Shown here: one piece after another, positions 1-64,000 of the stretch | Layout: the number at the start of each line of letters is the position of its first letter | Numbering within the stretch: the first letter of the stretch is position 1 | IMG/VR virus record: IMGVR_UViG_3300020577_002562 | Coordinates: 123,210-187,209 of that record | DNA from: a virus | Taxonomy: Duplodnaviria > Caudoviricetes | Reading direction: 5' to 3' (one strand) | DNA: 64,000 nt | Translations under genes and position numbers: made by a program | Notes under the pieces: model-generated | What the model was told of the DNA's origin: nothing | Databases searched by the model: none | What the model saw: the letters and a program-made list of their open reading frames with translations, nothing else

Positions 1-231
1 TCGGATCACCGTGTTGAATGACAGTGCGGTCTTGCATTGGTAACAAACCTGTACAGTCTTGGTGAGCAGGTCGATTGCGTGCTGATAGACCAATGCGCCA
101 ATGTTCCAATCCCTCAAATTGATCTGTTGACCGCCTTCAGTCTTTTCCTTCTCAAAGCCGAATTGTGCATATGCCTTCTCAATGGCTTCCGCCAACTGCC
201 GCCAATCGAATGTGGGTATGATGCGTTCCAT
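1..231 (-). CDS. hypothetical protein (partial, runs off window)
   Basis: ATG at 231 preceded by GAAGGGG SD-like sequence; frame MERIIPTFDWRQLAEAIEK... Confidence 0.45.
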   Translation of the reverse strand, partial: MERIIPTFDWRQLAEAIEKAYAQFGFEKEKTEGGQQINLRDWNIGALVYQHAIDLLTKTVQVCYQCKTALSFNTVIR

Positions 232-362
232 GTCAACTGTCCCCTTCGTTGAATAGCTAGGCGTATTCATCACCTACTAATTGATTCATCATTTCCTTCA
301 CCTAGAGGCGAACCACGCCAGAGCCGCGATCAAACAAAACGCGAGAAAGGCGATGAAGTACA

Positions 363-1352
363 TCATGTTTGCACCTCTCGCAGCATCACCATCGTAGCTA
401 CAGGGCGCGAATGGATGGTAATGATCCGTAGCGAATAGTACACACGAATCACTCGCCATGTCCTGCAATGCAAACTCTTGACATGCTCAAGTGCCTCACT
501 GTTCCACGCCTCTTCGTCATGGAGACTGCTATCAACACTAATATGCTCATCCGCACGCGGGACTGCCTTCCCTAGATTAGTTGACGTGACCAACTCCTCT
601 ACACTACGTTCATGCAGTTTAGCCATATCCTCTACCAGCTTGGTCATCTCTAGATCAGGCTCAACCAGTGCAGGGCCAATCTTGGTCTTGATACAGTCTG
701 TGCAGTACAGAGCATACATCGTGTCTTGCGTACTGGTCTTTCCACACTCGGAGCACCTGTGTTTCGGTTCATGACCTTCAGCTGTAGTCTCTACCTTTGG
801 CTGTCGTGGCAAGATCGATAGGTCTACGAAACGAGGATCGGCAAATGTTTTGAACACGAACGTCCACGCCAGCCTACCATGTGGCTTTGTACCTGGATTT
901 GACGACAAACTCCTCAGATCAGTTGCGTCCACAATGCGGTTGATCAAGTGCTGGGGTTCACACGCATGCTCCGTCCACGGCACTGCCATCAGGTCCAAGT
1001 CTCTGGTGAACGAACCGTGTAGACCAACAGCATAGCCCTCATCCCAAGCGAGCTTGCGGATGATGGTGTAGACGCGACCGTAATCTGGGTCAATTATGCC
1101 ATACACTTGACCATTGGTGTTAGGTGCTGGTTCTCGCCGATTCCAGTTGGCAATGGCATCTTGCTCGGTGATACTTATCACTTCAGCGCCGCAACCACCT
1201 TGAACTTCTGGGCACTGCGCGCACCAGTCTTGGTTGCCCAGTTCATCTGGTCGTGTGGTTGGATAGCAGAAGTCTGGGTCAGTCGTGTCGATCACATGAC
1301 CGCAGAAAGGACACGGTTTAGCTCGGTTCGGTGCTAGTTCTCGATCAGTCAT
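363..1352 (-). CDS. Lar-like Zn-finger fused to nucleotidyltransferase-like domain
   Basis: KPCPFCG...CGA...AIANWNRR (Lar restriction-alleviation family pattern); HGSFTRDLDL (GS-x-DxD NTase-like motif). Confidence 0.55.
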   Translation of the reverse strand: MTDRELAPNRAKPCPFCGHVIDTTDPDFCYPTTRPDELGNQDWCAQCPEVQGGCGAEVISITEQDAIANWNRREPAPNTNGQVYGIIDPDYGRVYTIIRKLAWDEGYAVGLHGSFTRDLDLMAVPWTEHACEPQHLINRIVDATDLRSLSSNPGTKPHGRLAWTFVFKTFADPRFVDLSILPRQPKVETTAEGHEPKHRCSECGKTSTQDTMYALYCTDCIKTKIGPALVEPDLEMTKLVEDMAKLHERSVEELVTSTNLGKAVPRADEHISVDSSLHDEEAWNSEALEHVKSLHCRTWRVIRVYYSLRIITIHSRPVATMVMLREVQT

Positions 1353-1400
1353 AGTTTCTATCTCCTACCATAGAGACCCCACGCGCTTGACGTTCCCTGG

Positions 1401-1649
1401 CTAACGTCTTTTCAACTTTGCTGTAGCCTCGCTGCTCATAGACCGAGCCTTGGTTTGAAGAGCCTTCATCCAAGCAACCCCAATTTCCTCAAGCTGTTCG
1501 TCGGTGAACATATAGATTGGCCTGCCATTACCATCTAGCTGTAAAATAGAGGTCGGCACTTTCGGAATGAGGTATTCAGTGGCGTATGTACTATGGACTT
1601 TCACAACAGGCGGTGATTCTTTGATCTGCTTCATACATGCCCTTGTCAA
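1401..1649 (-). CDS. hypothetical protein
   Basis: ORF packed in minus-strand operon. Confidence 0.5.
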   Translation of the reverse strand: MTRACMKQIKESPPVVKVHSTYATEYLIPKVPTSILQLDGNGRPIYMFTDEQLEEIGVAWMKALQTKARSMSSEATAKLKRR

Positions 1650-1931
1650 CTAGACTTGTGGTTGAAGGTGGCGGGTCTGCTCCATCAAGCAGTCAAGACA
1701 CAAACCTGTAGAATTACATCCACCTTCATTAAAGACGACGATAACTCGTGGACATACCCAAAGAGTTTCAGACCAGGTAGTACCATCACCTCTGGTGTGT
1801 GTCTTGTTGTGTAAACCGTGGCAATGTTTGCACGGCGTTCCTCCACCATACTCTGAAACCTCCTCATTTTCATGAACAAACCAGTCTCCACCTTCCCACA
1901 TACTTCCAGAACTGAACGCATGCTTAGTCAT
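1650..1931 (-). CDS. hypothetical Cys-rich protein
   Basis: ORF with upstream AAGG, CxxC motifs. Confidence 0.55.
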   Translation of the reverse strand: MTKHAFSSGSMWEGGDWFVHENEEVSEYGGGTPCKHCHGLHNKTHTRGDGTTWSETLWVCPRVIVVFNEGGCNSTGLCLDCLMEQTRHLQPQV

Positions 1932-1944
1932 CTGTACACCTTAC

Positions 1945-2907
1945 CTACCACTTGATTCCGATGGTTGGACTGTCGTCAACTACTCTACGCCCCTTGTTCA
2001 TGTACTTCATGGCGACTTGTACCTGCTCTCGGTCGATCTTGAATCTCTCAGGCTTGTAGGTCTGCCAGAAGCAAGTGCGCAGACAGCCACGACTAGGGCC
2101 GTAGTCCTCTATGAAATGCTTGATCAACGGTTGTTGCTTGCCGTCCACCACTGTCCGTATACGTGCAGTCTCTTGCGCCAGCTTAGGTGGATTGGAAATC
2201 GGTATGACCTCGTAGATGGTGTCCCATCGCGGGATGTTCAAGCCGACTTGCACGATCCGTCGGATACCAACGATGATGCGAATGCGGCCGCTTCGCGCAT
2301 CTTGCAGTATCTTAGGACGCTGCGTGTTCCGTTCGACCTGACCAGTGAATGCGGCAGCAATGTCGCGGTCTTTCCCAGTCATACGTCGGTATGCCTTGTT
2401 CAGCACGTTGGTCAGCAGCATCGCGTGCTTCACTCGATCCACCGGGATGACGATTGACCGGTCGTGCTTGATAACGTCCTTCAGCGCGTGCTTGACTATC
2501 AGTGTGTTACGTTGCTCGTTGTTGGACAACCAAGTGATAGCACCCGGCCATGTCTTGTGACCGGCGTGCGTAACCCCAGTCTCTACGAACTGAACACTAG
2601 GCACCAGCGTATTGGCTTGCCCCTCGGCACGTACAGGACCGATCACCAACTGAGAGAGTATGATCTTGCCATCTTTGCGATCATACGTCCCCGTCAGTCC
2701 GATCATGTACAACGAGTTCAACTGAGCCACTACTTTGAGGTACTCATCCGCCGCAGTGTCGTGGCAATTATGAACGAGCACACCTTTGTCTGAGTCTGGG
2801 CCATAGACAAAGTAGTTGTGATGCTGCTCCACTCCTATATCGTACACATCTACAGGCGCATCCAGTTTGATATGCTCTACTGATGACACTCTCACTAATT
2901 TTGTCAT
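1945..2907 (-). CDS. split intein C-fragment (47 aa, 2767-2907) + C-terminal half of SF2 (UvsW-like) helicase
   Basis: VYDIGVEQHHNYF...LVHN|C (intein blocks F/G); then CH, GLTGT, VGLNIP, QETARIR helicase motifs. Confidence 0.92.
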   Translation of the reverse strand: MTKLVRVSSVEHIKLDAPVDVYDIGVEQHHNYFVYGPDSDKGVLVHNCHDTAADEYLKVVAQLNSLYMIGLTGTYDRKDGKIILSQLVIGPVRAEGQANTLVPSVQFVETGVTHAGHKTWPGAITWLSNNEQRNTLIVKHALKDVIKHDRSIVIPVDRVKHAMLLTNVLNKAYRRMTGKDRDIAAAFTGQVERNTQRPKILQDARSGRIRIIVGIRRIVQVGLNIPRWDTIYEVIPISNPPKLAQETARIRTVVDGKQQPLIKHFIEDYGPSRGCLRTCFWQTYKPERFKIDREQVQVAMKYMNKGRRVVDDSPTIGIKW

Positions 2908-2937
2908 ACTGGTGAATCATGTATTGGAGTTAAGGGC

Positions 2938-3966
2938 ATGTTACGTCAAGATCATCCGCGATTTCATCAAATGGTGTCCCGACATAGAGCCCTGTGCTCA
3001 GTAAGAAAGATAAAATTCACTGCCAAGATTGTTGACTTGAGCACTACACGTTATTTACATCGTTGTCACTGTGGTCATGCTTGGAAGCAAACTATATCGA
3101 ACTTTGTTGGCCGTACTGGATGTCCTGCTTGTGCGATGCGGCGTTTTCAACTAGCTGGAGCAGCTTCCGCGCGTGGAAAACCTGCGCATACGAGACTAAC
3201 AAAAGGGGAGTTTCTGAAGCGGCTTCCTAAAGGCTATCGTCTAATCGGATCTTACTCAGGACAACGCGAACTAGTCTCATTGAAATGCCCACAAGGTCAC
3301 ATAAGACGAACTACAGCGGACAACGCCCATCGTTATGGCTGTGGTGTATGCTCGGGAGTTGAAGTTTCACTTGACTCCCACAACAAGCAATTGGCTGCTC
3401 TGAATGACCGTGTTCGTTGCCTGCAGTATTTTGGGGCACGCACAGCATCCAGATACCATTGTCTACAGTGTAAGTTTCGCTGGTCTTGCATCCCTACAAA
3501 CATTTTGAAGACTAAACGATGTCATTGTCCGAGCTGTCAACCACCTGGCGTAACTGTCAGATGCGTCAAGCTTGGGCGTCGCAAAGTGCTTGTTCGTGGA
3601 TACGAGCCACAAGCTCTAAACTATTTGATACAAGTGAAGGGGTACAAACCTAACCAGATTCGTACAGAGCTTGAGGGAACTGTCCCAAGAATCAAAGTCA
3701 ATGGGCGACTTCATAAACCCGACTTTTTCATCCCAAGCGATAACCGTCTGGTAGAAGTCAAGTCGATTTTCACTCTCGGACTCAACGGTGAGCTATATTT
3801 CAAAAGAGCATTCCAGAAGTTGAAGACTAACCACGCAAAAGCCCGGGAGGCAGGGTACCGATACAACTTGCTAGTTTTTCTCAAAGACGGAACGCGAGTA
3901 GACATACCTAGTAAGTGGTATCTATTGAGCACTGAACAAATGCGACAGTTACTTCGACAACAATAG
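2938..3966 (+). CDS. putative homing endonuclease, repeated Zn-ribbons + PD-(D/E)XK domain
   Basis: multiple CxC..H..W / CPxC repeats; PDFFIP..N.LVEVKS motif; opposite strand to neighbours; paralog of 7056-7895. Confidence 0.85.
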   Translation: MLRQDHPRFHQMVSRHRALCSVRKIKFTAKIVDLSTTRYLHRCHCGHAWKQTISNFVGRTGCPACAMRRFQLAGAASARGKPAHTRLTKGEFLKRLPKGYRLIGSYSGQRELVSLKCPQGHIRRTTADNAHRYGCGVCSGVEVSLDSHNKQLAALNDRVRCLQYFGARTASRYHCLQCKFRWSCIPTNILKTKRCHCPSCQPPGVTVRCVKLGRRKVLVRGYEPQALNYLIQVKGYKPNQIRTELEGTVPRIKVNGRLHKPDFFIPSDNRLVEVKSIFTLGLNGELYFKRAFQKLKTNHAKAREAGYRYNLLVFLKDGTRVDIPSKWYLLSTEQMRQLLRQQ

Positions 3967-4965
3967 CTCGTCATTTACCGTTAACTCCGATGCCTTCACG
4001 TAATCTTGTCTAGTAACCGACCAAAACTTGTGGTTCGGAGTGCACAGAAGTTCTCTACCATCAATAGTGACGCGCACGAGATGGGTAACAGCTTTCTTTG
4101 TGAAGCTCTCTATGGGTTTGAATTCTCGTTTCCCAGATTGATGATTGAAGCACTCGACAGTCGTCTTGTAGCCGCTTTCTACAATATCACCTAAAGACAT
4201 CAGCCCATTTTTGGTCTTTACTCTATGACCATAGGTGAAGCATTCATCTATGATGATGGTCCCAAAGTGATCCTTGATCTGTTCAAGCTTCTTCTTGCCA
4301 CCAGCAGACAAGAACGTTTGATACGTACACAGCACGATGTCATACTTCAGCATATCCTTGACATCAGTGACTATGCCAGCGATCTTGCGTCCGTTGAACT
4401 TCTCTAGGTCGTCAATGTTGGTTACTGCATCCGCACCTTTGAGCGACAGCATGAACTGGCGCAACCAATCGATCTGGGCCGCAATGATCAGCGTGCGATA
4501 CCCGATCTTGATCGAAGCAGCTATCGCCATCACTGTCTTGCCCGAACGCGGCGGAGACAGTAAGACACCCCGCTTCTTCTTGATGATCGTGCGTACAGGA
4601 TCGCGTTGATTCTTCCAGAGCTTGCCTGTGAATTCGATGGCGTGACGAAACCGCTTGTATTCGGAAGCAGGCTTCTCTCTAGTGACAGTGATCGGCTTAC
4701 CAACTACTTCCTTGACGATTGACGGACGTCCCAACGGTAAACCAAGCATGCCATCTCGTTTGGTCCACAAGTGGTAAGTGCCCCGGAACTCAGGGCATTC
4801 GTCGCAGATGTCACAGTGACGCTCTTCTAGGTACTCACATTTGTTGCATGCTTTCTCGTTGTAGATGCGGATAGTCAGGTGTTTTTTGGCACGCTCTACA
4901 TTCTGCTTCGTAGCTGGCACCCACAGCTTGGAATTACGTACCGCCTCAACTGCTTGAGTCTTCAT
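3949..4965 (-). CDS. N-terminal half of SF2 (UvsW-like) helicase + split intein N-fragment (97 aa, 3952-4242)
   Basis: PPRSGKT Walker A; IIIDE|CFTYGHRV (intein block A); LCTPNHKF (block B TxxH); ASELTVNDEL end. Confidence 0.92.
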   Translation of the reverse strand: MKTQAVEAVRNSKLWVPATKQNVERAKKHLTIRIYNEKACNKCEYLEERHCDICDECPEFRGTYHLWTKRDGMLGLPLGRPSIVKEVVGKPITVTREKPASEYKRFRHAIEFTGKLWKNQRDPVRTIIKKKRGVLLSPPRSGKTVMAIAASIKIGYRTLIIAAQIDWLRQFMLSLKGADAVTNIDDLEKFNGRKIAGIVTDVKDMLKYDIVLCTYQTFLSAGGKKKLEQIKDHFGTIIIDECFTYGHRVKTKNGLMSLGDIVESGYKTTVECFNHQSGKREFKPIESFTKKAVTHLVRVTIDGRELLCTPNHKFWSVTRQDYVKASELTVNDELLLSK

Positions 4966-5251
4966 GTCCTGTATGCCCAGCTACGATTTTCAGTGCTGCG
5001 TTTACCGTCAACGACTCTGCAAGACTCAGCCCATACTGTCGTGGCGCCCAGCTACACATCGTAGCCAACTTGCGCAGCTTGGACTTAGGGCCAAGCACTG
5101 TTCCATTATTTAGTGCAATCAACTCACCGGCGCAGGCTTTCACATGTTTCTCAGCGTATGCTATGGCGCAGGTCATTTGTTCAATCGACGACCTGAGGGG
5201 TTTGCTGGTCTTAGTGATCTTGGTAGGCATGCTTTGAATCTCAACGTCCAT
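4946..5251 (-). CDS. hypothetical protein
   Basis: ATG 5251 with GAGGTG SD; start shortened relative to ORF track. Confidence 0.5.
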   Translation of the reverse strand: MDVEIQSMPTKITKTSKPLRSSIEQMTCAIAYAEKHVKACAGELIALNNGTVLGPKSKLRKLATMCSWAPRQYGLSLAESLTVNAALKIVAGHTGHEDSSS

Positions 5252-5261
5252 TGTCTTCACC

Positions 5262-5615
5262 TCATTCTGCCGCGTGGTCTTTGGTTTCACTGCTCTCAGC
5301 GGCCGTGGTGGCATTAGCTGACACCTCGAACAACCAACCTGAAGAGAGTGTCGCTTGCTTGTGATACTGCAATGACACTTGTCCTCGACGAATCTCTTTG
5401 ATGAAGCGCTTCGATACCAGAAGCGACCCAGCGTGTATCTTCCAATCAACCCCGGGTGTCATGGTCTGCTGGTTGTTAAGCACAGCTACAGCTACCACCT
5501 CTGATGGCAACCGGGTAGTTCGCTTGTTGATGGTCTTGATCTTCAACTCTACAGGTTTGTTTGTCACATCAACCTCAGTAAACGACTTTGTGCAGCCAGC
5601 CCATCGTTCTTCCAC
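5262..5615 (-). CDS. hypothetical protein
   Basis: operon packing. Confidence 0.5.
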   Translation of the reverse strand: MEERWAGCTKSFTEVDVTNKPVELKIKTINKRTTRLPSEVVAVAVLNNQQTMTPGVDWKIHAGSLLVSKRFIKEIRRGQVSLQYHKQATLSSGWLFEVSANATTAAESSETKDHAAE

Positions 5616-5833
5616 AGCATCTTGCGCCCGTTGAATATGGCATCTGCCGTTACTGACTCATCGGAAGTCAGAATCATAAACGCCGCTTCGGCTACTTCAT
5701 TTACAGTTTTGAAGACATAGAGAGCCACCTCTCCTCGGTCAATCACGCGTAAGCATACCACACCATCAGTCGGTGTGGGTACTTCGCGGGCATTGAAGTA
5801 AGTGGCTCGTAGCCGAAGCTGGTCATAACTCAT
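5564..5833 (-). CDS. hypothetical protein
   Basis: ATGA overlap with upstream gene. Confidence 0.5.
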   Translation of the reverse strand: MSYDQLRLRATYFNAREVPTPTDGVVCLRVIDRGEVALYVFKTVNEVAEAAFMILTSDESVTADAIFNGRKMLWKNDGLAAQSRLLRLM

Positions 5834-6150
5834 GTTGGTGGGTTGTTGGTTGCGATGGGTTCCGTTGCTACAGTGGTTGTTCCGTCAGTGGTTTCATCAC
5901 CTGCAGTCGTGCGTCGGTAATCGGGCTCGATTGGACTCGGTGTGGGCGCCTCACGCCACGGTTGTACCTGCCTAGTGGGTGCATACCACTGTTCTCTTTT
6001 GGCAACTGTTTGGTCAAACAGTTCCAAGCACTTGGCTAGATATTCTGCCAGTATGAAGTCCGGGGTGTTGGACCCGTTCTCTCTAGAGTGTTGATTGATC
6101 AGTGCGCGAAGCTCTTGTTCAAAGGTCGGTCGTTCAACTGTGTCTGTCAT
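5830..6150 (-). CDS. hypothetical protein
   Basis: AGGAG SD; ENGSNTPDFILAEYL motif seen in small phage proteins. Confidence 0.65.
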   Translation of the reverse strand: MTDTVERPTFEQELRALINQHSRENGSNTPDFILAEYLAKCLELFDQTVAKREQWYAPTRQVQPWREAPTPSPIEPDYRRTTAGDETTDGTTTVATEPIATNNPPT

Positions 6151-6289
6151 ACCATTCTCCTAATTGAGTTAGGACTCAAAGAAAATACCCTACCACCGCC
6201 AACAAGACCAGAGTGACTAATACTCCGATCCATATCCGTTCAGTCGTTCGCTTGATGCCCACTCACATCTCCTGCACTTACTGTCTAGA

Positions 6290-6544
6290 TCAACGCAACC
6301 GAAGGGTCGCGTACTTGTTACTGCGGTTATCCGAGTAACGGAGGTACATATGCAGTCTGCGATGAGACTGCTGGATCTTCTGGCACAACAAGCGAGCGGC
6401 GCAGCTTATGTGGGTGATTGATCGGAGTACCGATCCGTCACCTGCAGCTGGATACGCTGCTCGCCACAGACAACGTCCCAGCTTACGTCTGTTTGACCAG
6501 ACGAATCGGTACCGTCGCTTATTTCCCTTGAGCTTGACTTTCAC
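6290..6544 (-). CDS. hypothetical basic protein
   Basis: GTGA overlap with upstream gene. Confidence 0.45.
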   Translation of the reverse strand: MKVKLKGNKRRYRFVWSNRRKLGRCLWRAAYPAAGDGSVLRSITHISCAARLLCQKIQQSHRRLHMYLRYSDNRSNKYATLRLR

Positions 6545-6945
6545 AGCACACCCTCCATCATCCAGGCCAATCGAACAATAGCTCGTTGAACGCGGGTCTT
6601 GTAGTCCGAAAACTCCGCCATGCTAGGTCCACTACGCGGTATCGTAGCCACTTTTTCGCAGCCTGGTCTGGATACAACTGTACCTTCATCTGTATGGTTA
6701 ACGTTTATGCCTTTGAGCAAAGCAAGCTCCAAAGCTTGATCCCCATCTAGTATGGGGTTCCACAGCGCAGTTAATGTTGGAGCAAGATGGATCTGGATAC
6801 CCCATCTATTCGTACCTTGTAAGAAAGTGGTCTTCCACCCAAACGATTTGGCTATATGCTCTAGACATACGCGATCACCGGGTCTCTGCATTCGTGGGTC
6901 GCCGTTGTTGACCTGCATCGCAACATCGTTCAGTTCTGCAATCAT
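6541..6945 (-). CDS. hypothetical protein
   Basis: ATG 6945 with GGGAG SD, overlapping the stop of the stranded remnant; WNP..D..QALEL motif. Confidence 0.6.
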   Translation of the reverse strand: MIAELNDVAMQVNNGDPRMQRPGDRVCLEHIAKSFGWKTTFLQGTNRWGIQIHLAPTLTALWNPILDGDQALELALLKGINVNHTDEGTVVSRPGCEKVATIPRSGPSMAEFSDYKTRVQRAIVRLAWMMEGVL

Positions 6946-7016
6946 GTAGCATGCTCCCGTTTGGTGGCAATCTCCAACGCAGACAAGCTGTTCTTCACTG
7001 CCCACGCTGCTTTATC
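6942..7016 (-). pseudogene. stranded copy of the C-terminus of the 7892-8425 gene
   Basis: translates DKAAWAVKNSLSALEIATKREHAT*, versus DKASWAIKNSLNALEIVTKREHSA* at 7892-7966. Confidence 0.9.
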
Positions 7017-7055
7017 CGAAAGTCACTAATTTGCACGTAGACACCGGAGAAATAT

Positions 7056-7895
7056 ATGCCTCCAGTTTTGCGTTCACAAGTTGAAGTTACTCGTCTACTA
7101 AATAGTAACAATCCAACTATACGATCTATATCCGAGTATAGAGGATGTAGAAGTGAAGGACAATTCGAGTGCTTAGAGTGTAAGCATGTTTGGTCAGCTC
7201 AATGGAGACGCATAATACAAGGCGCAACAAAATGTCCTCGATGCGTATCTGTAAGACTTGGAGGCAAAAACAAGAAAACGCACCAAGTCTATTGTGAAGA
7301 ACTTGCGTTGGTCGATCCTTCTATCCAGCCTCTAGAAAAATACGTCAATAGCTACACGGCTATTTTGCATAGACATGAGTGTGGGCATGAGTGGAGACTA
7401 ATGCCGTTAAACTCACTCCGCGGTAGAGGCTGTCCTAAGTGTAAGCTTCGTTTGCGCACCGTCAAATTGGGGGCCCGAAAGGTTAACGTGCGTGGATATG
7501 AAGCCATAGCTTTAAAGTGGCTTGTTCGTAACAAGAAAGTCAAACCGTCTGAAATACAAACACACAACGAGAAAACGGTACCTAATTTTCTATATCACCA
7601 CAGAGGTAGGCGAACATATTTCCCAGACTTTTACATACCCAAAACGAATTGTATAGTCGAAGTCAAGTCTTTATCAACCGTAGGCATTCTTGGTAACTTC
7701 TTTAATCTTAAACCTAGAACTCTGTTCTCGCTCACACAAGCCAAGGCTAAAGCTGTACTGAACGCAGGCTATCGTTTTAGACTATTGATCATGGGCAGCG
7801 ATGGCAATAGAATACCGACTCCGAAAGGATGGCTTCGTATGACACACAAAGAATTTTGCGCGTCTATCGGACCTGAGCATACCAGCAAACATTAA
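7056..7895 (+). CDS. putative homing endonuclease, Zn-ribbons + PD-(D/E)XK domain
   Basis: CxxCxHxW/CPxC repeats; VKLGARKVNVRGYE and PDFYIP..N.IVEVKS shared with 2938-3966. Confidence 0.85.
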   Translation: MPPVLRSQVEVTRLLNSNNPTIRSISEYRGCRSEGQFECLECKHVWSAQWRRIIQGATKCPRCVSVRLGGKNKKTHQVYCEELALVDPSIQPLEKYVNSYTAILHRHECGHEWRLMPLNSLRGRGCPKCKLRLRTVKLGARKVNVRGYEAIALKWLVRNKKVKPSEIQTHNEKTVPNFLYHHRGRRTYFPDFYIPKTNCIVEVKSLSTVGILGNFFNLKPRTLFSLTQAKAKAVLNAGYRFRLLIMGSDGNRIPTPKGWLRMTHKEFCASIGPEHTSKH

Positions 7896-8425
7896 GCGGA
7901 GTGTTCTCTTTTTGTGACTATCTCAAGAGCGTTTAGACTATTTTTGATTGCCCAAGAAGCTTTGTCGAGGTCTTCCACCACCAAGTTGACCATCTCAAGC
8001 AGAGAGTCTAGGTGATCTACACTTTCTTGAGCCCGCTGTGTCAGCAAATTGATCAGTGCTCGCTGACCGGTCTTGGTACGAACGCCCATATTCGATAGCT
8101 GGGACTGGTACTCGGATTCGATGTATCGTTGAATGCCGAACAGTACAGAGGCCAAGTAGTTCCTGTTGCGTGTGATCAGCAGTATGATTTCAATGCACCG
8201 GCTGCGATAGGACTGGTCTTGAAGCCCAGCCTCTGACAATTTGCGAGCACCGGATTTGCTGGACAAGAGGCGCACACCCCGAGCCTTGTGCAGCTTGATC
8301 ACCTCTTCCAGCCAAGTCTCGAACTGAGGGTCCACTGCACGCTTGGCTACTACTCTGAATGCCTTGTACCGTGTGTCTTGTCTTAACAGCTTACGCAGCT
8401 TGAGCAAGGAGCTAGTTGGCGCCAT
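7892..8425 (-). CDS. helical protein of replication block (possibly UvsY-like recombination mediator)
   Basis: coiled-coil character, size and context; function is a guess. Confidence 0.45.
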   Translation of the reverse strand: MAPTSSLLKLRKLLRQDTRYKAFRVVAKRAVDPQFETWLEEVIKLHKARGVRLLSSKSGARKLSEAGLQDQSYRSRCIEIILLITRNRNYLASVLFGIQRYIESEYQSQLSNMGVRTKTGQRALINLLTQRAQESVDHLDSLLEMVNLVVEDLDKASWAIKNSLNALEIVTKREHSA

Positions 8426-8427
8426 CT

Positions 8428-8928
8428 TTACGTTTCCAGGTAGTCAGAGGTTTCATCTTGGGTTATTGCCTTCGACACCAAGACACCAAGGTCTTCCACC
8501 GAGTAGATTAGAAGGCCACCGACCCTGTACTTACATTCGCTACCGATCTGCTCCAATGCACTACTGATAGCGTCCATGTTTCTTCGGCACGCTATCAGAT
8601 ACTCAGGCTCTATCACCACTTGAAGTGGCGTGCGAAACATAAACCCTAGTCGAATGCCATTCGCCACGCTATGCCTAACATCATACACTTGAACTGCCGG
8701 CAAGTTCATCGCGTTTGGCACCAACAGCACAGGCTCTTTGCCTGGAATCCATCTGTTCAACCACAGATAGCAATGTAGCATCTGCTCCACCCGATGGAAC
8801 TGATGAAGTTTCGCGCTGTAGATGGTGCAGGTCAAACGGTGATCCAACCCAGACCAGTCCACAGAACGCAACGGTACTTCCGTTGCGTCGAACAGGAGTT
8901 TACTGTCAGTTGGAGTAGAGGAAGCCAT
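8428..8928 (-). CDS. hypothetical protein
   Basis: operon packing. Confidence 0.6.
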   Translation of the reverse strand: MASSTPTDSKLLFDATEVPLRSVDWSGLDHRLTCTIYSAKLHQFHRVEQMLHCYLWLNRWIPGKEPVLLVPNAMNLPAVQVYDVRHSVANGIRLGFMFRTPLQVVIEPEYLIACRRNMDAISSALEQIGSECKYRVGGLLIYSVEDLGVLVSKAITQDETSDYLET

Positions 8929-9940
8929 AGTGATAGTCGATGTCCTCGTCCGTGATACGTAGCCAGCAGATGTTCTCCGTGAACATCAGTTGAGCTTTCT
9001 TGCCTTTCATGTTCTGCAACGTGTCATACGCCAGCATTGGGTTGATCTTGGTCTTGAACATCATCGTCTTGGTTGCTGAGCACACGGCACTATATTTGCC
9101 AAACTCATTACTGGCCTTCAAGCTGATGCCGTCGTCAGTTACGGCCAAGTCAAGCCCTCCCGCTTTGTCGAACAGGTGGAAGCTTTGGTATAGCAAGGCC
9201 AGCAGTTCATCAATGTTGACAGTAGCCAACCCAATCGGCTTTGTCTTCTGTAGCGCAAGCTCCAACGGCACGTCGATAGCTACTTGCGGTGGGGCCAGCG
9301 CAGGAGACTGATACTCCAGCATGTCCGATCTGATTTGCGTGCCAGAGTCCTGAATGTTCAACTCAATGGCAGACTCGGACCAGGATGATACTTGTGCCAG
9401 CAGATAGCTGCTGATCTGAGTGCTCATCCGCGCCTTGATAGGCTTTGTTACGGCCAACGCCATGTGATACATATCGTAGCGGCCTACTACCAAATGACTC
9501 TTGGTACTGTGTATGTGGAGCATAGGCTCGACGCCTACACCGTATACGTCAGACAGCATAGTCTTGCGACCCATCTCTAGCACTCGTTTTTGCTCCTTAG
9601 CAGTCATCTTGTCTCCGCCCTCCATCTTGAACTTGACGGAAGGGTCGTAATCAACTGCATTCAGAGTGGCTTTAGCTCGGGCCGATTGCACCAGCAAAGT
9701 CTTCGTTGTCGGGGTCAACTCTACGTCGCCCGCCGACAACAACGGAATTAGAGTTTCCATCCCTATCCAACACGTCTTGCTTTCTCCTGTGGCAGATGCC
9801 CCAGGCACCAAAAACTTAGCATACGTGCCTTCCATCTCAGCACGGATCGATCCATCATTCTTGATGCCGATTATGGTTGCACCCGTCAATCCACTGACCG
9901 TGTTGATGGTCTGTTTCAGGTCTTTTGCTTTGGCTTTCAT
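8906..9940 (-). CDS. putative sliding clamp (beta-clamp-like processivity factor)
   Basis: 344 aa, apparent three-repeat alpha/beta pattern, N-terminus resembling DnaN, near polymerase. Confidence 0.5.
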   Translation of the reverse strand: MKAKAKDLKQTINTVSGLTGATIIGIKNDGSIRAEMEGTYAKFLVPGASATGESKTCWIGMETLIPLLSAGDVELTPTTKTLLVQSARAKATLNAVDYDPSVKFKMEGGDKMTAKEQKRVLEMGRKTMLSDVYGVGVEPMLHIHSTKSHLVVGRYDMYHMALAVTKPIKARMSTQISSYLLAQVSSWSESAIELNIQDSGTQIRSDMLEYQSPALAPPQVAIDVPLELALQKTKPIGLATVNIDELLALLYQSFHLFDKAGGLDLAVTDDGISLKASNEFGKYSAVCSATKTMMFKTKINPMLAYDTLQNMKGKKAQLMFTENICWLRITDEDIDYHYGFLYSN

Positions 9941-9978
9941 TCTGTTCTACCAATCACTTGGCTTACTTTACACATCAG

Positions 9979-10764
9979 TCAACCGCCCGCAATCACCGAG
10001 TTGCGAATACGATTGCTGATGTACTGCATTACGTACATGTACTTGTCAGGTCCAGGGCCGTAGTTCTTGATGTACTTGTGAAACTTGTGTACTAGATGAA
10101 GGGGCTGCAAAGCAACCACCATGCTCGGCGGCAATTCGATAGGAACAGTCAGCAGGTGGTTCTTCTCTTCACTGTCAAACACAGGCTCAAACAGGTTGTC
10201 CAGCGTGGACCACACAATCATGTAGTTGCCTTGTACGTACACCAACCACATATTGATGCGCTTCAAATGCGACGACAAGATGAAAGACGTGCTGCCTGGA
10301 GCCGGCCCAGCGTACACCATGCTCACACTTCTAGGGATCGGAGGCAACTGTGAAAACACCCGAGCAGCCACGCGTTTGCCGTAGTTTGAGGTATCTTCTC
10401 CCCACGGCTCCTGATTCAGTTGCAACAGATTGGTGGTGCAGATGCGAGCACACGACTCATCATTGGTGGAGGACCATACCGTGATACTGCTGTTCCGTTG
10501 CGGAATCAGTGTATGCAACGGTGCAGTGCCCCAGGCAGTATAAGCATATGACTCGAAGCGAAAATCGCTAACCATCTTGAATAGCATCTCAGAGACAGCA
10601 GTGTCACCTGAAATCTCGAACATCGAGTGCTGCGTGTGCTTGACGTTCCCGATCGTGAAGGCTGCGGTATCTTGTCTTACGATATAGCGCCACAACCAAT
10701 CCACACGGTCGTTGCCCTCTTTGTTGGTCGAACCGCGCAGAATGAATGCTCCCGTGAAATTCAT
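9979..10764 (-). CDS. hypothetical protein
   Basis: 261 aa ORF coupled to polymerase (ATGA overlap). Confidence 0.65.
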   Translation of the reverse strand: MNFTGAFILRGSTNKEGNDRVDWLWRYIVRQDTAAFTIGNVKHTQHSMFEISGDTAVSEMLFKMVSDFRFESYAYTAWGTAPLHTLIPQRNSSITVWSSTNDESCARICTTNLLQLNQEPWGEDTSNYGKRVAARVFSQLPPIPRSVSMVYAGPAPGSTSFILSSHLKRINMWLVYVQGNYMIVWSTLDNLFEPVFDSEEKNHLLTVPIELPPSMVVALQPLHLVHKFHKYIKNYGPGPDKYMYVMQYISNRIRNSVIAGG

Positions 10765-13700
10765 GATGTTACCTTCGGCATGATAGGGTAGTGTTTGTCC
10801 AAGTAGCTTTTCATACTTGGGGTCTGAGAGTACACACGCTTGTAACAGGCTTCAACTTCTACAGCCGGTAGCCGCTTCGCTTGCTCCTCTAATGCGGAGC
10901 GCACAATCTTCTTCATCGAGGAGTCTGACCAATCCCACTTGATCAGAGTAGAGCTATCAGATCCAAGCTCAAATTCTACCTCGAGCGGTGTAGTGAACTT
11001 GACCCCAAAGTGCTCGGCGTAATACTCCATGCAACCAATGGTCGCGCACCATTGCAGAATCTGGATAGCCGACAGATACAGTTCATACGGGCTGTCCGCT
11101 TCCAGAGCATCATGCACCATCAGTTCGATGTTGCCAAGGTCTACGCTACCATCTTCAAGCTCCCACTTCATCGGCACATGCTTGAAGCCAAACTTCTTGC
11201 AGAAGCGTTCCAGGTGGTAGCCAAACAAGTAGGCCGCGGTGTGCCCGATGTCACTGGCTACGCTTTGGATCGGGGAGTTTGCGCCGCGACGCTCCACGGC
11301 AGACTCGAACTGTTCTATGCCGAACAGGTGAGCATACATATGACGCCGACGACCGATCAACGACACTACAAAGTTGTGGAGCAGAGGCATCTTCTTCGCA
11401 GCTTCCAACCATGAGCTTGCTCTGGGGAATCGCTTGAAGAACTGCTTGAGCAGCTTCTCGATGAACTCCTTGGTCTTGTTCACTTGACCGGCGATTGAAC
11501 GAGCACTACGTCCATAGATTGCACCGAAGACGATACTCTTCACCGCGTCCCGATATGCAGCAATGTTGGAGGGCAGCCCTAGCTTATTCTTTATCTTGTC
11601 CATCACGGGCTTGATCTTGTCCATCGAGATGGAAAAGAAGAAGCTCACATTCTGAACGTGAACGTCGCCTTCCGTCAGCATACGTTCCAGATACTTCGGG
11701 TCTTCAGTCTTGCGAAACTTGCGGCGAAGCTCTCGACCAAAGTCAAACAGCTTCGACAGGATGGTGTCTTGTGATGTGATGGCCCACATTCGCACTTCGT
11801 GGGCGTTGTAGTCAACCTTGATCTTCAATCGGCCAAAGACGGTGGCGAAGGTTCGCTTCATGGTCTTGGCAAACTTGCCGCGACTCGGCAGATTCTGGAA
11901 GTTGGGCTCGTATGAGTTGCTTCGACCTGAGACTACATCAACAAAACCAAATGAAGGGAATAGCCGCTGCGTGGCTTTGAAGTCCGGGTTGGTTCGGAAG
12001 TTGAACAACCACGGCTTGACGTAGGTAGACAGAAGCTTGTCTACCTCACTAATGCTAGTGTAGTGCTTGACCTCTTCTACATCAGCATAGTGTTTGCAAA
12101 ATGCCTTGTCTATGGAGGGGCCACTCTTACCGAATGTCAACGGTTCGAGCTTCAACACGTCGAAGAACAACATCGCCTTGTGCTCTGGCTTGTTGATCTT
12201 GAACATCCACGCATTGTACTGTGACCCGTACATTGACGTGGCAGGAGCTCCGGTCAACTTGACCAGACGTTCATTGGCTTTACGTACAGCCTTTGTCTTG
12301 TATAGGGTTGAGCGTGTTTCATTGACTATGCTCTGCAACGGTCCATTGTTCCGACGCAGGTAGTGCAACCACTCCAAGTCAACCGCCACGCCACGGCCTT
12401 CCATCGTGGCGTGTACGTTGATCATGTTGTTGAGTTGCGTCACCATCAACCGCTGATAGTCCTTACGGTAGGACATATCGAGCACACGGCTGGTCCAGCT
12501 ACGAGTATGTCGGGTATGCTTGGCTCTTAACTGCTGTTGCTCATGTATGGCGAACGGAGCCTGGACATCCATTGCGGCATAATTGAGCACCTTCTTGGTC
12601 AACTTGACCGATCCGATGGTAGCACGTTCCGCCTTAGAGAATTCGGCCCTACGATACCAGTCGCATCCATAGTTGACACACACCTGCATCAAACCGTACT
12701 GTGGCGTGCCGTACTTCTTGAGCGTCTTGACGTTTTCGTCAAGCAGAAACTCCCCCGCCATCAAATCCCAGACTCGACGCTTAAACAGGAAGAGCTTCAG
12801 ATTCAAGCGCGACACGATCATGTCGAACTTGATGTTGTGTCCTATCGCATACTCGTCATACTCTGTGTCCATTGGATCTGGACCAGAATCAAACAGTTCA
12901 TACAAGTCCTGCTCGATACTAGCTAGATCGCTTCTGGAGAACTTGCTGTCTTTGTGGTATAGAGGGACAACATAGCCACGCTTAGAGTCGAACGCGAACT
13001 GAAGTAACAGCAGTCTGTTGTCAACTGCACGGTTGAGGTTATCTGTCTCAGTATCGAACGCCCACACTTTACGTCGCATCAATGCTGAGTGTAGCTTGCG
13101 CCACTTGCGCATTGTGTCGATCAGCACTGGTCTTGGCTTGACCTCAATCTTGTAAAGCAGGTCTCCGTGCAATGCCGATGCTACGTTACGTGATTGATAC
13201 CCCAACAGATTGGCGTGATCTAGTGCCGCGTCATCTACATCGCCTTCGCCACCATCATCTAGTTGCTTCTTCGAGTACGCCTTGTGAAGCGACACTGTGC
13301 TGAACCACAGCATCTTGGTCTTTGGATGCTTGTGGGGCCAACCACGATACACTTCAGGGTCTTCTATCCACGGGAGTAATGCTCGTGCAGCGTTGTCGCC
13401 AATCACCAGCACCTTGTGCGGCTTTGCTTTCTCTATGAATGCGTTGACCCGTTCAGCCGCCGCTGTGTCGCATAGATCTTGCGTTTCGCGAGATAGATCG
13501 TAGGTCTTGACAAAGTTGAAGTTTATGAAGGCAAATGCTGGTACCGTCAGTTCGTGGCCCGCGTTTCTGACTTGATCCACAGCCATCTTGTAGGCATTGG
13601 AAAAGCTAGTGCTGAACGGACCCGACAAAAGTCGTCCACTCTCAAGATCCTGAGTGTCTACGTGCTCAATGACTACCAAAATGCGGTGCTTGCTGATCTT

Positions 13701-13808
13701 CCAGCTAGGATCGACCGCAATGGATAGGTTGTATGGTTCTCGCTCTTTCAGTTCGGGAACTCGCAGCAAAGAGCGCGGCAAGTCCGATTGAAACTTCATG
13801 TAGCGCAT
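10761..13808 (-). CDS. family A DNA polymerase with 3'-5' exonuclease and probable N-terminal UDG-like domain
   Basis: FDTET, GHNIKFD, YAAMD exonuclease motifs; PNFQNLP, DYNAHEVR, RDAVKSIVFGAIYG, MVHDA polymerase motifs. Confidence 0.95.
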   Translation of the reverse strand: MRYMKFQSDLPRSLLRVPELKEREPYNLSIAVDPSWKISKHRILVVIEHVDTQDLESGRLLSGPFSTSFSNAYKMAVDQVRNAGHELTVPAFAFINFNFVKTYDLSRETQDLCDTAAAERVNAFIEKAKPHKVLVIGDNAARALLPWIEDPEVYRGWPHKHPKTKMLWFSTVSLHKAYSKKQLDDGGEGDVDDAALDHANLLGYQSRNVASALHGDLLYKIEVKPRPVLIDTMRKWRKLHSALMRRKVWAFDTETDNLNRAVDNRLLLLQFAFDSKRGYVVPLYHKDSKFSRSDLASIEQDLYELFDSGPDPMDTEYDEYAIGHNIKFDMIVSRLNLKLFLFKRRVWDLMAGEFLLDENVKTLKKYGTPQYGLMQVCVNYGCDWYRRAEFSKAERATIGSVKLTKKVLNYAAMDVQAPFAIHEQQQLRAKHTRHTRSWTSRVLDMSYRKDYQRLMVTQLNNMINVHATMEGRGVAVDLEWLHYLRRNNGPLQSIVNETRSTLYKTKAVRKANERLVKLTGAPATSMYGSQYNAWMFKINKPEHKAMLFFDVLKLEPLTFGKSGPSIDKAFCKHYADVEEVKHYTSISEVDKLLSTYVKPWLFNFRTNPDFKATQRLFPSFGFVDVVSGRSNSYEPNFQNLPSRGKFAKTMKRTFATVFGRLKIKVDYNAHEVRMWAITSQDTILSKLFDFGRELRRKFRKTEDPKYLERMLTEGDVHVQNVSFFFSISMDKIKPVMDKIKNKLGLPSNIAAYRDAVKSIVFGAIYGRSARSIAGQVNKTKEFIEKLLKQFFKRFPRASSWLEAAKKMPLLHNFVVSLIGRRRHMYAHLFGIEQFESAVERRGANSPIQSVASDIGHTAAYLFGYHLERFCKKFGFKHVPMKWELEDGSVDLGNIELMVHDALEADSPYELYLSAIQILQWCATIGCMEYYAEHFGVKFTTPLEVEFELGSDSSTLIKWDWSDSSMKKIVRSALEEQAKRLPAVEVEACYKRVYSQTPSMKSYLDKHYPIMPKVTS

Positions 13809-13825
13809 TATTGAGAGACAAAGAG

Positions 13826-13857
13826 TAAGGGCCGATGAGTTACCCCATCGGCCCTTA
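13826..13857 (-). terminator. intrinsic terminator-like hairpin
   Basis: 12-bp stem TAAGGGCCGATG/CATCGGCCCTTA followed by pyrimidine run on minus strand. Confidence 0.65.
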
Positions 13858-13930
13858 GCTCTTGATACCTTGATGGTGGTGGATTGGCTACTTTACAGTC
13901 CGTATGTGACGCGGACTTGCATTTGCAACA

Positions 13931-14350
13931 TCACGGAGCAGGCGTGTCTACCGGTTCTTCTTGCGGCTGCTGTGGTTGCACTTGGTCTTCTACTACAGGA
14001 GCATCTGGCACGACCGGCGTATCAACAGGGTCGACTGCTACAACTGGTTCCACAGGTGCTTCCGGTGCTTCAGGTGCTGCCGGTGCTTCAGGTGCTGCCG
14101 ATGCTTCAGGTGCTGCAGGAGCTTCCGCAGCGAATAGCGCTTGCAGTTCATCCGGCAATCCTTGCATGTAGATAGGCTGCTGACAGTCGAGTGCAGTAGA
14201 TCGGCCGGCGCGACGGCAGCAATCTTCGTATGCCGATTGCAGATACTGATCGTAGCCACCTTCTTCAGAAGCATACAGCACGCCCTTGTTGAAGAAATAG
14301 CTGCGAATCGTTTGCCAGTGCTCGGGTGTCAGGTGTACGTATCCAGTCAT
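13931..14350 (-). CDS. hypothetical protein with EAPAAP low-complexity tail
   Basis: AGGAAAG SD; 9/18-bp internal repeats. Confidence 0.7.
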   Translation of the reverse strand: MTGYVHLTPEHWQTIRSYFFNKGVLYASEEGGYDQYLQSAYEDCCRRAGRSTALDCQQPIYMQGLPDELQALFAAEAPAAPEASAAPEAPAAPEAPEAPVEPVVAVDPVDTPVVPDAPVVEDQVQPQQPQEEPVDTPAP

Positions 14351-14357
14351 TTGAGTC

Positions 14358-17300
14358 TCACTTTCCTATGGTTCGGAGTTCATCGATGCGCTTCGAGGTC
14401 TTCAGCGCGTTAGTGATGGTATAGCTCTTAGTCAGTTCAACAAGTTTCCTCTTTGCGTCTTGGCGGTTGGCACAGAACAGGAACATCTCATGCTCGGCTT
14501 CTTCCCATGCAATGCCGGGTACGATGATGCGACGAATGGCAGACCAAGATTGCTTGTGCGCCGTCTGATCAATGCACAAGTACACATCACCGTTGTCCAC
14601 CATCACATATGGCCTAGCCTCCTTTGCGCCTACTGGCTTGATGGCGGCTCGCAGAAAGTCCTTCAACACCGTCGGTGTCAGCACCTTCATAAAATTGTCC
14701 AGATCCTTGGCACGCTTCCAAAGCTCCAGAGTCTCTTGTAGCCGTTTCAGATGCGCCTCGTTGATTTCCAACTTGGCTTGTGCCAAATCAAGCCACTTAG
14801 CAAGATGACGCCAGGTCTTCAGTTCTGTGTAGTAGTACGGACGGTTCGGGACGAAGCCTAGTCTCCTCAACTCTGTCACTGGTACGTCCGGATCTTCTGC
14901 GTCTACGCCCAGAGCAATCCACTCGTTGTAGTTGATGGCGAACACGCTGAACTGCTGGTTCACCGTCTTGTCAACGTTTGGCACCGGCTTGTTTGGAATG
15001 ACCTTTGGAAGTTCCTTCTTACTACGACCTGGGTCCACAGCGCGAGTCGAATCTGCACCAGCAATGCGTGCCATTGTCTCGCGCACGTTCACTGTCTTAC
15101 GTTGAACCACGAACGCAGTGTCCTTGTTGTATGCTTGCACCTTTCCATTGATGCGAACACGTACACTGCGGTCACTCATACCAGTGCATTCACCCTCGCC
15201 ATCTTCGGTGTGAATGATTAAGCCAGTTGGATCGAACTCCTTCTTACGCCTGTTCTCACTCTCGTAGGTCGTGAACTTGACCAGGCCAAGCTCTTCCATG
15301 CCATATAGATCGATGCCGGGAATGTACGGCACCTTCTTCAACATGGCACTGCCAGGCAACACACCGCCGTCCTCAAGCTTATACGGTTTGGAGAACCGCG
15401 TCTTGTCTTTCAGGAAGTCTTCATACGCTTCTTCTTCCAAGTTACGATACTGTTGGTACGTATCGATGTAGTTTGCAAGACTATTCTCCCCACCGTCAGT
15501 AAAGGAGTTCGACGCCGAAATGTTGGTCAATGACATTGACACCGGAGGGAGAGAAGGAAGATTCTGGAAGCGCGGGTCTTCCGATTCATACCACTTCAAG
15601 GTCTCTACGAGTTTCGCAACCATGCGACTCGTCTTGGTAACGTCAATCGAGTTGTTGACGATCACCATGTCAATGAAGATTTCCTTGCGGAACTCGCTTG
15701 CCACATTTGGTCGAAGCACACGAGCTTCGCCTTGCTCCATAGCACCCCAGTTCCACACGGCTTGGATTCGGATGAGCCGCGAACAGAACTGTAGGTTACG
15801 CCCGGTGTTCAACGAATCTTCAACGCCGACCAGTGCCCAGATCTCCGGGTTCTTCTCGAACTCGTCAAGATACTGGTCCTTGGTCATCTCACCACCGCTT
15901 GCACGGTACAGCAATATGTGCTTCTTCAACTCAGGTGGAGCATACTTGTAGACTGCGTTGGCACCGATATGGTTTTTGGCGAAGATCAGTACCTTACCAG
16001 GGTATTGTTTGATCTGTGCTTGGTGCTTGGTGATCAGTTCGTGAACCTTCTTGATCTTGGGACTGATGGCTTTCCGCTCATCAGTGATGGCAAACCCCGC
16101 TTCATCTGCCATCGGATCACATAGGAATTCTTCCAGACGGGCGATGTGGATAGATCCGTCGAGGAAATTCTCCAACTCGTCTTCTTCATCTTCCGTCATC
16201 TTACCCGTCTCAAGCGCCTTCTTGAGTTTGGGATTCTTCTCGGCGATTTCTTCTCGGATAGCCTCGATCTGTTCTTCAACCAAGCGGTTATAAATGATCT
16301 GAACATCCTGGTCCATCGGTACAACGAAATACTCGTCTGTGACCTTCGGCAACAGTGCTTTCCACTCACGACGCTTGATCGTGATGACGTTGGAGTGTTG
16401 CTCTTGTCTGCGACGAATGGCACGACCAGCATTCGGAATCCAAGCTCCACGGCCCTTGTTGGGATCTTTGAACTCCTCATTGAATCGCTTGAGGTCACCA
16501 AACACAGTGGGCTCGATTTGAGCGAACAACGCCACCACGTCTTCGTTAGTGTCTGGCAAGTATGTGCCCGACATTTGGCGAATGACTTTGATGGTACTAG
16601 CTAGTTGCATAGCCATGCGGGTACGGACGGAGTACACATTCTTCAGCTTGTGCACTTCATCTACCCACAAACCATCCCACTCGAACTCGCGTAGAAACTC
16701 CAGGTTGTTGCTGGTGGTAACACGCGATGTTCCGTAACCATAGTCTTCTGACCTACCACTGAGAAACTCGAAGCCTGTGATGCAGATGGTGTTTGGTGGT
16801 GCAGACTGAATCAACTCACGCAGCTTGTCATAGCCCCAGCTATTGACTGTGACAGTCGAGATGGCGATGATGTTGACTCGACCCCCAAATACCTTGTTCG
16901 CATCGATAAAGTAGTTCTTCATCAAGTCCGCGGGACACATGATGAGCGGACGCTTAACTCTACCGACCTTCATGTTCAGGGCAATATCTATCAGGGCAAC
17001 AATGGTTTTACCACCACCAGCCTGAACATCGATCACTGCAGCAGGTGGGAGATTCTTAAGCCACGAGAATATCTTGCCCTGATGAGCGAGAAGTGTTGCG
17101 TTCTTTACGAACGGCACCTTCGGCATCGTGAAAGTTTCAGCCGTTTCCAACTGTGGATTGACATAAACGGCACGTAGCTTCTCGTCTTGTGCTCGAATCT
17201 CGGCCTTCTTTGGGGCGTACTTGGAAATGACAACGCAGATGGCGATAGCCAGAGTAGCTCCGTGAACACCACAGGCTTCACAGATGTCGCTCAGACGCTT

Positions 17301-19007
17301 CTCGTAGTTCTTGGCCAGGTAATCAGCGGCCTCTGCCAGCAGACGTAGAGGCAGCACTGGGCTTTTATCTGTGATGTCTGCCAGCACGAATCCGTACCGT
17401 GCAGCCCACTCCTCTGAGAAATACTTGTATAGGGCTGGATTCGAGTCTTCAGACAGTGTACGGCCCATGCGGGCCAAGTCTGCATTGATGATGTTCAACA
17501 GCGTCTTGGTCGAACCCTCATTCAACGCAGCAATCACGCCGGTACGCGAGTCTGGCAGGAACCATTCGGTGTACTTAAGGCCTGCATGTTGCGTCAACTT
17601 GTAGCCGATTGCCGCCAGCGCTTTGCCCAAATGACTGAACGCGGTTCCTGCTGCACCGCGTTGTGGATCAGACTCTAGCAACTGACGGATGTGGGTCGCC
17701 GTGGCTGGACGGCAAGAGTTCAGATCATCAACCTTGAGTGTTCCGCTGTCGGTGGTGTAGGTGAACTTGCCTTGGTACCAGTCAGTGAACACTGGCTCAT
17801 TTCGACCCGCACGCTTACGCAGCATCGTGGCTTGACCAGCAGCGTTCAAGCCCTCTCTGTAGTGGGTCTTCTCTGGCGTGATCACATCGACGGCCGCAAA
17901 CTCGCCGCCTTCTGTTGTAGAACCTAGTTCAATCTCGTTCTCAACGCGCACAGCATTGTCTATTCCGACTTCTGGGATGAATCGGAAGTGACCACGTTGC
18001 GTTACCAGCAGACCATCATCATTGGTGCGCTTGACGGGAACGAGCCGTGAATCTTTGGTAGCACGAGCAATGGTGCTGATAGGGTTCAGAGTCTCTGTAT
18101 AGTTGGTGGCGCCACCTTCACCTTCATCAGTCTCGTCGCCTTTGTCGTCTTTCAGAGTGATGTTGATCAGACTCTGCAGGAACGCCGAGAAGTATTGAAG
18201 CCGAACCTTCGACAGTTCAGTCTGAGTGACGTATTCAACGACTTCAGTCGGGAAGTCATAGACGCCCGCAACATACACTTCCGCCAAGCGGAAGACGTGC
18301 TGACGTGCGTAGCCTACGAACTCACCGTCAGGCAGCTTCATCAATTGGTTGAATGGCACACCATCTTTGGTAGCACGCCCCATGAAGCGCACGCTCCGTG
18401 TTGCTTCAAGAAGCATCTCAGCCGGATCTTGAGAGTCCTCGTCTACCAGTTCAAGCTTATCCCAATCCGGCTTGAATCCCTTGTGGTTCTTGAAGACTCG
18501 CGCGGCTGGGATCTCAAAGTCGATTGGACCTGGTTCACTGAGGGCTGGATGAATCAGCCGAAGACCCTGCATGAACGCTTTGAGCGCGGGGACGTCACCC
18601 CCAAGACGACGACTCAGCAGTTCAGGAGTGCGTTGGATTCTGGTCAGTTGACCCAACGGAACTGTAGCTTGAACACCCTCGTCGGTACGCTTGAGTCTGA
18701 TGCCTGCAGCTGCCTTCTTGACGATTGGAAACTGCAACGCATCTTGAAAGCCGATGAGGAAGTCGTCATCTCGAAGATCCAGATTGAGCTTGGATGTTGC
18801 TGTCGCCGCCACAAAGGCATGCGTGAACATCGCGGTGAAGATGATGACGCCTTTGAAGTCTTCGACCAGAATTGAATACTGGTGGTAGTCCGTCAGGTCC
18901 ACTTTCGGTACGTCACTGAACCGACCTGCCAACTCTCGGACCGGCGTGTACTCGGCAAGGGTAGCAGCAGACGCGGCTGCGGCAGCCGTGGTTGTAAGTT
19001 CAAACAT
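14358..19007 (-). CDS. large SNF2/SF2-type helicase (about 1550 aa), possibly virion-associated
   Basis: QAGGGKT, WVDEVH, MSGT, NTGRNLQ, QGEARVLR motifs; start moved to MFELTTT, which overlaps the upstream stop. Confidence 0.85.
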   Translation of the reverse strand: MFELTTTAAAAASAATLAEYTPVRELAGRFSDVPKVDLTDYHQYSILVEDFKGVIIFTAMFTHAFVAATATSKLNLDLRDDDFLIGFQDALQFPIVKKAAAGIRLKRTDEGVQATVPLGQLTRIQRTPELLSRRLGGDVPALKAFMQGLRLIHPALSEPGPIDFEIPAARVFKNHKGFKPDWDKLELVDEDSQDPAEMLLEATRSVRFMGRATKDGVPFNQLMKLPDGEFVGYARQHVFRLAEVYVAGVYDFPTEVVEYVTQTELSKVRLQYFSAFLQSLINITLKDDKGDETDEGEGGATNYTETLNPISTIARATKDSRLVPVKRTNDDGLLVTQRGHFRFIPEVGIDNAVRVENEIELGSTTEGGEFAAVDVITPEKTHYREGLNAAGQATMLRKRAGRNEPVFTDWYQGKFTYTTDSGTLKVDDLNSCRPATATHIRQLLESDPQRGAAGTAFSHLGKALAAIGYKLTQHAGLKYTEWFLPDSRTGVIAALNEGSTKTLLNIINADLARMGRTLSEDSNPALYKYFSEEWAARYGFVLADITDKSPVLPLRLLAEAADYLAKNYEKRLSDICEACGVHGATLAIAICVVISKYAPKKAEIRAQDEKLRAVYVNPQLETAETFTMPKVPFVKNATLLAHQGKIFSWLKNLPPAAVIDVQAGGGKTIVALIDIALNMKVGRVKRPLIMCPADLMKNYFIDANKVFGGRVNIIAISTVTVNSWGYDKLRELIQSAPPNTICITGFEFLSGRSEDYGYGTSRVTTSNNLEFLREFEWDGLWVDEVHKLKNVYSVRTRMAMQLASTIKVIRQMSGTYLPDTNEDVVALFAQIEPTVFGDLKRFNEEFKDPNKGRGAWIPNAGRAIRRRQEQHSNVITIKRREWKALLPKVTDEYFVVPMDQDVQIIYNRLVEEQIEAIREEIAEKNPKLKKALETGKMTEDEEDELENFLDGSIHIARLEEFLCDPMADEAGFAITDERKAISPKIKKVHELITKHQAQIKQYPGKVLIFAKNHIGANAVYKYAPPELKKHILLYRASGGEMTKDQYLDEFEKNPEIWALVGVEDSLNTGRNLQFCSRLIRIQAVWNWGAMEQGEARVLRPNVASEFRKEIFIDMVIVNNSIDVTKTSRMVAKLVETLKWYESEDPRFQNLPSLPPVSMSLTNISASNSFTDGGENSLANYIDTYQQYRNLEEEAYEDFLKDKTRFSKPYKLEDGGVLPGSAMLKKVPYIPGIDLYGMEELGLVKFTTYESENRRKKEFDPTGLIIHTEDGEGECTGMSDRSVRVRINGKVQAYNKDTAFVVQRKTVNVRETMARIAGADSTRAVDPGRSKKELPKVIPNKPVPNVDKTVNQQFSVFAINYNEWIALGVDAEDPDVPVTELRRLGFVPNRPYYYTELKTWRHLAKWLDLAQAKLEINEAHLKRLQETLELWKRAKDLDNFMKVLTPTVLKDFLRAAIKPVGAKEARPYVMVDNGDVYLCIDQTAHKQSWSAIRRIIVPGIAWEEAEHEMFLFCANRQDAKRKLVELTKSYTITNALKTSKRIDELRTIGK

Positions 19008-19431
19008 TGGACATCTCTGCATAGTGGGACCAAACACTCGGAGCACCGAGCCCCGCACTTGGATAACGATTCAGCAGTTCCTTGGCCAATAGACGAGCCA
19101 GTTCGCGGTCTGGTTCTCTCTTGAACCATTCCTCAGTGTATTCAGTTGCTGCCAGCTTTGAGGCTTCAGCATCATGGAAACCGCTAAGACCATCTAGGAT
19201 TCGGTTCAGCACGTCACGACGATCTGCGTCAGTCAATGCAGGCCGACGCAATTCGTCAATGACTGAGCGTAGCTCGACGATTCTCTCCTGCAGCATTCGC
19301 TTGGTTTCCGTGGATCGTCCGGCTGTCAGCACGGGTGTAGATGCTCCCGTGTTTGGCAACCGATCAATCTGATCGTCTATCTCCGCAAGAATGCGGTCCA
19401 TGCGTGCGACTGTTTGATTAAGGTGTTTCAT
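19000..19431 (-). CDS. hypothetical protein
   Basis: operon packing. Confidence 0.65.
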   Translation of the reverse strand: MKHLNQTVARMDRILAEIDDQIDRLPNTGASTPVLTAGRSTETKRMLQERIVELRSVIDELRRPALTDADRRDVLNRILDGLSGFHDAEASKLAATEYTEEWFKREPDRELARLLAKELLNRYPSAGLGAPSVWSHYAEMSNV

Positions 19432-20105
19432 CAGAACTTGGCCCTTGTAGTGCGTAACCGCTGAGTCAAAATTACTGGTAACCAGAGGCGGCGAATGACG
19501 AATTCTGCAAATGCCATCTCAGGTTCAGTGTGCATCACTTCCGACACGTATGGGGTTTCATCGAACCTCATCGTATACCAGACGAAGGTCTCAAAGTTGT
19601 TCGCTGCACTCACGCCGATTTCGTAGGGCTTGCTGGGGAACTTACGATGCCAGTCCCACTTACCAAGCTTGTAAGGACCGTTGTACTGGAAGAAGTTGTT
19701 GGCACTAAGCCACTTGCGCAATGGTTCCAGTGGTTCCTGTCTCAGCATCAGCATGCCATGCAGTTCAAAGCCTTGCTCGAAACGTTTGACCTTGAACGTG
19801 ACTGGAGGCATACGCTCGTTCAGTGTTCGAGCAAGTATGCCCCATTCATCTACATACTTTACAAGTTCGCGTCTGATCTTACGCATGGCGAACGTCAGAA
19901 CCAAGTTGTTCTGGGAGCCGTTAGCGTGCCGGAAGGGATTGCGACCCAAGCTGTTGCACAAGCGCAGATACGCTCCGACTCGTTGAGATTCTGGCTCCTT
20001 GTACGCGCGTGACCACAGTTCCGCATTGCGCGGATCGAACTGTCGTGGCATCGTCCTAGACTTCGGATCAATGCCTAGTATCTCAGCGGAGTCAACAGGC
20101 TTCAT
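19431..20105 (-). CDS. hypothetical protein
   Basis: operon packing. Confidence 0.65.
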   Translation of the reverse strand: MKPVDSAEILGIDPKSRTMPRQFDPRNAELWSRAYKEPESQRVGAYLRLCNSLGRNPFRHANGSQNNLVLTFAMRKIRRELVKYVDEWGILARTLNERMPPVTFKVKRFEQGFELHGMLMLRQEPLEPLRKWLSANNFFQYNGPYKLGKWDWHRKFPSKPYEIGVSAANNFETFVWYTMRFDETPYVSEVMHTEPEMAFAEFVIRRLWLPVILTQRLRTTRAKF

Positions 20106-20250
20106 TCTACGATCTCGTATACCAGTATGGTTTTGTCACCGCGCTTAGCCTCGTTTGTACACTTCTTGTTCCTTGAGTAGTTCATCTAGGTATTCTTTGG
20201 CAACTTTTACAGCGCGTGCGCCCCACTTCTCTCGACGAGTCATATCCAGA

Positions 20251-20706
20251 TTACGCTTCGCCGACCGGATAGCTTCTTTTAGAGCCTCGGGGGACACCGC
20301 TGCCCATAGGCTTAGTCTTAGCCGATGCTGACGCCGCAAGCCGGGCAGTTGCTTCGCGGATGATGCGAGAACTGTTGCTAGTAACCGCATCCTTACCGTA
20401 ATAGTTCTTTTGCGCCCCATCACGTAGAGCTACCGTGTACGGGGTCTTCCTATCATCTCGGTCCCACTCAAGAACAAGCCAACGCCTGTTGCCAAGATCC
20501 CAAGTCCAGTGCTTACCACCAGCGGTACCACCCTCAATACGTGGTCTGCCAAACTTGGCAGTGAGTGCTGGAATGTAGTCATCAATGTGAGTGAATCGAT
20601 CAAGATGAAAGCGAATGTAGCCGTTGAGAGCACTAGGTGGGTACTTGGCTAGTTTGAGGCCAAGGCTTGCCAGATACTTGCGTGCCGCATCAATTGAGAT
20701 TGCCAT
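20251..20706 (-). CDS. hypothetical protein
   Basis: AGGA SD. Confidence 0.6.
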   Translation of the reverse strand: MAISIDAARKYLASLGLKLAKYPPSALNGYIRFHLDRFTHIDDYIPALTAKFGRPRIEGGTAGGKHWTWDLGNRRWLVLEWDRDDRKTPYTVALRDGAQKNYYGKDAVTSNSSRIIREATARLAASASAKTKPMGSGVPRGSKRSYPVGEA

Positions 20707-20726
20707 GATGGTCCTGGTAGTTGTTG

Positions 20727-21059
20727 TCAGGCCCGTTGAAACCGCTTCATGAAGTCCTCGGCAATCTTATGTACCCTATCTTCTGGTAGACCAGGCTTCA
20801 AGAACTTCTTTTCCACGTTTCGGTTCTTGTACTGAGGCAGCAATTTCACACGCCCTACGTGTAGATTGTCGATGAAATTCTTGTCGAATGGTCCGATAAT
20901 CGTCCAACCTGATGTTGGATCCGGGTCGCACACTATCCAACAGTATGGTGACATGCCACAATTTGGAATCTCGCCCACCGTCATCTGAGAGTCGTCCCAG
21001 TACGGCTTACCGATCTTGCGCCACTTAACTGTAGTGGCCGTTTGTGTCAGTCGCTTCAT
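20727..21059 (-). CDS. hypothetical protein (RLxxTA leader)
   Basis: AGGAG SD. Confidence 0.65.
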   Translation of the reverse strand: MKRLTQTATTVKWRKIGKPYWDDSQMTVGEIPNCGMSPYCWIVCDPDPTSGWTIIGPFDKNFIDNLHVGRVKLLPQYKNRNVEKKFLKPGLPEDRVHKIAEDFMKRFQRA

Positions 21060-21074
21060 GGTCTGCTCCTAAGA

Positions 21075-21374
21075 TCAACCAACGTCAACAGCCAGGATGC
21101 CCGAGTACACCAAGTAATAGACGGTTATCCCGATACCAATTGATTGCGGAGGACTGAATTCCCACATCATCAAACCATAGTGGCCCGGTATCTTCATCCG
21201 CTTGAATCCGCTTGACAACAGTTTCTTGTCAATCGCGCCGGATTTGTCTGCTTGGGTTAACCACAGCAAAGTTGTAGCTGTCCCCGTTTCATTGATTCTT
21301 TTCGGTACCCCAAGCTTGAACGGAAATATCTTCACGAATCCGTCAACAACATCTTGGAAAAGCTTACTGTCCAT
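21075..21374 (-). CDS. hypothetical protein
   Basis: GAGGTG SD. Confidence 0.6.
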   Translation of the reverse strand: MDSKLFQDVVDGFVKIFPFKLGVPKRINETGTATTLLWLTQADKSGAIDKKLLSSGFKRMKIPGHYGLMMWEFSPPQSIGIGITVYYLVYSGILAVDVG

Positions 21375-21377
21375 GAT

Positions 21378-21662
21378 TCACCTCAAGTGACGATGCTTAG
21401 AAACGTGGCATTTGCCACAAACTGTCATTTGGTTGTGAGCCGCGTCGGCTCCACCTCGTGACAACGAAATGATGTGATGTGCTGCTCGCTCTGGATCACC
21501 CACTACGGAGCAACCACAACGTCTACATCTGTAGCCATCACGCTGAAACACCTTTTGCGCGGCCGCTCGTCGGTCTGACCCGTAGTCTTGCTCCCACGGC
21601 TTTCGGCTACGAACAGCAACACCATACTTGTTACGCTGGGTAAGTCCGGCCTTCACAGTCAT
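21378..21662 (-). CDS. small HNH endonuclease
   Basis: RDGYRCRRCG...HHIISLSRGG...NQMTVCGKCH. Confidence 0.85.
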   Translation of the reverse strand: MTVKAGLTQRNKYGVAVRSRKPWEQDYGSDRRAAAQKVFQRDGYRCRRCGCSVVGDPERAAHHIISLSRGGADAAHNQMTVCGKCHVSKHRHLR

Positions 21663-22029
21663 CTGTGAGCACCCCGTTTTGAATGAATCCGTGATACACA
21701 CCGACGACATTGATCGACGGGCTTACTGTAATCAAGGGTGCTGTACCAGTAACGGTCCAACCACCATGCATGCCATTCTGATCCCAACATTTGCTGTCTA
21801 CGCAGAACACACCTGCTTTGGGCAACATCACCAGGAGCGGCAGTCGATGTGTGTTGTTGGTCAGGTAGTAGTCACTCAAGCGTTTGCGGCTGGCGAAGAA
21901 GTCAGGCCAATCTAGATGGTCATCAGATTCTTCGGATAAGACCTTTGCGTCGGCATACCAGATCGAACCTACAGGAATCGTTCTAGCGTCTTGCCCGGTG
22001 TACTCGATCAACTTTAGTTGCCAACTCAT
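21631..22029 (-). CDS. conserved hypothetical protein (DUF6527-like)
   Basis: W..TG....ITVSPSI.....YHGFIQNG motif. Confidence 0.6.
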   Translation of the reverse strand: MSWQLKLIEYTGQDARTIPVGSIWYADAKVLSEESDDHLDWPDFFASRKRLSDYYLTNNTHRLPLLVMLPKAGVFCVDSKCWDQNGMHGGWTVTGTAPLITVSPSINVVGVYHGFIQNGVLTDDCEGRTYPA

Positions 22030-22889
22030 GTCGCACCTGTCATCATTGCAAGCAGTCCAGGCTTATTGGTCCACTTGTCATTGAACACGGACTTGATCTG
22101 ACTGCTGTAGAACACACCCCAAACACGCACTTTAGCCGGGTCACGACCGTCATCGTCCATCTGATTGAACGCACTGCTTGAACCCTCATAGCTGAGAAAG
22201 CCATCGAAACCCTGGTGCTTGGCTGCTTCCACGAATCCAGGATACGCTTCTTTGACTTCCCAACGACCGTTCAAGAACAGAGTACGGCACCGCTCCATCA
22301 ACGCTTGCTGACCAGGACCACGAGTGGATCGAACGTAGAACTGCTCCATCTTCTTCCAGTGCGGCTCCGTCGGCAGCATTGGGTTCAACACTCGCAGGTA
22401 GCACTTGTATAGCACCCCTCGATTGTCTTCGGTCTTGTCTTCACTGTGCCAAGTGGAAAAGCCATGCGCGTATCTGGATTCCTCTGAGAAGAAGAACACG
22501 CGGAAGCCCGCAGCGACACGCTCACTAACTGGCATGTAGGGATTGATGTAGAGCGCAGCTTCTCGTCTAGCGTCCCTCTCGTTGTTGGCGTCGAGTCGTT
22601 CCAACTGACCGAACTGGTGCAGGATCCACAAGTTACCAAGATGCCACAGTTCGCCTTCTAGAGTCTTGGAACCATCGTACCGAAGACCCAACACGTTCCA
22701 CTTGTGGTCCTCGAACGATACAAAGTCCAGCCGCTTGTACTGGCGCGGTTGAAAGGCAAACTGGTGGATGTCTGCGCGAGAAGCGTGATACACAGGCAAC
22801 GGATTACCTGCTCGGTCAACCACTTTAGAACCGCGTATCCACTTGGCTAGACTTGAATCGTCAGATCTAGCTGTCAACGTGCGTCGCAT
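22026..22889 (-). CDS. ADP-ribosyltransferase-like (ART-PolyVal-type) protein
   Basis: W..GSKVVD..G.P..VYH; FFFS; YL...NP; GFDG; VF...QIKS. Confidence 0.65.
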   Translation of the reverse strand: MRRTLTARSDDSSLAKWIRGSKVVDRAGNPLPVYHASRADIHQFAFQPRQYKRLDFVSFEDHKWNVLGLRYDGSKTLEGELWHLGNLWILHQFGQLERLDANNERDARREAALYINPYMPVSERVAAGFRVFFFSEESRYAHGFSTWHSEDKTEDNRGVLYKCYLRVLNPMLPTEPHWKKMEQFYVRSTRGPGQQALMERCRTLFLNGRWEVKEAYPGFVEAAKHQGFDGFLSYEGSSSAFNQMDDDGRDPAKVRVWGVFYSSQIKSVFNDKWTNKPGLLAMMTGAT

Positions 22890-22893
22890 TCCG

Positions 22894-23673
22894 TCACTCT
22901 TCCGCGGGCTCTTCTTCCGATTCTGATTCAGGCTTAGATTTCTTGGACTCCTTCTTGGCGAAAGCATCGCGCAGATACTTCACCTTCTTGGTGGTGCTCT
23001 TGTCGAAGATGAAGAGGAAGACACCCCAATCCGGCAGCATCTCGATCTGGATGTCAATCCCATTGGCGTATGGTGCAGCCATCCAGATGCTCTGGTTCTT
23101 CTTGAGAACTTGCACGTAGCAGTGCTTGGGGTCCGCCACTTTCTTGACCTGCTTGGCAGCCGCTACCGCAGCTAGCCACTGTACGTTCTTCGATGTGAAG
23201 CCACAGACCACGCGACCGAACTTGAGGAACTTCCAACCAGCAGTGATGCCCAACCAACGCATCAACGTCTGGATCTCTTTGATCTGGTTGATGGCGGCAG
23301 TCTCCTGCAATCTTACAGCAGCGGACTCCATCACCCTATCGACATGAGATTCGATTTTGCCTTTGCTCATGACAGCCTTCTTCAGAAGTTCAAGCACCGC
23401 CTCTACGGGCTCGAATAGATTGTCCACTTCAGACGGCGGACCACCAACTGTTCGCCCGATGAATCTATCAAAGTGCGTGTATGCTCTGGTGATTTGCGCT
23501 CCAGGAACACCATCCTTGCGGATGAAGCGCACACCGAGCGTCAATGCGGCGGAGTGTGGAACAGTATCATCACCGAACTTAATGAAGACGCCCCAGTCTG
23601 GGTTCTTGCCTGGCTTCATGCCAAGTCGCTTGGCGCCCGCCAACAACTTTTTCTTGTACTGTTCTGGCGACAT
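22894..23673 (-). CDS. hypothetical two-domain protein
   Basis: operon packing; internal RLQETAA motif. Confidence 0.65.
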   Translation of the reverse strand: MSPEQYKKKLLAGAKRLGMKPGKNPDWGVFIKFGDDTVPHSAALTLGVRFIRKDGVPGAQITRAYTHFDRFIGRTVGGPPSEVDNLFEPVEAVLELLKKAVMSKGKIESHVDRVMESAAVRLQETAAINQIKEIQTLMRWLGITAGWKFLKFGRVVCGFTSKNVQWLAAVAAAKQVKKVADPKHCYVQVLKKNQSIWMAAPYANGIDIQIEMLPDWGVFLFIFDKSTTKKVKYLRDAFAKKESKKSKPESESEEEPAEE

Positions 23674-23679
23674 GGGTCT

Positions 23680-24402
23680 TCACTTCCAGTTCAAGTCGAT
23701 GAGTGGGTCTACAAACGTGTTCACCACTTGCTGCCACGCTTCAAGTTCCTTCTGACAACGAGCGATGTCTTGCGTACTCACCTTGTACAGGTGAAACTCG
23801 GGTGGTTCGATCCATCCAAACTTCCAGTGAGCCGGAGTATCCGTCCGACTGAACCACAGCTCAAAGTCCGGCACGCTCGCATTGCCAGGGCTGAACTGAC
23901 CTCCGGCACGCAACACAGCAAAGTTCGCACCCGGCTGTTCGATCATATCCATACGTGCGGCCGCGCCCAGATCAACGCCGAGCCGGTAGGCAAACTGCCT
24001 TTCGTCGCCGAGATAGAGTTCCTTGAACCGCTGAACGCGATCCAGAATCTGTTGCTTGAGGCGCGCTTCAGACACTGCCGCAGTCAGCAACGATGCGAAG
24101 AACAGCTTGGGGTGATCCAGATTCATTCGCACCCTGAACATATTGTCAGTGGTGCAGTCCCAATCACCTTCAGTCTGCTTGTAGACCAGCGTAAACGAAC
24201 CAGAGTCGTCAAACGGTTGGCCCACCAGAGTGCTGCGATCACTCTTGAAGGTCAACGTGTGGACGTTGTTCAACGAAACGATTTCACAGTCATCGTAACG
24301 ACGCAACCAGTTACGAGCCTTCGACAACGCAGCTAGCGGATCGCTATCCTGGTTAACGATGGTTGTGCGGTACTGCTGTAGGGCTTCCGAGAAGTAACTC
24401 AT
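23680..24402 (-). CDS. hypothetical protein
   Basis: GAGGTG SD, ATGA overlap. Confidence 0.65.
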   Translation of the reverse strand: MSYFSEALQQYRTTIVNQDSDPLAALSKARNWLRRYDDCEIVSLNNVHTLTFKSDRSTLVGQPFDDSGSFTLVYKQTEGDWDCTTDNMFRVRMNLDHPKLFFASLLTAAVSEARLKQQILDRVQRFKELYLGDERQFAYRLGVDLGAAARMDMIEQPGANFAVLRAGGQFSPGNASVPDFELWFSRTDTPAHWKFGWIEPPEFHLYKVSTQDIARCQKELEAWQQVVNTFVDPLIDLNWK

Positions 24403-25064
24403 CGAATGATCACCTCGTTGATCTGCATTACTGCGGTCTTGTACTGCTCCGCTGCGTGGCGAGCAATGGTTGCGCCTGCTGAGTCGATCAAGTCCATTGC
24501 ACGTCGTCGCTCTTCAGGCAGAATCTTCTCATCCAGCCGCCGACGCAACGAATGGTGCTCGTCCACCAGAATCTGAGCGACTGCGCGAAAGGCTGGCATA
24601 AGTATCTCGCGGGACAGAGTGGCAGCCAACTTCTGACGGTCACCCGTGTTCTGCAAGTCTGATGCTAGTTCGCGTGCTTGGGATACCAGTGCGTTCAGCG
24701 CATACGCATAGCTTTGCGTTGGGTTGCGACGGTATTGCTTCTCGGCGATTGGGATGATGCGCGTCACAGCATCAAGCATCTGCTTCTGGAAGTGTCCAAT
24801 CGCTTTGTCTACGTTGCCCTCTTGGATCATCTGCGTGATCTGTTTGGCGGGCAACGAGAAGCGACTTCCGATCTTCTGAATCTCAGCCCCAGTCTTACGC
24901 AGCTTGGAGGCTTTGGCCTTGATCACACGCACTGGCGTAGCTTTGGGCGCTGACAGACGAAGCAAGTCAGCCGAAGCCCGGGAGCTGGATTTACCTGGCT
25001 TACCTGATTTGCTTGGCTTACCAGACCTACTGTGCGTTATCGTGATTGACTTGGCAGTCTTCAT
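24399..25064 (-). CDS. hypothetical helical protein with basic N-terminus
   Basis: start moved to MKTAKS. Confidence 0.6.
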   Translation of the reverse strand: MKTAKSITITHSRSGKPSKSGKPGKSSSRASADLLRLSAPKATPVRVIKAKASKLRKTGAEIQKIGSRFSLPAKQITQMIQEGNVDKAIGHFQKQMLDAVTRIIPIAEKQYRRNPTQSYAYALNALVSQARELASDLQNTGDRQKLAATLSREILMPAFRAVAQILVDEHHSLRRRLDEKILPEERRRAMDLIDSAGATIARHAAEQYKTAVMQINEVIIR

Positions 25065-25092
25065 GTTACCGTTCTCGGTACGGAGGGTGACT

Positions 25093-25596
25093 TCAGATGT
25101 GGACCAGAGTGAACTCGACATTGCCTTTGCGAGCAATGCATACTTCGGGCTTTGGACAGTCGATCCGCCAACCCATCAATTTGACTGCTTGGCAAAAGTC
25201 GGTGAACTCGCAGTCGCTGATTTCAAACAGGTTCTTGCCTCGACCATCTAGCACGCATTGAATAGTGCAGTGTCCTGCGTGAGCCATGCGTTCCAGCATC
25301 TCAACGACGGCAAGATCAGGCAACTGGTTCAGAGGCACTGCATCGTACTTGTTATATGCCAGCACCGCTTGAACTTTCTCCGGCTGGACTGCCAGAGAGA
25401 ACAGACGGTAGATGTGGCCTTCAAGCTCTTCTGGGCTGATGCCAAGCTGGCCGGCCAGTTCGTGAACGTCTACGTCCTTGATGTCAGGATGATCACGAAA
25501 CCACTCGACGATCATCCGGTCGAACTGAGCAGTTGTGGCAAACTGCCGCCGTGCTTTGGCCTTGACGGCCTTGAATGGTTTACGTGATCGTTTCAT
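25093..25596 (-). CDS. hypothetical protein
   Basis: operon packing. Confidence 0.6.
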   Translation of the reverse strand: MKRSRKPFKAVKAKARRQFATTAQFDRMIVEWFRDHPDIKDVDVHELAGQLGISPEELEGHIYRLFSLAVQPEKVQAVLAYNKYDAVPLNQLPDLAVVEMLERMAHAGHCTIQCVLDGRGKNLFEISDCEFTDFCQAVKLMGWRIDCPKPEVCIARKGNVEFTLVHI

Positions 25597-25597
25597 G

Positions 25598-26014
25598 TTA
25601 CTTCTTCTTGACAGCGTACATATACTCCATATAAGACAGAGGGTCTGTACCGCCTTCCCACTTGTTACGCAACTTGGCTAGCTTAAACATATCAGACAAA
25701 GATCCGTAGAAAGCCACTTCTGGGTTACCACCGCCCGGACCTTGTTGGTTAACGATTTGAAAACCTGCGGTGTCTGGGTCCATGCGAGCTTCTTTCATGG
25801 TTTTCTTCGCAGCTTTGATGATGTCATCTACATCGAGGCCAGCATCATTCTCGTAATCCTCAATATACAGATCCACTGTGACAGCATACGTTTCTATGAT
25901 GGGGTAGGCAAGGGAAGCCCACTTGTATTTCCCAGAGCCAGGAGTAACCTTAAGTCTAATAGAAGCTGCGCTTTCTTGCAAACGTTGATGGGCGGCAGTG
26001 ATTACTTGCTTCAT
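25598..26014 (-). CDS. hypothetical protein (RLxxSA leader)
   Basis: start moved to MKQVIT, downstream of tandem repeat. Confidence 0.6.
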   Translation of the reverse strand: MKQVITAAHQRLQESAASIRLKVTPGSGKYKWASLAYPIIETYAVTVDLYIEDYENDAGLDVDDIIKAAKKTMKEARMDPDTAGFQIVNQQGPGGGNPEVAFYGSLSDMFKLAKLRNKWEGGTDPLSYMEYMYAVKKK

Positions 26015-26025
26015 GGTGGTCTTTC

Positions 26026-26093
26026 GGTGGTTGAGGGTGGTTGAGGGTGGTTGAGGGTGGTTGAGGGTGGTTGACAAGAATCAACCACCCTCA
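26026..26093. repeat. (GGTGGTTGAG)x4.9 tandem repeat plus 13-bp inverted copy
   Basis: direct reading 26026-26074; TCAACCACCCTCA at 26081-26093. Confidence 0.9.
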
Positions 26094-26099
26094 GCTGCA

Positions 26100-27032
26100 T
26101 CACAGAGCGGCGTGCTGATCGATCTGATCAGCGATCATCTGATAGTACGCCTTCGCTTCTGGACTGTACGAGTACAGCTTCTGGAAGTAATACTTCAGCT
26201 TGTCACCTTCCGTGGTGTTCGGGATCTGGAAGTCCTTGAACATATCGGCATCGTTCTCTGCCACGTATGCCGACTCGATCAACATAGCAGTGTCCAGCAC
26301 CACTTGTTCCTTGCCGCTAGCACCCTTGGTGTCGCGGTTGTGCTTCTCTTCAGGCGAGTCGTTGACGCCTTCGGTAGCACCAGGATCTTGCTCGACCGTA
26401 ACGCCAGCATCCGCATACACACCATCCAGCGCCGTGTTCGGAACCACAGTGATCTTGCCTTGGTCAGCAGCCACCACGTAACCGAAGCGCACAGCTTGCT
26501 TTTCTGGGTCCATGAATGCGGCGAACTCGCGAACGGCCGGAGCGGTGCTGATCGACGCCAACACCGGAGCACCGCGAACGCTGTAGACCTTGGCAGTCTG
26601 CAACAGTTGCGTCAGATCATCGCGCGTCTTGCGGGCCAGCATCTTCTGCCCGTTCGGACCAGCCGTGACTTCCCAAAGACTCTGATCGTCCTTGTCCATC
26701 AGCAGATTGCTTGCCAGTGCCTTCATGTGCTTGCCGTCGTCTTCGGTCATCGCACGAACTTGACGGTTCAGCTTGACGTAACCGTAGTAGGCCGGAGAGC
26801 CAGACGACTGCACACGACGGAACGAACCAGGTACTGCCATCGCCTTGCCGTCCAAGACTTTGGCAACTGCGCGAGACAGGTCTTCACGCGTGGATTCGAC
26901 GGAGGTCGAGATGACTACGCGAGCCAGCGTCGGAGTGACGGCCTGATAGTCGGTGATCGCTGCAACAACCTTCATGTTCTGGCTCATGCGATTGAGAACA
27001 CGAGCTACAGCTTGTTGGGACAAACGGGTCAT
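26100..27032 (-). CDS. putative virion/head-associated protein
   Basis: AAGGAAG SD, strongly biased codons, late-operon context. Confidence 0.55.
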   Translation of the reverse strand: MTRLSQQAVARVLNRMSQNMKVVAAITDYQAVTPTLARVVISTSVESTREDLSRAVAKVLDGKAMAVPGSFRRVQSSGSPAYYGYVKLNRQVRAMTEDDGKHMKALASNLLMDKDDQSLWEVTAGPNGQKMLARKTRDDLTQLLQTAKVYSVRGAPVLASISTAPAVREFAAFMDPEKQAVRFGYVVAADQGKITVVPNTALDGVYADAGVTVEQDPGATEGVNDSPEEKHNRDTKGASGKEQVVLDTAMLIESAYVAENDADMFKDFQIPNTTEGDKLKYYFQKLYSYSPEAKAYYQMIADQIDQHAAL

Positions 27033-27098
27033 GGTGCTTCCTTTGTGCGGATATCTACCGCGTTACTAGTTGCGAATGGATACTCTACCGCGAGGGTT

Positions 27099-27407
27099 CT
27101 ACTTGCTCAGATACCAATCGAGTGCCTGATCAATTTCACGTTGCTGACCAGGCGTTGCTACAGACACCCTGCCGTTCACTCTGAACGACACGAGTGATTC
27201 TTTGACTTGAGCTTCAGTCAAGCCATAGACATACGGGCCGTAGTGCGTACCGATGAACACATCGTAGGTCTTGTCGGCTCGTCTACGGCACCAATAGGTG
27301 AAATGTTGGTGCAGTCGGTACCGTGTAGCCAACGGCCCCTTCTTGACATAGACCTTGAACCACGCACCATCTGCCACCGCTGAGAACTCAGGCACTAGCC
27401 GTTTCAT
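27099..27407 (-). CDS. hypothetical protein
   Basis: AAGGA SD. Confidence 0.6.
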   Translation of the reverse strand: MKRLVPEFSAVADGAWFKVYVKKGPLATRYRLHQHFTYWCRRRADKTYDVFIGTHYGPYVYGLTEAQVKESLVSFRVNGRVSVATPGQQREIDQALDWYLSK

Positions 27408-27425
27408 GTCCAGTCCTTGAGTTGA

Positions 27426-28592
27426 TTACCACGAGAAGAGTGCCCCAGGATTACGATACTGACCGCCACGCAGCGGAGTCAGGTTGTTCAGTCTGATGCC
27501 GATTGCGCCAATCGATCCCATTGTCGGGTTGATCAGAGCACCGTCACCACCGAAGATGCCATACTTGTTCAGCATGTCCTTGAACGGCTTGATCTGCTGA
27601 TCCAGATCGTTGAGCGTGGCGCTAGCCATCTGTTCCCAGTATTGCGTGCGATCTACGTCTAGACTGATCGACTGTCCGGCAAAGTTGAACGCTCTCATGC
27701 CTTCAGCCAGTTGCTGGGCACGGCATGCGTTGACAATCGAGTAGCCAATCCAGAACTGACGAATCGCACCTGCCGCATTGGTCATGGTGAAATTAGTCGG
27801 TCGGACTGCGCCGTTGAACTGATCCATGCCCTTGCGCAGATACTGCAGGAGTGTGGGTTGATCCAGTGTTGCGAACGGTTGCAAGCCCATATCCTGGTAC
27901 GCTTGATTCAGCACTTGCTCAAGCATTCGCGCGGCTTGAAGAATCGACGGGTTCACCACGTACATCTGACCCATCTCAGTACGTACTTGGCTCGTGTCAT
28001 CTGGATACTGAAACATCACGGTCAGCGCGTCCATAGACGCTACGATACCCGCACTTGTGTTGTGACTCCAATCGTAGTAGTATTGCCAACCATCGGTTGT
28101 TTCAATAGGTTCAGCCACTACTGCGGTGTTCACCTGTTCAGTGTTGTTCTTGTAGATCTTGATGGTCAGTGACAGATCTTCTAGTGCAGAGCGATAGGAC
28201 AGTCGTGTAGTGGAATTTTCCATGTCCACCACGTCCACTACACCTTCGCGGTCGATCTCTTGGCTGCGTACAGTGATCGCATCGTACACGGTGTGCTCGT
28301 AGCCTTCGTGCAGCAGCACCCACTTGATTCTGTACTTGGTGCCCAGCGAATTGACTGGAACATTGGCAGGCACATCAACTTGCGCATCAGCGCGGAACTT
28401 GTAGAAACCTGGTTTGAACTGGTGCGGCGCTACGGTCAACGAAATGACTGGCCCTTGAGCGTAGACCAGTCCGTCCTCATCGATGAACGACCAGTTGGCA
28501 GTGGCGGTCGTGACGGTCGTGCGCAGTTCCCAATCAGCGTAAGCCGAATTGGTGGAGCCAGCTACGATCACGTTGATAGAGGCTTGAGTCAC
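27426..28592 (-). CDS. putative virion structural protein (beta-rich N-terminus, helical neck-like C-terminus)
   Basis: GGAGG SD with GTG start; context only. Confidence 0.5.
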   Translation of the reverse strand: MTQASINVIVAGSTNSAYADWELRTTVTTATANWSFIDEDGLVYAQGPVISLTVAPHQFKPGFYKFRADAQVDVPANVPVNSLGTKYRIKWVLLHEGYEHTVYDAITVRSQEIDREGVVDVVDMENSTTRLSYRSALEDLSLTIKIYKNNTEQVNTAVVAEPIETTDGWQYYYDWSHNTSAGIVASMDALTVMFQYPDDTSQVRTEMGQMYVVNPSILQAARMLEQVLNQAYQDMGLQPFATLDQPTLLQYLRKGMDQFNGAVRPTNFTMTNAAGAIRQFWIGYSIVNACRAQQLAEGMRAFNFAGQSISLDVDRTQYWEQMASATLNDLDQQIKPFKDMLNKYGIFGGDGALINPTMGSIGAIGIRLNNLTPLRGGQYRNPGALFSW

Positions 28593-28593
28593 T

Positions 28594-28851
28594 TCAATCC
28601 TCCAAGTGGAGTTGCAAAGCCTGATTGATGCAGTCGATCACGTCAGGCGTCTTCCAGCGGATATGGCGGTGAACGTCCTTGAAATCGTCATGGTGAAGCA
28701 ATGCACGCTTCAGCAGTTCTGGGTTCTTGCGGAAACGCGCCACCGTTGCAGGGTCGCACTCTTGCAGATACGAAGTTACACGCGGATGCAGGTGTCGTCC
28801 GATAGAGGATGCGTGGAGTCGTTCAGCAGTTGCTAGCAGGATATGTTTCAT
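28594..28851 (-). CDS. hypothetical protein (RLxxS leader)
   Basis: ATGA overlap. Confidence 0.6.
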   Translation of the reverse strand: MKHILLATAERLHASSIGRHLHPRVTSYLQECDPATVARFRKNPELLKRALLHHDDFKDVHRHIRWKTPDVIDCINQALQLHLED

Positions 28852-29189
28852 GGCATCGCTTTCAGGTCTTTGACGGAAATCCGTCGCAGCAGTTCATAGC
28901 TGCCATCATCACGATCATACCGTATCCAGGGTTGACGTTGAGGAACACCGTAACCGTCTACCAGTACCATGTTGTTTGGCGTCAGCAACGTTGCGTGCGC
29001 TACGTACTCGAAGTTCGCCCCGGGCATTCCGTACAGATGGATGAACCCGCTAGTACTAGGGTGCTTGTACAAGTACAAGCCGACTTTGTGATAGCAAGTG
29101 CTCGGGCTAGCCGATTGTCCTGTCAGCATCAACCGACGAATCTTAGTCAACACATGCTTTACGTCGTTGGTTGAGGCTAAATGCTTCAC
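28848..29189 (-). CDS. hypothetical protein
   Basis: GTGA overlap. Confidence 0.55.
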   Translation of the reverse strand: MKHLASTNDVKHVLTKIRRLMLTGQSASPSTCYHKVGLYLYKHPSTSGFIHLYGMPGANFEYVAHATLLTPNNMVLVDGYGVPQRQPWIRYDRDDGSYELLRRISVKDLKAMP

Positions 29190-29443
29190 GTTCTAGCCAA
29201 ACGAGTAGAGGTAGCCATCAACACACTAGCCAGCGCAGATTCAACGGCAGGGTGCGGCACCAAGTGATCGTAGTCATCCATCGTCAGGGTTCGCTTGGCC
29301 TTGATCAGGTTCTCCGCCAAGTTGTGCAGGTCCATGTCAGTCTTGGCATCCTCTCGGGCATACTCCAACAGACGGATCAACAGAGGCACGTCCACTGTCA
29401 CTGTGTCTACTTGGTCTGCGGCAATCACTTGGCTGCGTTTCAT
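29186..29443 (-). CDS. conserved small phage protein
   Basis: DTVTVDVPLLIRLLEYARED..TDMDLH motif. Confidence 0.65.
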   Translation of the reverse strand: MKRSQVIAADQVDTVTVDVPLLIRLLEYAREDAKTDMDLHNLAENLIKAKRTLTMDDYDHLVPHPAVESALASVLMATSTRLART

Positions 29444-29452
29444 GGTGTGCCC

Positions 29453-29845
29453 TCAACTAACTGTTCGGCCTACTGGTTCACCAGTGTTCGGGATGACTTG
29501 GACTGCTTTGTCGTCCCAGAATTCGACCATTGCCATGTCTTTCTCGCACGTCACCGGCAATACTTGGCCCAGATGCGTCTTGCACCACTGTTGAATGGCG
29601 GACCTAGCGCGCTCGGCCTTCATCATGTGGTCGTGACTACCATCATGGCTTACTCTAGCAGTGAAGATGCGAACGTCACGCCCAGCAGCCAGCCAAGCTC
29701 GCACACGTTCGACCATGGGCATGACTGGTTCGCCAATGTGCGTGTGGCTGACCCAACCATCGTATCGAGCCAGTGTAGCATCCAAGTCCACCCCGATCCA
29801 GCTCATATTGTTGGTCGCCGTTTGCTTTAACCGTTGCACGATCAA
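29453..29845 (-). CDS. HAD-family phosphatase (PNK 3'-phosphatase-like)
   Basis: DLDATL, IFTAR, K, WDD motifs. Confidence 0.8.
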   Translation of the reverse strand: MIVQRLKQTATNNMSWIGVDLDATLARYDGWVSHTHIGEPVMPMVERVRAWLAAGRDVRIFTARVSHDGSHDHMMKAERARSAIQQWCKTHLGQVLPVTCEKDMAMVEFWDDKAVQVIPNTGEPVGRTVS

Positions 29846-31128
29846 TGGCCCCGTTGACGAATAGACCGAATGGCCTTCAGATCGTCGTCGTCAAAACCGA
29901 AGTCTTCCCTCAAGCTGTCAAGTTGCTGCGGGGTCAGTGCTTCTGGGTCCGCTTCTGGTGGCAGCACCACAACGAACTCCAACGTGTACTGATCGGCACG
30001 ATTGCGCTTGGGCGCACGGTACTTGATCTTTCCCCCGGTCTTACCGGACAGCAAACGGTGGATGTCCTCCAACACCTTCTTGGCTACCAGATCCTTGTTC
30101 TTGTCAGTCACTGCTTTGGTCAGAGTGATCTTGATCACTTGATCGTCAGTGACCTTGACGTCCTCAATGACTTCACGCGCCGCAAAGTGCTTGACATCGA
30201 GAGAGTCCTCAGGAACGCGAGAGCGTTCCAGCACGTCTACAAAGTCATCGGCAGCTAGCAGACCAGCCAATCGGCTGATACCTTGCTTGACCGAGTTGAA
30301 CTGGCTGCCAAGCTTGAACGTACCTGGCGACTTGAACTTGTGCAGTGTCTGAATGAACGTGCGCATCAGCCCCTTCGAGTTGATCGTGGCGCTGAACACC
30401 ATGAAGTATTTGGGGTACGTGAAGTCCTGCGAGTCGTTACGCAGCCCCGTGAATTCGATGTAGTGGTTGAACACCAAGATCGTACCGTCAGACCCTGGGA
30501 TGTCCGTCTTCTTCGTGGTCACATACACGTACTGTTCCGCAGCGTCGAACTTGTCCTTGAGCTGAGAGTAAAACGAGTTCATCACCTCTTGAATCATCTC
30601 GCTCAGTTCAGGCGGCTCGTGTGCTTTGGCGATCTTGCGCAAAACTGCCAGCGCCTTCTTGAGTTGGCTCTCGTACTTGCGACGCAGTTCTTTCAGCGAC
30701 GGGCCGATCCTGTTGCGCTCGTTGCCGAACGCCTCCTGATACTGAACCTCAAGGCTGTCGATCACTTGTAGTCGCTTGTCCAGATCCTTGATGATGTCAA
30801 AGTTGGACTGGAGTTGTTTGATGTTCTTGATGTCCACAGGCTCAATTCGGTCGCCATCTTGATTACGCACCGTCTTACCTGCAGGCTTAGCACCACGATT
30901 GAACGTGATGACGAACTCTTCGGCCGCAGTTGCCTTGGCTGCAGGGAACAACCGCTCCAACTTCTTTAGGCGTGTCTCCGTGCTCTTGAGTTGTTCACTC
31001 ATCTGGTCAATGAGCGTTTGCACCTCATCTGGGCTCCGGAAGTTGAAACCGCTGACCTTGTCAACCGACAAGTCTTGCGCCAGCGCCATGATGTCTCGCA
31101 TCGAAGTGCGTGTCTTGAGAGTTTTCAT
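29842..31128 (-). CDS. hypothetical protein (probable virion protein)
   Basis: 428 aa, coupled ORFs. Confidence 0.65.
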   Translation of the reverse strand: MKTLKTRTSMRDIMALAQDLSVDKVSGFNFRSPDEVQTLIDQMSEQLKSTETRLKKLERLFPAAKATAAEEFVITFNRGAKPAGKTVRNQDGDRIEPVDIKNIKQLQSNFDIIKDLDKRLQVIDSLEVQYQEAFGNERNRIGPSLKELRRKYESQLKKALAVLRKIAKAHEPPELSEMIQEVMNSFYSQLKDKFDAAEQYVYVTTKKTDIPGSDGTILVFNHYIEFTGLRNDSQDFTYPKYFMVFSATINSKGLMRTFIQTLHKFKSPGTFKLGSQFNSVKQGISRLAGLLAADDFVDVLERSRVPEDSLDVKHFAAREVIEDVKVTDDQVIKITLTKAVTDKNKDLVAKKVLEDIHRLLSGKTGGKIKYRAPKRNRADQYTLEFVVVLPPEADPEALTPQQLDSLREDFGFDDDDLKAIRSIRQRGH

Positions 31129-32414
31129 CGTACTTTGCTCGTGTAACCAGATGGGTATGGAACGTATGGGTCAACTGTTGCTCGGAGTGGGTGTGGTTGA
31201 ACGCGAGTGAATGTATGCAGTGATGTTGGTACGTACAGCAGATACTGGTACTCGTAGTTCTGTACCAGACGGCAGGATGCTTCCCATGGCGCAACGATTC
31301 TACGCTCACGATCACGGCGCCCTACCACGTTGGTCAGCATCCATTGTCTGTTGTACACGGGTTCGGCGATCACGTCACCAACTCGAACATCGGCCAGATA
31401 CGGACTCAGGAACACTTGCACCGAGTCAAAGTTCTCTGGCAGTGCTGGGTTCTGAGTCTCCGAGAGCGAAGGCCACTCGGCGTAGATTGGAGTAGTCGGT
31501 ACCCGCATCTGAATCTCAAGATGCGTGAATGTCAACCCTGTGTCCACATTCAACCGCATTGTCACGGGCTGGCCTGTGGCGTAATCAGCAAGATACTGAG
31601 CAGCGTCCTGCCACTCGTTACCACTCCATAGATCAAGGCGCCAACCGTTAGGCACTTGCACCTTGTTGTTCCAAAGCTTGATGCAATCCACTGACGTAGC
31701 ACCAATCGGCACCGTAATTTCAAACTGTGTGCGGCCATGAATGCCTGTCGAAGTCAATGTGTTCGGATGCTGCTGTTGATCCACCCCAATGTCAAGAATT
31801 GACCACGGAGTCTGGGCATCCAATACAACGCGCCACGCGCCGACGGGACTGTAGCCACCAACGTATCCAGTGCCCATGCAAACACCGCATCCGAGAGATG
31901 CGGTACCTAGCAACAAGGACGCATCGTAGTTGTCGTCAGTGAGTCCTGCAGCTTCCAGTGTCTGCTGTGTCAGGTTCTCAACGAACGGATCGTCAATGTC
32001 TGCCGAGTTATTGACTTCGTCACCTTGTGGAAGATCGGATGAACTGCGTGTAGTAGATGAAGGATCAAGGGCGCGAGCGCCGTATCGAGCCACACGAATT
32101 GTGATCTCCTGATCATCGACGGTAGTGTCACCAGAAGGCAAAACAGCCGACTTTCCAGATTCCAGATTCTTGAATGTGGAGGTCGGCGTCGGCGCTGGCT
32201 GAATTGAAAGTCCCTGACTGCAAGTACACGTCAAACCGGAACCCGCACGGTACCTTCTGTAAAGTAGAATTGGATAGCCGTCCACGCTCAATGCATTGTT
32301 GTTCTGTTCTGCCGCAGCGGGAGCCAAACGGTCGATAGCAGTTCTCGCGGAGCGGTTTGCTCCACGATTTTTGGGACCAATTGGATGTGTGGTGCGACGA
32401 TTGACTATAGGCAT
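31125..32414 (-). CDS. putative virion structural protein with CxC and CxxCxGxG Zn-finger
   Basis: first gene after RCTAATTT motif; CTC and CGVCMGTGYVGGY. Confidence 0.55.
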   Translation of the reverse strand: MPIVNRRTTHPIGPKNRGANRSARTAIDRLAPAAAEQNNNALSVDGYPILLYRRYRAGSGLTCTCSQGLSIQPAPTPTSTFKNLESGKSAVLPSGDTTVDDQEITIRVARYGARALDPSSTTRSSSDLPQGDEVNNSADIDDPFVENLTQQTLEAAGLTDDNYDASLLLGTASLGCGVCMGTGYVGGYSPVGAWRVVLDAQTPWSILDIGVDQQQHPNTLTSTGIHGRTQFEITVPIGATSVDCIKLWNNKVQVPNGWRLDLWSGNEWQDAAQYLADYATGQPVTMRLNVDTGLTFTHLEIQMRVPTTPIYAEWPSLSETQNPALPENFDSVQVFLSPYLADVRVGDVIAEPVYNRQWMLTNVVGRRDRERRIVAPWEASCRLVQNYEYQYLLYVPTSLHTFTRVQPHPLRATVDPYVPYPSGYTSKVR

Positions 32415-32440
32415 AGGCCACTAGCTTTCCGAGTTGACTG

Positions 32441-32448
32441 AAATTAGT
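32441..32448 (-). promoter_or_regulatory. putative phage late promoter ACTAATTT
   Basis: 26 nt upstream of first gene of the long minus-strand operon; same motif precedes four endonuclease genes. Confidence 0.55.
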
Positions 32449-32457
32449 GAAAATCAC

Positions 32458-32991
32458 ATGCGAGTTCTAGCGTTAGATGCCGGTTCCGTGAATTTTGGAT
32501 ACGTAGGTTTCGATACCGGCGTTGCCACTCCTCGCATCATTCAGTGTGGAATGCTCAACAGCCCGTTGAAGATACTAACAGGCGACAACATACTGGATGA
32601 CTTTCTGTTGTACCGAAAAGAGATAGGTCGATTGATAACTCAGTTGGATCCTGATCTGCTGGCAGCCGAACGGTACACCACACGCATACGCGGCACCACC
32701 ACTGAAGCCGTCAACATGATGTTGGGGGCCGCTGCCGACATTCTGATGCGCTTCAACAAGCAGCAGAAACGTGATCCGCCCGCTACAATGAAGGTGGTAA
32801 TGGCTGCGAACTGGAAAGTACCGGTGAAGAAACGCTTAGACCTTGACGCATTGTACAAGAGTGTGGGCGTACCAGATCACGTAGTAGACGCAACGTTCAT
32901 GGGACTACACTGCTCACCAACAAATTGGAATCGGCTGTCTGTGAACAGCCTTTTGCGACAACTACAACGAACGTACATCGACGGTGCTTGA
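32458..32991 (+). CDS. RuvC-like Holliday junction resolvase
   Basis: MRVLALDAG..NFGY; AAE; DHVVDA. Confidence 0.8.
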   Translation: MRVLALDAGSVNFGYVGFDTGVATPRIIQCGMLNSPLKILTGDNILDDFLLYRKEIGRLITQLDPDLLAAERYTTRIRGTTTEAVNMMLGAAADILMRFNKQQKRDPPATMKVVMAANWKVPVKKRLDLDALYKSVGVPDHVVDATFMGLHCSPTNWNRLSVNSLLRQLQRTYIDGA

Positions 32992-33525
32992 ATGTTAACC
33001 TGTCCTCTGACCGATATACAAGTCAACAAGTGTCCTGTTCGCACTTGCATGTACTGGACGAAGAAGCGTCCAGGCAATTGTCTAGGACCAGATGCTGTTG
33101 GTGAGCCCTTAGATTCAGATGATCCGCTGCTACGAATGTCTCGTGGGTACACTACCAAGCTGGGTAAAGAGAGTGTCGAACGCATCAAGCAAGCTCTACT
33201 GGTCAATAACTACTTAGAGTGGTGCGCAGAGAAATTCACCTGGCAAGACTATCCGTTTGTCATAGGATATCGTAACAAGCGACTGAGGGCCTACGTCAGT
33301 GAATTGGCTAGCACTACGTTCCCTTACACACTGACTTCATTGCCGTGGAACATCGGCCTTGTGTGTGCCACGGTCTACCCAAAATGGCTAACCAAGTGGA
33401 ACCGACCACTTGACAACTGGCCTATTAGCGAAGAGCTATCTCAAGAGATACGCTCACACTTCAGAAGAGCGGCCGAAAAGGCAGCGAGTCGAAAATGGAA
33501 TGCAACGGACAGTCGTCCACGATAG
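32992..33525 (+). CDS. hypothetical Cys-rich protein
   Basis: adjacent to RuvC-like gene. Confidence 0.6.
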   Translation: MLTCPLTDIQVNKCPVRTCMYWTKKRPGNCLGPDAVGEPLDSDDPLLRMSRGYTTKLGKESVERIKQALLVNNYLEWCAEKFTWQDYPFVIGYRNKRLRAYVSELASTTFPYTLTSLPWNIGLVCATVYPKWLTKWNRPLDNWPISEELSQEIRSHFRRAAEKAASRKWNATDSRPR

Positions 33526-33541
33526 AAGGAAAGCACTAATC

Positions 33542-34150
33542 ATGCCAATGTCAATCAATGAACTTGAACGCGAACCTATCGGCCCGATCTGGGTACGTAA
33601 CACTTCCGGTCCCAAAACCGGCGGTCGCGGGGTAGTATGCTTGCTGGTGCAGTACCAAGATCGGAGTGTAGCAGTCGCTGTACCGATGACTTGGGTTCCA
33701 GTGAACTTGACAGAACAACTACCGAAGGCTGCTCTACTGCAAAGTGCCGAATTTCGACGTGCGCTGCGCAACGGTCAACTAGAACTGCTCGATGACTCCG
33801 AGGCGGAAGGTGAACTGCGTCGTCCAGGTGCTGCTGAGGAAAGTCAGCGCATTGCGCGATTCACTATGGCCGGAGGAGCACAGCAACAACGCAGTGAGGC
33901 TTCACAGACGCCGAACGACGAACCAGGGCGCAATGCTCTGCTGAGTACGCCGGTACAGGGCATCATCCATACCATGTCACTGTCGGAACCCCCGCCAGAG
34001 ATTGAAGTCATCAACTCACTGCGTAACCTCGGAAGTTTGAGCATCGATGAGATCCGAGCCGTTGGTCTTAAAGCAAAGGAGGTCAACTTCGGTGAAGTCA
34101 GACGCTACTGCAAGTCTGAGTTGGCCCGACTTGACCCAGGCCAGAACTGA
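33542..34150 (+). CDS. hypothetical protein
   Basis: AAGGAAAG SD before ATG 33542. Confidence 0.6.
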   Translation: MPMSINELEREPIGPIWVRNTSGPKTGGRGVVCLLVQYQDRSVAVAVPMTWVPVNLTEQLPKAALLQSAEFRRALRNGQLELLDDSEAEGELRRPGAAEESQRIARFTMAGGAQQQRSEASQTPNDEPGRNALLSTPVQGIIHTMSLSEPPPEIEVINSLRNLGSLSIDEIRAVGLKAKEVNFGEVRRYCKSELARLDPGQN

Positions 34151-34179
34151 TCTCGTAAGCTGAATCTCAGCCAGACGCA

Positions 34180-34215
34180 AGAAGGGGGCAACGGAATATT
34201 CCGTTGCCCCCTTCT
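34180..34215. terminator. 36-bp perfect palindrome between convergent genes
   Basis: AGAAGGGGGCAACGGAAT|ATTCCGTTGCCCCCTTCT. Confidence 0.75.
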
Positions 34216-34226
34216 CTTTGTGCAGT

Positions 34227-35204
34227 TCATTGTTCTAGAGTCGAGTACACCAACTTGGCTTTCGCTATGAAACGGGTAACCTTCGAGTACGGGACGCTTG
34301 CGTACTTGGCGTATAGCTTTGCCCTCTGCTCTACCACCAGCTTGGTGAACTTGTCCGGTGTGCCAAGCTCCCTCTTGATCCAAGCTCCGAACTCTGGGGT
34401 AAAGTTCCCGCCCAGTGCATGTAGCAACTCCATTTGACGATCAGAGCACTTGGCTATGAACCGGGTCATATCGATATTCTGCGGTTCAACCTTCAACTGT
34501 TCAGATGCGTAGCCAGAATCCATGTTGAAGGTTCGACTAGTGAAACTGCCGTTGCTTTCCATCAACTCGGATCTCTTCCCGGCGGTGCTGCTTTGAATCA
34601 AGTTGATGCCAGCGTTATGCACACTCCTCTTGTAGCAGTTTAACAGATGCTCTGCACTATCGAACCTAGGGTACATCAGGTAGACACATCGTATACCAGA
34701 GTGCCGCAAATCCGATCTAATCGTGGAGAAGGTCTTACCGTAGCTTTGCTGCAGGAACTTCATCTTGTGGTTGATGAACTTACCGATCCAGTCCTTAGCT
34801 TGCGTATCCGCCCACATTACGTAGTTGTCTAGCTGCTCCGGCGTCATAGCAGGCGTGCGAATCTTCTGCAAGCTCTTGAACAAAGGCTGCGCGATGACTG
34901 ACAGCCGCATATCTCCAGGCTCGATTTGGAATTGCTTGGCAACGGTGGCGCTAAATGTACCTCCGTTCTTGGCACACCAGTACAACCACAGCTTGAGGTT
35001 CTTAATGACGTACCCATTGTTCGTAAGGGAACCACGCATACGATGGAACCGTACTTCTGCAGGTAGCCGTTTGCGCAGAGTCTTCAAATCAATGATGCGG
35101 AATAGGTACTGAATGATGCGCAGCACATGCTCGGTGGCATGCTGATCCTTCAGACCATACTCCCGTAGAATTTTCTCCAACGTGTTCTGCGCCCTCATGT
35201 TCAC
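34227..35204 (-). CDS. hypothetical basic helical protein (possibly sigma-like)
   Basis: 325 aa; function is a guess. Confidence 0.5.
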   Translation of the reverse strand: MNMRAQNTLEKILREYGLKDQHATEHVLRIIQYLFRIIDLKTLRKRLPAEVRFHRMRGSLTNNGYVIKNLKLWLYWCAKNGGTFSATVAKQFQIEPGDMRLSVIAQPLFKSLQKIRTPAMTPEQLDNYVMWADTQAKDWIGKFINHKMKFLQQSYGKTFSTIRSDLRHSGIRCVYLMYPRFDSAEHLLNCYKRSVHNAGINLIQSSTAGKRSELMESNGSFTSRTFNMDSGYASEQLKVEPQNIDMTRFIAKCSDRQMELLHALGGNFTPEFGAWIKRELGTPDKFTKLVVEQRAKLYAKYASVPYSKVTRFIAKAKLVYSTLEQ

Positions 35205-35986
35205 CCCTCGATATGAACACGAACTTGGCGTGCTGTCTTGGACTTCTTGGCCTTCTTGACAGTCTTCACTTCGCGGGGATCAACCAACTTGGTCAGCACA
35301 CGACGGTCCAACCATTTGCTCGGTACTGTATCTATGGTTGGAGGTTGATATGTCTCAGGGGACTTCTCAAGAGACTTGTGGAACGCACGCAGCTCCTTCT
35401 TGGTCATGCGAAGTTGCTCAAGTACGCTCGGTATGTTTCGTGAGCCGGGGTCGAATACTCGATCTGCTTTGATCAGAGCAACCCTCAACTTGTTGTACTG
35501 CTGCTCGGTCAGCACAGAGTTTCTATACAGGCGCGCAGTGGCTTGCTGCTTCTGCAAGCCTTCCATCGTGGAAACCAGCACAACTTGCTCACCATCTCGG
35601 GTGATGGACACAAGTCGTCCGTGAACAATGTTTGACAGGTAGTTGTCTCCGACAACAAAGTACAGCTTCTGCCCAAACGTCAAGCCGGCATTGTCGAACC
35701 AGGTTCGACGCATCAGCACATGGCTCAGTATCCGGCATTGCTGTGAATTGCACTCGGTCACTAACTCGGACAGTTTTACCAACGCCCCCTCGGTTACCGA
35801 CTTGAGGGCGGTGACATCTGGTGCAAAGTAGTCGCATATCGGACTGTATACCTTCTTTCCGTGATCTCTGCACAGCCCAGCGTATGCCGGATGTGCTGGA
35901 CCTGTCTTGAAGTGAATACAGTCTCCGCAGCGAAGTTCGGTTCCGTGTTTACGGTCTGAGGACTTTGAATGCTCTATGAGGGCCAT
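35201..35986 (-). CDS. hypothetical protein with N-terminal CxxC..F Zn motif
   Basis: CGDCIHF...C...CDYF. Confidence 0.6.
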   Translation of the reverse strand: MALIEHSKSSDRKHGTELRCGDCIHFKTGPAHPAYAGLCRDHGKKVYSPICDYFAPDVTALKSVTEGALVKLSELVTECNSQQCRILSHVLMRRTWFDNAGLTFGQKLYFVVGDNYLSNIVHGRLVSITRDGEQVVLVSTMEGLQKQQATARLYRNSVLTEQQYNKLRVALIKADRVFDPGSRNIPSVLEQLRMTKKELRAFHKSLEKSPETYQPPTIDTVPSKWLDRRVLTKLVDPREVKTVKKAKKSKTARQVRVHIEG

Positions 35987-35991
35987 GATCT

Positions 35992-36459
35992 CTACTTGTG
36001 GGTAGGTTGTAGAGGTGCTATCAATTGGTACGCTACGTCAATAGCATGCTCAACTGCCGCCTGCTGTGATCCGGCGTTTCTGACATGCTGAATGGCACGC
36101 AGCTTGATACCGTAAGCAGGGGAAAGCGTTAGTGAGAGCTGAAGTGGTTTGCTTCGTTGTGAATGCGCCCAGCGCTCACGGGCCATCACAACTACTGTGG
36201 TCAGGTATTCTAAACGTCTCCTCTCTTCTTCGTCAAGTGTCTGGAACACCCATGGTTGGGATGCTCTAGCCAAGCTATGCAACTCGGTGTGATGAGCACC
36301 ACATAGCGTTACTTGGGGACCATCGGTTCCGCCGTATGCTTCAGGTATGACATGGTGTTCGTGAAGACCGCTGCGCGAACTACAGACCCAGCAGCGATCC
36401 AGCTTGATGATTGCGGTGATAGGTGGATCAGGACCGAAGATCACGAGTTCACCCAACAC
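35992..36459 (-). CDS. HNH-domain protein with C-terminal DNA-binding-like segment
   Basis: CWVC...HEHHVIPEAYGG...TLCGAHH. Confidence 0.75.
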   Translation of the reverse strand: MLGELVIFGPDPPITAIIKLDRCWVCSSRSGLHEHHVIPEAYGGTDGPQVTLCGAHHTELHSLARASQPWVFQTLDEEERRRLEYLTTVVVMARERWAHSQRSKPLQLSLTLSPAYGIKLRAIQHVRNAGSQQAAVEHAIDVAYQLIAPLQPTHK

Positions 36460-36744
36460 ACACTCAAAACAGAGCCATCATACGAATTGCCTTCTACTTC
36501 CAGAGACCTTCCGTTCGACAACTCCAGTATCAAACGATACTCGTAAGCTCTTACACCTACGATAGATAACCCTAGAAGTTCTCTAGCCTCTTCTATTGTG
36601 ATGGAGGACAAATCTGAGACTTCTACCGATGTTGGTTGGTTCATCTGCTAGCTGCCGTGGTGTGGAGCCATCAAAGGCCGTTGCCCCACAATTGCCGTAC
36701 CCCGTTGACGCGAGTGATGGCTCCACACCACGGCAGCCTCTAGT

Positions 36745-37710
36745 TCAGTGCAAGTTAAATGGGAATGCCCATCCAGTAGCACCACCATGGGTGATTCGGA
36801 TGAGCTTGGTGAGTTGACGTTCAGGCATGATCCAGTAATACTGGAAGCCGTTGGTGGATGCTGCTGGGGAATCGAACACCAACGCATACTTGGTACCTGT
36901 GCGTTTACTGATCTGGTCCAGCGCGCTCTCAACTATCGTATCCCTCTCCATGTCCATCTGAGCGATGTACTTGGTGTTCACTCCGAGTACCTTCTGGTCT
37001 TGCAAGATGGGGTAGTCTGCTACCAAGTCAATCTTGAACCCCATGTTCTGCAGGTTGGCTTTGATGAAGCTGTTGAACACCGCTATCACAGGAAGCACTG
37101 CGAACGTGACTGCTTGCTTCTTGTACTTTACAGAGTTGGCATTGGGCAGCATAGCTCCAACAGGAGCATAAACTGCCAGCATGTTCTTGATGCGCTCGTA
37201 GATACGATCCTCGTACTCTGCCGAAGCAGCAGTTTCGGATAGCCTACCACGCTCCGTCAGACTTTGTGACGCCAGCGTACAGGCAATGCTCTGCCGCTTG
37301 AACTCTGATACAGTTCTCTGTAGGTCGGCTCTAAGCTCCTCCACATCGGAGGCTTTCAGTGGATCACCCAAAGCCAGCACATCACGGGCACTGGACAACG
37401 AGTTGAAACCACGCTCCATGCAGGCCAGCAGTTCCCGGCTGTCTTGACCTCTAGCATTCTGTCGCTTCCGTTCCTTACGCAACAGGGTGCATACCTCTTC
37501 GATGGTGTTGCACAACTCGGCCATCACTGGATGACCCACAATCGGATTGGCGTGGCGAGCAGTCAACTGCGCCCGACCAGTTTCCAGCTTGGCGAGCAGC
37601 GTTCGCATTTGCTCCTTGACCGAAGGGTTCCGATTCAAGGAGAAGCCGCGCTCTACGACTGCCTTACCGGGGCCATCGTCATCATCTAGCATGTCTGTGG
37701 GGTCTGTCAT
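36745..37710 (-). CDS. hypothetical protein
   Basis: AGGA SD; 321 aa. Confidence 0.65.
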   Translation of the reverse strand: MTDPTDMLDDDDGPGKAVVERGFSLNRNPSVKEQMRTLLAKLETGRAQLTARHANPIVGHPVMAELCNTIEEVCTLLRKERKRQNARGQDSRELLACMERGFNSLSSARDVLALGDPLKASDVEELRADLQRTVSEFKRQSIACTLASQSLTERGRLSETAASAEYEDRIYERIKNMLAVYAPVGAMLPNANSVKYKKQAVTFAVLPVIAVFNSFIKANLQNMGFKIDLVADYPILQDQKVLGVNTKYIAQMDMERDTIVESALDQISKRTGTKYALVFDSPAASTNGFQYYWIMPERQLTKLIRITHGGATGWAFPFNLH

Positions 37711-37807
37711 GTCTGTCCTATATCAACTGAACAGGTGTACGGGCTAATGGTCCGCGTGATCTGAGTCTCTCCGCGTATTTCGGCGGATTGCTACCGTCCG
37801 TGATTCC

Positions 37808-37848
37808 ATTGTACCAAAGAACTGGTGCGCTCTGGTGCTCTCTGGTGC
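37808..37848 (-). promoter_or_regulatory. putative promoter: three phased GCACCAG repeats + TACAAT -10
   Basis: repeats at 37822/37832/37842; same layout at 59819-59859. Confidence 0.6.
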
Positions 37849-37913
37849 TCAAGCACTACAGGCTCTGCGCGATTGTGTGTGACGCAACATGAAATTAGCG
37901 TGGGCCGCCGCGC

Positions 37914-38180
37914 CTATTCCTCTACAGTCGGAACGTCTTGCCACACAACTTCGCCGGCAGGTAGCGATATGAATGCCTGTTGCAATACTCGAGGCTTGAG
38001 TACAGGTGGATTCACGTTGTCACTACGTTGCAGCCATCGCAGTCCGTGCGTTGGCTTTAGTACAACGGATGGACCTGTCATCATGTGTTCAGTCAGGTCA
38101 ATCACGCTCGGTTGCTCAAACTCCATCTCAATCTCCTGTTCCGGTTCCGGTTCCGGCGCCGAACTTGGCAAAGACATCAA
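37914..38180 (-). CDS. hypothetical protein
   Basis: LRW...RVLQQ..W.DVP motif of small phage proteins; true start probably internal. Confidence 0.5.
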   Translation of the reverse strand: MMSLPSSAPEPEPEQEIEMEFEQPSVIDLTEHMMTGPSVVLKPTHGLRWLQRSDNVNPPVLKPRVLQQAFISLPAGEVVWQDVPTVEE

Positions 38181-39597
38181 GTTGCTGGGCCATGTGAGGT
38201 TCTGGATTACGCTTGCGTTCTTCCAGCGTCTTACGTTCCTTCTCTACTGTCGCGTGCTCAGCCTCCAGCGTCTTGCGCTCCAGCTTGCGCAACTGAATCA
38301 CCTTCAGCGAATAGATCGTGTGCGCTTCCGCAGGTGTGATGTTCAGCTTCTTTGCTAACCATGCTTCTAGTCCAGCTTGATCCAGATCCAGGTCCAGACT
38401 CTCGATGATTAGCTTCCGGTTGTCCACCGCCAGCATCAACAGTTCAAGGTGCTTCAACCTCTTCTTAGCTTGCTCGATCCAGTATGCACAGGCTTTACGT
38501 TCCAACTCGGTTCGCCATGCAATCCAGGTCGTGAGCATATCCAACACGCTCATGGCACGGACACGCGCTGCACCTTGACCATGCTCGTCGATGTAGCGTT
38601 CCGTAAAGTTCAACGTGTAGCTGGCCCGGTCGCTCAGTTCCGAGTCGATACGGGCCAGCATGTCTTCGCGCTTTGCAGTACGCCCCAACTCGATGGTCAG
38701 CTTGCCGTACTTGTCCGTCTTGGAAGAGTCATCACGGGCACGCAGCACGCCATTCATGTTGTTCAGCTTGGTGAGCATCGACTCCATGCTCCTGGTACCA
38801 GCGAACTTGGTGACTACCACTTTGCCTTTGGAGTCTAGCTGAGGGTTGGCGTATAGTGTAACCCGTCCGCGAGTGCTCTTGAACACCGCTAGTCGATCAG
38901 TGCGAGCCTCTGCATTCCCTTCTGTCTTTGTGAGCTTGCGTTCTGCACCGCCGTACAGGCTTGTAAACTTGAGCGTCTGGGACAGCATCTTAGCCGTCAG
39001 CTTCTCCCCTGAGTAAACTCGCTTCAGCAGCTTGAGCAGGGTCTTGAACTCGAATGCCGGTATGTGTGTCTGTGCACCAGGAGCGATGCCGAAACGACCG
39101 TTGATCAGTGCAATAGGCAGCAATGCTGGCAGTACCAGAGGTTCGATTTCGGAACTGTCGAAGTTAGGTACGAACTCGATGGTAGGTGTGTAGAACTTGT
39201 CGAACACTACCTTGCTGGCAAACTGGCTGAGTCGAACTTCAGTATACCGCATGGCGGCTGCGGTGGATTCACTAAGCGATCCCCAATTGCCAGCACCCTC
39301 CATCAGCGGCATGATGGCATTGGTGTTAGTCATCTTCACGATGGCCTCATACGCCGCAGAGTCCCCGTGGGGGTGATACTTACCGAGTGTTTCGCCAACA
39401 ACACGGGCGCTCTTGACGTATTTGGCCGTCGGCATCAAGCCCAAGCCATACGCCGCCCACAGAGCGCGACGATTGACCGGATTGAAGCCATCGCGGTAGT
39501 CAGGTATGGCACGATCCTCCAACACCGCTATCCCGTACTTGTAATACTGGCGCTTGGCGAACGAGTGTAGCTTTGTCTGCTTGACAGGCTTAGTCAT
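38128..39597 (-). CDS. gyrA: type IIA topoisomerase subunit A (GyrA/ParC-like, no C-terminal pinwheel)
   Basis: DRAIPDYRDG.NPV.RR; KSARVVGETLGKYHPHGD; AAMRYTE. Confidence 0.93.
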   Translation of the reverse strand: MTKPVKQTKLHSFAKRQYYKYGIAVLEDRAIPDYRDGFNPVNRRALWAAYGLGLMPTAKYVKSARVVGETLGKYHPHGDSAAYEAIVKMTNTNAIMPLMEGAGNWGSLSESTAAAMRYTEVRLSQFASKVVFDKFYTPTIEFVPNFDSSEIEPLVLPALLPIALINGRFGIAPGAQTHIPAFEFKTLLKLLKRVYSGEKLTAKMLSQTLKFTSLYGGAERKLTKTEGNAEARTDRLAVFKSTRGRVTLYANPQLDSKGKVVVTKFAGTRSMESMLTKLNNMNGVLRARDDSSKTDKYGKLTIELGRTAKREDMLARIDSELSDRASYTLNFTERYIDEHGQGAARVRAMSVLDMLTTWIAWRTELERKACAYWIEQAKKRLKHLELLMLAVDNRKLIIESLDLDLDQAGLEAWLAKKLNITPAEAHTIYSLKVIQLRKLERKTLEAEHATVEKERKTLEERKRNPEPHMAQQLDVFAKFGAGTGTGTGD

Positions 39598-39615
39598 GAT
39601 GGTGACTGTGACTCT

Positions 39616-39930
39616 CTACGTTGGATACATAATTACGTCGATGCTGCGGGCTCTCAAGTAGTCTATAGCATCCCATGCCGCTGTGTCCTTCGCATGGTGG
39701 TGATCTACAACCACTTGAGTAATTTCTCCGCTCGAAAATGGTCGAAAGAATGTGTCGGTAAGTGAAGATGCTCGAATGATGCGCAAATCTTCTCTACCGA
39801 GGGCTCTGGCAAGCCACATCGGGTACCTCAGATCACTGTTGCACCACACGAACACGGCGTTGGGCTTGGCGTCCCGCATCATCCGTGATGTTCTGCCTGT
39901 AACTGAGTTGGGCGTAGACTGCGCCATCAT
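39616..39930 (-). CDS. hypothetical protein
   Basis: ATGA overlap with gyrB. Confidence 0.55.
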   Translation of the reverse strand: MMAQSTPNSVTGRTSRMMRDAKPNAVFVWCNSDLRYPMWLARALGREDLRIIRASSLTDTFFRPFSSGEITQVVVDHHHAKDTAAWDAIDYLRARSIDVIMYPT

Positions 39931-41777
39931 TGCACTCCGAACAGTTCTTTGCGGTACGCTGAGTCTTTGCCCATCAGCAGCCGGAACTCATTGGCCCCAT
40001 TCTTGTCGGGGCCATTCACTCGGTAGAGAATGCGACGATCTGGGCTCAGTGCGATGTCCAACTCGTTCTCACTGATCTCACCCCAACCCTTGATGTATGT
40101 GATCGCCAGCTTGTCTGCGTCTACACCAGTGCGCTTGGCAATGGTCTCCTTCTTCATGCCAAAGTACAGCTTGCCCTTGTGCCAGCACTTGTAGAGCGGC
40201 GCCCTGACCACATGCACCACACCTTGCTTGAACAAGTGCGGCATGTAGCGCCACAAGATCGCCAAGCACAAGCAGTTGATGTGAGAACCGTCCACGTCCG
40301 GGTCCGCCATCGCAATGACTTTGCCGTAGCGGACAGTTGGTGGACCCTTCTTACCAAGCTCAACACCCAACGCAGCCAGTAGACCAACCACTTCTTTGTT
40401 GCTGTTTACTTTACCGGCATCCGCTTCCATCACGTTCAACGGCTTGCCACGTAGCGGGTAGATGGCTTGGAACGACTTGTCCCGCGCACGCTTGGCACCA
40501 CCCCCTGCGCTCTCACCTTCTACGATGAACAACTCGCACTCACCGGGTGGCCGCTTGCCGCTAACGTCTGCCAACTTGGTGCCGATGGTTTTCTTAGCCG
40601 AGTTGACTTCCTTGATCAGCTTCTTGTCTTTGAGGAAGTCTGCTGTACGTTCTCTCAGTTGAGCGGCACGAGCACACAGTTCCTTGGTGAATGTCTTGTT
40701 GACTTTGAAGAAGCTCTCGAACACCTTCAAGCACTCATTGTAGCAGGGCTCCTTGACTCGAATATCTACGAGCTTGTCTTTGGTCTGACTGCTGAACTGA
40801 GGTGCAGTGACTTTGTAGTTGAGCACACCCACCAGACCCTCGCGTAGATCCGTCGGAGTGAAGTGCTGACGCGCTCCCTTGTACGGCTCAATGGCATCGA
40901 CCAGTGCCTTGAACATAGCATCGGCGTGGATGCCTCGGTCAGCGTTGCGCACAGTGTTAGTAAAGAACTCGACTTGCTCACCTTCCGCGTTTGTGAAGTT
41001 GAGACACAGGTCAAGCGTGTGCGAAGTGTGGTGGAGTGGAGTCTTGTTGAAGGGCTCTGCCGACAACTCTTTCATTCGCTTCGCCAAGTACTCCTGCACA
41101 CCCTTCTTCGAGAACCACTGGCGCATCTTGCCATTGTGGAACACTTGGATGGTCAGACCGGCATTCATGTAGGCAGTCATCTCTGCCCACACCGTAAGCC
41201 GCTTCATGTCCAGTTGGTGCTTGCCGAAGATGTCCGGGTCCGGTGTGAACTGGATCACTGTACCAGACTTGATAGACTTGCCAGCGATCTTGGGGGGTCG
41301 GCACTTCTTGACCGGCTGCGTTTCACGACCCTGCTTAAACGATGTGCTGTGCCATCCACCACTGTCTTTGCGGTACGTCCAACACATGAAGTTGGAGGAC
41401 AGAGCATTGGTGCCCTTGATTCCAACCCCGTGTGTACCGATGGCCGACTCGTATGCACCCTTCTTCATCTTGCCACTAGACTGCAAGTTGGTCAGCACGT
41501 GAGTCAGCGTGCTGATCTTCATCACTGGGTGTTTGGCAACTGGAATGCCAACCCCGTGATCAATGACAGTGAACTGCCCCTTGTCCACATACACTTGGAT
41601 CAAGTCGTTCCGACCGGCACGGGCTTCATCCACTGCGTTGTCCAAGCACTCACGCAATACGGTGAAGACCCCGTCACTATCGACCGGACCCACATACATA
41701 GCTGGCCGACTACGTATCTTTTCCAGATCTCTTTTGAATGCCGTTATCGAAGTTTCGTCATACCGAGAACGGGTCAT
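39927..41777 (-). CDS. gyrB: type IIA topoisomerase subunit B (GyrB/ParE-like)
   Basis: RPAMYVG, ECLDNAVDE, DHGVGIP, GTHGVG, VEGESAGG, PLRGK, DPDVDG; ATG 41777 with AAGGA SD. Confidence 0.95.
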   Translation of the reverse strand: MTRSRYDETSITAFKRDLEKIRSRPAMYVGPVDSDGVFTVLRECLDNAVDEARAGRNDLIQVYVDKGQFTVIDHGVGIPVAKHPVMKISTLTHVLTNLQSSGKMKKGAYESAIGTHGVGIKGTNALSSNFMCWTYRKDSGGWHSTSFKQGRETQPVKKCRPPKIAGKSIKSGTVIQFTPDPDIFGKHQLDMKRLTVWAEMTAYMNAGLTIQVFHNGKMRQWFSKKGVQEYLAKRMKELSAEPFNKTPLHHTSHTLDLCLNFTNAEGEQVEFFTNTVRNADRGIHADAMFKALVDAIEPYKGARQHFTPTDLREGLVGVLNYKVTAPQFSSQTKDKLVDIRVKEPCYNECLKVFESFFKVNKTFTKELCARAAQLRERTADFLKDKKLIKEVNSAKKTIGTKLADVSGKRPPGECELFIVEGESAGGGAKRARDKSFQAIYPLRGKPLNVMEADAGKVNSNKEVVGLLAALGVELGKKGPPTVRYGKVIAMADPDVDGSHINCLCLAILWRYMPHLFKQGVVHVVRAPLYKCWHKGKLYFGMKKETIAKRTGVDADKLAITYIKGWGEISENELDIALSPDRRILYRVNGPDKNGANEFRLLMGKDSAYRKELFGVQ

Positions 41778-42531
41778 GTCCAATCCTTGAGTTTATCAGC
41801 TTGATACGATGTTGTAGTGATCTGCGGCTAAAGGTGCTACCAGAACCTTTCTTAATGTTGGCTTTGTAGTAGACAACATTAAGATTCGCTGGGTGACACA
41901 ATTCTTCCAATGGTACAGGTTTCTTTCGACGAATTAACGTCTGTTGTATATCAGACCATTTGAAATAGCCTGAAAACACAGAAAGCATGTGATCCACATG
42001 ATACTGCCTAGACCATTTTTCTGCGTTTGGAATGAACTCTGCGTAAAGCCCCATTACAGATCGAGTTAGTTTGTAAACGGTCCTTTTATACTCATCATAG
42101 GAGAGCTTCGATAGATCAAGACGAATCTTCTCCCGTATTGAAACTCTTATCTGCTGCCTACTACGGTGTTTACCTTGTTCCACCATTAGCTTGCGCTGTT
42201 CAACTTTTGAACGCAAAGCTTCATGCTCTTTCAACATACGTTCTATCTTGGAGTGAGATACTCCGTACTGGTCCGCTAGTTCTGCGCAAGTAGCTCCCTT
42301 CCGATAGCTTAGCACAATTTTCTTTTCTGGGAGCTCGACGTAGCGTTTCCTTATCCATCCTTCAGCTTCAGCTAACTTTTGTACTGTTGCGTGTGCGCAT
42401 TTCAGCACGTCAGCTACAGCTCTAAGGGATTGCTCTTCATTTATGTACAGTTTCCTGGCTAAAGCTTTTTTGCTGGGTGTCCAAATGGACGAGAGTCGTC
42501 CTGACTTAGTTCGTGGTCTATCAGGAAACAT
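41758..42531 (-). CDS. putative homing endonuclease (HTH repeats + HNH-like C-terminus)
   Basis: two HTH-like segments; YHVDH...HPANL...NIKKG; AT-rich; GGAG SD before ATG 42531 (alternative GTG 42549). Confidence 0.75.
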   Translation of the reverse strand: MFPDRPRTKSGRLSSIWTPSKKALARKLYINEEQSLRAVADVLKCAHATVQKLAEAEGWIRKRYVELPEKKIVLSYRKGATCAELADQYGVSHSKIERMLKEHEALRSKVEQRKLMVEQGKHRSRQQIRVSIREKIRLDLSKLSYDEYKRTVYKLTRSVMGLYAEFIPNAEKWSRQYHVDHMLSVFSGYFKWSDIQQTLIRRKKPVPLEELCHPANLNVVYYKANIKKGSGSTFSRRSLQHRIKLINSRIGHDPFSV

Positions 42532-42558
42532 AACAGCTCCAATGTACACACTTTCAAA

Positions 42559-42615
42559 TTAGTGTACATTGGCACGCTTGAAAGCAGTGATGTCTTTCTC
42601 TGTGTACTTTGCCAT
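42559..42615 (-). pseudogene. stranded copy of the gyrB N-terminus
   Basis: MAKYTEKDITAFKRANVH* versus gyrB MTRSRYDETSITAFKRD. Confidence 0.85.
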
Positions 42616-42618
42616 GAT

Positions 42619-42987
42619 CTAGAGGATTGTAGTCTCGCTGTTAGTAGTCGTTGACTTAGTCTTTTGACTCTTGGAACTCTTCGGGCTGAAGTGCAGCGCT
42701 CTTGCAAACTTGATCAACCTTTCGGTGTGCATATTTACCCACGTCTTCACCAGATGCAAGTGTTCACACTTTACATGATGGAAACCATGCGGCAAACCTC
42801 TGACTGCATACACATGCCATTGAGGTAACAATGTCTTTTCGTCTACTGCTAATTCTCGGGTAATGTTCCACAAATGGATCCCACGCCAGAACACACGAAA
42901 GCATGTGCGCATTTCGGAGGCTGCACTATCCTGATTAGGTTCCGGTGGATTCACTTCCTGATAGTCTAGTTCCGTCGGATCAAACAT
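42619..42987 (-). CDS. hypothetical protein
   Basis: GGAG SD. Confidence 0.6.
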   Translation of the reverse strand: MFDPTELDYQEVNPPEPNQDSAASEMRTCFRVFWRGIHLWNITRELAVDEKTLLPQWHVYAVRGLPHGFHHVKCEHLHLVKTWVNMHTERLIKFARALHFSPKSSKSQKTKSTTTNSETTIL

Positions 42988-43009
42988 GATTGTTGCTCCA
43001 GAAGTAGAG

Positions 43010-43031
43010 AAGGGGCCAATAAAGGCCCCTT
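43010..43031 (-). terminator. terminator-like hairpin
   Basis: AAGGGGCC/GGCCCCTT stem, pyrimidine tail on minus strand. Confidence 0.55.
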
Positions 43032-43035
43032 ACTG

Positions 43036-43362
43036 CTAAACCCAGTACGTTCCGTTTGCGATGTTAAACTCGGCACCACCATTCAAGTGTGGATCTTCTT
43101 GCCATGGGAACATCCAAGCGTCGTTCACGAAACCGTTCCTCTCCAGTTTGAGCGCAGTGAAAATCACTGGTCCAGAACTCCAGGGCTCTGCCTGAACTTT
43201 CTCAAGTACACAGACCTCTGTAGTACCTAGACGCCATTTTCCAAGAGGAATGCGCTCGTCGAACATGCCCGTGGTGTGATTGTCCGAGTCTATGCGCTCT
43301 AGCGTAGAAACATATGCCAGAGCATCAGCGTTGAGCCCGATGTACTGTGTTGACCGTGCCAT
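43036..43362 (-). CDS. hypothetical protein
   Basis: Q.EPWSSGP..F motif. Confidence 0.6.
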   Translation of the reverse strand: MARSTQYIGLNADALAYVSTLERIDSDNHTTGMFDERIPLGKWRLGTTEVCVLEKVQAEPWSSGPVIFTALKLERNGFVNDAWMFPWQEDPHLNGGAEFNIANGTYWV

Positions 43363-43369
43363 GCGGTTC

Positions 43370-44128
43370 TCACTTGTGAACCGAGTCGAGATACTGAGGT
43401 TGTTGGTCGGTCACGATCACCAAGTCTCGGTCTTTGAACGTGATCTTCTCGTGTCCGTCAGGCTTGTTGTAGTTGACCATGATCGCCGTTGACTTGCCGG
43501 ACTTGACGAACACTCGCTTCTTGTTCTTGCCCCAGTCGATGGTGAACTGAGTTAGCAAACCGATGGTCTTGAACTTGAATTGCTTGGGAGCTTCCGGTGG
43601 ATAAGGAAACACATTGATAGGCTTCACCGGCGCTGGCGTGACAGAAACTGTCGCTACTGGGTGCTCTCCTGTCGCAACCGGATGCGTGATGGACGTAGTG
43701 TGCGAAACTGGCTTACTCCCATCAGCCCCGATAGACGGCTTCGGAAGCCTCTCACGGTAGTTCACCAGATGATCGTAGAGCGTGCGAGCATCTTCCGCGA
43801 CACGCCCCTTCTTGATTTTCTTCTCGTTGAGGGTGTAGAATACAACCAACAGCTTGCCGTGGTACACTTCAAGTTTCATACCCATAGGTTCGTCTAGCAA
43901 GTCATCACCCGGCAGAGTGACCAGCTTGGTCCTGAACTTGGTGTTGCCCGCTACTCCTACAGGACCCCGCATCGAAAACGATGACGGAGTACCAATCATC
44001 TTGACTCCGTTCTTCATCTTGATGTCAATCGCCCTCTTCACCACATCGAGTGCGTACTTCTTCAGTTTCTCTTCTGCCTTGTGGTACTTCGTACTCTCGG
44101 TCTTGATCTTGCCGGTCTTGCGACTCAT
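43370..44128 (-). CDS. hypothetical Lys-rich protein
   Basis: GGAG SD before ATG 44128. Confidence 0.65.
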   Translation of the reverse strand: MSRKTGKIKTESTKYHKAEEKLKKYALDVVKRAIDIKMKNGVKMIGTPSSFSMRGPVGVAGNTKFRTKLVTLPGDDLLDEPMGMKLEVYHGKLLVVFYTLNEKKIKKGRVAEDARTLYDHLVNYRERLPKPSIGADGSKPVSHTTSITHPVATGEHPVATVSVTPAPVKPINVFPYPPEAPKQFKFKTIGLLTQFTIDWGKNKKRVFVKSGKSTAIMVNYNKPDGHEKITFKDRDLVIVTDQQPQYLDSVHK

Positions 44129-44159
44129 GAGGAACACTCCATCATTTACCGGTTCTGAA

Positions 44160-44550
44160 ATGGAACAAGCACGGGCGAACCAGAAATTCCCGTGCTTGCG
44201 TTGGTGTATGTGCTCTCCGAGTAACGTGTGCGCTGAGTCTAACGCAATAGATAGCGATGGGTCTGAGGCCGCTATCCATAAGCGCCGACACCAAGAACTT
44301 CCGCTAGGTACGCTGGGCCAACCGTCGTGGTTGGTCCAACTGGTTCGCTTTCATTCTCACCGACTTGACCGACGTTCTGTCAGACCACCTGGGTCGACTG
44401 GTGGAACGTGAGCTGCTTCGGGCGTTGAGTCTCGTTCTCAACTTTCTGGGAGAGTCTTGTCGTTTTGCGGTTACTCCAGACTACCCGCATTCGTACTCGC
44501 TCCTGGACAGCGAGAGGTGCCGGCCACCGTTCGTTAACCAAGTCTTGACT
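44160..44550 (-). ncRNA. candidate structured ncRNA (about 390 nt)
   Basis: no credible minus-strand ORF; many hairpins and two loop-mediated pairings. Confidence 0.45.
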
Positions 44551-44553
44551 GGC

Positions 44554-45072
44554 TCATTCAAAGCCAGGCAGACTGCTCGGCAAATCCGGGATCTTCTTCT
44601 TGGGCCACGCTGCCATACGTTCTGCATGCTCTTGAGCTTTCATTGCCACTGGCAGTGCCTGTGACCGCTTGCATAGCTCGACATAGTACGCCACTGCCTT
44701 ACAAGCCAACTCATCTTGAGCCCGCAGCAGAAATACAGGCTCGTCTTCAGGGATCAGACCAGCTGGGTCTTGAATCCGGTTGTAGTCTTCACGTGCGTGA
44801 ATCATGGTGCTTCCATTCGTTTGTTTCCGATTGACGTTACCGTCCGTGCTTCCATTGTACCACTTCAATGGTGCGCTGTGGTGCTGAGTGGTGCGCTGCT
44901 CGTAGGAGACTTGCACAGCTTGCAACCGGCAGAGTAGCAAGACAAGCCACAGAAGAGGTCCACACAAGATCAGTGGTACCCACCCCATCCACGGTGTTCG
45001 TGGCCAGGACTCGATGCGGTGCAGCACAGAGAACGCCACAGGTCCTAAAAGTATCCACAATAACCAACTCAT
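44554..45072 (-). CDS. hypothetical protein (hydrophobic N-terminus; conserved IP.DEPVFLLRAQD domain, possible internal start 44805)
   Basis: motif typical of small phage proteins. Confidence 0.55.
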   Translation of the reverse strand: MSWLLWILLGPVAFSVLHRIESWPRTPWMGWVPLILCGPLLWLVLLLCRLQAVQVSYEQRTTQHHSAPLKWYNGSTDGNVNRKQTNGSTMIHAREDYNRIQDPAGLIPEDEPVFLLRAQDELACKAVAYYVELCKRSQALPVAMKAQEHAERMAAWPKKKIPDLPSSLPGFE

Positions 45073-45186
45073 GTGTAGACTCTTGTCTAGGATAGATGCC
45101 TGCGGTAGTCGCTTTTCCAGCTAGATGGGGATGTCCAGTCCAACAGCACAGAAGTTCGTGCAACCATCTTCACTACCGCAGGCAAC

Positions 45187-45262
45187 TGGTGGGTGCTGAC
45201 GGGTTCGAACCGCCGACATCCGCCTTGTAAGGGCGGCACTCTACCAACTGAGTTAAGCACCC
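45187..45262 (-). tRNA. tRNA-Val(TAC)
   Basis: full cloverleaf, loop CTTACAA, encoded CCA. Confidence 0.95.
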
Positions 45263-45269
45263 GTTATTC

Positions 45270-45605
45270 TCAACCTTCGTGCACTAGACTACACAACGAC
45301 TTTCCAACATCGGTATCGTTGTCATACATAGAGCCGACCACCACTATTTCAGCATGTTCATAGGGGTAGTGAGTTTCACTGACGAACACAACTGGTTCAC
45401 TAACCCAGTCAAAAATCAACCGTGACATCCGTCTAGCGTACTCTGCTGGGTTTTCCGCATTTGGCTCACTTTGAAGAATGGCCTCTTCCAAATCCAGGGC
45501 TGTTTTGTACTCAACGCCTTCTATCTCAACGGGTGGATGCTTGCCTAGAACAACTGCATAACCAGTCTTTCTAGACTGACCAACTCCGTAGACTACGTAG
45601 CCCAT
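45270..45605 (-). CDS. hypothetical protein
   Basis: GAGG SD. Confidence 0.55.
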   Translation of the reverse strand: MGYVVYGVGQSRKTGYAVVLGKHPPVEIEGVEYKTALDLEEAILQSEPNAENPAEYARRMSRLIFDWVSEPVVFVSETHYPYEHAEIVVVGSMYDNDTDVGKSLCSLVHEG

Positions 45606-45608
45606 AGA

Positions 45609-45866
45609 CTAAACCTCGCCAACCGACTTTGGAGCGGCCCGCGTCTTGTCCACCAAGTCTACCAGTTGCTGAATGGTGGTCACCTCTTCCAGGTTGGCGT
45701 CTGGCAGCTCAATGTCGAACTCGTCTTCGAGACTCATCACAATCTCGATCTCGTCCAAGCTGTCAAGCCCTAGCGCTACTGTGGTGGACTCTGGTTTGAT
45801 TTCTTCTGGAGCAAAGCCAGCCCATTCACCTACAGTCTTGCACACTCGTTGATACGTATCGCTCAT
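45609..45866 (-). CDS. acpP: acyl carrier protein
   Basis: LGLDSLDEIEIVMSLEDEFDIE phosphopantetheine-site motif; start 45866 downstream of tRNA. Confidence 0.9.
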   Translation of the reverse strand: MSDTYQRVCKTVGEWAGFAPEEIKPESTTVALGLDSLDEIEIVMSLEDEFDIELPDANLEEVTTIQQLVDLVDKTRAAPKSVGEV

Positions 45867-45880
45867 GCTTCTCTCATTTA

Positions 45881-45957
<77 letters not shown>

Positions 45958-45969
45958 GTGTACTCTTGA

Positions 45970-46521
45970 TTAGTTACTTGAGTCAGTCGAATCGGTAGAT
46001 TCCCTAGAGTCTGCGCTTCCTAGTCTAAACGGCGAACTCCAGTTCAAGGCGGGCGCAATTGGTGCCCCCATACTTGCAGCATGTTTGTGTTTGTACCGAG
46101 TCTCCAATTCCTCAAGTGACTCTTCGCCTTGCTTCAACGTCATGCTGACCACTGACTGAGAGCATCCAATGATCTCAGCAATCTCACGATGCAACATCAT
46201 GCGACCGTGAAACATGACCATTGATCTGCTCTTGGTTGGCACTGGCATTTTCTTTGCGGGAACAGGCGCGTCCGACTGCTTGTCTTCTACTGGCTGGATC
46301 GCCCACACAGGCGAAATCACAGTGTTGTAACTCATGATGTAGACGATACCCGCGTCGTGGAACGCTTTGACGTACTTGGCTAACGCTCCACTATGGGAAA
46401 TCAATGACGAGTCTGCGTAGACGAACCGCACAATGTCTATCATGGCTTTGGGGCCATCATACAAAGCCGCTATCACTTTGGCAGCAATGTCACACGGTCG
46501 GTGGTAGTATGTTTTACCCAT
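45970..46521 (-). CDS. HTH-domain DNA-binding protein
   Basis: REIAEIIGCSQSVVS; architecture similar to 52964-53512. Confidence 0.65.
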   Translation of the reverse strand: MGKTYYHRPCDIAAKVIAALYDGPKAMIDIVRFVYADSSLISHSGALAKYVKAFHDAGIVYIMSYNTVISPVWAIQPVEDKQSDAPVPAKKMPVPTKSRSMVMFHGRMMLHREIAEIIGCSQSVVSMTLKQGEESLEELETRYKHKHAASMGAPIAPALNWSSPFRLGSADSRESTDSTDSSN

Positions 46522-46540
46522 AGTCTCACACTTCGCGATG

Positions 46541-46610
46541 TTAGGGTGCCCCGCTCTTGCTGGCTAAAGAGCCAGTTTCTGACACAGATAACCAGTGTCT
46601 ATGCAACCGT
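46541..46610 (-). ncRNA. structured motif, copy 1
   Basis: homologous to 47494-47570 with compensatory stem changes. Confidence 0.5.
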
Positions 46611-46654
46611 AGATGCCGAAGCTCCTCGGCGTTCTCGCGCTCCGGCACCATGGG

Positions 46655-46765
46655 GCCTAACTCCTCGGTCAACTCGGACCCGCGGTCGGCGGCGTTCGTT
46701 TCTTGGTTTGTGCTCATCGTTGCTCCAGTAGCCCACGCGCGGGCCGGTTACCTCGAACGTTGAAC
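46655..46765 (+). mobile_element. integron attC-like recombination site (111 bp)
   Basis: GCCTAAC (R''), GGTCAAC/GTTACC L boxes with extrahelical C, second bulged A, GTTGAAC (R'). Confidence 0.7.
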
Positions 46766-46882
46766 TCGTCCTCGAGACTCACCACAATCTCGACCTCAGC
46801 CAGACTGTCAAGTCCTAGAGCTACTGTGGAGTTCCGCCAAGAGGATCGCGGCTATCTCACACGGGCGGCGGTTCTTTGGCAT
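46759..46882 (-). pseudogene. chimeric remnant: HTH-gene 5' end fused out of frame to an ACP fragment
   Basis: MPKNRRPCEIAAILLAELH (cf. HRPCDIAAKVIAALY); STVALGLDSLAEVEIVVSLEDEFN at 46759-46830. Confidence 0.8.
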
Positions 46883-47069
46883 GCTTCATCTATACGATCG
46901 TCTACTAGATTGGGATCTTCTTACCAAACATCTAAACGCTTGCGAGTACCACATATCAGCAAGAGTTCGACAAATCCACGCCTGGACATGGGCATCATGT
47001 AAATCAACGGGTCTATTCATTGTGCGTCAACTTCTGGTGTCTTAGACACAGAGGCGATAGCACCATACA

Positions 47070-47471
47070 CTACACCCTCAGTCGATTACGGACATCTAGA
47101 ACTCGTCTACTCTGTTCACAGACGATTGAGTACAACTCTGCTAGACATTTGGACAAGGGGCATGACACGGAATACGCATAGTCACCATCCATTTCCGAAT
47201 CTTGCTGTTCAGGACCTTCCATTACCGTCACTGGTTCGAGCGCTAGTCTCAATTGAGAAATCCTCTCCGCCAGTTCGAGAAGTTCTTGCTGAATACAACC
47301 AGCCCACGTATTCACCTCAGATTCTTTGACGACTTCGGCAGTCTTAGTGGGCAAGGTATCAAGTAATGTTGGGGCAGGGCCGCAACGTGCACTCTTTTCA
47401 GGCTCTCTTCTTAGCCCCTGACGCTCTTCAGTGCGATCACGACGATTTGCTCTTACGAGTTGTGAAGACAT
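47070..47471 (-). CDS. hypothetical protein
   Basis: AAGGA SD. Confidence 0.6.
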   Translation of the reverse strand: MSSQLVRANRRDRTEERQGLRREPEKSARCGPAPTLLDTLPTKTAEVVKESEVNTWAGCIQQELLELAERISQLRLALEPVTVMEGPEQQDSEMDGDYAYSVSCPLSKCLAELYSIVCEQSRRVLDVRNRLRV

Positions 47472-47493
47472 GATTGATTCCTTCTAGCTAAGT

Positions 47494-47794
47494 TAAGGGT
47501 GTCCCTGCTCTTGCCACTTGAAGAAGTGGTTTTTGACACAGATGGCTCCGATCTATGCGACCCAACAAGCTTGTTAACTTGCTGAGTCTATGCAATCATC
47601 GCCACGGCAGGGACCACCTTAGTCAGCACATCACTTCATTATCCGCTAGTGCTGACCAAGGGACTATGGATCAGGCCGCGAGGGCCTGATCGAATTGCGC
47701 GTCGTTGGCAGTTCTCTCTTTGCTTGGTTTGCGGCTCCGCTTGCCGGATCGTCGTTCTTACTCTCGGTAACCCTGTCGAAACTATTTCAGCCCC
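47494..47794 (-). ncRNA. ssrA: two-piece tmRNA, coding piece (5' end 47794; tag ANDAQFDQALAA at 47709-47671; 3' end uncertain)
   Basis: GGGGCTGAAATAGTTTCGAC start; resume context AACT|GCC; stop within GATCAGGCC/GGCCTGATC hairpin. Confidence 0.92.
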
Positions 47795-48285
47795 ATCACA
47801 AGTGCACGAACGTACCCCGTTGGAATCTGATTCGTCTTTGGTTGGACGACTCTATGAACTTCCCACCCTTTTCTTATAGCTGATCGCTCTTTCTTCGCAT
47901 CTAGTTGCTTGATAGTGGCATCAAAATGATAAGCACCATCGAACTCGATAAGAATCCTACGATCATCTATCTTCAGAGCCAGATCAAACACGTATTTTCC
48001 AACGGGAAGTTCAAATTTATGTCTTACCTTGTATTTTGTCAACCAGGCCTGAAGCTTTCCGTATTTGCTAGCTTCTCTCTTTCTAAGCAAAGCTGCTACG
48101 TGTTTTACTTCATGCCCGTAAGTTGCTCCAGAATAGTGCTGTCCACATTTACGTGAACAGAAATATGGTTTTGGCAGTTTCTTACCTGCTTTCACCCATT
48201 TGCTATTTTGGTGCGTTACTTCGGCTAACTTTTTCGTGAAGTTAGCCTTGCACAAACTACAAGTTAGTTTTACCGTCTGTATCAT
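47782..48285 (-). CDS. putative homing endonuclease (Zn-ribbon + Vsr/DUF559-like nuclease) in tmRNA intervening segment
   Basis: CSLC...FCSRKC; FDLAL...IEFDGAYH...GWEVHRV; AT-rich; ATG 7 nt after CCA. Confidence 0.8.
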   Translation of the reverse strand: MIQTVKLTCSLCKANFTKKLAEVTHQNSKWVKAGKKLPKPYFCSRKCGQHYSGATYGHEVKHVAALLRKREASKYGKLQAWLTKYKVRHKFELPVGKYVFDLALKIDDRRILIEFDGAYHFDATIKQLDAKKERSAIRKGWEVHRVVQPKTNQIPTGYVRALVMGLK

Positions 48286-48292
48286 ACACTTA

Positions 48293-48510
48293 TGGTGGAG
48301 CTGGCGGGTACTGCCCCCGCGTCCAGAACCCCTCAAGCTCGATCTCTCAAGCTCTTTACGAGCCCTCACGATCATTACTACCACGACGTTCCATACTCAC
48401 AACCTTTCGATTGCCGGTACGGGTGCGGTATCGCGTACCGACCTGACCACTTGCGGAATACAGCTTTACCCTATTGACCGTCACTTGGGCAGCTGCTTGA
48501 CGGTCAAGAT
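48293..48510 (-). ncRNA. ssrA: two-piece tmRNA, acceptor piece (CCA end at 48293; 5' end uncertain)
   Basis: GGACGCGGGGGCAGTACCCGCCAGCTCCACCA; pairs with GGGGCTG giving G3-U70. Confidence 0.9.
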
Positions 48511-48893
48511 CAGCAACACCAGCAATGTGGGCCACGACCAGTGCTACTCAACGCTTCTACTTTACAGTGTTCGGTTGTTCAGTGCGCTACTCAACGTCAT
48601 CAGACCAAGACCTGACTAGCCAATGAACCCATAGCCACCAGCGCCACAATCAAGAGGGCGGCGATAAGCGATAGACCCCATTCCGCCATCTTCTTCATGT
48701 CAGGCATAGTGCTCTCCAGATCAATGATCGTACTGACTGCGCTTGTCGTTCAGCTTTGCTCGTTGCGTGCGCTTACCATTATCCACCCGGCGGTTTACCG
48801 AACGCTCACGTTTAGCCTCATTCGTACCGCCGAAGCTTGCGTACAGTGTAGCCCACTGTTCTCGGCGTCGTTGTCGCTTTGTGTCTGCCATAG

Positions 48894-50120
48894 TCAACCC
48901 TTCACACAGACTACTTGCTTGAGCGTGTGAACCACGTCCACAAGGTCAGCTTGAGCTGCCATCACCATGTCGATGTCCTTGTAAGCCATCGGTGTCTCAT
49001 CCAACACCGAATCGTCTTTGCGGCACTCTACGCCGACGGTGGCGGCAACGTGATCCTCAACCGTAAACCTCTTCTTCGCTTCGTTGCGTCCCATCACACG
49101 ACCAGCACCGTGACTGCACGAACAGAAGGAGTCCGGATTGCCCTTACCACGCACGAGGTAGGACTTGGCACCCATGGAACCTGGGATGATGCCAAGCTGA
49201 TCGGCTTGTGCTGATACAGCCCCCTTGCGTGTCAAGTAAACGTCCTGGCCGAAATGACGCTCAATCGACACATAGTTGTGGTGGCAGTTCACTGCCGATT
49301 CCATTAACAGGAACTCTTTCGATACTGACTCAACCAATGCCTGTACCGTACTCATCATCATGAGCTCCCGGTTCTTACGAGCAAATGCTTGCGCCCAGAG
49401 AACTGCCATGCAGTAGTGGTCGAAATGCTTGGAGCCTTCAGACAGGTACGCCAAGTTCTTGTCGCTGAGTTGGTACTTGCCGACGATGTCCATTTCACGT
49501 TTGGCCTTCTCGATGAAGAAGGTGCCAATGCGGTTACCGATGCCGCGCGAGCCTGAATGCAGCATCAACCATACGTACTGATCTTCATCGATGCAGACCT
49601 CAATGAAGTGATTGCCAGTGCCGAGAGTACCTGCATGCAATGGTGCTCTACGTGCAGCACGCTCCAACTCGGGGTACAGTTGGACCAGAGCCTCCAGTTC
49701 TGTCAACTCGTCTTTGAGATACTGCAAGACCATCGGATCGGGCAGATCCCATGCACCACAGTCACCTGGGCCACCTTCATGTGAGCGACCATGCGGAACA
49801 CGTCGTTCAATGTTGGTGCGTAGCTCATGCAAATTATCCGGCAAGTCACTTGCTCTAAGCGAGGTCTGTTGTGCCATCATGCCACAACCAATGTCCACCC
49901 CAACAGCGGCTGGAATCAGTGCTTTGATGGTCGGCACAACGGTACCGATGGTGGTGCCTGCGCCCCAATGAACGTCTGGCATCACCGCGACATGACTGTG
50001 AACAAACGGTAATGCTGCCAGGTTCCTCAACTGCGTGACCGCAGCGTCTTCAACTGGCACTCCCTTCGTCCACATCTTGATCGGTACTGGGCTGCCTTGC
50101 AACTCGATATAGCTCACCAT
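48894..50120 (-). CDS. rtcB: RtcB RNA ligase
   Basis: MPDVHWG, VGVDIGCG, GTLGTGNHF, HSGSRG, HHNY, SCSHGAGR, YKDID, VCVKG. Confidence 0.97.
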   Translation of the reverse strand: MVSYIELQGSPVPIKMWTKGVPVEDAAVTQLRNLAALPFVHSHVAVMPDVHWGAGTTIGTVVPTIKALIPAAVGVDIGCGMMAQQTSLRASDLPDNLHELRTNIERRVPHGRSHEGGPGDCGAWDLPDPMVLQYLKDELTELEALVQLYPELERAARRAPLHAGTLGTGNHFIEVCIDEDQYVWLMLHSGSRGIGNRIGTFFIEKAKREMDIVGKYQLSDKNLAYLSEGSKHFDHYCMAVLWAQAFARKNRELMMMSTVQALVESVSKEFLLMESAVNCHHNYVSIERHFGQDVYLTRKGAVSAQADQLGIIPGSMGAKSYLVRGKGNPDSFCSCSHGAGRVMGRNEAKKRFTVEDHVAATVGVECRKDDSVLDETPMAYKDIDMVMAAQADLVDVVHTLKQVVCVKG

Positions 50121-50497
50121 GTTTCCTTGGCAGGACTTGGCGTCTTCGGCGTCCCATACTTGGTTATCAGCTTTTCCAGTTGCTTCCGTTCGCTCTGTTC
50201 GCGCCTCTTCTTTGTGGCTTCCCGCTCACGCTTGTCGCGTTCACGCGTCTTTTGTTCTCTGCTCAAACGCGCAGTGCGTTCCTGCTCAGTTTCCGGCCTG
50301 TACCAGAAGAAGATTTGGTCGTCAGCATCGAACTTGATCTTCGAGTAGTCAACTCCTTCTGGAAGTCTATCCACAAGATTTTCGATGCTATCACCATCGT
50401 ACAGAGGGACGCTGTCCTGAACAAGTTTGGGTTGAGCCGACTTGGTGTTCTTAGTTGAGGGCGCGGTCTTGGTGGTCTTGGTGGTCTTAGCGTTCAT
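50114..50497 (-). CDS. hypothetical protein with KTTK-rich N-terminus
   Basis: ORF between tRNA and rtcB. Confidence 0.6.
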   Translation of the reverse strand: MNAKTTKTTKTAPSTKNTKSAQPKLVQDSVPLYDGDSIENLVDRLPEGVDYSKIKFDADDQIFFWYRPETEQERTARLSREQKTRERDKREREATKKRREQSERKQLEKLITKYGTPKTPSPAKETW

Positions 50498-50539
50498 GTT
50501 GATCTACCGTTGAATGTTGTGGGTGGTGAAGATGGTTAA

Positions 50540-50617
50540 TGGTCCGCCGGAAGGGATTCGAACCCCCGACCTGCTGCTTAGAAGGCAGCTGCTCTAATCC
50601 TACTGAGCTACCGGCGG
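50540..50617 (-). tRNA. tRNA-Arg(TCT)
   Basis: full cloverleaf, loop CTTCTAA, CCA. Confidence 0.95.
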
Positions 50618-50856
50618 TTGGTTGGCTGGTGGTTCTAAAGCACTCGAATTTGAACTCAAGTCGTCTTTGAAGTAATAGAGAGTGACTCCTGGCGGAAGCG
50701 CATCTAACCACAGCACTCTTCCGAACTTAGGGTCATAACCAGTACGGCTCGCCTGTGTACTTCCGTACCTGAGTACGGTGTACTTCCCACGCAAACAACA
50801 TAGCATCTTCTACGAACGGATCGTAGTCTATGACTGCTGAAGCATCCGTTTCGGAG

Positions 50857-51387
50857 TCAATAGAGGTTTTCACTGAACAGTTCACGTTCATCTCCTGGGC
50901 AACGATGCAATATCTGACCAGCGGCTCTAGCTACGGTCAAGGCTTCGTAACGGTTCATCCACTTGCCGTGCTGGTCCACGAAACCATCTTCAGCTTTCGC
51001 CCAGTCTGCTAGGTTTCTCACGCCAAACTCTAAAAGCTGCTGCATGATTGAATCGTAGTGTCGCGGGCCGCACAAGATGTGGCCTCGCTTACTACGGATA
51101 GCGGCACATACCACCCGACGTTGACTGGCATCCGGCTGTACTGTCTCTTCCTGCTCTACGGCCTTTACTGGTGGAGTAGCATGCCAGGTTCGTGTAGCAG
51201 AACATGAGCCGCCATGACTGTTATATGGGTCGAAGCGAAGTCCATCAGGTCGTTCCAACCAGACCACTGCCTGGTGGTTAACCTGTGGATAGTTGGCATC
51301 AGTGATGCCAGTAACGGTACCGGGACCAACTGAACTTCTAGACACAGGGTCACCAATGTTCAGCGTACACGGATCAAGCTCAGACAT
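50857..51387 (-). CDS. hypothetical two-domain phage protein
   Basis: AGGAG SD; RVVCAA...GPRH...GF.DQ.G.WM.R.EA motif. Confidence 0.65.
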   Translation of the reverse strand: MSELDPCTLNIGDPVSRSSVGPGTVTGITDANYPQVNHQAVVWLERPDGLRFDPYNSHGGSCSATRTWHATPPVKAVEQEETVQPDASQRRVVCAAIRSKRGHILCGPRHYDSIMQQLLEFGVRNLADWAKAEDGFVDQHGKWMNRYEALTVARAAGQILHRCPGDERELFSENLY

Positions 51388-51796
51388 GTTCAACTCCTGT
51401 CCAGGGATCATCGTATACTGGTGGTCGAAGCCGCATCACTTCAAACCAAGCGTGTTCGTACATGGGCTGCTCAAAGTAGCGTCCGATTCTGATCACGATG
51501 GGGGTGTGTAAGCTGTTTATGCTGTGTGTCCCGACTACACGGAGTCGGGGGCTCAATATACCTCTACTCAATGACCATCTGTTCGCTTCCATCAGATCCT
51601 TGGCGAAAATCAGTATGACCGACTCGTTAGCTTGGAGCACGTCAAGCAGCGGACGAGTTTCTTTACAGTACCTAGCAACCGGCTTCAATTCGGAGAACAG
51701 CTTACGTGTCTCCTCAGAACACTGAAATCGAGGTGGCATCTGGAATCCTTGTTTGCTCATCGGCTTGATGGACAAAGGGGTGGCACACGAGGCCAC
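51380..51796 (-). CDS. hypothetical protein (start probably internal)
   Basis: operon packing. Confidence 0.5.
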   Translation of the reverse strand: MASCATPLSIKPMSKQGFQMPPRFQCSEETRKLFSELKPVARYCKETRPLLDVLQANESVILIFAKDLMEANRWSLSRGILSPRLRVVGTHSINSLHTPIVIRIGRYFEQPMYEHAWFEVMRLRPPVYDDPWTGVEHV

Positions 51797-51800
51797 CCCT
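51776..51800 (-). terminator. terminator-like hairpin after HU gene
   Basis: AGGGGTGGC/GCCACCCCT. Confidence 0.6.
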
Positions 51801-51822
51801 GTAGTTGCTAAGACTATCCAGA

Positions 51823-52281
51823 TCAGCAGTCGCCGTTCGACGCCCTCTTCAGCTTGGCGAGCACTCGGATGCGAGCTTTGATGTAAGACGGGCGAGTGTA
51901 CGCGGGCCGTCCCTTGGACTTCATCATCTCTCCGGTGCTTGGGTTGCGGACTTCAGTGCCCTTCTTGATAGCCGGAAACTTCTTGGCTGGCATCTTCTTG
52001 GTCACGACTTTGAACATACCCGGCCACGAAAACTCGCCAGCGCCGCCGGGCATGACTGATGCCATCATGGCACGCTCGAAGGTAGCCATGACTGCCTTCA
52101 CTTGGCGTGGTTCCAGTTCGTTCTTCTCAGCGATCTTTGCCATCAGCTCATTCTTGGTGAACTTCTTGCGAAGAGGCTTGATTGCATCGACGGTTTTTGC
52201 ACGACGAGCCCTCGTCGTCTTGGCCTTGCTCTTGGTGGTCTTGCTGGTCTTCGTGGTCTTTGCCTTGGCGGTACGTGCCAT
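51823..52281 (-). CDS. HU/IHF-family DNA-binding protein with basic N-terminal tail
   Basis: TKNELMAKIAEK; F.WPGMFKV; RNPSTGE; AGGA SD before ATG 52281. Confidence 0.88.
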   Translation of the reverse strand: MARTAKAKTTKTSKTTKSKAKTTRARRAKTVDAIKPLRKKFTKNELMAKIAEKNELEPRQVKAVMATFERAMMASVMPGGAGEFSWPGMFKVVTKKMPAKKFPAIKKGTEVRNPSTGEMMKSKGRPAYTRPSYIKARIRVLAKLKRASNGDC

Positions 52282-52312
52282 GATGGTTCCTACTGTGAAA
52301 GGTGGGTGAATC

Positions 52313-52369
52313 TGGTGCCGGCTATCCGACTCGAACGGATGACCTACCGGCGGTTTCAATGAAATTGGT
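52313..52369 (-). tRNA. 3' half of split tRNA-like gene
   Basis: CCGGT-AGGTC-ATCCG TTCGAGT CGGAT-AGCCGGC-ACCA preceded by 17-nt extension. Confidence 0.8.
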
Positions 52370-52452
52370 GCTGGGGGTGAGATTCGAACTCACGTGAGGT
52401 TGCCCTGCCGGCTTACAAAACCGGTGCAATCGACCAACTATGCGACCCCAGC
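52366..52452 (-). tRNA. nested tRNA-Thr(TGT) with long variable arm
   Basis: GCTGGGG/CCCCAGC acceptor, loop TTTGTAA, AGG-GCAA-CCT variable arm, CCA. Confidence 0.85.
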
Positions 52453-52862
52453 TAGTAAGATTTACCTTCTGCATAGCGCACACGACGCGAATGGCGTCCG
52501 TAGCCACGGTTTCGTCCCTTATAGGTATCAGTTTGCGCGTCACAGTTATGACAGATCAGCCGTAGATTTGTCAATTTCCAATCGTATGGGTTTCCATCCA
52601 TATGATCCATAACAAGTGGTACTGGGTACCCACGCCATGTAGTTCTTTTGCAGAGTTTGCATCTATGACCGCGCGTGAAAATTAGGTATGTTTTGATTAG
52701 TTTGACTGTCATACCCTTTGGAAGTTTACCAAGCTTCCTGATCTTAGCGAACGCCAACTTACGTTGATATTGCTGCTGACAATTATTGCTGCAATACTTT
52801 TGGGTTGCCGTTTCCCGGTACAGCTCGATGCTGTCTCTACAATTCAAACAACGTACTTTCAT
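52452..52862 (-). CDS. HNH homing endonuclease
   Basis: CLNC..YCSNNC; CKLC; DHMDGN....LTNLRLICHNC. Confidence 0.9.
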   Translation of the reverse strand: MKVRCLNCRDSIELYRETATQKYCSNNCQQQYQRKLAFAKIRKLGKLPKGMTVKLIKTYLIFTRGHRCKLCKRTTWRGYPVPLVMDHMDGNPYDWKLTNLRLICHNCDAQTDTYKGRNRGYGRHSRRVRYAEGKSY

Positions 52863-52922
52863 GTAGTACCTTTCTAGTCTACATGAAATTAGCGTACCAC
52901 TGTTAATGCGCGTTACAGGTTT

Positions 52923-52973
52923 ACCAATTTCATTGAAACTGCCGATTGCTCTACCAGACTGAGCTAAGCCGGC
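52923..52973 (-). tRNA. 5' half of split tRNA-like gene
   Basis: GCCGGCT-TA-GCTCAGTCTGGTAGAGC-A-ATCGG followed by extension complementary to the 3' half. Confidence 0.8.
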
Positions 52974-53512
52974 GTTGGTTGATTTGGACTGATAGCGTCA
53001 GTCCTAGCTATCTTGGATTGAAGTGCTAGAGCAACAGCATGCCGTTGTTCCGCAGACAGTGCTTGAAAGATTTGCTCTACGGTTTTACCTTTAGTTAAGC
53101 ACCTCCAGAGAGTGATGTACTTGATGTTGAACATGGCGGCCAATTCTCTACGCGAGAACTCCATGTCCTTCCATTTGATCGGTGTTCTGTTCTGTTTGAG
53201 TCGTTGTTGATGCAGGTGCTTCGTCTTTACGTTGTAGTCTGGGAAGAAAAACGGGGACGGTTGCACCGCGTACAATGGAGCCCAACCACTGCTAAGTTTC
53301 TCCGCGCCGGACTTGTATACGCAGCCCTCGGTTCTCAGTTTGCGCAAGCAAGCTTGAACTCTTTTTCGAGACACTCGTGCTACATGCACCAACTGTTCTA
53401 TGGTGGCCTCACCCACTAGCAATCGCTTGACTATTGCCACCAGTACGTCGGTTGATCGAACGTACTTAGTCCCACAACCAGTTTGCATCTTTGTGGACTC
53501 GAACTTCGGCAT
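52964..53512 (-). CDS. HTH-domain DNA-binding protein
   Basis: winged-HTH-like N-terminus, second HTH; true start may be internal. Confidence 0.6.
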   Translation of the reverse strand: MPKFESTKMQTGCGTKYVRSTDVLVAIVKRLLVGEATIEQLVHVARVSRKRVQACLRKLRTEGCVYKSGAEKLSSGWAPLYAVQPSPFFFPDYNVKTKHLHQQRLKQNRTPIKWKDMEFSRRELAAMFNIKYITLWRCLTKGKTVEQIFQALSAEQRHAVALALQSKIARTDAISPNQPTPA

Positions 53513-53738
53513 CGAAGTCCTCCTTAGTTGCCAACGTCAAGGTAGCTAGCTTTTCTCGGAATCGGGCACGCTCTGGTTTAGTCAAATGAACACGATTGAA
53601 GTAGCTGGGCGGCGTACTGCTAACCGGCCAAGGCCGTTGGCGAAACATTCTACCTTGTCCCCTGTACCAAACACAGAACTGATGCCACGATTCCCAAACA
53701 TCACGGTCGATCAAACGGTCTTTGTATGTACGAGACAT
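53466..53738 (-). CDS. hypothetical protein
   Basis: GGAG SD; MSRTYK start. Confidence 0.55.
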   Translation of the reverse strand: MSRTYKDRLIDRDVWESWHQFCVWYRGQGRMFRQRPWPVSSTPPSYFNRVHLTKPERARFREKLATLTLATKEDFDAEVRVHKDANWLWD

Positions 53739-53959
53739 ACCACGCTCCAGTAGTTACACTATCGCATGGTATCCTCCTTCACAGATAGGGTTGAACGCTG
53801 ACTTAGATGAACCAGCTCAGGACGGCATCCAGCCAAGTCTCCGGTCCAGCCCACTTACAACCATGAATCAAGCACGATGCTTGGGTGCTTGCGGTTGCCA
53901 CAAATGCACATACTCCGACAACGATCTTCTTCATTTCCGTTTCCTTGGTTAGGCCACTC

Positions 53960-54157
53960 TTAGTGACCAAGTAGTGACTTCAGCAAGCTGAAGGGCCATT
54001 GATGCAATAACCAACCCTCCCACAAGACGTGCTCCAGTGGATAGCCGATAGTCAAGCCGATCCAAAATCCAACCCGCCTGACTTCAGTAACCGACTTGTG
54101 GTAGCACCGAACTAGAAAACCCTCCTCAGTCCGGTGTAGATGGAACGTCTTTGCCAT
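53960..54157 (-). CDS. small membrane-associated hypothetical protein
   Basis: hydrophobic C-terminus. Confidence 0.5.
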   Translation of the reverse strand: MAKTFHLHRTEEGFLVRCYHKSVTEVRRVGFWIGLTIGYPLEHVLWEGWLLHQWPFSLLKSLLGH

Positions 54158-54420
54158 AGCGTGCTTCCAATTCCTGGATGAGTTTTCTCAAATGCTCTGC
54201 GTCTTCGGCGAAAGACGCCGCCAGTGCAGGCCATATGATACCGTTCGTATATGTCTGAATGTGGGCTTCAACGTGAAACAAACTCCGTTTCACTTCCCTG
54301 ATGTCACCAGAGTCTCTCAACTGCACTAGACGCCGATTGAAGTGATCTCGAAATACAGTGCTCTCAGCCACGGGTATGCTCCACGGTACGCAGTCTACTT
54401 TACCACATTGCTTTTGCCGT

Positions 54421-54783
54421 TCATTGGCATGGGATGACAGTCTGGTAGACTCTGCGCTCCCACCGATCTTTGCAACCGTCATTGGCACAGCTCTTGATAG
54501 AGAGAGGTAACCACTGCATGTTGACTGGTGTATCACACCCGCCGCAAGCTAATGGTATTACGTGATCGATTGACCAGCCTTTGCATGACGGAACCGCTTT
54601 ACCGGTCACTGGGCAAGGGTGCAACTTAGCAAAATCGTCTTTGGACTTCACGCTTCGATGGATCGAACCATCTGCATCGCGTTTTGGTGTTCCGCAGTAT
54701 CTGGGATTCTGTGCTGTAGCGGAACTACTCACCAGACCTAGCAGCACTGATACCAGGATCATGATTAGTACGTCGGTCTTCAC
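54421..54783 (-). CDS. HNH-domain protein with N-terminal signal peptide
   Basis: hydrophobic leader ending ATA; CPVTG...IDHVIPLACGGCD...NMQWL. Confidence 0.75.
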   Translation of the reverse strand: MKTDVLIMILVSVLLGLVSSSATAQNPRYCGTPKRDADGSIHRSVKSKDDFAKLHPCPVTGKAVPSCKGWSIDHVIPLACGGCDTPVNMQWLPLSIKSCANDGCKDRWERRVYQTVIPCQ

Positions 54784-55057
54784 TTGGAGGCCACTCCATT
54801 ATGTTGATCTTCGTACCGCTACGGTGCTCTTGAATTAGCCGCGCCTCCAGTTCAGGAGACCATCTGCTACGTGTTCTCAGGTACACGATGTCCAGAACAG
54901 CGCCGTCTGACAAATCAGGAAAAGCTGTCTTGACTTCGCGTTCTTCTTGATCATGGGCTTCAGCACAGGCATCGCCGAACGCTTGCAGTGCATCCATTTG
55001 GTCTTGTGTGATCTTTCCGTCTACCGGGTGGAGTTCCAACACTACAGTTCCCATCAC
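54725..55057 (-). CDS. hypothetical protein
   Basis: GGAG SD, ATGA overlap. Confidence 0.55.
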   Translation of the reverse strand: MMGTVVLELHPVDGKITQDQMDALQAFGDACAEAHDQEEREVKTAFPDLSDGAVLDIVYLRTRSRWSPELEARLIQEHRSGTKINIMEWPPSEDRRTNHDPGISAARSGE

Positions 55058-55410
55058 CGATCTCCGTTGCTGTTGGGTTTAACCTCCGAGTGTCGGAGCA
55101 ATGCTGCTGTCGTTGGCTTGGGCCTCATGGTAGACTCGTCGGAACCTGGTAGAAACTCTCCCGGTATGCCGCTTTGGAGAATCTTGTGCCACTTACCGTC
55201 GATCAGGATCGCGGCGATTCGTGATGGAGTCAAATTATGCTGCACACAAAACACGGCGACTGCTACTGGGTCGAACGACCAGCACTGCGGCATCTTGTTG
55301 CGATCACGAACGTCTATCCCAATGTACACTGGACGAGCACCTCTCGGCAAGTGCTTCATGGGTCTGCGTAACTGATCGATGTAGTCAGAGACTCGTTTGT
55401 CCTTGTCCAT
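55054..55410 (-). CDS. hypothetical protein
   Basis: follows tRNA. Confidence 0.55.
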   Translation of the reverse strand: MDKDKRVSDYIDQLRRPMKHLPRGARPVYIGIDVRDRNKMPQCWSFDPVAVAVFCVQHNLTPSRIAAILIDGKWHKILQSGIPGEFLPGSDESTMRPKPTTAALLRHSEVKPNSNGDR

Positions 55411-55424
55411 CGTATCTCTTTCTA

Positions 55425-55499
55425 TGGTAGGCCCGCTAGGAGTTGAACCTAGGTTGAGGCATTATGAGTACCCTATTCTAACCGTTGAATTACGGGCCC
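55425..55499 (-). tRNA. tRNA with CAT anticodon (Ile2 or Met)
   Basis: cloverleaf, loop CTCATAA, CCA; GGGCCCG acceptor resembles Ile2. Confidence 0.9.
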
Positions 55500-55502
55500 A
55501 AA

Positions 55503-55667
55503 TTACAGTCTGCGATATATGCGTGCTGCTTGCCATTTAGATATTCCTAAGCGTCTACCTATGCTAAGAAAAGTCTTTCCTCTGGCTCGCAACGAAGCAA
55601 TCTTTCGTCTCAAGTGTCTAGGTCTAGATTTGCCTAGGGCTTTGACGGCCCGTTTACTATTTCGCAA
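55503..55667 (-). CDS. small basic HTH protein (54 aa, below ORF-track cut-off)
   Basis: KIASLRARGKTFLSIGRRLGISKWQAARIY; TTG start. Confidence 0.55.
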   Translation of the reverse strand: MRNSKRAVKALGKSRPRHLRRKIASLRARGKTFLSIGRRLGISKWQAARIYRRL

Positions 55668-55971
55668 TGTCTTCCACTGGTATATCGCAAACGTCCAAGT
55701 TCGTCCAGTCGTCTACTATGCCAACCTTCACGATGAACGTTTTACAACCCCTAAGCTCCAACAAACGCTGAACTCGCAACATCCTGTTTGTTGTCCAGTT
55801 CGCATTGTCAGTGTAGGAGGCCACATTATTAACCTCATCCACAAAGAATCGTGCGTCTTCTTTATTCGCGGAATGGAGCTGGACCAGGACGTACTCATCT
55901 TGTTGTGCTTTACGAGTCCGAAAATTATCTCTAAGCTCTTGCAGAGGAACCAGCAAATGCACGGTGCCCAT
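55657..55971 (-). CDS. hypothetical protein
   Basis: operon packing. Confidence 0.5.
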   Translation of the reverse strand: MGTVHLLVPLQELRDNFRTRKAQQDEYVLVQLHSANKEDARFFVDEVNNVASYTDNANWTTNRMLRVQRLLELRGCKTFIVKVGIVDDWTNLDVCDIPVEDIAK

Positions 55972-56168
55972 TGATTACCCATCGACCATTTGGAGTTCTT
56001 CTGGAGTCAATGCTTCTAGAATGAAGTTGCCAAGCATGCGTACCAGGGAGTCTTCCGGCTCGAGGACAAAGGTCTTCCACAGCAAGTCTCCGAGCAGACC
56101 CCAGTTCTTTTCCGCGTATGCCACTTCTAGTGGATGGAACTTGCGTCTTTTGCGAATCACGGGTTGTT

Positions 56169-56513
56169 TCATGGTCCGATCCTGTTGATAAAAGCCTGAA
56201 GTGCGTAATCCAGAGTTGTAGAGCCTACGCACGGCGCTCCATCTCTTGTGACGTGATACTCGTTTGGCATGACCTCATTCTTGTCGTTCACTCGACGCAC
56301 ACAAGTCAATGTGATAACTGACCTGATTGTCGGATCTTGTAGAGAGAGGGGCTGACTTTGCCTAGGTCTACGCAGAATGAACGTTCCTCCGTAGTCAATT
56401 GAACAAAGCTGCCAACCATCAAGTCCATGCACATTCAACGTGTCTGTCACATCATCATTAGTAGCCGTCCCGCGCATCGGCACTAGCTTGTATTCCCACT
56501 GTTGATGGTTCAC
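56169..56513 (-). CDS. DUF4177-like hypothetical protein
   Basis: QWEYK...LN..G.DGWQL...RRP. Confidence 0.6.
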   Translation of the reverse strand: MNHQQWEYKLVPMRGTATNDDVTDTLNVHGLDGWQLCSIDYGGTFILRRPRQSQPLSLQDPTIRSVITLTCVRRVNDKNEVMPNEYHVTRDGAPCVGSTTLDYALQAFINRIGP

Positions 56514-56723
56514 GAGTCACCTCGTATGATTTGTTCAATGGCATCACGCTTTGGATGATCAGTAGCGTGGTCGTTCATCGTCAAAATGAACTCAGCCCAC
56601 CGTTCTGGTATCATTTCGGGTGGGCTGAACTCTACACTGCTACGAAGACTACCAAGTGTATCGCGCAGATCGGGTGCCACTTCTAGCACCCGATCAATCA
56701 CATACAACAACGGTCGCACGATT

Positions 56724-57428
56724 TCACTCTTCGTAGAGTTGGGCGGCCCTCTGCATGATCCTGGTGAACTTAGCCGGAGACAGCAGCCCCTTTCCGTGGT
56801 AGTCCCACATCTTGCTGACATGACCCAGCAGCTTCTCCAAGTCACCTTCATTGACTGCGTTTGCGATAGCGCGCGCGGCCTTCTTGACGTTGACGTTCTT
56901 CTCAATCACTACATGCTGCGCAGGACACAGCTTGTTCCCCTTCGAGTAGTGACAGTTGTCATAGAACTTGGCAGCACCACGTACCAAGTGTCCGCAGGAC
57001 AGACATGGCTTGTCAGGCTCAATGGACAGCACCTTACCATTCCATCTCACCGGAGATTCCCCGACCGGCGTCAACGGCGTCAACGACACTGGAGTGCCAG
57101 CCGGTGCCTCTGAAGATACTGTTGCCTGCACAGCCTGCACACTCTGTACTGTCTGTTGTACACCAGTTGCTTGCGAAGCGTTCTCTACAGCACCGTCTGC
57201 GACCTTGATGTCTGGAGCAGCCGTAGGCTCTGCCGCAGTTGCGGTTTGTGCTGTAGTTGATTCAGCAGCCTCTTGTGTCACCACACCAGCCTCGATCAAC
57301 TTGTCTGCCAGAGGAGTCTTTCCTGCGCGTACACGACGTGGGGCTCCAGGCAGTTGTTTCGGTCCAACTCTTTCCGTTTCGGTAATGGGCATTATGCAAG
57401 TGGACCCGTTTCCGGGTCCACTCCTCAC
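56724..57428 (-). CDS. hypothetical protein with Cys cluster
   Basis: low-complexity middle region, CLSC...C...CPA. Confidence 0.6.
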   Translation of the reverse strand: MRSGPGNGSTCIMPITETERVGPKQLPGAPRRVRAGKTPLADKLIEAGVVTQEAAESTTAQTATAAEPTAAPDIKVADGAVENASQATGVQQTVQSVQAVQATVSSEAPAGTPVSLTPLTPVGESPVRWNGKVLSIEPDKPCLSCGHLVRGAAKFYDNCHYSKGNKLCPAQHVVIEKNVNVKKAARAIANAVNEGDLEKLLGHVSKMWDYHGKGLLSPAKFTRIMQRAAQLYEE

Positions 57429-57448
57429 AGGTTGAGATCGATCAGCTA

Positions 57449-58267
57449 TCAGAAGTCTTCGTCATCATCGGAGTCATCGTCATCATCCGAGTCGTCGTCC
57501 CCGGAATCATCGTCGTCATCGTCGTCATCATCGTCCTTCTTGGACTTGCTCTTCTTCCCCTTCTTTCCCTTCTTGGGCTTCTCTTCTTCCTCATCGTCAT
57601 CGTCATCGTCATCGTCATCATCCGAGTCGTCGTCCCCGGAATCATCGTCGTCATCGTCGTCATCGGAGTCATCGTCATCATCCGAGTCGTCGTCCCCGGA
57701 ATCATCGTCATCGTCCGAGTCGTCGTCATCGTCAGCTTCTTCGGCCTTGGCTGCCGCAGAAGCCAGAGTCAGCGTGTCTGCGCGAACCAGGACGTCACCA
57801 TCTTCCGAATCCAGAACGACGTGGGCACCATCGATCTTGAAGCCCTTGACACCAAACGGCTTTTCCAGTTGCCGTTGCATCGTGCCAACCAGAATGTCAG
57901 CACCATCGCCGCCGCCATCGTAGAAGTACAGGATGTCAGCGCGCGGGAAGAACGAGGATTGCGTCTTTCCGCGATACTTGTACTGGAACAGCACGCCCTC
58001 TTCTGAAGACTTGAGCGCAGTACCTTCCACATCCATCGTGATGCGTGCCACCAGCGTAGCCATCAGTTGTTGCTTGGAACCGCTCTTCTTTGCCTTGACT
58101 GCTTTCGCCTTCACTGGTGCTGCCTTCTTGGTACGGGTTGTCTTGGATGCCTTCGCCGGCTTTGCTGCCGGCTTCTTCTTCGTTGCCGCCGGCTTGCGAC
58201 CGGGCTTCGCCTTCGCTTTTGCCTTGGTGGTCTTGGCGGTCTTGCTACCCTTTGCTGTACGGGCCAT
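57449..58267 (-). CDS. protein with histone H1-like basic N-terminus and poly-Asp C-terminus
   Basis: GGAG SD; K/A-rich about 60 aa; DDDDS repeats interrupted by a KKGKK patch. Confidence 0.85.
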   Translation of the reverse strand: MARTAKGSKTAKTTKAKAKAKPGRKPAATKKKPAAKPAKASKTTRTKKAAPVKAKAVKAKKSGSKQQLMATLVARITMDVEGTALKSSEEGVLFQYKYRGKTQSSFFPRADILYFYDGGGDGADILVGTMQRQLEKPFGVKGFKIDGAHVVLDSEDGDVLVRADTLTLASAAAKAEEADDDDDSDDDDDSGDDDSDDDDDSDDDDDDDDSGDDDSDDDDDDDDDDEEEEKPKKGKKGKKSKSKKDDDDDDDDDDSGDDDSDDDDDSDDDEDF

Positions 58268-58315
58268 TTCAGAAATCTCCGTGATGTGACCGTTGGTGAA
58301 TCGTTGGGAGTTTGG

Positions 58316-58933
58316 TCAGAACTCACCTACGAGTTTGTAAACGCTTTGTGCTCTAGCGCCTAAGCGCGGATCGGGTTGGAACCCCAGTATGTCCTCCACT
58401 TCAACCGCAACTGCTTGCGGAACAGTGAAATTACTGGTAGCTCCGTTCAATGCTTTCTTCTCTGCCAAAGCCTTGTTCACTTCATCGATGTAGCTCCTAA
58501 GGTGATCTTCCACTTCCGAACGATGCTTTGCTTTAACAACGTTCAACCACTTTACATACCCAAGCGGAGTACGAAAACCGCTCTTGTGCAAGAGGTTGAG
58601 CGTTGACAGTCTGTTCGTCACGGTTCCGCAGCTAGGCAATGCGTCTACCGCAATGAACTGGCGTTGTGACAACACCAAACGCACGATCACTGATTGACAC
58701 TTAAAGTGTGCCCATCTACCTGGTTGGTACCCAACCACGGTTGGTACGCGAGCCTCCTTCAACATCTGTTGTTGTTTAGGCGTAAACTTTTCCAAAGGAA
58801 GTGTTCCACGCCGATACTCCAACTGAACTAGCTTTCCGTCCAGAACAGGAACAAGAAGCACATCATGTTTCGCTTTACGCGCCTGACGCACTCGTTCCAG
58901 ATTGTTGTTGGTTTCCAGCATCGGATACCTCAC
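58316..58933 (-). CDS. degenerate NAD-dependent ligase adenylation-like domain
   Basis: VPVLDG.LVQLEY resembles EPKLDG...L.Y; L..L...GF.TP. Confidence 0.4.
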   Translation of the reverse strand: MRYPMLETNNNLERVRQARKAKHDVLLVPVLDGKLVQLEYRRGTLPLEKFTPKQQQMLKEARVPTVVGYQPGRWAHFKCQSVIVRLVLSQRQFIAVDALPSCGTVTNRLSTLNLLHKSGFRTPLGYVKWLNVVKAKHRSEVEDHLRSYIDEVNKALAEKKALNGATSNFTVPQAVAVEVEDILGFQPDPRLGARAQSVYKLVGEF

Positions 58934-58949
58934 TCAGCGCCTCGTCAGA

Positions 58950-59696
58950 TCACTCGTCGTCTTCGGATACCGTCTCCTGATCGGATTCGACAGCATTGAA
59001 GTCGGTGACCAGCATCAACGTGGAGTCCCCGTTTGCGGCAATTGTCTTGAACTCAACGCCCAATTCTGATGTCACTTCGTTGAAATCGGTGATCAGCTTC
59101 AACGTCGCCTTGGCATCTTCCGTGTCCAGCATGACGCCAGCATTCACAGGAACGTCCAGCGACGGCTGCTTGGACATCCAGACACTGAGGCTAGCGATAG
59201 CCGGTGTCGCCTGTCCGATAGCACACGGGAAAGCTGCCATCACATTGATCAGGTTCGGATCTTTCGTAGAGGAAAACACGCTACATTGCTGCGCAAAGAC
59301 GTGTGCTGTCTTTTCGAGCTTTTCACCAACGGCCTCGGAGTAGGCGGCCACACAGTCTTCCAAGGCAGCTTGAGAGCCGATCATGTAGGTCGATGCTGCG
59401 ATCTGCTGCATATCTAGCAGAATGGGGTACGCATCTTCCAGGAAGCGTCGCGTTGCTCCCCTAACCATGCTCTCTTTCTTCTTGAACATCGGCCGATCCC
59501 AAACCGTCCCTTCCGTTGCGGCAGGTACACGATCTTGACTTTCTTGGAAGAGAATCAGCAAACGCAGCCGGATTTGCATTGGTCCAGTCATCTGGACCGC
59601 CTTCATGAGCGACTTCATAGTCGTTTCCGACAGTGCGGGCATGTCGATGGTCATTTCAGCAGTTGCTGTAGGTTGAGGTGTTTCAGTGGTATTCAC
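58950..59696 (-). CDS. hypothetical protein
   Basis: AAGGA SD; downstream of phased-repeat promoter. Confidence 0.65.
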   Translation of the reverse strand: MNTTETPQPTATAEMTIDMPALSETTMKSLMKAVQMTGPMQIRLRLLILFQESQDRVPAATEGTVWDRPMFKKKESMVRGATRRFLEDAYPILLDMQQIAASTYMIGSQAALEDCVAAYSEAVGEKLEKTAHVFAQQCSVFSSTKDPNLINVMAAFPCAIGQATPAIASLSVWMSKQPSLDVPVNAGVMLDTEDAKATLKLITDFNEVTSELGVEFKTIAANGDSTLMLVTDFNAVESDQETVSEDDE

Positions 59697-59818
59697 TTAG
59701 TGTCCTTGGTGAGGGTTTGGGATGCAAGCGGAACGACGGTAGCCGAGTCTAGATCCAGATCATCGATTGCTTCTCAATGCTCGGTGTTTCGGTTTCCGTA
59801 GTTCCGCCGCATGACTCT

Positions 59819-59859
59819 ATTTTACAGAGTATCTGGTGCGCTCTGGTGCGCTCTGGTGC
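59819..59859 (-). promoter_or_regulatory. putative promoter: three phased GCACCAG repeats + TAAAAT -10
   Basis: repeats at 59833/59843/59853. Confidence 0.6.
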
Positions 59860-59875
59860 CGACGGTTTTGGGGGC

Positions 59876-60178
59876 TTAATCGCTAGCTTCGCTCCTCCGT
59901 CTGTTGTAGTGCTGCATCCAACCCCAATCGAAGAAAGCTGGATACGTGTCGATATACGCCTTGATCAAGGGGATTTCGATACGTTTGGGACGCAAACCGA
60001 CGGCTACTACCAAAGCCGCCTCAGCAGCACTCGCCTGTTGCTTCAAGCGAGCGATCTGCCGACGCAGCCCCTCAGCAACATACTGGTGGATGAAAGCAGC
60101 CGCTTCAGGATCATGTTCGATGTACATGCGAACGCCTGTCAAGAACTCGCTGCGTACTGGGAAGTCTGGAACACTCAT
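59876..60178 (-). CDS. hypothetical protein
   Basis: AAGGAG SD. Confidence 0.55.
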   Translation of the reverse strand: MSVPDFPVRSEFLTGVRMYIEHDPEAAAFIHQYVAEGLRRQIARLKQQASAAEAALVVAVGLRPKRIEIPLIKAYIDTYPAFFDWGWMQHYNRRRSEASD

Positions 60179-60459
60179 GTCTGGTGCTCCTTAACGGATT
60201 CCGCCAACTCTGCCAGCATACTTGACAGTTTACGAAGTGTCTTCGCTGTGTTCTTGTCTTCCTTCATTACGAATCCACACCGACTATCAGGAATCATGTC
60301 GTCGGCTTTGCGAATGAACCGCCTCAGACCAACGAACACTGTTCCGTCTGGGGCTTTCAGTCGTTGTGCTGCCCACTCGACGTTTTCGCTCACTTCATAC
60401 TTGGCGATGGTGCGTGACTTCCACGCTTGCTTTTCGCCTGTCTTACTTATCTTTGCCAT
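60175..60459 (-). CDS. PC4-like single-stranded DNA-binding protein
   Basis: FVGLRRF......P...G pattern, 94 aa. Confidence 0.5.
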   Translation of the reverse strand: MAKISKTGEKQAWKSRTIAKYEVSENVEWAAQRLKAPDGTVFVGLRRFIRKADDMIPDSRCGFVMKEDKNTAKTLRKLSSMLAELAESVKEHQT

Positions 60460-60460
60460 T

Positions 60461-61501
60461 TCAAATCAATCCTAGATGGTTGGCAATCACTGCCGCACCT
60501 ACGTTCTTGTCTTTGCCTTCCCACAGGATGTCGAAGCCGAAAGACGCTGCGTAGCTGATAGACGGTGTATGCCATGGGTGAAGAGAATGCGCACGTAGCC
60601 GAGACTTGGTAGTGTGCTCCAGTAGAGCACCCAAACTCATGCTGCGTTTGCGCTGTTGTCCGGTACAAAGATCAGGGTCACTCATAGCCAAATGCAACTT
60701 AGGCTGCACACCTCGCCAAGTTTGACGTATCTGCTCAACCAGCGAATCGTCTGGTTGGATGCGTTTTCCCTCGTGTATCCAGTGATGATGCACATCGAGA
60801 ACAACAGGTACTATATCGCCAAACTGGTCTACGATAGAACGGGTAGACCATGAGAACTCGTCGTTTTCCAGTGTTACTAGGTTTCGCACATAGTCTGGTG
60901 CTCCTTTCAGTAGTTTACGCATCTGCTTTACAGCAGCGTGTTTTGGCCCCACATGAACGTTGATAGCCAACCCATTCGGATGCCACCCTCTGTACCCCAT
61001 CCAATGGAACAGTAGTCCGTGGTACTCTAGCTCCGCTAGAGCGTTCTCACGAACGACCTGGCTTTGGGAGCCAAGCACTACGTACTGTCCTGGATGGAAG
61101 CTCAGACGAATGTCGGCGGTTCGTGCAGCCCTGCCGATACGCTTCAGCTTCTGTTCAATTCGCTCCTGTACGTCCACGTCTTCGTAGAACGATTGTGCAA
61201 TGTCGTGGGTGTAAAGCGGCAGCACGTCACTACCTATACGCCAGAATCGCAACGGTGCGGGCAGCAAACCGACTACCTGTATCTGTTGCTTCAACGCACG
61301 GAGATTATGCTTGACCAGTGCGTACAGGTAGTTAAACCGTGCGTGTGGGTCCAAACTTGCCACATATCGCACGGTTGTTGTCGCCAGGTTCCACTCCGGA
61401 TGCGTGCTGCCGTCTGGCTCGGTCCATTTGCACGCACCGCCTACGCGTATCGCATTCATTTGCCAATCGCAGGATGCACAGGAGGGTTTGACCATTCCCA
61501 T
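60461..61501 (-). CDS. uvsE: UV-damage endonuclease (UvsE/UVDE)
   Basis: RIGSDVLP, RLSFHPGQY, NVHVG, LENDE, DVHHH, RAHS, EGKDKN. Confidence 0.9.
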   Translation of the reverse strand: MGMVKPSCASCDWQMNAIRVGGACKWTEPDGSTHPEWNLATTTVRYVASLDPHARFNYLYALVKHNLRALKQQIQVVGLLPAPLRFWRIGSDVLPLYTHDIAQSFYEDVDVQERIEQKLKRIGRAARTADIRLSFHPGQYVVLGSQSQVVRENALAELEYHGLLFHWMGYRGWHPNGLAINVHVGPKHAAVKQMRKLLKGAPDYVRNLVTLENDEFSWSTRSIVDQFGDIVPVVLDVHHHWIHEGKRIQPDDSLVEQIRQTWRGVQPKLHLAMSDPDLCTGQQRKRSMSLGALLEHTTKSRLRAHSLHPWHTPSISYAASFGFDILWEGKDKNVGAAVIANHLGLI

Positions 61502-61695
61502 ATCATCGCTTGTGCGTACTCACGCTCTATCGCGTAGAGTTCATTCATAATTCTAAGATCTGGGTCATTAACCGCGGTTAACGAGACCGAAACACCTCCT
61601 TGAAGAGTCCAGCCGAGATGTATATGCTCTCTAACCTGGTCTTTCAAATGCTCCGGCGTTTCCGCCGTCAACACTACGTAGTCATGCACTCGCAT
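61456..61695 (-). CDS. DUF1737-like small protein
   Basis: GWTLQGGVSV...YAQAM. Confidence 0.6.
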   Translation of the reverse strand: MRVHDYVVLTAETPEHLKDQVREHIHLGWTLQGGVSVSLTAVNDPDLRIMNELYAIEREYAQAMIWEWSNPPVHPAIGK

Positions 61696-61706
61696 GACTG
61701 CCTCGC

Positions 61707-62060
61707 TTACCAGTAACCTGTTTCACCACCGTACAACGCTCCATAGCTGGAATCCACCTTCTTGAACCGACCGTCTTCCATCTTGGTTTGCGATCGAACG
61801 AAAATCGGACCTACGCACTCATTCTTCAACGTATCGTACTTGCGGTATCCATACGCAGGCTCACCTGTTTCTTCGATTAGCATCGTCACAGGTGTATGCG
61901 TGATCTGGTAGCGGTCACCGTTCTTATGAACGACGTGCTGATCGCGTAGAAATTTGATAGGGAATTGGACTTGGATTGGATTCACTCTGGGCATGGTTAC
62001 TTCCCTATCGACATATGCTTGATGATCATAGGTTTCTCGACTAGAGGCGACAGCCTTCAT
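61707..62060 (-). CDS. DUF1653-like small protein
   Basis: HKNG..Y...EET.EP.Y.Y...FVR....EDGRF. Confidence 0.55.
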   Translation of the reverse strand: MKAVASSRETYDHQAYVDREVTMPRVNPIQVQFPIKFLRDQHVVHKNGDRYQITHTPVTMLIEETGEPAYGYRKYDTLKNECVGPIFVRSQTKMEDGRFKKVDSSYGALYGGETGYW

Positions 62061-62066
62061 CCTCGC

Positions 62067-63014
62067 TCATGTCACCACCTTGTGTTCTGACTCTACTTTA
62101 CCATATGCTTCGTTTCCGCGAGTGTGCGGATTCCACCAGAAGATGCCCGTCTTTCGGTGCTTGAAGTGGCCCGCAACCATGTGCAACGGAAGACCTCTGA
62201 ACTGAGCCAACACGGTTTGTGGATCAGGCATGCGCTTTCTCCAACCGGGATCGGTACGGCTCAGGAATACGTTCAATGTGTGGTACGCAAAGAATGGCTG
62301 CTTGCCACAGCGCAATCGCTTCTTGTTCAACCGTTCCGGAGCTTCAATCAACGGTACCTGCTGAATGTTCCGCGCGTTGATCAGTGCCAACATACGTAGC
62401 ACATGGCACAGGTCTTCGTGAACGTCGTTAGCCATGATACTCCGCGTTTCCTCCACGCTGTACTCATCCAACAACAACTCAACAGCGTGGAGAAATGTAG
62501 GGACTATGCCATAGGTCAGCTTGTTCTGCACTCCATCTAGGCACATACCAACAGTGTCTTCAGAAGTCCAAATACCCGAAGCGGCTGATGGCATCCACAC
62601 CTGAGTCTTCACCAACCAATAGAACGACTGAACTGCTATGCCTTGTGATAGCTGACCCGTAGCGCGTATAGCACGGGCCGTGTTGGATTGACTTGTAGCC
62701 AGATCGATTACCAAAGCCACCCGTTTAGTAGAAGCCTCCGTCGGGACATCAACTTCCTTGACCAACTCATTGTTGTCGGTGGCGTAGGGAATCTGGTACT
62801 CGAATACCATCTCTGGAAACGGACACCGGATGAAAGGAGCGCTCTTGGCGTCGATCTTGGTTTTGACCGTTAGAGGAGGTGGCACGATGTACTTGTGGCT
62901 GTCCTGAATGGACTTGATCAACATCCGCGCTACAGCAGCGTTATCAGCGTTTCGATACATGGATACGGCACGTATTTTGTTCAGTGCCTCGATCACTTGG
63001 ACTGAGAAGTTCAT
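62067..63014 (-). CDS. conserved hypothetical phage protein
   Basis: NKKR...GKQPFF.YH.L; H...GHFK.RKTGIFWW..H.RG. Confidence 0.7.
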   Translation of the reverse strand: MNFSVQVIEALNKIRAVSMYRNADNAAVARMLIKSIQDSHKYIVPPPLTVKTKIDAKSAPFIRCPFPEMVFEYQIPYATDNNELVKEVDVPTEASTKRVALVIDLATSQSNTARAIRATGQLSQGIAVQSFYWLVKTQVWMPSAASGIWTSEDTVGMCLDGVQNKLTYGIVPTFLHAVELLLDEYSVEETRSIMANDVHEDLCHVLRMLALINARNIQQVPLIEAPERLNKKRLRCGKQPFFAYHTLNVFLSRTDPGWRKRMPDPQTVLAQFRGLPLHMVAGHFKHRKTGIFWWNPHTRGNEAYGKVESEHKVVT

Positions 63015-63238
63015 TGCATTCCTTCTGCTTTTTCAGCTTTGGGTTGACAAGTCCAGAAGCCATGACTATCATCACGGCCCTCGATCAAAGCCATCAACGA
63101 CAGTCCTCCTGCTTGAATCCAATGACCACCGTACTCGCCACAGTGCTCGCACAGATGACGGGCTAACGTCTTGGCACGCACCTGTCGGGCTAGTTCACCG
63201 GCAGTTGCTCGATTCTTGCGTCGTTGACTCGCGTTCAT
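63011..63238 (-). CDS. hypothetical protein
   Basis: ATGA overlaps. Confidence 0.5.
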   Translation of the reverse strand: MNASQRRKNRATAGELARQVRAKTLARHLCEHCGEYGGHWIQAGGLSLMALIEGRDDSHGFWTCQPKAEKAEGMQ

Positions 63239-63480
63239 GGAGTGAAGGGTGACTCTAGGATGTCGTGCAGACTACGGTTCATCAGCTTCTCGATCTTTGA
63301 TCGGCGCACATATTCACCGACCAGGCTGTGCAAGTGCCGGAAGGGGATGGCGACTGCTGTCTTGATCCCGTCGTCCGCTGTACGGGTGATTTCGCACATA
63401 GCCCCATAGCGACCGTCATACGAAAACTCGGTAGTTCCTGACGGAGCCGTTGGCGCATCACGGAGTGTCAAATTGATCAT
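63235..63480 (-). CDS. hypothetical protein
   Basis: GAGGA SD. Confidence 0.55.
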   Translation of the reverse strand: MINLTLRDAPTAPSGTTEFSYDGRYGAMCEITRTADDGIKTAVAIPFRHLHSLVGEYVRRSKIEKLMNRSLHDILESPFTP

Positions 63481-64000
63481 GTGTTAGTCCTCTTTCTGAA
63501 CGATGTCTTGCGTACCACGCCGCAACACGACGTGTGACTCTTTGCGGCTAGTCCACGTTGGGGTGTCATTAGCCATCAGCACATCTCCGAGCTTGTGCGC
63601 CCATGGTCTAAGAATCGGATGGACAGTCTCACTACTGCGCAGTTCTGCAAAGTAGACGGCACCTACCAATCCAGTGGTATACATGACGGGAACGCTAGTG
63701 CCCAAAGGATGCGCGTACTCGGCTTCATCGGTTAACGAGTGGGTTCTCATAAACAGTTTGTCTGTTCGATTGTGAATGTCGGTAGCTGAGGCCTCAGCTA
63801 CATACCGATAGAGTTGCTCCCAATACCATGAATGCAGCCTGTGCCCTGCTAATTGCGGCGGTCGTCCTACCAGTAGCCGATGGCCCAGCATGTCCGCCAG
63901 CAGCGCGGGCTGAGCGTAGCCGGTCAGGGCCGCGCGTAGCAGCGCAACCTCGGCTTCTGCCTTGATGGCTCTGCGCAGGTAGTCGGCCGAGCGCGATGCG

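Follow-up and report, generated by a model that had tools for sequence, protein, structure and literature searches.

A putative fractured SF2 helicase gene with a predicted split intein and an opposite-strand nuclease gene between its halves in an uncultured phage

An uncultured phage (187 kb) encodes a DNA-repair-type helicase in two genes, with a nuclease gene lying backwards between them (Table 1). All positions refer to the window, i.e. the whole 64,000-nucleotide stretch of DNA that was analysed, and slashes in amino acid motifs mark the intein and splice junctions. In the product of gene 1, residues 1-241 terminate in IIIDE, and residue 242 opens the segment CFTYGH...TPNH...ELLLSK, which is followed directly by the stop codon (3949-3951). 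The N-terminal 47 aa of the gene 2 product finish with VLVHN, and CHDTAADEY comes next. A preliminary description of this DNA had placed a 97-aa intein half (IntN) behind IIIDE at the tail of gene 1 and a 47-aa intein half (IntC) ending in VHN before CHD at the head of gene 2. Both are present in the sequence exactly as claimed, and the overlap of the nuclease gene with gene 1 and its distance to gene 2, given there as 18 and 30 bp, proved exact as well.

Table 1 Features of the helicase-nuclease locus (positions in the window)
Feature	Position	Strand	Remarks
Gene 1	3949-4965	-	338 aa; helicase N-half and IntN
N-extein (helicase N-terminal half), 241 aa	4243-4965	-	ResIII, PHROG DNA helicase families; colinear with unsplit homologues
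IntN, 97 aa	3952-4242	-	Cys1 in CFTYGH (block A), TPNH (block B)
Gene 2	1945-2907	-	320 aa; IntC and helicase C-half
IntC, 47 aa	2767-2907	-	Block F VYDIGVEQHHNYF, block G VLVHN
C-extein (helicase C-terminal half), 273 aa and stop	1945-2766	-	phrog_16, Helicase_C; colinear with unsplit homologues
Nuclease gene, 342 aa	2938-3966	+	Opposite-strand, free-standing, homing-endonuclease-type
Candidate catalytic residue E223	3604-3606	+	Invariant in 18 homologues
Candidate catalytic residue D262	3721-3723	+	Invariant in 18 homologues
Candidate catalytic residue E273	3754-3756	+	Invariant in 18 homologues
Candidate catalytic residue K275	3760-3762	+	Invariant in 18 homologues
Convergent 3'-3' overlap, 18 bp	3949-3966		Nuclease gene with the last IntN codons and stop
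Divergent spacer, 30 bp	2908-2937		Between the ATGs of gene 2 and the nuclease gene

A Hint-domain profile search had been proposed beforehand as a check on the split intein, and it matched both halves. IntN aligned to positions 10-94 of the 155 in the Pfam model Intein_splicing (E 1.5e-5, 25.3 bits) and IntC to positions 121-155 (E 4.8e-3, 17.1 bits), each half alone scoring below the gathering threshold of 35.8 bits, as expected for half-domains. IntC additionally matched PT-HINT (profile positions 95-136 of 137). The best single PDB match of IntN was the NrdJ-1 intein (E 3.7e-4), and family profiles of the two halves matched dozens of solved PDB inteins. For IntN, E values ranged from 4.6e-13 to 3.7e-7; for IntC, the C-terminus of the Spl DnaX mini-intein was matched at 9e-9 and NrdJ-1 at 2e-5, and block F of IntC resembles the IntC chains of Npu/Ssp DnaE. 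On the solved inteins, the IntN profile spans residues 1 to about 100 and the IntC profile the last 30-35; by these alignment ranges, the break falls between blocks B and F, the canonical endonuclease-insertion point. The pair carries the complete set of class-1 intein residues, namely Cys1 (Cys242 of gene 1), TPNH (IntN residues 68-71), the terminal HN and Cys+1. Ten homologous split pairs, selected in part for Cys+1, all share Cys1, the block-B His and the terminal Asn, and nearly all of them the block-B Thr; the penultimate His of IntC is retained only in the three jumbo-phage pairs.

The two exteins together provide the following elements of an SF2 helicase in the proper order: Walker A, DE/CH once spliced, motif III and the helicase C domain. 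The N-extein consists of a Cys-rich N-terminal region, the Walker A motif PPRSGKTV and the terminal DE of motif II (IIIDE), and it matched Pfam ResIII (E 1.1e-9) as well as PHROG DNA helicase families. The C-extein continues with the +1 Cys and the motif II His (CHDTAADEY), motif III (LTGT) and the RecA2/helicase-C domain. It matched the DNA helicase family phrog_16 (E 5.4e-23), and weakly also Pfam Helicase_C (E 0.0028) and archaeal XPB/Rad25 (E 0.005). Joining the exteins of 241 and 273 aa in silico yields a 514-aa product that aligns without a gap at the junction to the unsplit helicases of BcepSauron, phiRSL1 and Ep032. The previously proposed 514-aa SF2 helicase with a restored DECH box is thereby borne out at the level of in silico splicing, which produces a DExH box colinear with the unsplit homologues. 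These unsplit relatives carry DE[I/V]H where the phage studied here has DE/CH. In the closest unsplit relative (P0018, a protein of 521 aa with 58% identity across the N half), the junction reads VVIDEVHDTAADAY compared to IIIDE/CHDTAADEY here, and the +1 residue alone differs. This change from I/V to C at +1 fits the expectation for an intein-bearing allele. PolA (10761-13808) and a 1566-aa SNF2-like helicase (14358-19058), other large replication proteins of the phage, were also checked for inteins, with no match.

The nuclease is composed of three treble-clef Zn fingers (about aa 35-200) followed by a C-terminal PD-(D/E)XK domain (aa 204-337), and it matched the Pfam families DUF7487 and DUF4379. 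Residues G221, E223, P261, D262, E273, V274 and K275 are invariant in 18 homologues and make up an intact E...PD...ExK motif. An AlphaFold model had a mean pLDDT of 80.5, with values above 90 in the C-terminal domain. Foldseek searches with this model against the PDB returned nothing at E 0.001, and an all-against-all VIA search was needed to retrieve TnsA and Vsr. VIA-align superposed the model on TnsA of Tn7 (PDB 1t0f) with a Z score of 9.1 (rmsd 2.4 A, 106 residues aligned); further fold matches were Vsr (Z 8.0) and I-Bth0305I (Z 6.3), and almost all remaining top structural matches were PD-(D/E)XK enzymes. Pfam matches, invariant motif and predicted fold agree on the earlier assignment of a Zn-finger and PD-(D/E)XK nuclease between the two genes, and the conserved residues and the model together make the enzyme look active. 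Two paralogues are encoded in the same genome, one of them within a second split intein. The fold and the acidic/lysine motif are shared with TnsA, Vsr and I-Bth0305I, although identity is only 11-14%, the three treble-clef Zn fingers would here serve DNA binding, and the role would be homing rather than transposition or mismatch repair. The under-described Zn-finger and TnsA-like (DUF7487) family is hence a candidate family of homing endonucleases.

As each half on its own matches Hint/intein models, with the order of the two correct, and as the layout recurs in other lineages, the architecture read from this sequence is far beyond chance. A group I/II intron or another RNA element joining the halves was considered as well and rejected: an Rfam search of the region with E values up to 1 matched no RNA family, the nuclease gene runs antisense, and a Hint domain is strongly supported.

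The ATG of the nuclease gene is preceded by a GGAG at a distance of 8 nt. Roughly 1 kb separates gene 2 from the stop codon of gene 1 upstream of it, and an in-frame TGA four codons upstream of its ATG leaves the ATG at 2907 as the sole possible start. The preliminary description had cautioned that gene 2 has no clear Shine-Dalgarno sequence, and a match is indeed absent. This absence carries little weight because about half of the phage's ORFs of at least 100 aa have no Shine-Dalgarno match of 4 nt or more, 71% of the phage's genes have a more structured start region than gene 2, and the start position is conserved in relatives. A scan of 1500-6500 for promoters and terminators gave three sites of each type, which is not above shuffled expectation; one of these, a candidate sigma-70-like site at 2883-2910 on the plus strand, lies just upstream of the nuclease gene.

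The same architecture occurs in at least four other phage lineages. The backwards layout at DE/CH is found, unannotated, in the cultured Yersinia phage fHe-Yen9-02 (OR620964, genes 059c/060/061c) and the Vibrio phage vB_VcorM_GR11A (MT366761, genes 4-6). In the Dickeya phages JA11/JA33, it occupies another position of this helicase, RKD/C, after motif III. An intein annotation is missing from all of these loci. They share with the locus described here the helicase family, the antisense position of the nuclease, a homologous split intein (IntN 34-52% identical) and the convergent overlap, which is conserved at 18-69 bp in four phage lineages (18 bp here; fHe-Yen9-02, 64 bp; GR11A, 35 bp; JA33, 69 bp); they differ in that protein identity is only 30-50%. 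The nucleases of fHe-Yen9-02 and JA33 belong to the same family as the one here, whereas that of GR11A apparently has a Vsr-like catalytic domain instead, judged from its FEFHGDCWHG motif; GR11A additionally holds a contiguous P-loop intein. In every jumbo-phage case found, a nuclease gene sits between the intein halves. The relative GR7B is without the cassette, and compared to it GR11A has a 1317-bp insertion that corresponds to IntN, nuclease and IntC.

Among 43 orthologous loci from metagenomes, most are unsplit and intein-free. In one (L076), the same site is occupied by an unbroken mini-intein of 149 aa, and an IMG/VR relative (L039) retains the split intein without any nuclease gene. 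When MAFFT was used to align the mini-intein with the split halves, block B of IntN was placed onto block F, probably because both halves of the Hint fold look alike. IntN is more conserved than the N-extein in five of six relatives (52-95% versus 31-87% identity); GR11A shows the reverse (34% versus 51%). IntC is 44-48% identical, compared to 35-40% for the C-extein. This higher conservation of the intein could come from recent horizontal spread rather than from selection for splicing. At the DNA level, a search of the phage collection with the 3-kb region returned nothing, and protein-level searches alone were informative. They placed the split-intein allele also in PHROGs (phrog_16259, phrog_9690) and in many IMG/VR contigs. 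The suggestion that the pair may be new stood in part: in the literature on jumbo-phage split inteins, opposite-strand endonucleases and the named phages we found no description of the locus, but the allele is present, unannotated, in GenBank jumbo phages, PHROGs and IMG/VR. The PaBG paper notes inteins in the terminase only.

Fractured genes of environmental phages, including those with the gp41-1, NrdJ-1 and IMPDH-1 split inteins, were described by Dassa, London, Stoddard, Schueler-Furman & Pietrokovski (2009, NAR 37:2560; PMC2677866). In that study, all three coding regions lie on the same strand, the 3' end of the nuclease gene frequently runs into the start of the next gene, the nucleases are of the GIY-YIG or Vsr-like type, and the hosts named are gp41, IMPDH, DnaE, NrdA, NrdJ, DNA ligase and terminase. 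Common to these cases and the locus here is that the gene of a phage DNA-metabolism enzyme is broken at an intein, in the order IntN-stop, free-standing endonuclease gene, IntC-extein, with the split at the canonical endonuclease-insertion point. Here, in contrast, the nuclease gene is antisense and overlaps IntN 3'-to-3', so that the three regions do not share a strand; the nuclease belongs to the Zn-finger and TnsA-like/DUF7487 family, and the host is an SF2 DExH helicase. A second fractured gene of the same phage, which is terminase-like, has a same-strand nuclease and the published layout, i.e. three same-strand regions with the 3' end of the nuclease gene coupled to the downstream start. 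Same-strand fractured SF2 helicases also occur in IMG/VR (e.g. L028, L032, L036, L040, L044). They have an identical insertion point (VDE/CF...; ...N/CH), a homologous split intein and an intervening nuclease that is likewise TnsA-like PD-(D/E)XK, but differ from the locus here in the strand of the nuclease gene, in the DNA-binding module, which is NUMOD3 rather than Zn fingers, in an IntC of 35 aa with Ser or Lys rather than His as penultimate residue, and in the helicases, which are about 25% identical. By these sequence comparisons, the locus genuinely departs from the published fractured-gene layout, though only modestly.

Taken together, our findings make it highly likely that the locus is a fractured gene for an XPB/Rad25-like SF2 helicase, whose halves are rejoined by a trans-splicing split intein and which harbors an antisense homing nuclease gene between them. 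In this scenario, an intein would have invaded the helicase gene of a replication/repair module exactly inside motif II, and a free-standing homing-endonuclease gene would then have inserted in opposite orientation, breaking the intein into two genes. The helicase halves would be translated separately, and the 97-aa IntN and the 47-aa IntC would associate into one Hint fold, in which Cys1, the block-B Thr/His, the terminal His-Asn and the +1 Cys are expected to perform protein trans-splicing. The intein pieces would be released and ...IIIDE ligated to CHDTAADEY..., giving an active helicase of 514 aa. The nuclease may rely on separate expression signals on the opposite strand and most likely cuts intein-free (DE[I/V]H) helicase alleles in co-infecting related phages; recombinational repair would copy the whole IntN-nuclease-IntC cassette into the cut alleles, with the intein rendering the insertion harmless to the phage.

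Splicing might be dispensable if the intein halves merely acted as a dimerisation module that holds the helicase halves together non-covalently. The phage Aeh1 enzyme NrdA is likewise fragmented, and its halves reportedly assemble and work without being spliced, which provides a precedent for fragmented phage enzymes that function unligated. Association alone, however, needs neither Cys1 nor the block-B His nor the terminal Asn, all of which are invariant in 10 diverged pairs, and the break lies inside the catalytic DExH box, where a wedged Hint domain of 144 aa would disrupt motif II; we thus regard assembly without ligation as highly unlikely. Still less credible is a decaying, non-functional remnant, in which the insertion killed the helicase and the ORFs stayed open through chance or recency. 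Such decay would agree with the missing Shine-Dalgarno sequence of gene 2 and with the presence of other helicases in the phage, e.g. the SNF2-like protein, but all three ORFs are intact, the helicase and intein motifs are all kept, and the split state persists at 31-56% protein identity in viable cultured phages; moreover, a close relative of 89% identity (P0017) retains IntN at 95% identity. We consider decay extremely improbable on these grounds.

More room is left for a functional split intein whose nuclease is not the homing engine, being inactive, directed at a different target or engaged in marker exclusion during phage-phage competition. The nuclease paralogue at 7056-7895 occupies a non-intein site, as do other paralogues in PaBG and GR7B; in addition, L039 has the split intein with the nuclease gene absent, and GR11A has the apparently Vsr-like catalytic domain at the same place. 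Against this stand the invariance of the catalytic residues, the inclusion of the nuclease gene in the cassette present in GR11A and missing from GR7B, and the position of the nuclease genes between the intein halves throughout the jumbo-phage cases. On balance, a nuclease uninvolved in homing appears unlikely, and we favor the trans-splicing helicase with a homing nuclease.

The backwards orientation may be an insertion accident or a selected design, in which antisense RNA acts as a throttle and the 3'-3' overlap as a lock. We think the latter rather doubtful. If correct, read-through of the helicase operon would produce RNA antisense to the nuclease mRNA and so throttle a potentially toxic nuclease, and the overlap would lock nuclease and intein together, as deleting either would damage the other. 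Gene 2 would initiate on its own, without the translational coupling of same-strand fractured genes, and such loci would represent a stable intein-nuclease symbiosis of a separate class, following an expression logic of its own.

The locus also indicates that strand and translation signals of a gene-fracturing nuclease can differ from those of its host gene. It may add to the pool of naturally split inteins for protein ligation a pair of 97 and 47 aa with Cys1/Cys+1 and the native junction DE/CH, together with several diverged and possibly orthogonal homologues. With GR11A and GR7B, both the filled and the empty allele are available in phages of one host strain, which makes splicing, homing and the effect of orientation testable in the laboratory. 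Finally, two gene pairs of jumbo phages in GenBank, labelled 'hypothetical protein' or 'DNA repair helicase', would each correspond to one helicase.

The helicase gene of this phage is a genuine fractured gene. This phage's genome consists of one contig of 187,209 bp; its final 64 kb, the window, also carries genes for a PolA polymerase, an SNF2-like helicase, topoisomerase II subunits, RtcB and a head-tail connector. The layout of gene 1, antisense nuclease and gene 2 matches the preliminary description exactly, including the overlap of the nuclease ORF with the final 18 bp of gene 1 and the 30 bp separating the start codons of the nuclease ORF and gene 2 (see table). Gene 1 leads from a Cys-rich N-terminal region through Walker A (PPRSGKTV) to IIIDE, which ends at residue 241 and is followed by CFTYGH...LLCTPNH...NDELLLSK and a stop codon. 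Gene 2 begins with MTKLVRVSS...VYDIGVEQHHNYF...GVLVHN and continues with CHDTAADEYLKVV...; four codons before its ATG at 2907 lies an in-frame TGA, which leaves it without an alternative start.

Coordinates of the fractured genes, inteins and nuclease genes (positions without a locus name are those of the window)
Feature	Positions	Strand	Remarks
Gene 1	3949-4965	minus	338 aa; helicase N-half and IntN
Nuclease ORF	2938-3966	plus	342 aa; occupies the gap between gene 1 and gene 2
Gene 2	1945-2907	minus	320 aa; IntC and helicase C-half
Third nuclease paralogue	7056-7895	plus	279 aa
Second fractured gene, terminase-like	L004:2121-6392 (G000:C1 ~112,620-116,891)		same phage, ~6-10 kb before window start
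Second fractured gene, N-part	L004:5397-6392	minus	with IntN
Second fractured gene, nuclease paralogue	L004:4465-5355	minus	20-bp overlap with IntC start
Second fractured gene, C-part	L004:2121-4484	minus	starts with IntC; also a contiguous intein (Pfam Intein_splicing, 1.5e-21)
Orthologous helicase, mini-intein	L076:5001-6905		JGI metagenome contig Ga0075125_10000588
Distant SF2 helicase, fractured	L039:3883-5848		IMG/VR; 59-bp gap
Dickeya phage JA33, split-intein helicase	L003:1042-4148		site after motif III: TATPKRKD|CFTAGH... / ...VLVHN|CLHYR
Dickeya phage JA33, nuclease ORF	L003:1953-3080	antisense	375 aa; no GenBank annotation
Vibrio phage GR11A, P-loop intein	L002:3545-5884		large, contiguous
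Vibrio phage GR7B, P-loop intein	L007:494-3367		large, contiguous
Vibrio phage GR11A, gene 5	L002:2764-3579	antisense	nuclease at the same position

A match to Hint-domain models had been named as a check, and both halves provide it. Pfam Intein_splicing aligned with the gene 1 tail over profile positions 10-94 of 155 (E 1.5e-5) and with the gene 2 head over positions 121-155 (E 4.8e-3), and PT-HINT gave the same pattern; either half by itself scored below the Pfam gathering score, as expected for a half-domain. Among solved structures, IntN alone was closest to the intein of NrdJ-1 (E 3.7e-4), one of the split inteins first described from fractured genes, and block F of IntC aligned with DnaE IntC chains. 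Family profiles were built from ten homologous split pairs that share Cys1, the block-B His and the terminal Asn without exception. The IntN profile matched the first ~100 residues of dozens of solved inteins (BIL domain, 4.6e-13; NrdJ-1, 5e-10; DnaX and DnaB mini-inteins, ~1e-9; gp41-1, 3.7e-7), and the IntC profile the final 30-35 residues (Spl DnaX, 9e-9; NrdJ-1, 2e-5; Npu DnaE IntC, 3e-5). A search of the locus with Rfam gave neither an intron nor any other RNA family.

Fusing gene 1 residues 1-241 with gene 2 residues 48-320 in silico yields the proposed 514-aa product with DE and CH restored, which is colinear with unsplit homologues and by its sequence is a predicted ResIII / XPB-Rad25-like SF2 helicase. 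Its junction aligned without gaps to the helicases of Burkholderia phage BcepSauron, Ralstonia phage RSL1 and Erwinia phage Ep032, and the sole change in motif II, DE|CH here versus DE[I/V]H in unsplit alleles, is the +1 residue needed by the intein. In the protein database the nearest unsplit relative is P0018 (521 aa, 58% identity over the N half), which reads VVIDEVHDTAADAYLRV where this phage has IIIDE|CHDTAADEYLKV. Of 43 orthologous loci retrieved from JGI metagenomes, the majority have neither a split nor an intein. At L076 the DE|CH site is occupied by a contiguous 149-aa mini-intein, which may represent the unsplit ancestor state of this intein; at L064 a split intein interrupts the helicase elsewhere, at RKD|C. 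The fractured gene is very probably functional.

No Shine-Dalgarno (SD) match was found for gene 1 or gene 2, which bears out an earlier caveat about gene 2. Of the 208 ORFs in this genome with 100 aa or more, only 106 are preceded by an SD match of at least 4 nt (versus 18% at random positions), the -30 to +30 region of gene 2 (-8.0 kcal/mol) folds less stably than that of 71% of genes, and the first IntC residues align with those of relatives, so the missing SD is weak evidence against translation. Scans of the locus gave no convincing promoter or terminator. Most simply, we infer, gene 2 is read off a long minus-strand transcript that runs antisense across the nuclease gene, which has its own GGAG 8 nt upstream of the ATG.

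The nuclease had been described as a Zn-ribbon/PD-(D/E)XK enzyme, and the evidence agrees. Pfam assigned DUF4379 (a treble-clef Zn finger) and DUF7487, and G221, E223, P261, D262, E273, V274 and K275 as well as the finger cysteines are invariant in 18 homologues. In the AlphaFold model (mean pLDDT 80.5; above 90 across residues 210-340), three finger modules of the beta-hairpin/helix type are accompanied by an alpha/beta domain at the C-terminus. Foldseek returned no significant match for this model; an exhaustive VIA structure-alignment search ranked TnsA first (Z 9.1, rmsd 2.4 Å over 106 residues), then Vsr (Z 8.0) and the homing endonuclease I-Bth0305I (Z 6.3), with PD-(D/E)XK enzymes such as Hjc, FAN1 and I-Ssp6803I making up most other top matches. 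Domains, invariant residues, modelled fold and structural matches together identify it as a predicted modular Zn-finger and TnsA-like PD-(D/E)XK enzyme with an intact active site.

Fractured genes, in which split inteins flank a free-standing endonuclease as the preliminary description stated, were defined by Dassa et al. 2009 (PMC2677866). The helicase locus follows the same principle. However, in the published cases all three coding regions lie on the same strand, the nucleases are GIY-YIG or Vsr-like, and the named host proteins are gp41, IMPDH, DnaE, NrdA, NrdJ, DNA ligase and terminase (PMC2677866), whereas here nuclease family, host protein and insertion site differ and the nuclease is oppositely oriented, so that its translational coupling to IntC is lost. 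We found no paper on the antisense-nuclease arrangement or on inteins in helicases of these phages.

The same layout recurs in cultured phages, which makes the fractured helicase testable. Tblastn against cultured phages located the helicase in ~100 jumbo-phage records, mostly unsplit, and the split, antisense layout in three lineages: Yersinia phage fHe-Yen9-02 (genes 061c/060/059c), Vibrio phage vB_VcorM_GR11A (genes 6/5/4) and Dickeya phages JA11/JA33, which have the intein at RKD|C and a nuclease ORF that lacks annotation. Among cultured phages this nuclease family is rare, with 7 records, all within this jumbo-phage group. With this phage included, all four lineages show a 3'-to-3' overlap between the nuclease gene and the end of IntN: 18 bp in this phage, 64 in fHe-Yen9-02, 35 in GR11A and 69 in JA33. 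Compared with the unsplit DEIH helicase of GR7B, a relative of GR11A that infects the same host strain, GR11A has a 1317-bp insertion consisting of IntN, nuclease and IntC; the flanking DNA is 68-75% identical, so the insertion is not very recent. In five of six relatives, all but GR11A, identity is 52-95% for IntN versus 31-87% for the N-extein; IntC identities are 44-48%, versus 35-40% for the C-extein. This generally better conservation of the intein halves would fit purifying selection on the intein, horizontal cassette spread, or both.

GR11A and GR7B also carry an intein in the helicase P-loop (PPRSGK|CVVEG...VHN|TVMAT), so the GR11A helicase has two inteins, one cis and one split. GR11A gene 5 keeps the N-terminal Zn-finger region and ends in a FEFHGDCWHG motif, read as Vsr-like, instead of PD...EVK; Pfam gave no match for it. 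Its sequence suggests a catalytic-domain swap on a shared DNA-binding module.

Many SF2 helicases of more distant kinship in IMG/VR have a homologous intein at exactly DE|C, in some cases a contiguous one. In about 12 the intein is split, with a same-strand NUMOD3 and TnsA-like nuclease between the halves; the fractured helicase of L039, with a homologous DE|C split intein, has no nuclease gene there and may be a stage after nuclease loss.

When the nuclease and the intein halves were compared with the full contig by tblastn, a second fractured gene emerged, which adjoins the portal gene in L004, a stretch upstream of the window. Its nuclease paralogue shares the strand of the gene halves, unlike the antisense nuclease of the helicase locus, so one phage has split inteins that enclose this nuclease family in either orientation. 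The same search found a further paralogue, the third, which is 33% identical to the Zn-finger/PD-(D/E)XK nuclease of the helicase locus; it sits antisense between two minus-strand genes, without intein association.

Follow-up and report, generated by a model that had tools for sequence, protein, structure and literature searches.

Probable homing-endonuclease gene cassettes inside essential genes of a tailed phage, each tolerated in a different way

We analysed a stretch of 64,000 nucleotides ("the window") from a 187-kb phage genome, whose portal, terminase and baseplate genes identify it as that of a tailed phage. We consider it probable (roughly 0.78) that this genome carries at least six free-standing homing-endonuclease gene cassettes, with four types of nuclease, which lie inside essential genes without any self-splicing intron and are each tolerated differently.

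Results

Nuclease genes and search for introns

An earlier note on this DNA had placed nuclease ORFs at five positions, in association with a split intein, a replaced C-terminus, a replaced N-terminus, a permuted tmRNA spacer and a split tRNA with a nested tRNA. The ORFs were confirmed (coordinates starting at 2938, 7056, 41758, 47782 and 52452; here H1 to H5), and the five arrangements hold at all five places. Their GC content is 42-47%, compared with a gene mean of 52%, and they rank 0 to 8 among 207 genes, i.e., among the genome's lowest. Searches of all five sites with Rfam covariance models returned no group I or group II intron match (E <= 1, and E <= 10 for site 5), in agreement with the note's claim that an intron core is absent. 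Its broader proposal, that endonuclease insertions are tolerated in several ways without introns, is supported, with homing activity itself suggested by sequence.

Five of the six cassettes lie inside the window, and the sixth (nuclease H6) is in the large terminase gene, outside it. H1 and H2 match Pfam DUF7487 above the cut-off and have a DUF4379 Zn-ribbon and a PDF...EVK motif. H6 also matches DUF7487 above the Pfam cut-off, with a weak match to TnsA_N. The motif PDF...EVKS, present in H1, H2 and H6, is a candidate PD-(D/E)XK core.

A helicase gene with a split intein (site 1)

1945..2907, minus strand: C-intein of 47 aa (ends VLVHN), then C+1 and the helicase C part (Pfam, translation)
2893..2901, plus strand: promoter-like motif CACTAATTT, 36 nt 5' of the H1 start, without a hairpin
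2938..3966, plus strand: H1, gene for a nuclease of Zn-ribbon plus putative PD-(D/E)XK type (Pfam DUF7487/DUF4379; PHROG endonuclease families; GC 46.6%)
3949..4965, minus strand: helicase N part (ResIII) and an N-intein of ~97 aa directly after ...IIIDE (Pfam ResIII, Intein_splicing; translation)

The SF2 helicase is broken at its DE|CH box: the N part reads ...IIIDE|C and the C part VLVHN|CH, and DE-CH is restored when the translated halves are joined. The N-intein begins with C and contains TPNH, while the C-intein ends in VLVHN and is followed by C. We predict trans-splicing, by which the split intein would rejoin both protein halves. H1 is antisense to the helicase halves and overlaps the N part by 18 bp. 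This layout is kept in two relatives (L040, L041), and Vibrio phage vB_VcorM_GR11A has the same antisense layout, but with a different, Vsr-like antisense ORF. We found no close relative with an empty allele at site 1.

Site 1 is the already known "fractured gene" layout (Dassa 2009, PMC2677866). The 26 published loci consist of three ORFs, all on one strand (PMC2677866). As in those loci, both site 1 and the terminase gene have the order extein-IntN, nuclease gene, IntC-extein, a promoter element is brought along, and the nuclease ORF overlaps its neighbour. Unlike in those loci, H1 is antisense, and is of the Zn-ribbon DUF7487, putative PD-(D/E)XK type rather than GIY-YIG or Vsr-like.

Genes with a replaced end (sites 2 and 3)

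6541..6947, minus strand: downstream gene (MIAELND...), directly after the target gene in the empty allele L002
6942..7016, minus strand: relic of the resident C-terminus (...KREHAT, then stop), GC 53%
7024..7083, plus strand: motif (7024-7032) and hairpin pairing the H2 ribosome-binding site GGAG with CUCC (dG -16 kcal/mol, z -2.1)
7056..7895, plus strand: H2, a paralogue of H1 (34% identity), whose stop codon overlaps that of the convergent target gene
7892..8425, minus strand: target gene of 177 aa (phrog_17451, full length)
7892-7966, minus strand: last 25 codons of the target gene, read as a copy brought with the cassette, GC 39%

At site 2, the final 25 codons of the target gene are duplicated on both sides of the H2 gene. 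The relic retains the ribosome-binding site (GGGAG) and the ATGA overlap of the next gene. A metagenome relative (L002) represents the empty allele, with neither the nuclease nor the duplication; its positions 3-850 align with 8787-7940 of the window, and 824-1046 with 7016-6794. The start of the attached copy is nearly identical to this empty allele, and two relatives end in ...KREHAT, like the relic. The cassette would carry its own AT-rich, recoded last 25 codons, and the resident gene end would remain as a relic that still supplies the next gene's ribosome-binding site.

39927..41777, minus strand: gyrB-like topoisomerase subunit with replacement N-terminus MTRSRYDETSITAFKR (true start ATG 41777)
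41758..42549, minus strand: H3, HTH repeats and a probable His-Me-finger nuclease domain (likely start ATG 42531)
42537..42575, minus strand: motif (42556-42564) within a hairpin, 11-bp perfect stem over the H3 start region (dG -22.9 kcal/mol, z -3.3)
42559..42615, minus strand: relic left by the resident gyrB start, reading MAKYTEKDITAFKR followed by ANVH and a stop

Site 3 is the mirror image. A gyrB relic of 14 codons lies upstream of H3, and the recoded start follows H3. The relic shares 9 of 12 residues with the gyrB start of a relative (L023), and the gyrB starts of L023 and another relative (L024) resemble it. The 3' end of H3 overlaps the new gyrB start by 20 nt, and the gyrB ribosome-binding site (AAGGA) is situated inside H3. 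In a further relative (L033, 73% DNA identity), this nuclease gene is likewise present and overlaps that same replacement start; an empty allele was not found for this site among close relatives. Here the cassette would bring the recoded first 16 codons together with their own ribosome-binding site, leaving the 14-codon relic upstream.

By sequence, H3 has HTH domains only and belongs to no recognised nuclease family. A motif HxDH...HPxNL...N (D186, H187, H219, N222, N231) is invariant across 26 homologues. The domain was modelled with a pLDDT of 97, and its top fold matches are HNH domains, although these matches are weak (Foldseek E > 0.3, best Z 3.7). Given the invariant motif and the weak His-Me-finger fold matches, H3 is a probable nuclease.

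Partial C-terminal gene duplications beside endonuclease ORFs are known from fungal mitochondria, e.g., cob and atp6 in Endoconidiophora (PMC6279837). At site 2, too, a gene end is duplicated, and an endonuclease ORF separates the working copy from the relic. The present cases differ in their phage setting, in junctions fixed by an empty allele and in the N-terminal counterpart at site 3. We found no phage example of such a duplication beside an endonuclease ORF in the literature.

A nuclease gene in the spacer of a permuted tmRNA (site 4)

47671..47794, minus strand: tmRNA coding piece, starts GGGGCUG, tag ANDAQFDQALAA, 98.8% identical to L039
47782..48285, minus strand: H4, gene for a Zn-ribbon plus DUF559 (putatively Vsr-like) nuclease, filling the tmRNA spacer
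48293..48344, minus strand: tmRNA acceptor piece ending in CCA, with a T-arm unlike that of the empty allele

Rfam model RF04321 matches this locus with 97.8 bits (gathering score 47), leaving a stretch of ~475 nt unaligned within the 498-nt spacer. The features of a circularly permuted tmRNA are present, i.e., an acceptor piece (CCA) upstream of the coding piece, the G3.U70 pair and the tag. H4 matches Pfam DUF559 (25.8 bits, cut-off 20.6; ...IEFDGAYHFD...) and has no sequence match to solved structures, including I-Bth0305I. Its UAG stop is 13 nt inside the tmRNA 5' end.

The empty allele is found in a close relative (L039), which has the same tmRNA (108.7 bits) with a 98-nt spacer and no ORF. 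The junctions relative to L039 coincide with the mature RNA ends. Identity to L039 is 98.8% downstream and 82-90% over the last ~170 nt upstream, where the T-arm differs. The earlier note expected duplications and splits to be lost from relatives without the nucleases. This is true of the duplication at site 2, but L039 lacks the nuclease and keeps the permuted tmRNA with its short spacer. The split at site 4 is older than the nuclease gene. Rather than having evolved to rescue the insertion, the tmRNA spacer offered a safe place that already existed: the cassette lies in an intervening segment that tRNA-processing enzymes would discard anyway.

Interrupted tmRNA genes are known that have group I introns in the T-loop, some with LAGLIDADG genes, as are permuted tmRNA genes whose intervening segment holds a tRNA or a repeat; a survey of 97,179 tmRNA sequences reported no endonuclease gene in this segment (PMC11915505). 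As in these genes, the selfish element at site 4 occupies tmRNA-gene sequence that the mature RNA lacks. Unlike them, H4 has no intron and occupies the intervening segment of a permuted gene.

A broken tRNA gene with a nested tRNA (site 5)

52313..52369, minus strand: inverted repeat right arm, then resident tRNA-Thr 3' half
52313-52352, minus strand: resident tRNA-Thr 3' half (anticodon-stem 3' strand, T arm, acceptor strand, CCA)
52366..52452, minus strand: nested tRNA-Thr(UGU), 87 nt, with a 13-nt variable arm
52452..52862, minus strand: H5, putative HNH nuclease gene, overlapping the nested tRNA by one base of its stop codon
52854..52902, minus strand: motif CGCTAATTT (52886-52894) and hairpin with the H5 ATG in its 3' arm (z -2.85)
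52923..52951, no strand: inverted repeat left arm, 29 nt, 86% complementary, 15-bp perfect core, pairs with 52341-52369
52940..52973, minus strand: 5' half of the resident tRNA-Thr(UGU) (acceptor strand, D arm, anticodon-stem 5' strand)

The nested tRNA-Thr(UGU) is the only tRNA-Thr of the genome, and has the same anticodon as the broken one, whose 3' half is identical to 18 bacterial tRNA-Thr(UGU) genes. H5 matches PHROG HNH families (E = 2e-19), and scores 20.7 bits against Pfam HNH_3, below the cut-off of 24.8. Its closest HNH relatives are likewise beside tRNA-Thr(UGU), and H5 homologues occur in the tRNA clusters of many phages. We propose that the cassette's complete tRNA would replace the resident tRNA whose anticodon loop the cassette destroyed. 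For site 5 we found no empty allele; the nested tRNA may therefore predate the arrival of the HNH gene, and our reading draws on the anatomy of the locus. The donor-copy model described below does not account for the inverted repeat with its 15-bp perfect core.

It is important to consider whether the outer tRNA is instead a working gene with a giant intron, in which the long helix directs excision of H5 along with the nested tRNA, and the phage's RtcB rejoins the halves in the manner of archaeal tRNA splicing. The acceptor, D and T arms and the CCA end of the outer tRNA are perfect, a 29-bp helix draws its halves together, and an RtcB ligase gene (48894-50120, 408 bits) lies 2.3 kb away. However, by inspection, no cut-and-join of the flanks yields a 7-nt anticodon loop with U33, UGU and a purine at position 37. 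The repeat arms fold into one long, continuous helix with a single A.C mismatch, so there is no bulge-helix-bulge, the group I intron search was negative, and ends produced by RNase III cannot be joined by RtcB. Moreover, a complete tRNA-Thr(UGU) is already supplied inside the site. We therefore regard the giant intron as very improbable.

Free-standing endonuclease genes are known in phage tRNA clusters, namely T4 SegB (PMC2330249) and HNH genes of T5-like phages, and H5 homologues resemble these in their location. Unlike them, the H5 cassette interrupts a tRNA gene at the cost of its anticodon loop and brings along a tRNA with the same anticodon, all within a long inverted repeat. Insertions in the spacer of a two-piece tmRNA, and in a tRNA together with a spare tRNA, appear to be undescribed.

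A promoter-like motif and hairpins

The earlier note had linked four nuclease genes to one upstream motif. This part stands: C[AG]CTAATTT is located 13-43 nt upstream of H1, H2, H3 and H5. The motif is not specific to nucleases, however, as it is also found ahead of other genes, among them a baseplate-like gene and the portal operon; because of these positions we read it as a late-type phage promoter, its putative function following from its place before structural genes. The sequence CACTAATTT has 9 occurrences in the genome versus 1.2 expected, and the motif is found at 5 of 6 nuclease genes versus ~6 of 267 other genes (Fisher p = 2e-7). Hairpins occur at H2, H3, H5 and H6 (z -2.1 to -3.3): of the five nuclease genes that have the motif, four (three of them in the window) have it in or beside a hairpin. 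H1 has the motif without a hairpin, and H4 has neither.

The nuclease genes would be expressed late. The promoter-like motif C[AG]CTAATTT[CG] is present at five of the six, and in longer, read-through transcripts of four of them the hairpin would hide the ribosome-binding site or start codon. A late promoter inside a translation-blocking hairpin is known upstream of the mobE endonuclease genes of T4 and Aeh1, as are nuclease genes whose 3' ends overlap the downstream target (PMC2677866, section 14). As at mobE, the motif at H2, H3, H5 and H6 is in or beside a stem in which the start codon or the ribosome-binding site is paired, but the motif differs from the TATAAATA found there.

Discussion

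Occupancy differs between close relatives at sites 2 (L002) and 4 (L039), with breakpoints exactly at the cassette ends. From these presence/absence differences and the mosaicism we infer homing; they are compatible with gain or loss. Sites 2, 3 and 5 might have a common origin, in which the donor's nuclease gene lay beside a cut-resistant target allele. After cutting of a sensitive allele in a diverged genome, repair would copy the nuclease gene along with part or all of the donor target.

The nuclease genes could alternatively be decayed or passive passengers, with duplications and relics as scars of ordinary recombination and no homing today. This would suit H3, with its lack of a recognised nuclease family by sequence, and plain vertical descent also fits the layouts of sites 1 and 3, which are common to relatives at 73-90% identity. 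We nevertheless think it unlikely, given that all nuclease ORFs are intact with conserved catalytic motifs, the control hairpins are well formed, two sites vary in occupancy as described, and the flank of H4 is more diverged than the remainder, resembling a co-conversion tract. Another idea is that the nucleases serve the phage by excluding or degrading co-infecting relatives, or by regulation, with sites in essential genes doing maximal harm to a rival. Nuclease genes do mark boundaries of genetic exchange between phages (PMC10448857), the targets here are conserved (helicase, gyrB, tmRNA, tRNA), and the several HTH repeats of H3 are typical of regulators. This idea is compatible with homing, but alone it leaves the recoded replacement copies and the relics unexplained, and as the sole explanation we give it very little credence.

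We tentatively raise a further, rather doubtful proposal: that the cassettes are active "target-replacement" homing elements, with the tmRNA spacer as a second route that has a built-in brake. Each endonuclease gene would be carried along with a recoded, cut-resistant copy of whatever part of its essential target it disrupts, either a protein end or a whole tRNA. If this is true, such elements would have a general means of entering coding and RNA genes without the help of an intron or an intein. At the tmRNA, the H4 stop is inside the mature 5' end, and therefore processing by RNase P would make the H4 message non-stop; that message would then itself be a tmRNA substrate, which would act as the brake.

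Nuclease genes of the phage

All five AT-rich nuclease reading frames picked out in the earlier note were present where it had placed them, and are called H1 to H5 here (positions are those of the window unless marked as genome positions):

2938-3966, plus strand: H1, with a DUF4379 Zn-ribbon, DUF7487 and a PDF...EVK motif
7056-7895, plus strand: H2, with a DUF4379 Zn-ribbon, DUF7487 and a PDF...EVK motif
41758-42549, minus strand: H3, with HTH repeats alone by sequence
47782-48285, minus strand: H4, with a Zn-ribbon and a DUF559 Vsr-like domain, over the Pfam cut-off
52452-52862, minus strand: H5, matching PHROG HNH families (E = 2e-19)

Their GC content is 42-47%, against a gene mean of 52.3%, and they hold ranks between 0 and 8 from the lowest among 207 genes. 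H1 and H2 are paralogues (34% identity); H6, the third of the set, is found outside the window within a large terminase gene that a split intein fractures. Sequence searches of solved structures gave no match to H2 or H4; for H4 there was also no tblastn match in phage records, and IMG/VR gave only a 25-residue match.

The assignment of H3 required a closer look at its C-terminal domain. The protein belongs to a family of about 300 members, and in 26 aligned members D186, H187, H219, N222 and N231 are invariant, forming an HxDH...HPxNL...N...KG pattern. When this domain was modelled by itself (pLDDT 97), its top fold matches were nucleases of the HNH or His-Me-finger type (Cas9 HNH, Gme HNH, Cap5, McrA, the BrxU and SspE nuclease domains and T5 SciA), none of them significant (Foldseek E > 0.3, Z <= 3.7). 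A fold search with a model of the whole protein gave matches confined to the HTH repeats. Based on the invariant residues and these weak fold matches, H3 is a probable His-Me-finger nuclease.

Further low-GC ORFs at 42619-42987 (minus strand), 55519-55974 (plus strand) and genome 54221-55039 (plus strand) had no family match. For the first of these, which encodes 122 aa and immediately precedes the gyrB relic described below, a homologue search of 5.8 billion proteins returned only the query. The ORF at 55519-55974 encodes 151 aa, is antisense to its neighbours and adjoins a tRNA-Met gene.

The window covers bases 123,210-187,209 of a single 187,209-bp contig. Among its products are a portal protein, a large terminase and proteins of baseplate type, and the contig is therefore from a large tailed phage. 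No close relative was found among deposited phages, as a near-identity DNA search of phage records gave one tRNA-sized match only. The gyrB-like protein is at most 39% identical to its counterparts in Xanthomonas, Rhizobium, Vibrio and Ralstonia jumbo phages, and the nearer relatives (73-99% DNA identity) are solely short metagenome contigs. IMG/VR scans for the 177-aa protein discussed next, and for exact tmRNA and tRNA strings, returned no match.

Duplicated gene ends at H2 and H3

The gene next to H2 has two C-terminal ends:

7892-8425, minus strand: 177-aa target gene, matched over its full length by phrog_17451 and ending ...DKASWAIKNSLNALEIVTKREHSA
6942-7016, minus strand: second C-terminal copy (the relic), ...DKAAWAVKNSLSALEIATKREHAT and then a stop, downstream of H2

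The JGI contig L002, which encodes a 95% identical protein, is an empty allele of this site. Its positions 3-850 align with window 8787-7940 and its positions 824-1046 with window 7016-6794, and its gene ends ...KREHAT, with an ATGA overlap with the next gene. The proposal of the earlier note that the C-terminus was replaced here is borne out by this nuclease-less relative, which has a single gene end and lacks the duplication. The relic-type end is found in both relatives, and the copy attached to the working gene has a GC content of 39% (versus 53% for the relic) and many synonymous changes; therefore, the attached copy arrived with H2. The insert spans about 950 bp (7017-7966) and consists of the replacement end, the convergent H2, a hairpin and the promoter-like motif described below. 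Retention of the relic is explained by the downstream gene, whose GGGAG ribosome-binding site and ATGA overlap still lie within it. Since the attached copy begins with 21 nt that are almost the same as in the empty allele, immunity to the nuclease must lie elsewhere.

At gyrB, it is the N-terminal end that is present twice. Upstream of H3, an ATG at 42615 opens MAKYTEKDITAFKR, followed by ANVH and a stop, which is a relic of a gyrB start. The working gene starts at the ATG at 41777, with MTRSRYDETSITAFKR and then DLEKIRSRPAMYVGP; its AAGGA ribosome-binding site is within the end of H3, and the two genes overlap by 20 nt. The gyrB starts of two relatives that have no nuclease gene directly upstream, MTKKYSEKDISGFKRDLDKIR in L023 and MNYTEKSITYFDSDLSKIR in L024, are both relic-like, and 9 of 12 residues are identical between the relic and the L023 start. 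In L033 (73% DNA identity), the end of H3 (76% amino acid identity) likewise overlaps MTRSQYDEKSITAFKR, and therefore the nuclease gene and the replacement start occur together in at least two diverged genomes. In L023 (451-2337, with a 63% identical gyrB start), gyrB was called as ORFs of 126 and 472 aa that are 87 nt apart, which could reflect a frameshift, a sequencing error or another interruption.

A tRNA gene within a tRNA gene

H5 and a complete tRNA gene lie between the halves of another tRNA gene:

52973-52940, minus strand: outer tRNA, 5' half, with a perfect acceptor strand, D arm and 5' anticodon-stem strand
52452-52366, minus strand: nested tRNA-Thr(UGU), sharing its first base with the end of the H5 stop codon, and with its CCA opening the second inverted-repeat arm
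52352-52313, minus strand: outer tRNA, 3' half, with the 3' anticodon-stem strand, T arm, acceptor strand and CCA

On the minus strand, the 5' half is followed by an inverted-repeat arm, the motif with its hairpin, H5, the nested tRNA and the 3' half. Over 33 nt, the 3' half has the same sequence as 18 tRNA-Thr(UGU) genes of bacteria from metagenomes; as far as the anticodon stem, the 5' half differs from the same 18 genes by a single inserted base. Because both halves match bacterial tRNA-Thr(UGU), the outer gene was a tRNA-Thr(UGU) gene. The match of the 3' half to bacterial genes may hint at the host or at where the phage tRNA came from; the bacterial contigs with an identical 3' half (L003-L022) reach 450 kb.

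The anticodon loop of the outer tRNA has been replaced, and no join of the flanking bases yields U33, UGU and a purine at position 37. The helix formed by the inverted repeat lacks a bulge-helix-bulge motif, and no group I intron was found at the site (E <= 10). Considering these features of the sequence, we read the outer tRNA-Thr(UGU) as a relic. Splicing of the outer tRNA by RtcB was considered and rejected, as the flanks cannot rebuild the anticodon loop. The phage does encode an RtcB RNA ligase (48894-50120, minus strand, Pfam 408 bits), between the tRNA cluster and the tmRNA gene, and this enzyme probably serves tRNA repair.

The nested tRNA has the same anticodon as the outer one and is the sole tRNA-Thr among the five tRNAs of the genome. 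Its variable arm of 13 nt with a 3-bp stem is unusual for tRNA-Thr, and its nearest phage matches include class II tRNA-Ser genes (75-79% identity). An assignment as tRNA-Ser(UGA) with a shifted anticodon was rejected, with only 57-59% identity to the tRNA-Ser genes beside related HNH genes. H5 homologues occur in the tRNA clusters of many phages; among the four closest in IMG/VR, two are directly beside tRNA-Thr(UGU), one is directly beside tRNA-Ser(UGA) and the fourth has tRNA-Ser(UGA) about 300 nt downstream.

The inverted repeat has 29-nt arms (86%) with a 15-bp perfect core, and about 0.04 such pairs are expected per whole window. One possible role is as an RNase III site for releasing the cassette transcript; alternatively, the repeat could be a scar left by fold-back during insertion. 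Its right arm (CACCAATTTCA, 52360-52370, minus strand) contains a one-mismatch copy of the motif pointing at a downstream HU-like gene. The comparison with relatives proposed in the earlier note gave empty alleles that fix the junctions for H2 (L002) and for the tmRNA gene (L039), but none for this tRNA: the contigs recovered by cluster and contig look-ups are all occupied and 98.8-100% identical to the window.

A proposed common model for three sites

The insertions at H2, H3 and H5 share a logic. At each, a working copy of the disrupted segment directly adjoins the nuclease gene, overlapping that gene or its stop codon, and the other side of the gene retains a relic of the resident copy. At H2, the base composition of the working copy is like that of the cassette. 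These arrangements suggest a common model, in which the donor would carry a free-standing endonuclease gene beside a resistant allele of its own target. The endonuclease would cut the sensitive allele in a diverged phage, and repair would then copy in the endonuclease gene together with the adjoining resistant segment. The differences in occupancy between relatives are compatible with gain or loss of cassettes.

A nuclease gene in the spacer of a permuted tmRNA

The permuted tmRNA model (Rfam RF04321) matches 47671-48344 with 97.8 bits, with a stretch of about 475 nt unaligned between the pieces; ARAGORN did not report a tmRNA gene. The acceptor piece ends with its CCA at 48293, and the coding piece begins GGGGCUG from 47794 and encodes the tag ANDAQFDQALAA, which leaves a spacer of 498 nt. 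The H4 start is most likely the ATG at 48285, 5 nt past the CCA (its first base being the sixth), and the UAG stop is 13 nt inside the coding piece (47782-47794, minus strand).

L039 is an empty allele, with a permuted tmRNA (108.7 bits, and 90.3 bits as beta-type) and a 98-nt spacer without an ORF. Its positions 1-567 align with window 48858-48293 and its positions 666-1741 with window 47795-46720. The spacer of the permuted tmRNA does hold H4, as the earlier note had claimed. However, the split is best seen as older than the insertion and not as a rescue that arose for it, as this nuclease-less relative is already permuted; judging by the alignment, the permutation predates the nuclease insertion.

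The two alleles are 98.8% identical downstream, including the coding piece (L039 being of beta-type there), and 98% farther upstream, but only 82-90% in the final ~170 nt before the insert (48293-48460 versus L039 400-567). Within this region, the T-loop is GGCAGUA (UUCGAUU in L039), and there is a one-base difference in the acceptor stem, which is fully paired in this genome and has a C.C mismatch in L039. The acceptor piece has a weak match to the alphaproteobacterial tmRNA model. This pattern points to a co-conversion tract from a donor with another tmRNA type, in which case the present tmRNA would be a chimera.

H4 lacks the motif and presumably rides on the tmRNA transcript. Because its stop is inside the 5' end of the mature tmRNA, RNase P cleavage there would leave a stop-less H4 message, a possible target for trans-translation. 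In a 2025 survey of 97,179 tmRNA sequences, endonuclease genes were reported solely within group I introns, and from the spacers of permuted genes only a tRNA-Ala and a repetitive element were reported (PMC11915505). Unlike these spacers, that of the present gene carries an endonuclease gene, and it appears to be the first such gene in the discarded spacer of a permuted tmRNA.

Fractured helicase and terminase genes

H1 separates the halves of an SF2 helicase gene:

3949-4965, minus strand: N part, ending ...IIIDE, followed by an N-intein of about 97 aa that starts with C and contains TPNH
1945-2907, minus strand: C part, with a 47-aa C-intein ending VLVHN first, then CH

Joining the halves is predicted from the translations to rebuild the DECH box. 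H1 runs in the opposite direction and shares 18 bp with the N part. The layout is that of the "fractured gene" of Dassa et al. 2009 (PMC2677866), although in those loci all ORFs are on the same strand and the nucleases are GIY-YIG or Vsr-like, whereas H1 is antisense and contains DUF7487. Two metagenome relatives (L040 and L041, 84-90% identity) share the layout. In Vibrio phage vB_VcorM_GR11A (MT366761.1, 3372-7055), a 38% identical helicase has a split intein at the same DE|CH point, with a different antisense ORF in the gap that has a Zn-ribbon and a Vsr-type ...EFHGDCWHG... motif. Therefore, the helicase split is old, and one nuclease gene has replaced another in the gap. In the GR11A record, the split helicase, the intein and the gap ORF are all unannotated (hypothetical proteins).

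The large terminase gene is likewise fractured, at genome 112,621-116,892 (7.3-10.6 kb before the window start; L027 2621-6892). A 331-aa N part is followed by H6 (DUF7487, 106 bits), which is on the same strand as the terminase parts and has the motif and a hairpin, and then by a 787-aa C part. The C part far exceeds the length required by the terminase match, and this surplus fits an extra cis intein.

The motif upstream of nuclease genes

The sequence CACTAATTT has 9 copies in the genome, versus 1.2 expected. Intergenic copies of C[AG]CTAATTT[CG] or close variants precede H1, H2, H3, H5 and H6; others stand before a baseplate-like gene, three further genes and the small gene at the head of the portal operon. 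All are oriented like the gene downstream of them, and this holds for the antisense H1 and H2 too. The earlier note had linked four insertions to this motif; the association is real (5 of 6 nuclease genes versus about 6 of 267 other genes, p = 2e-7), but it is not specific to nucleases. For H2, H3, H5 and H6, the motif is in or adjoins a hairpin (z -2.1 to -3.3), with the ribosome-binding site or start codon in the opposite arm; H1 has the motif without a hairpin. T4-type late promoters in front of endonuclease genes are known to be arranged in this way (PMC2677866, section 14). Given this likeness, and the motif's presence before structural genes, it is best read as the phage's late-type promoter, carried by the cassettes, and not as a homing signal.

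Discussion

As a kind, this is known: free-standing homing endonuclease biology with known controls. New here, as variants, are the insertion in the tmRNA spacer, the tRNA-in-tRNA cassette and, for a phage, the pairing of an N-terminal with a C-terminal replacement. Fungal mitochondria are known to have partial duplications of gene C-termini next to endonuclease ORFs (PMC6279837), and the duplication at H2 resembles them, here in a phage. Literature searches found no phage example, N-terminal version or whole-tRNA version of such duplications. With the corrections made here, the idea of several intron-free ways to tolerate endonuclease insertions is supported.

The usual view is that homing endonuclease genes can persist only with an intron, an intein or an intergenic gap. 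In this genome, five solutions are found side by side, two of them with junctions defined to the base by natural empty alleles. The empty and occupied alleles at H2 and H4 supply substrates for enzymes of four nuclease types. The layouts also account for annotation oddities, namely short orphan ORFs, "truncated" genes, a tmRNA missed by ARAGORN and a tRNA pseudogene. The cassette with H5 would be a compact mobile unit, in which a tRNA cargo compensates for the damage done by its own carrier, and the replaced gene ends are consistent with an intermediate stage in models that place free-standing endonuclease genes before mobile introns and inteins.

Follow-up and report, generated by a model that had tools for sequence, protein, structure and literature searches.

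A probable homing-endonuclease cassette carrying a substitute gene end in a conserved jumbo-phage gene

In T4-like phages, the free-standing Seg and Mob nucleases move by intronless homing during co-infection, and flanking markers are co-converted in the process. Fungal mitochondrial mORFs, for which Beaudet et al. 2013 cited Paquin et al. 1994 (PMC3630166), make hybrids of the genes that they enter, as in atp6 of Allomyces macrogynus and in atp6, atp9, cox2 and nad3 of Glomus sp. (PMC3630166). The native copy of the gene end in Glomus is 91-98% identical to relatives at the nucleotide level and the inserted copy 64-81%, with mostly synonymous differences (PMC3630166). In the 'fractured genes' found mainly in phages, free-standing endonuclease genes lie between the halves of split inteins (Dassa et al. 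2009, PMC2677866). The enzymes there have a restriction-endonuclease fold, occur in essential phage genes for replication and packaging, and bring control elements with them (PMC2677866).

In the phage DNA analysed here (the window, 64,000 nucleotides in all), the interval 7017-7966 is very probably a mobile homing-endonuclease cassette in a conserved jumbo-phage gene, the protein of which is preserved by an imported tail. From 8425 to 6541 the native gene body is followed by the cassette tail, the antisense nuclease gene, the nuclease leader, the stranded tail and the next gene:

7017 to 7966, no strand assigned: putative inserted cassette, 950 bp in all, with the replacement tail, the antisense nuclease gene and the nuclease 5' leader
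7892 to 8425, minus strand: host gene (177 aa), phrog_17451 family, apparently a hybrid of the native body (8425..7967) and the cassette-borne tail
7892 to 7966, minus strand: attached tail, cassette-borne and probably foreign, 24 codons and a stop
7056 to 7895, plus strand: nuclease gene (279 aa), free-standing and homing-endonuclease-like, antisense to the host operon
7017 to 7055, plus strand: nuclease leader, right-hand end of the cassette, with the motif CACTAATTT (7024-7032) and a GGAG some 8 nt ahead of the ATG
6942 to 7016, minus strand: stranded native tail, 24 codons and a stop, without a start codon and with two in-frame stops just upstream
6541 to 6945, minus strand: downstream gene (134 aa), phrog_5086, function unknown, with a start codon that overlaps the stranded-tail stop

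A tail-replacing endonuclease insertion is of a kind already known from fungal mitochondria. As with the mORFs, an endonuclease ORF would have arrived with a foreign in-frame C-terminal segment, and the native C-terminus was left downstream. The native copy is again nearer to relatives, with 83% nucleotide identity to an empty allele compared with 65% for the inserted copy. The host is a jumbo phage instead of a mitochondrion, and while the mORFs encode LAGLIDADG or GIY-YIG enzymes on the same strand, the nuclease described here consists of PD-(D/E)xK and zinc-ribbon modules and is antisense. Further differences from the mORFs are the overlap of its 3' end with the imported tail and the role that the stranded tail keeps in starting translation of the next gene. 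With Seg and Mob the locus shares a free-standing phage nuclease gene and a presumed spread by double-strand-break repair with flanking sequence, but those genes lie between other genes, whereas this one lies inside a coding sequence, with the imported gene end and the displaced one both left in the genome. Two nuclease paralogues in this genome have exactly the arrangement of fractured genes, between the split-intein halves of a helicase and of the large terminase, a documented niche of homing endonucleases. At the present locus, in contrast, the gene is unsplit and without an intein, and a substitute end takes the place of protein trans-splicing. The new family of Dassa et al. is Vsr-like and His-dependent and was later named EDxHD, whereas the nuclease here is of the classical E/PD/ExK type. 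I-Ssp6803I and I-Bth0305I (EDxHD; PMC3239194) resemble it in their restriction-endonuclease-like fold and in a multi-domain build with separate DNA-binding modules, but unlike that comparison group it is not intron-encoded. I-Bth0305I has the EDxHD motif where the window nuclease has invariant E, PD and ExK, and the resemblance between the two is structural only. The literature searched contained no published phage case in which an endonuclease cassette is accompanied by a duplicated gene end.

The two tails of the host gene

A sequence-only reading of this DNA had claimed that the tail of the host gene is duplicated, and the copies were recovered at 7966..7892 and 7016..6942 on the minus strand with the sequences that it described. 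They share 18 of 24 residues and 46 of 75 nucleotides; in an empirical null built from six frames of the whole 64-kb window, the runner-up match to the attached-tail peptide reached 8/24. The stop codon of the stranded copy overlaps the ATG of the gene at 6945..6541 (ATGA), in agreement with the coupling proposed in that reading, and a GGGAG ribosome-binding site for the same gene is kept in the stranded tail at 6958..6954. The stops of the nuclease gene and the host gene interlock in TTAA at 7892-7895, where the nuclease gene overlaps the host stop by 4 nt. The insertion falls exactly on a codon boundary, between host-gene codons 153 and 154, and precise removal of the cassette would leave the stranded tail in frame with the gene body.

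The tails differ in composition. The GC content is 0.39 for the attached tail and 0.52 for the stranded one. With a GC3 of 0.33 the attached tail is close to the nuclease gene (0.38), which bears out the earlier observation of AT-rich, nuclease-like codons, while the stranded tail (0.58) is close to the gene body (0.63). The cassette interval as a whole is a low-GC island of 0.42-0.45, compared with 0.52 for the window. This AT-rich character of the attached tail was present in the window and absent in two other occupied lineages (L007 and L009).

The nuclease and its paralogues

The nuclease consists of two treble-clef/zinc-ribbon modules followed by a C-terminal PD-(D/E)xK domain. It matched DUF7487 and DUF4379 in Pfam and endonuclease families among the PHROGs; no sequence match was obtained among solved structures. 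The ORF is full-length and unbroken, and in an alignment of 15 homologues (A3) the residues E149, P190-D191 and E202-V-K204 were invariant. An AF2 model reached a pLDDT of 90. Residues 128-269 of the model aligned with TnsA at a Z score of 8.0 (rmsd 2.7, 106 residues aligned), and the C-terminal domain aligned with Vsr at Z 7.5 and with I-Bth0305I at Z 6.0 (rmsd 3.5, 84 residues). The Z values are middling, and nearly all remaining structural matches of the domain were nucleases of the same fold. The succession E...PD...(D/E)xK on a restriction-endonuclease-like alpha/beta core places the enzyme in the PD-(D/E)xK superfamily. No invariant His was present in alignment A3, and the enzyme is thus set apart from the EDxHD group. 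As the full-length ORF, the invariant E, PD and ExK residues and the restriction-endonuclease fold occur together, the nuclease looks active, as judged from sequence and model.

The leader motif CACTAATTT, or its core CTAATTT/GTAATTT, was found upstream of the six cassette homologues that have a plausible start call; L019, the annotated nuclease start of which looks too late, was left out of this count. The motif or its core also precedes both nuclease paralogues in this genome, where CACTAATTT occurs 9 times compared with about 1.4 expected. It may act as a promoter-like element.

Empty alleles and other occupied lineages

A metagenomic relative (L006) with 85% nucleotide identity to the window carries the host gene as an intact gene of 177 aa, followed directly by the next gene. 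Its alignment runs from window position 8787 to 7940 and then jumps to 7016-6794, so that it is without exactly the stretch 7017-7966, a presence/absence polymorphism at one precise site. The sequence reads on into the downstream gene (phrog_5086) at 83% nucleotide identity. There is no nuclease gene: the body passes into a stranded-type tail, which is ATGA-coupled to the next gene. This tail matches the stranded tail of the window at 62 of 75 nucleotides (83%), the final 26 nt being identical, but the attached tail at only 49 of 75 (65%), while the 105 nt of gene body preceding the tail match at 90 positions (86%). At its start the attached tail is nearly the same as the empty allele, with 17 matches in the first 18 nt. 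A second relative (L005) also ends with the stranded version, although its contig stops 9 nt after the stop codon. The prediction that empty alleles should end in the stranded version was thus borne out by both relatives, which have the KREHAT-type end. Among the confirmed empty alleles, only L006 (85%) is close to the window genome.

In the cultured relatives JA13 and JA29 the host gene is also followed directly by the next gene. A DNA search with the locus gave no match to cultured phages, and scanning contigs from viruses and metagenomes for sequence patterns of further host-gene alleles yielded no confirmed relatives; all additional alleles were obtained via protein look-ups. In Dickeya phages JA11 and JA33 a tblastn match of the nuclease beside the host-gene homologue had the look of a cultured occupied allele, but was rejected, as it belongs to a paralogue at another site, where it splits the helicase gene next door.

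Seven nuclease homologues with 44-46% identity were looked up, and each is convergent with a gene of 177-179 aa, the 3' end of which it overlaps by 4-47 nt. In all six homologue loci for which DNA was available (6/6) this gene belongs to the phrog_17451 host family. Seven of seven lineages with DNA, the window included, have a second tail past the nuclease gene, and in every one of them it starts with the same D-K/D-Q codon pair; the distance from the nuclease start to this tail was 39-70 nt in the three lineages measured. The proposal, made from the window, of a nuclease cassette that had entered the gene with a replacement C-terminus was upheld by this architecture, which was the same in 7/7 homologous loci with DNA. 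The insertion point lies inside DIDKA, the most conserved motif of the host-gene family; across 101 host-family sequences its D152 and D154 never vary, and DIDKA is the consensus. An intact ORF, presence or absence at one site and use of the same site in seven lineages are all features of a homing-endonuclease gene. The identity of the nucleases among lineages (45-61%) did not track that of the host genes (26-80%). A near-identical cassette in two different genomic backgrounds was not found, the closest nuclease being 46% identical.

Alternative explanations, proposed homing and the host protein

The differences between attached and stranded tails are mostly synonymous, with pooled values of pS 0.94, pN 0.22 and pN/pS 0.23; for the tail pair of the window, pS is saturated, pN is 0.15 and pN/pS is 0.12. 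Stranded tails of different lineages also differ from one another in a coding-like way, with a pN/pS of about 0.2. The stranded tails of L010 and L019 encode identical peptides (25/25) despite 15 differences in 75 nt. In the clade of L010, L019 and L020, attached tails resemble attached tails (19-22/25) and stranded tails resemble stranded tails (20-25/25), while the two tails of any one genome agree at only 15-19 of 25 residues. Such grouping by tail type is also expected if one old insertion was inherited vertically, and the sole argument to the contrary is that the stranded tails diverge like coding sequence. Since the tail differences are biased to synonymous sites and the stranded tails diverge like coding sequence, the attached tail is better read as a foreign allele imported from a more distant and AT-richer donor than as the product of recoding in place. 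Of the earlier claim that the tail had been 'duplicated and recoded', the second copy therefore stands, while recoding in place does not, and import fits better with 49/75 matches to the empty allele in the attached tail compared with 90/105 in the body. The coding-like divergence of the stranded tails between lineages also suggests that stranding is recent or recurrent.

It is improbable that the insertion is old and immobile, having entered once in an ancestor and been inherited vertically, with a nuclease that is perhaps domesticated and stranded tails that are kept for expression of the next gene. Such a history agrees with the low identity of the nucleases between lineages and the lack of near-identical copies in different backgrounds, with the grouping of the tails by type, as if the duplication predated the lineages, and with the last 20 or so nt of the stranded tail, which contain the start of the next gene and its ribosome-binding site. 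Expression signals, however, would conserve these 20 or so nt and not the amino acids over 24-25 codons, whereas the stranded tails have a low pN/pS with saturated synonymous sites, as the L010 and L019 pair illustrates. An empty allele at 85% nucleotide identity, the independence of nuclease and host identity and the foreign composition of the window cassette also speak against a single old entry.

The exact codon boundary, the reading frame that is restored by precise removal and the coding-like evolution of the stranded tails would also be expected if the 950-nt interval were a self-splicing, intron-like element and the stranded tail were the one used after splicing. This is most improbable, as no Rfam family, group I and II introns included, was detected on either strand of 6700-8200 at E<=1, a search that covers catalogued ribozymes, and the antisense ORF leaves only a 39-nt leader and a 75-nt coding tail, hardly enough to hold a ribozyme. 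Purifying selection also acts on the attached tails, which end in a stop; neither would be needed in intron sequence. The nuclease gene, moreover, lies on the strand opposite to the host gene. Two diverged direct copies on either side of a nuclease gene could in principle result from a local tandem duplication that diverged in place, with a nuclease landing there by chance, or from an assembly chimera. Divergence in place cannot, however, yield a body with 86% and an attached tail with 65% identity to the same empty allele, and the same boundary codon, antisense overlap and leader motif were present in seven independent assemblies from different samples, which makes this origin scarcely credible.

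For the mobile cassette, the following course is proposed. During co-infection the nuclease would cut nuclease-free alleles at or near the sequence coding for D-I-D-K-A, and repair of the break would copy the cassette from the occupied genome, with the gene body as the homology arm on one side and the native tail and next gene as the arm on the other. The imported tail, in frame with the resident body, would keep the host protein at full length, and the native tail would be pushed downstream, where it would still provide the ribosome-binding site and start context for the next gene. We infer that the enzyme cleaves empty alleles, where it would cut and in which direction the cassette would move. 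Sequence differences in the imported tail probably shield the occupied allele from re-cutting, and immunity of the occupied site, which we likewise infer, is plausible. No junction base consistently separated attached from stranded tails as a candidate immunity determinant among the tails compared; the K codon at the junction is changed to CGC only in L009 and L011. With a near-perfect match between the attached tail and the empty allele over the first 18 nt (all but one position) and no position that separates the tails consistently, the putative protective differences were not located.

More tentatively, the DUF7487-type PD-(D/E)xK family may form a long-lived and active homing system of jumbo phages, with a split intein at some sites and an imported terminus at others. 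Split intein and imported terminus would then be interchangeable devices for sparing the host where essential genes of replication and packaging are colonised. At the tail-replacement site the cassette would persist as a polymorphism with gain and loss in balance. The stranded tails would be kept coding-like by constant exchange with empty alleles through recombination, and recombination between the two tails would lead to scarless loss and to hybrid tails such as that of L006.

The locus indicates how a free-standing homing endonuclease can reside within the coding sequence of an essential gene by means of a spare gene end, with no need of an intein or intron, and it would extend a mitochondrial phenomenon to phages and to another nuclease family. 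Insertions of this kind would account for orphan gene-end fragments and for abrupt switches in codon usage at the 3' ends of phage genes, both of which confuse annotation. The empty allele and the seven occupied lineages form a natural series for homing dynamics in uncultured phages. The modular zinc-ribbon and PD-(D/E)xK nucleases, with the DIDKA-coding site as candidate target, are potential new site-specific enzymes.

The host gene matched phrog_17451 at 2.6e-30, a family of unknown function with an all-helical protein, and 411 representatives of the host-gene family were found at E<=0.001. No Hint or intein domain was detected by Pfam in the host gene or the stranded tail. Foldseek gave no significant match for either the host-protein or the nuclease model. 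T4 UvsY appeared in the fold searches with the host protein (Foldseek probability 1.0, E 0.36; VIA Z 9.6, rmsd 3.1, 128 residues aligned), but was not above generic helical bundles, which reached Z scores of up to 11.2. The profile of the host family gave only a chance hit against the PDB, and the Pfam UvsY model matched nothing in the genome. The likeness to UvsY, as seen in the predicted model, is a lead only. In the AF2 model of the host protein, which had a pLDDT of 95.7, helix 130-171 has the tail as its C-terminal half. The host gene is a conserved gene of the jumbo-phage replication module.

Locus layout and encoded proteins

The source record is a 187-kb IMG/VR virus (estimated completeness 75%; the window covers its bases 123210-187209), and the window proteins are about 30% identical to those of Erwinia, Dickeya and Pseudomonas jumbo phages. 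The cassette lies in a minus-strand replication module with a clamp-like gene, two small genes, the host gene and, further on, a helicase, a gene order common to cultured relatives.

Features of the cassette locus (window positions unless stated)
8425..7892, minus: host gene, 177 aa
7966..7892, minus: attached tail, last 24 codons and stop of the host gene
7056..7895, plus: nuclease ORF, 279 aa, between the two tail copies on the opposite strand
7016..6942, minus: stranded tail, second copy of the 24 codons and stop
6945..6541, minus: downstream gene, its ATG overlapping the stranded-tail stop (ATGA)
7024-7032; 126102 and 115870 of the whole virus record (G000); seven more sites: CACTAATTT-type motif

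The sequence-only reading had claimed that the gene end recurs beyond the nuclease and that this copy is ATGA-coupled to the next gene. Both claims were confirmed: the tails share 18 of 24 residues and 46 of 75 bases, and the stop of the copy at 7016..6942 overlaps the ATG of 6945..6541. As the next best match to the attached-tail peptide in all six frames of the window was only 8/24, the repeat is far beyond chance. The stranded tail lacks a start codon and is immediately preceded by two in-frame stops.

The cassette interval is a low-GC island. In base composition the attached tail (GC 0.39, GC3 0.33) is close to the nuclease (0.43, 0.38) and unlike both the gene body (0.53, 0.63) and the stranded tail (0.52, 0.58). 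The proposed AT-richness of the attached copy thus held for the window; it is specific to this cassette and absent in the homologous loci L007 and L009.

The nuclease contains DUF7487 and a treble-clef zinc-finger domain according to Pfam, and PHROGs assigned it to endonuclease families. In an alignment of 15 homologues E149, P190-D191 and E202-V-K204 were invariant, which is the classical PD-(D/E)xK signature. Its AF2 model (pLDDT 90) shows a pair of small zinc-ribbon modules plus an alpha/beta domain at the C-terminus. The latter aligned with TnsA (Z 8.0, rmsd 2.7, 106 residues), Vsr (Z 7.5), the catalytic domain of I-Bth0305I (Z 6.0), Hjc and similar nucleases; the match list consisted almost entirely of this one fold, though the Z values were middling. 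Membership of the EDxHD family was ruled out, as the EDxHD histidine motif is missing. Two paralogues are encoded in the same genome.

The host protein was modelled by AF2 as a confident all-helical bundle (pLDDT 95.7). Its last long helix spans residues 130-171, and the C-terminal half of that helix is contributed by the replaced tail, whose imported version retains the conserved positions of the family. The host family, phrog_17451, sits in the replication module. A weak resemblance to T4 UvsY (VIA Z 9.6, 128/136 residues aligned) did not exceed generic helical matches and had no sequence support; it is a lead at most.

Empty alleles and recurrence in other lineages

A protein search yielded L006 and L005, both closely related to the host gene, on short JGI contigs. 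L006 carries an intact 177-aa host gene and aligned with window positions 8787-7940 at 85%, then jumped to 7016-6794 at 83%. Precisely 7017-7966 is missing, and the gene body runs into a stranded-type tail and the ATGA-coupled next gene. It had been set beforehand that an empty allele should end with the stranded version, and the L006 tail is indeed nearer to the stranded copy (62/75 nt) than to the attached one (49/75); the preceding 105 nt are identical to the window at 90 positions. The more distant L005 (71% nt) likewise finishes with stranded-type residues. From these comparisons, the stranded copy is native, and the attached copy is more foreign than the gene body. At positions 824-841 the L006 tail starts like the attached tail of the window and then becomes stranded-like; this hybrid appearance could be the scar of a past cassette loss via recombination between two tails, or chance.

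The closest nuclease homologues (44-46% identity) were traced to their contigs. All seven that were looked up are convergent with a gene of 177-179 aa and overlap its 3' end; same-family membership of this gene was shown in the six homologue loci with DNA. The overlap is 4 nt in the window; among the six other loci it is mostly 30-47 nt, with extremes of 4 nt (L020) and 47 nt. A second tail beyond the nuclease start was present in all six of these lineages (L007/L008, L009, L010, L011-L013, L019, L020). It begins with the same D-K pair in every lineage (D-Q once), and its stop is ATGA-coupled to the next gene also in L007, L009 and L011. The insertion point lies inside the DIDKA motif of the C-terminal consensus of the host family (411 cluster representatives at E<=0.001), both aspartates of which are invariant in 101 sequences; such a position is as expected of an endonuclease that would target a conserved sequence.

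The leader adjoining the stranded tail is conserved among the cassettes. Four loci have AAATTAG beginning exactly 24 nt away from the junction, and the elements are therefore homologous, with a fixed boundary. All three nuclease paralogues of the genome are preceded by CACTAATTT (or GACTAATTT) at a distance of 15-46 nt, and six cassette homologues from other phages (L007, L008, L009, L010, L011, L020) by the CTAATTT or GTAATTT core of this motif. The core was not found in the upstream stretch of L019, where the start call is probably too late. With 9 occurrences of CACTAATTT in the 187-kb genome, compared to about 1.4 expected, the motif may be a phage promoter element.

Tail evolution and proposed homing

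Within a genome the two tails differ mainly synonymously. pS was at least 0.75 in all five pairs computed (pooled pS 0.94, pooled pN 0.22), with pN/pS of 0.12 for the window and 0.08 for L009. Between lineages, stranded tails also diverge in a coding-like way (pN/pS about 0.2); in L010 and L019 they differ at 15 bases yet agree in 25/25 residues. Within the L010/L019/L020 clade, attached tails share 19-22/25 residues with each other and stranded tails 20-25/25, while the two tails of one genome share only 15-19/25, less than either between-genome comparison. How similar two nucleases are (45-61% identity) does not track how similar their host genes are (26-80%). In our reading, the attached tail would be part of the cassette lineage and a working gene end throughout, and the stranded tail would either have stopped serving as a gene end only recently or be refreshed repeatedly from empty alleles. 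These patterns appear to fit continuing homing better than one ancient insertion. The earlier proposal that the insertion duplicated and recoded the tail stands as to a substitute in-frame tail with synonymous differences; its origin is better stated as import from a diverged donor. An intron-like nature of the interval was considered as well, and a search of Rfam gave no support for it.

Under continuing homing, the nuclease would most likely cleave empty alleles near the DIDKA-coding site, and repair would copy the cassette from an occupied genome. The imported tail would most likely preserve the host protein, and its sequence differences would protect the occupied site. Since 17 of the first 18 nt in the attached tail are the same in L006, and none of the junction-adjacent bases compared tells the two kinds of tail apart consistently, the cut may lie elsewhere than at the insertion point.

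The cassette matches mobile endonuclease ORFs of fungal mitochondria (Allomyces atp6; Glomus atp6, atp9, cox2 and nad3) in architecture and sequence signature. It differs from them in that its host is a jumbo phage, its nuclease belongs to a different family and is antisense and interlocked with the tail, and its stranded tail is still the start region of the next gene. A literature search found no paper on such endonuclease and replacement-tail cassettes in phages. We regard the cassette as a real, well-supported feature and a variant of the mitochondrial-type arrangement. It matters because seven lineages carry it at one and the same codon, because it offers population-genetic evidence suggestive of ongoing homing, and because its nuclease is of a family that also uses split inteins in this genome.

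Split-intein paralogues and cultured relatives

Nuclease paralogues and the split helicase gene
4965..3949, minus: helicase N-terminal half, ending in the intein N-part
2907..1945, minus: helicase C-terminal half, starting with the intein C-part
2938..3966, plus: nuclease paralogue, 342 aa, 40% identical, antisense between the helicase halves
2388..1498 of L003, the terminase locus: third nuclease paralogue, between the terminase split-intein halves

The large terminase subunit gene, split by intein halves, lies outside the window (L003; G000:113467-117105), and its C-terminal half contains a second, contiguous mini-intein. Split-intein genes with an endonuclease between the halves have been described as 'fractured genes' (Dassa et al. 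2009, PMC2677866), and the helicase and terminase loci fit this description. Judged from these loci, the nuclease family is clearly mobile, with two different ways of sparing the host gene.

In Dickeya phages JA11 and JA33 the 'DNA repair helicase' adjoining the host-gene homologue is broken into two annotated CDSs with an unannotated nuclease homologue between them (L015: JA11, NC_048077.1, 128551-131657). In JA13 (L014) and JA29 the helicase is one gene. For the helicase-targeting paralogue, an occupied and an empty allele are both represented here in cultured phages. Two more cultured jumbo phages have such homologues: Yersinia phage fHe-Yen9-02 (L018, 54282-55340) has an antisense one that is flanked by a helicase piece and a hypothetical gene and overlaps the helicase 3' end by 64 nt, and gp297 of Pseudomonas phage PaBG (L017) is an antisense homologue between the annotated DHH phosphoesterase and SbcD genes.
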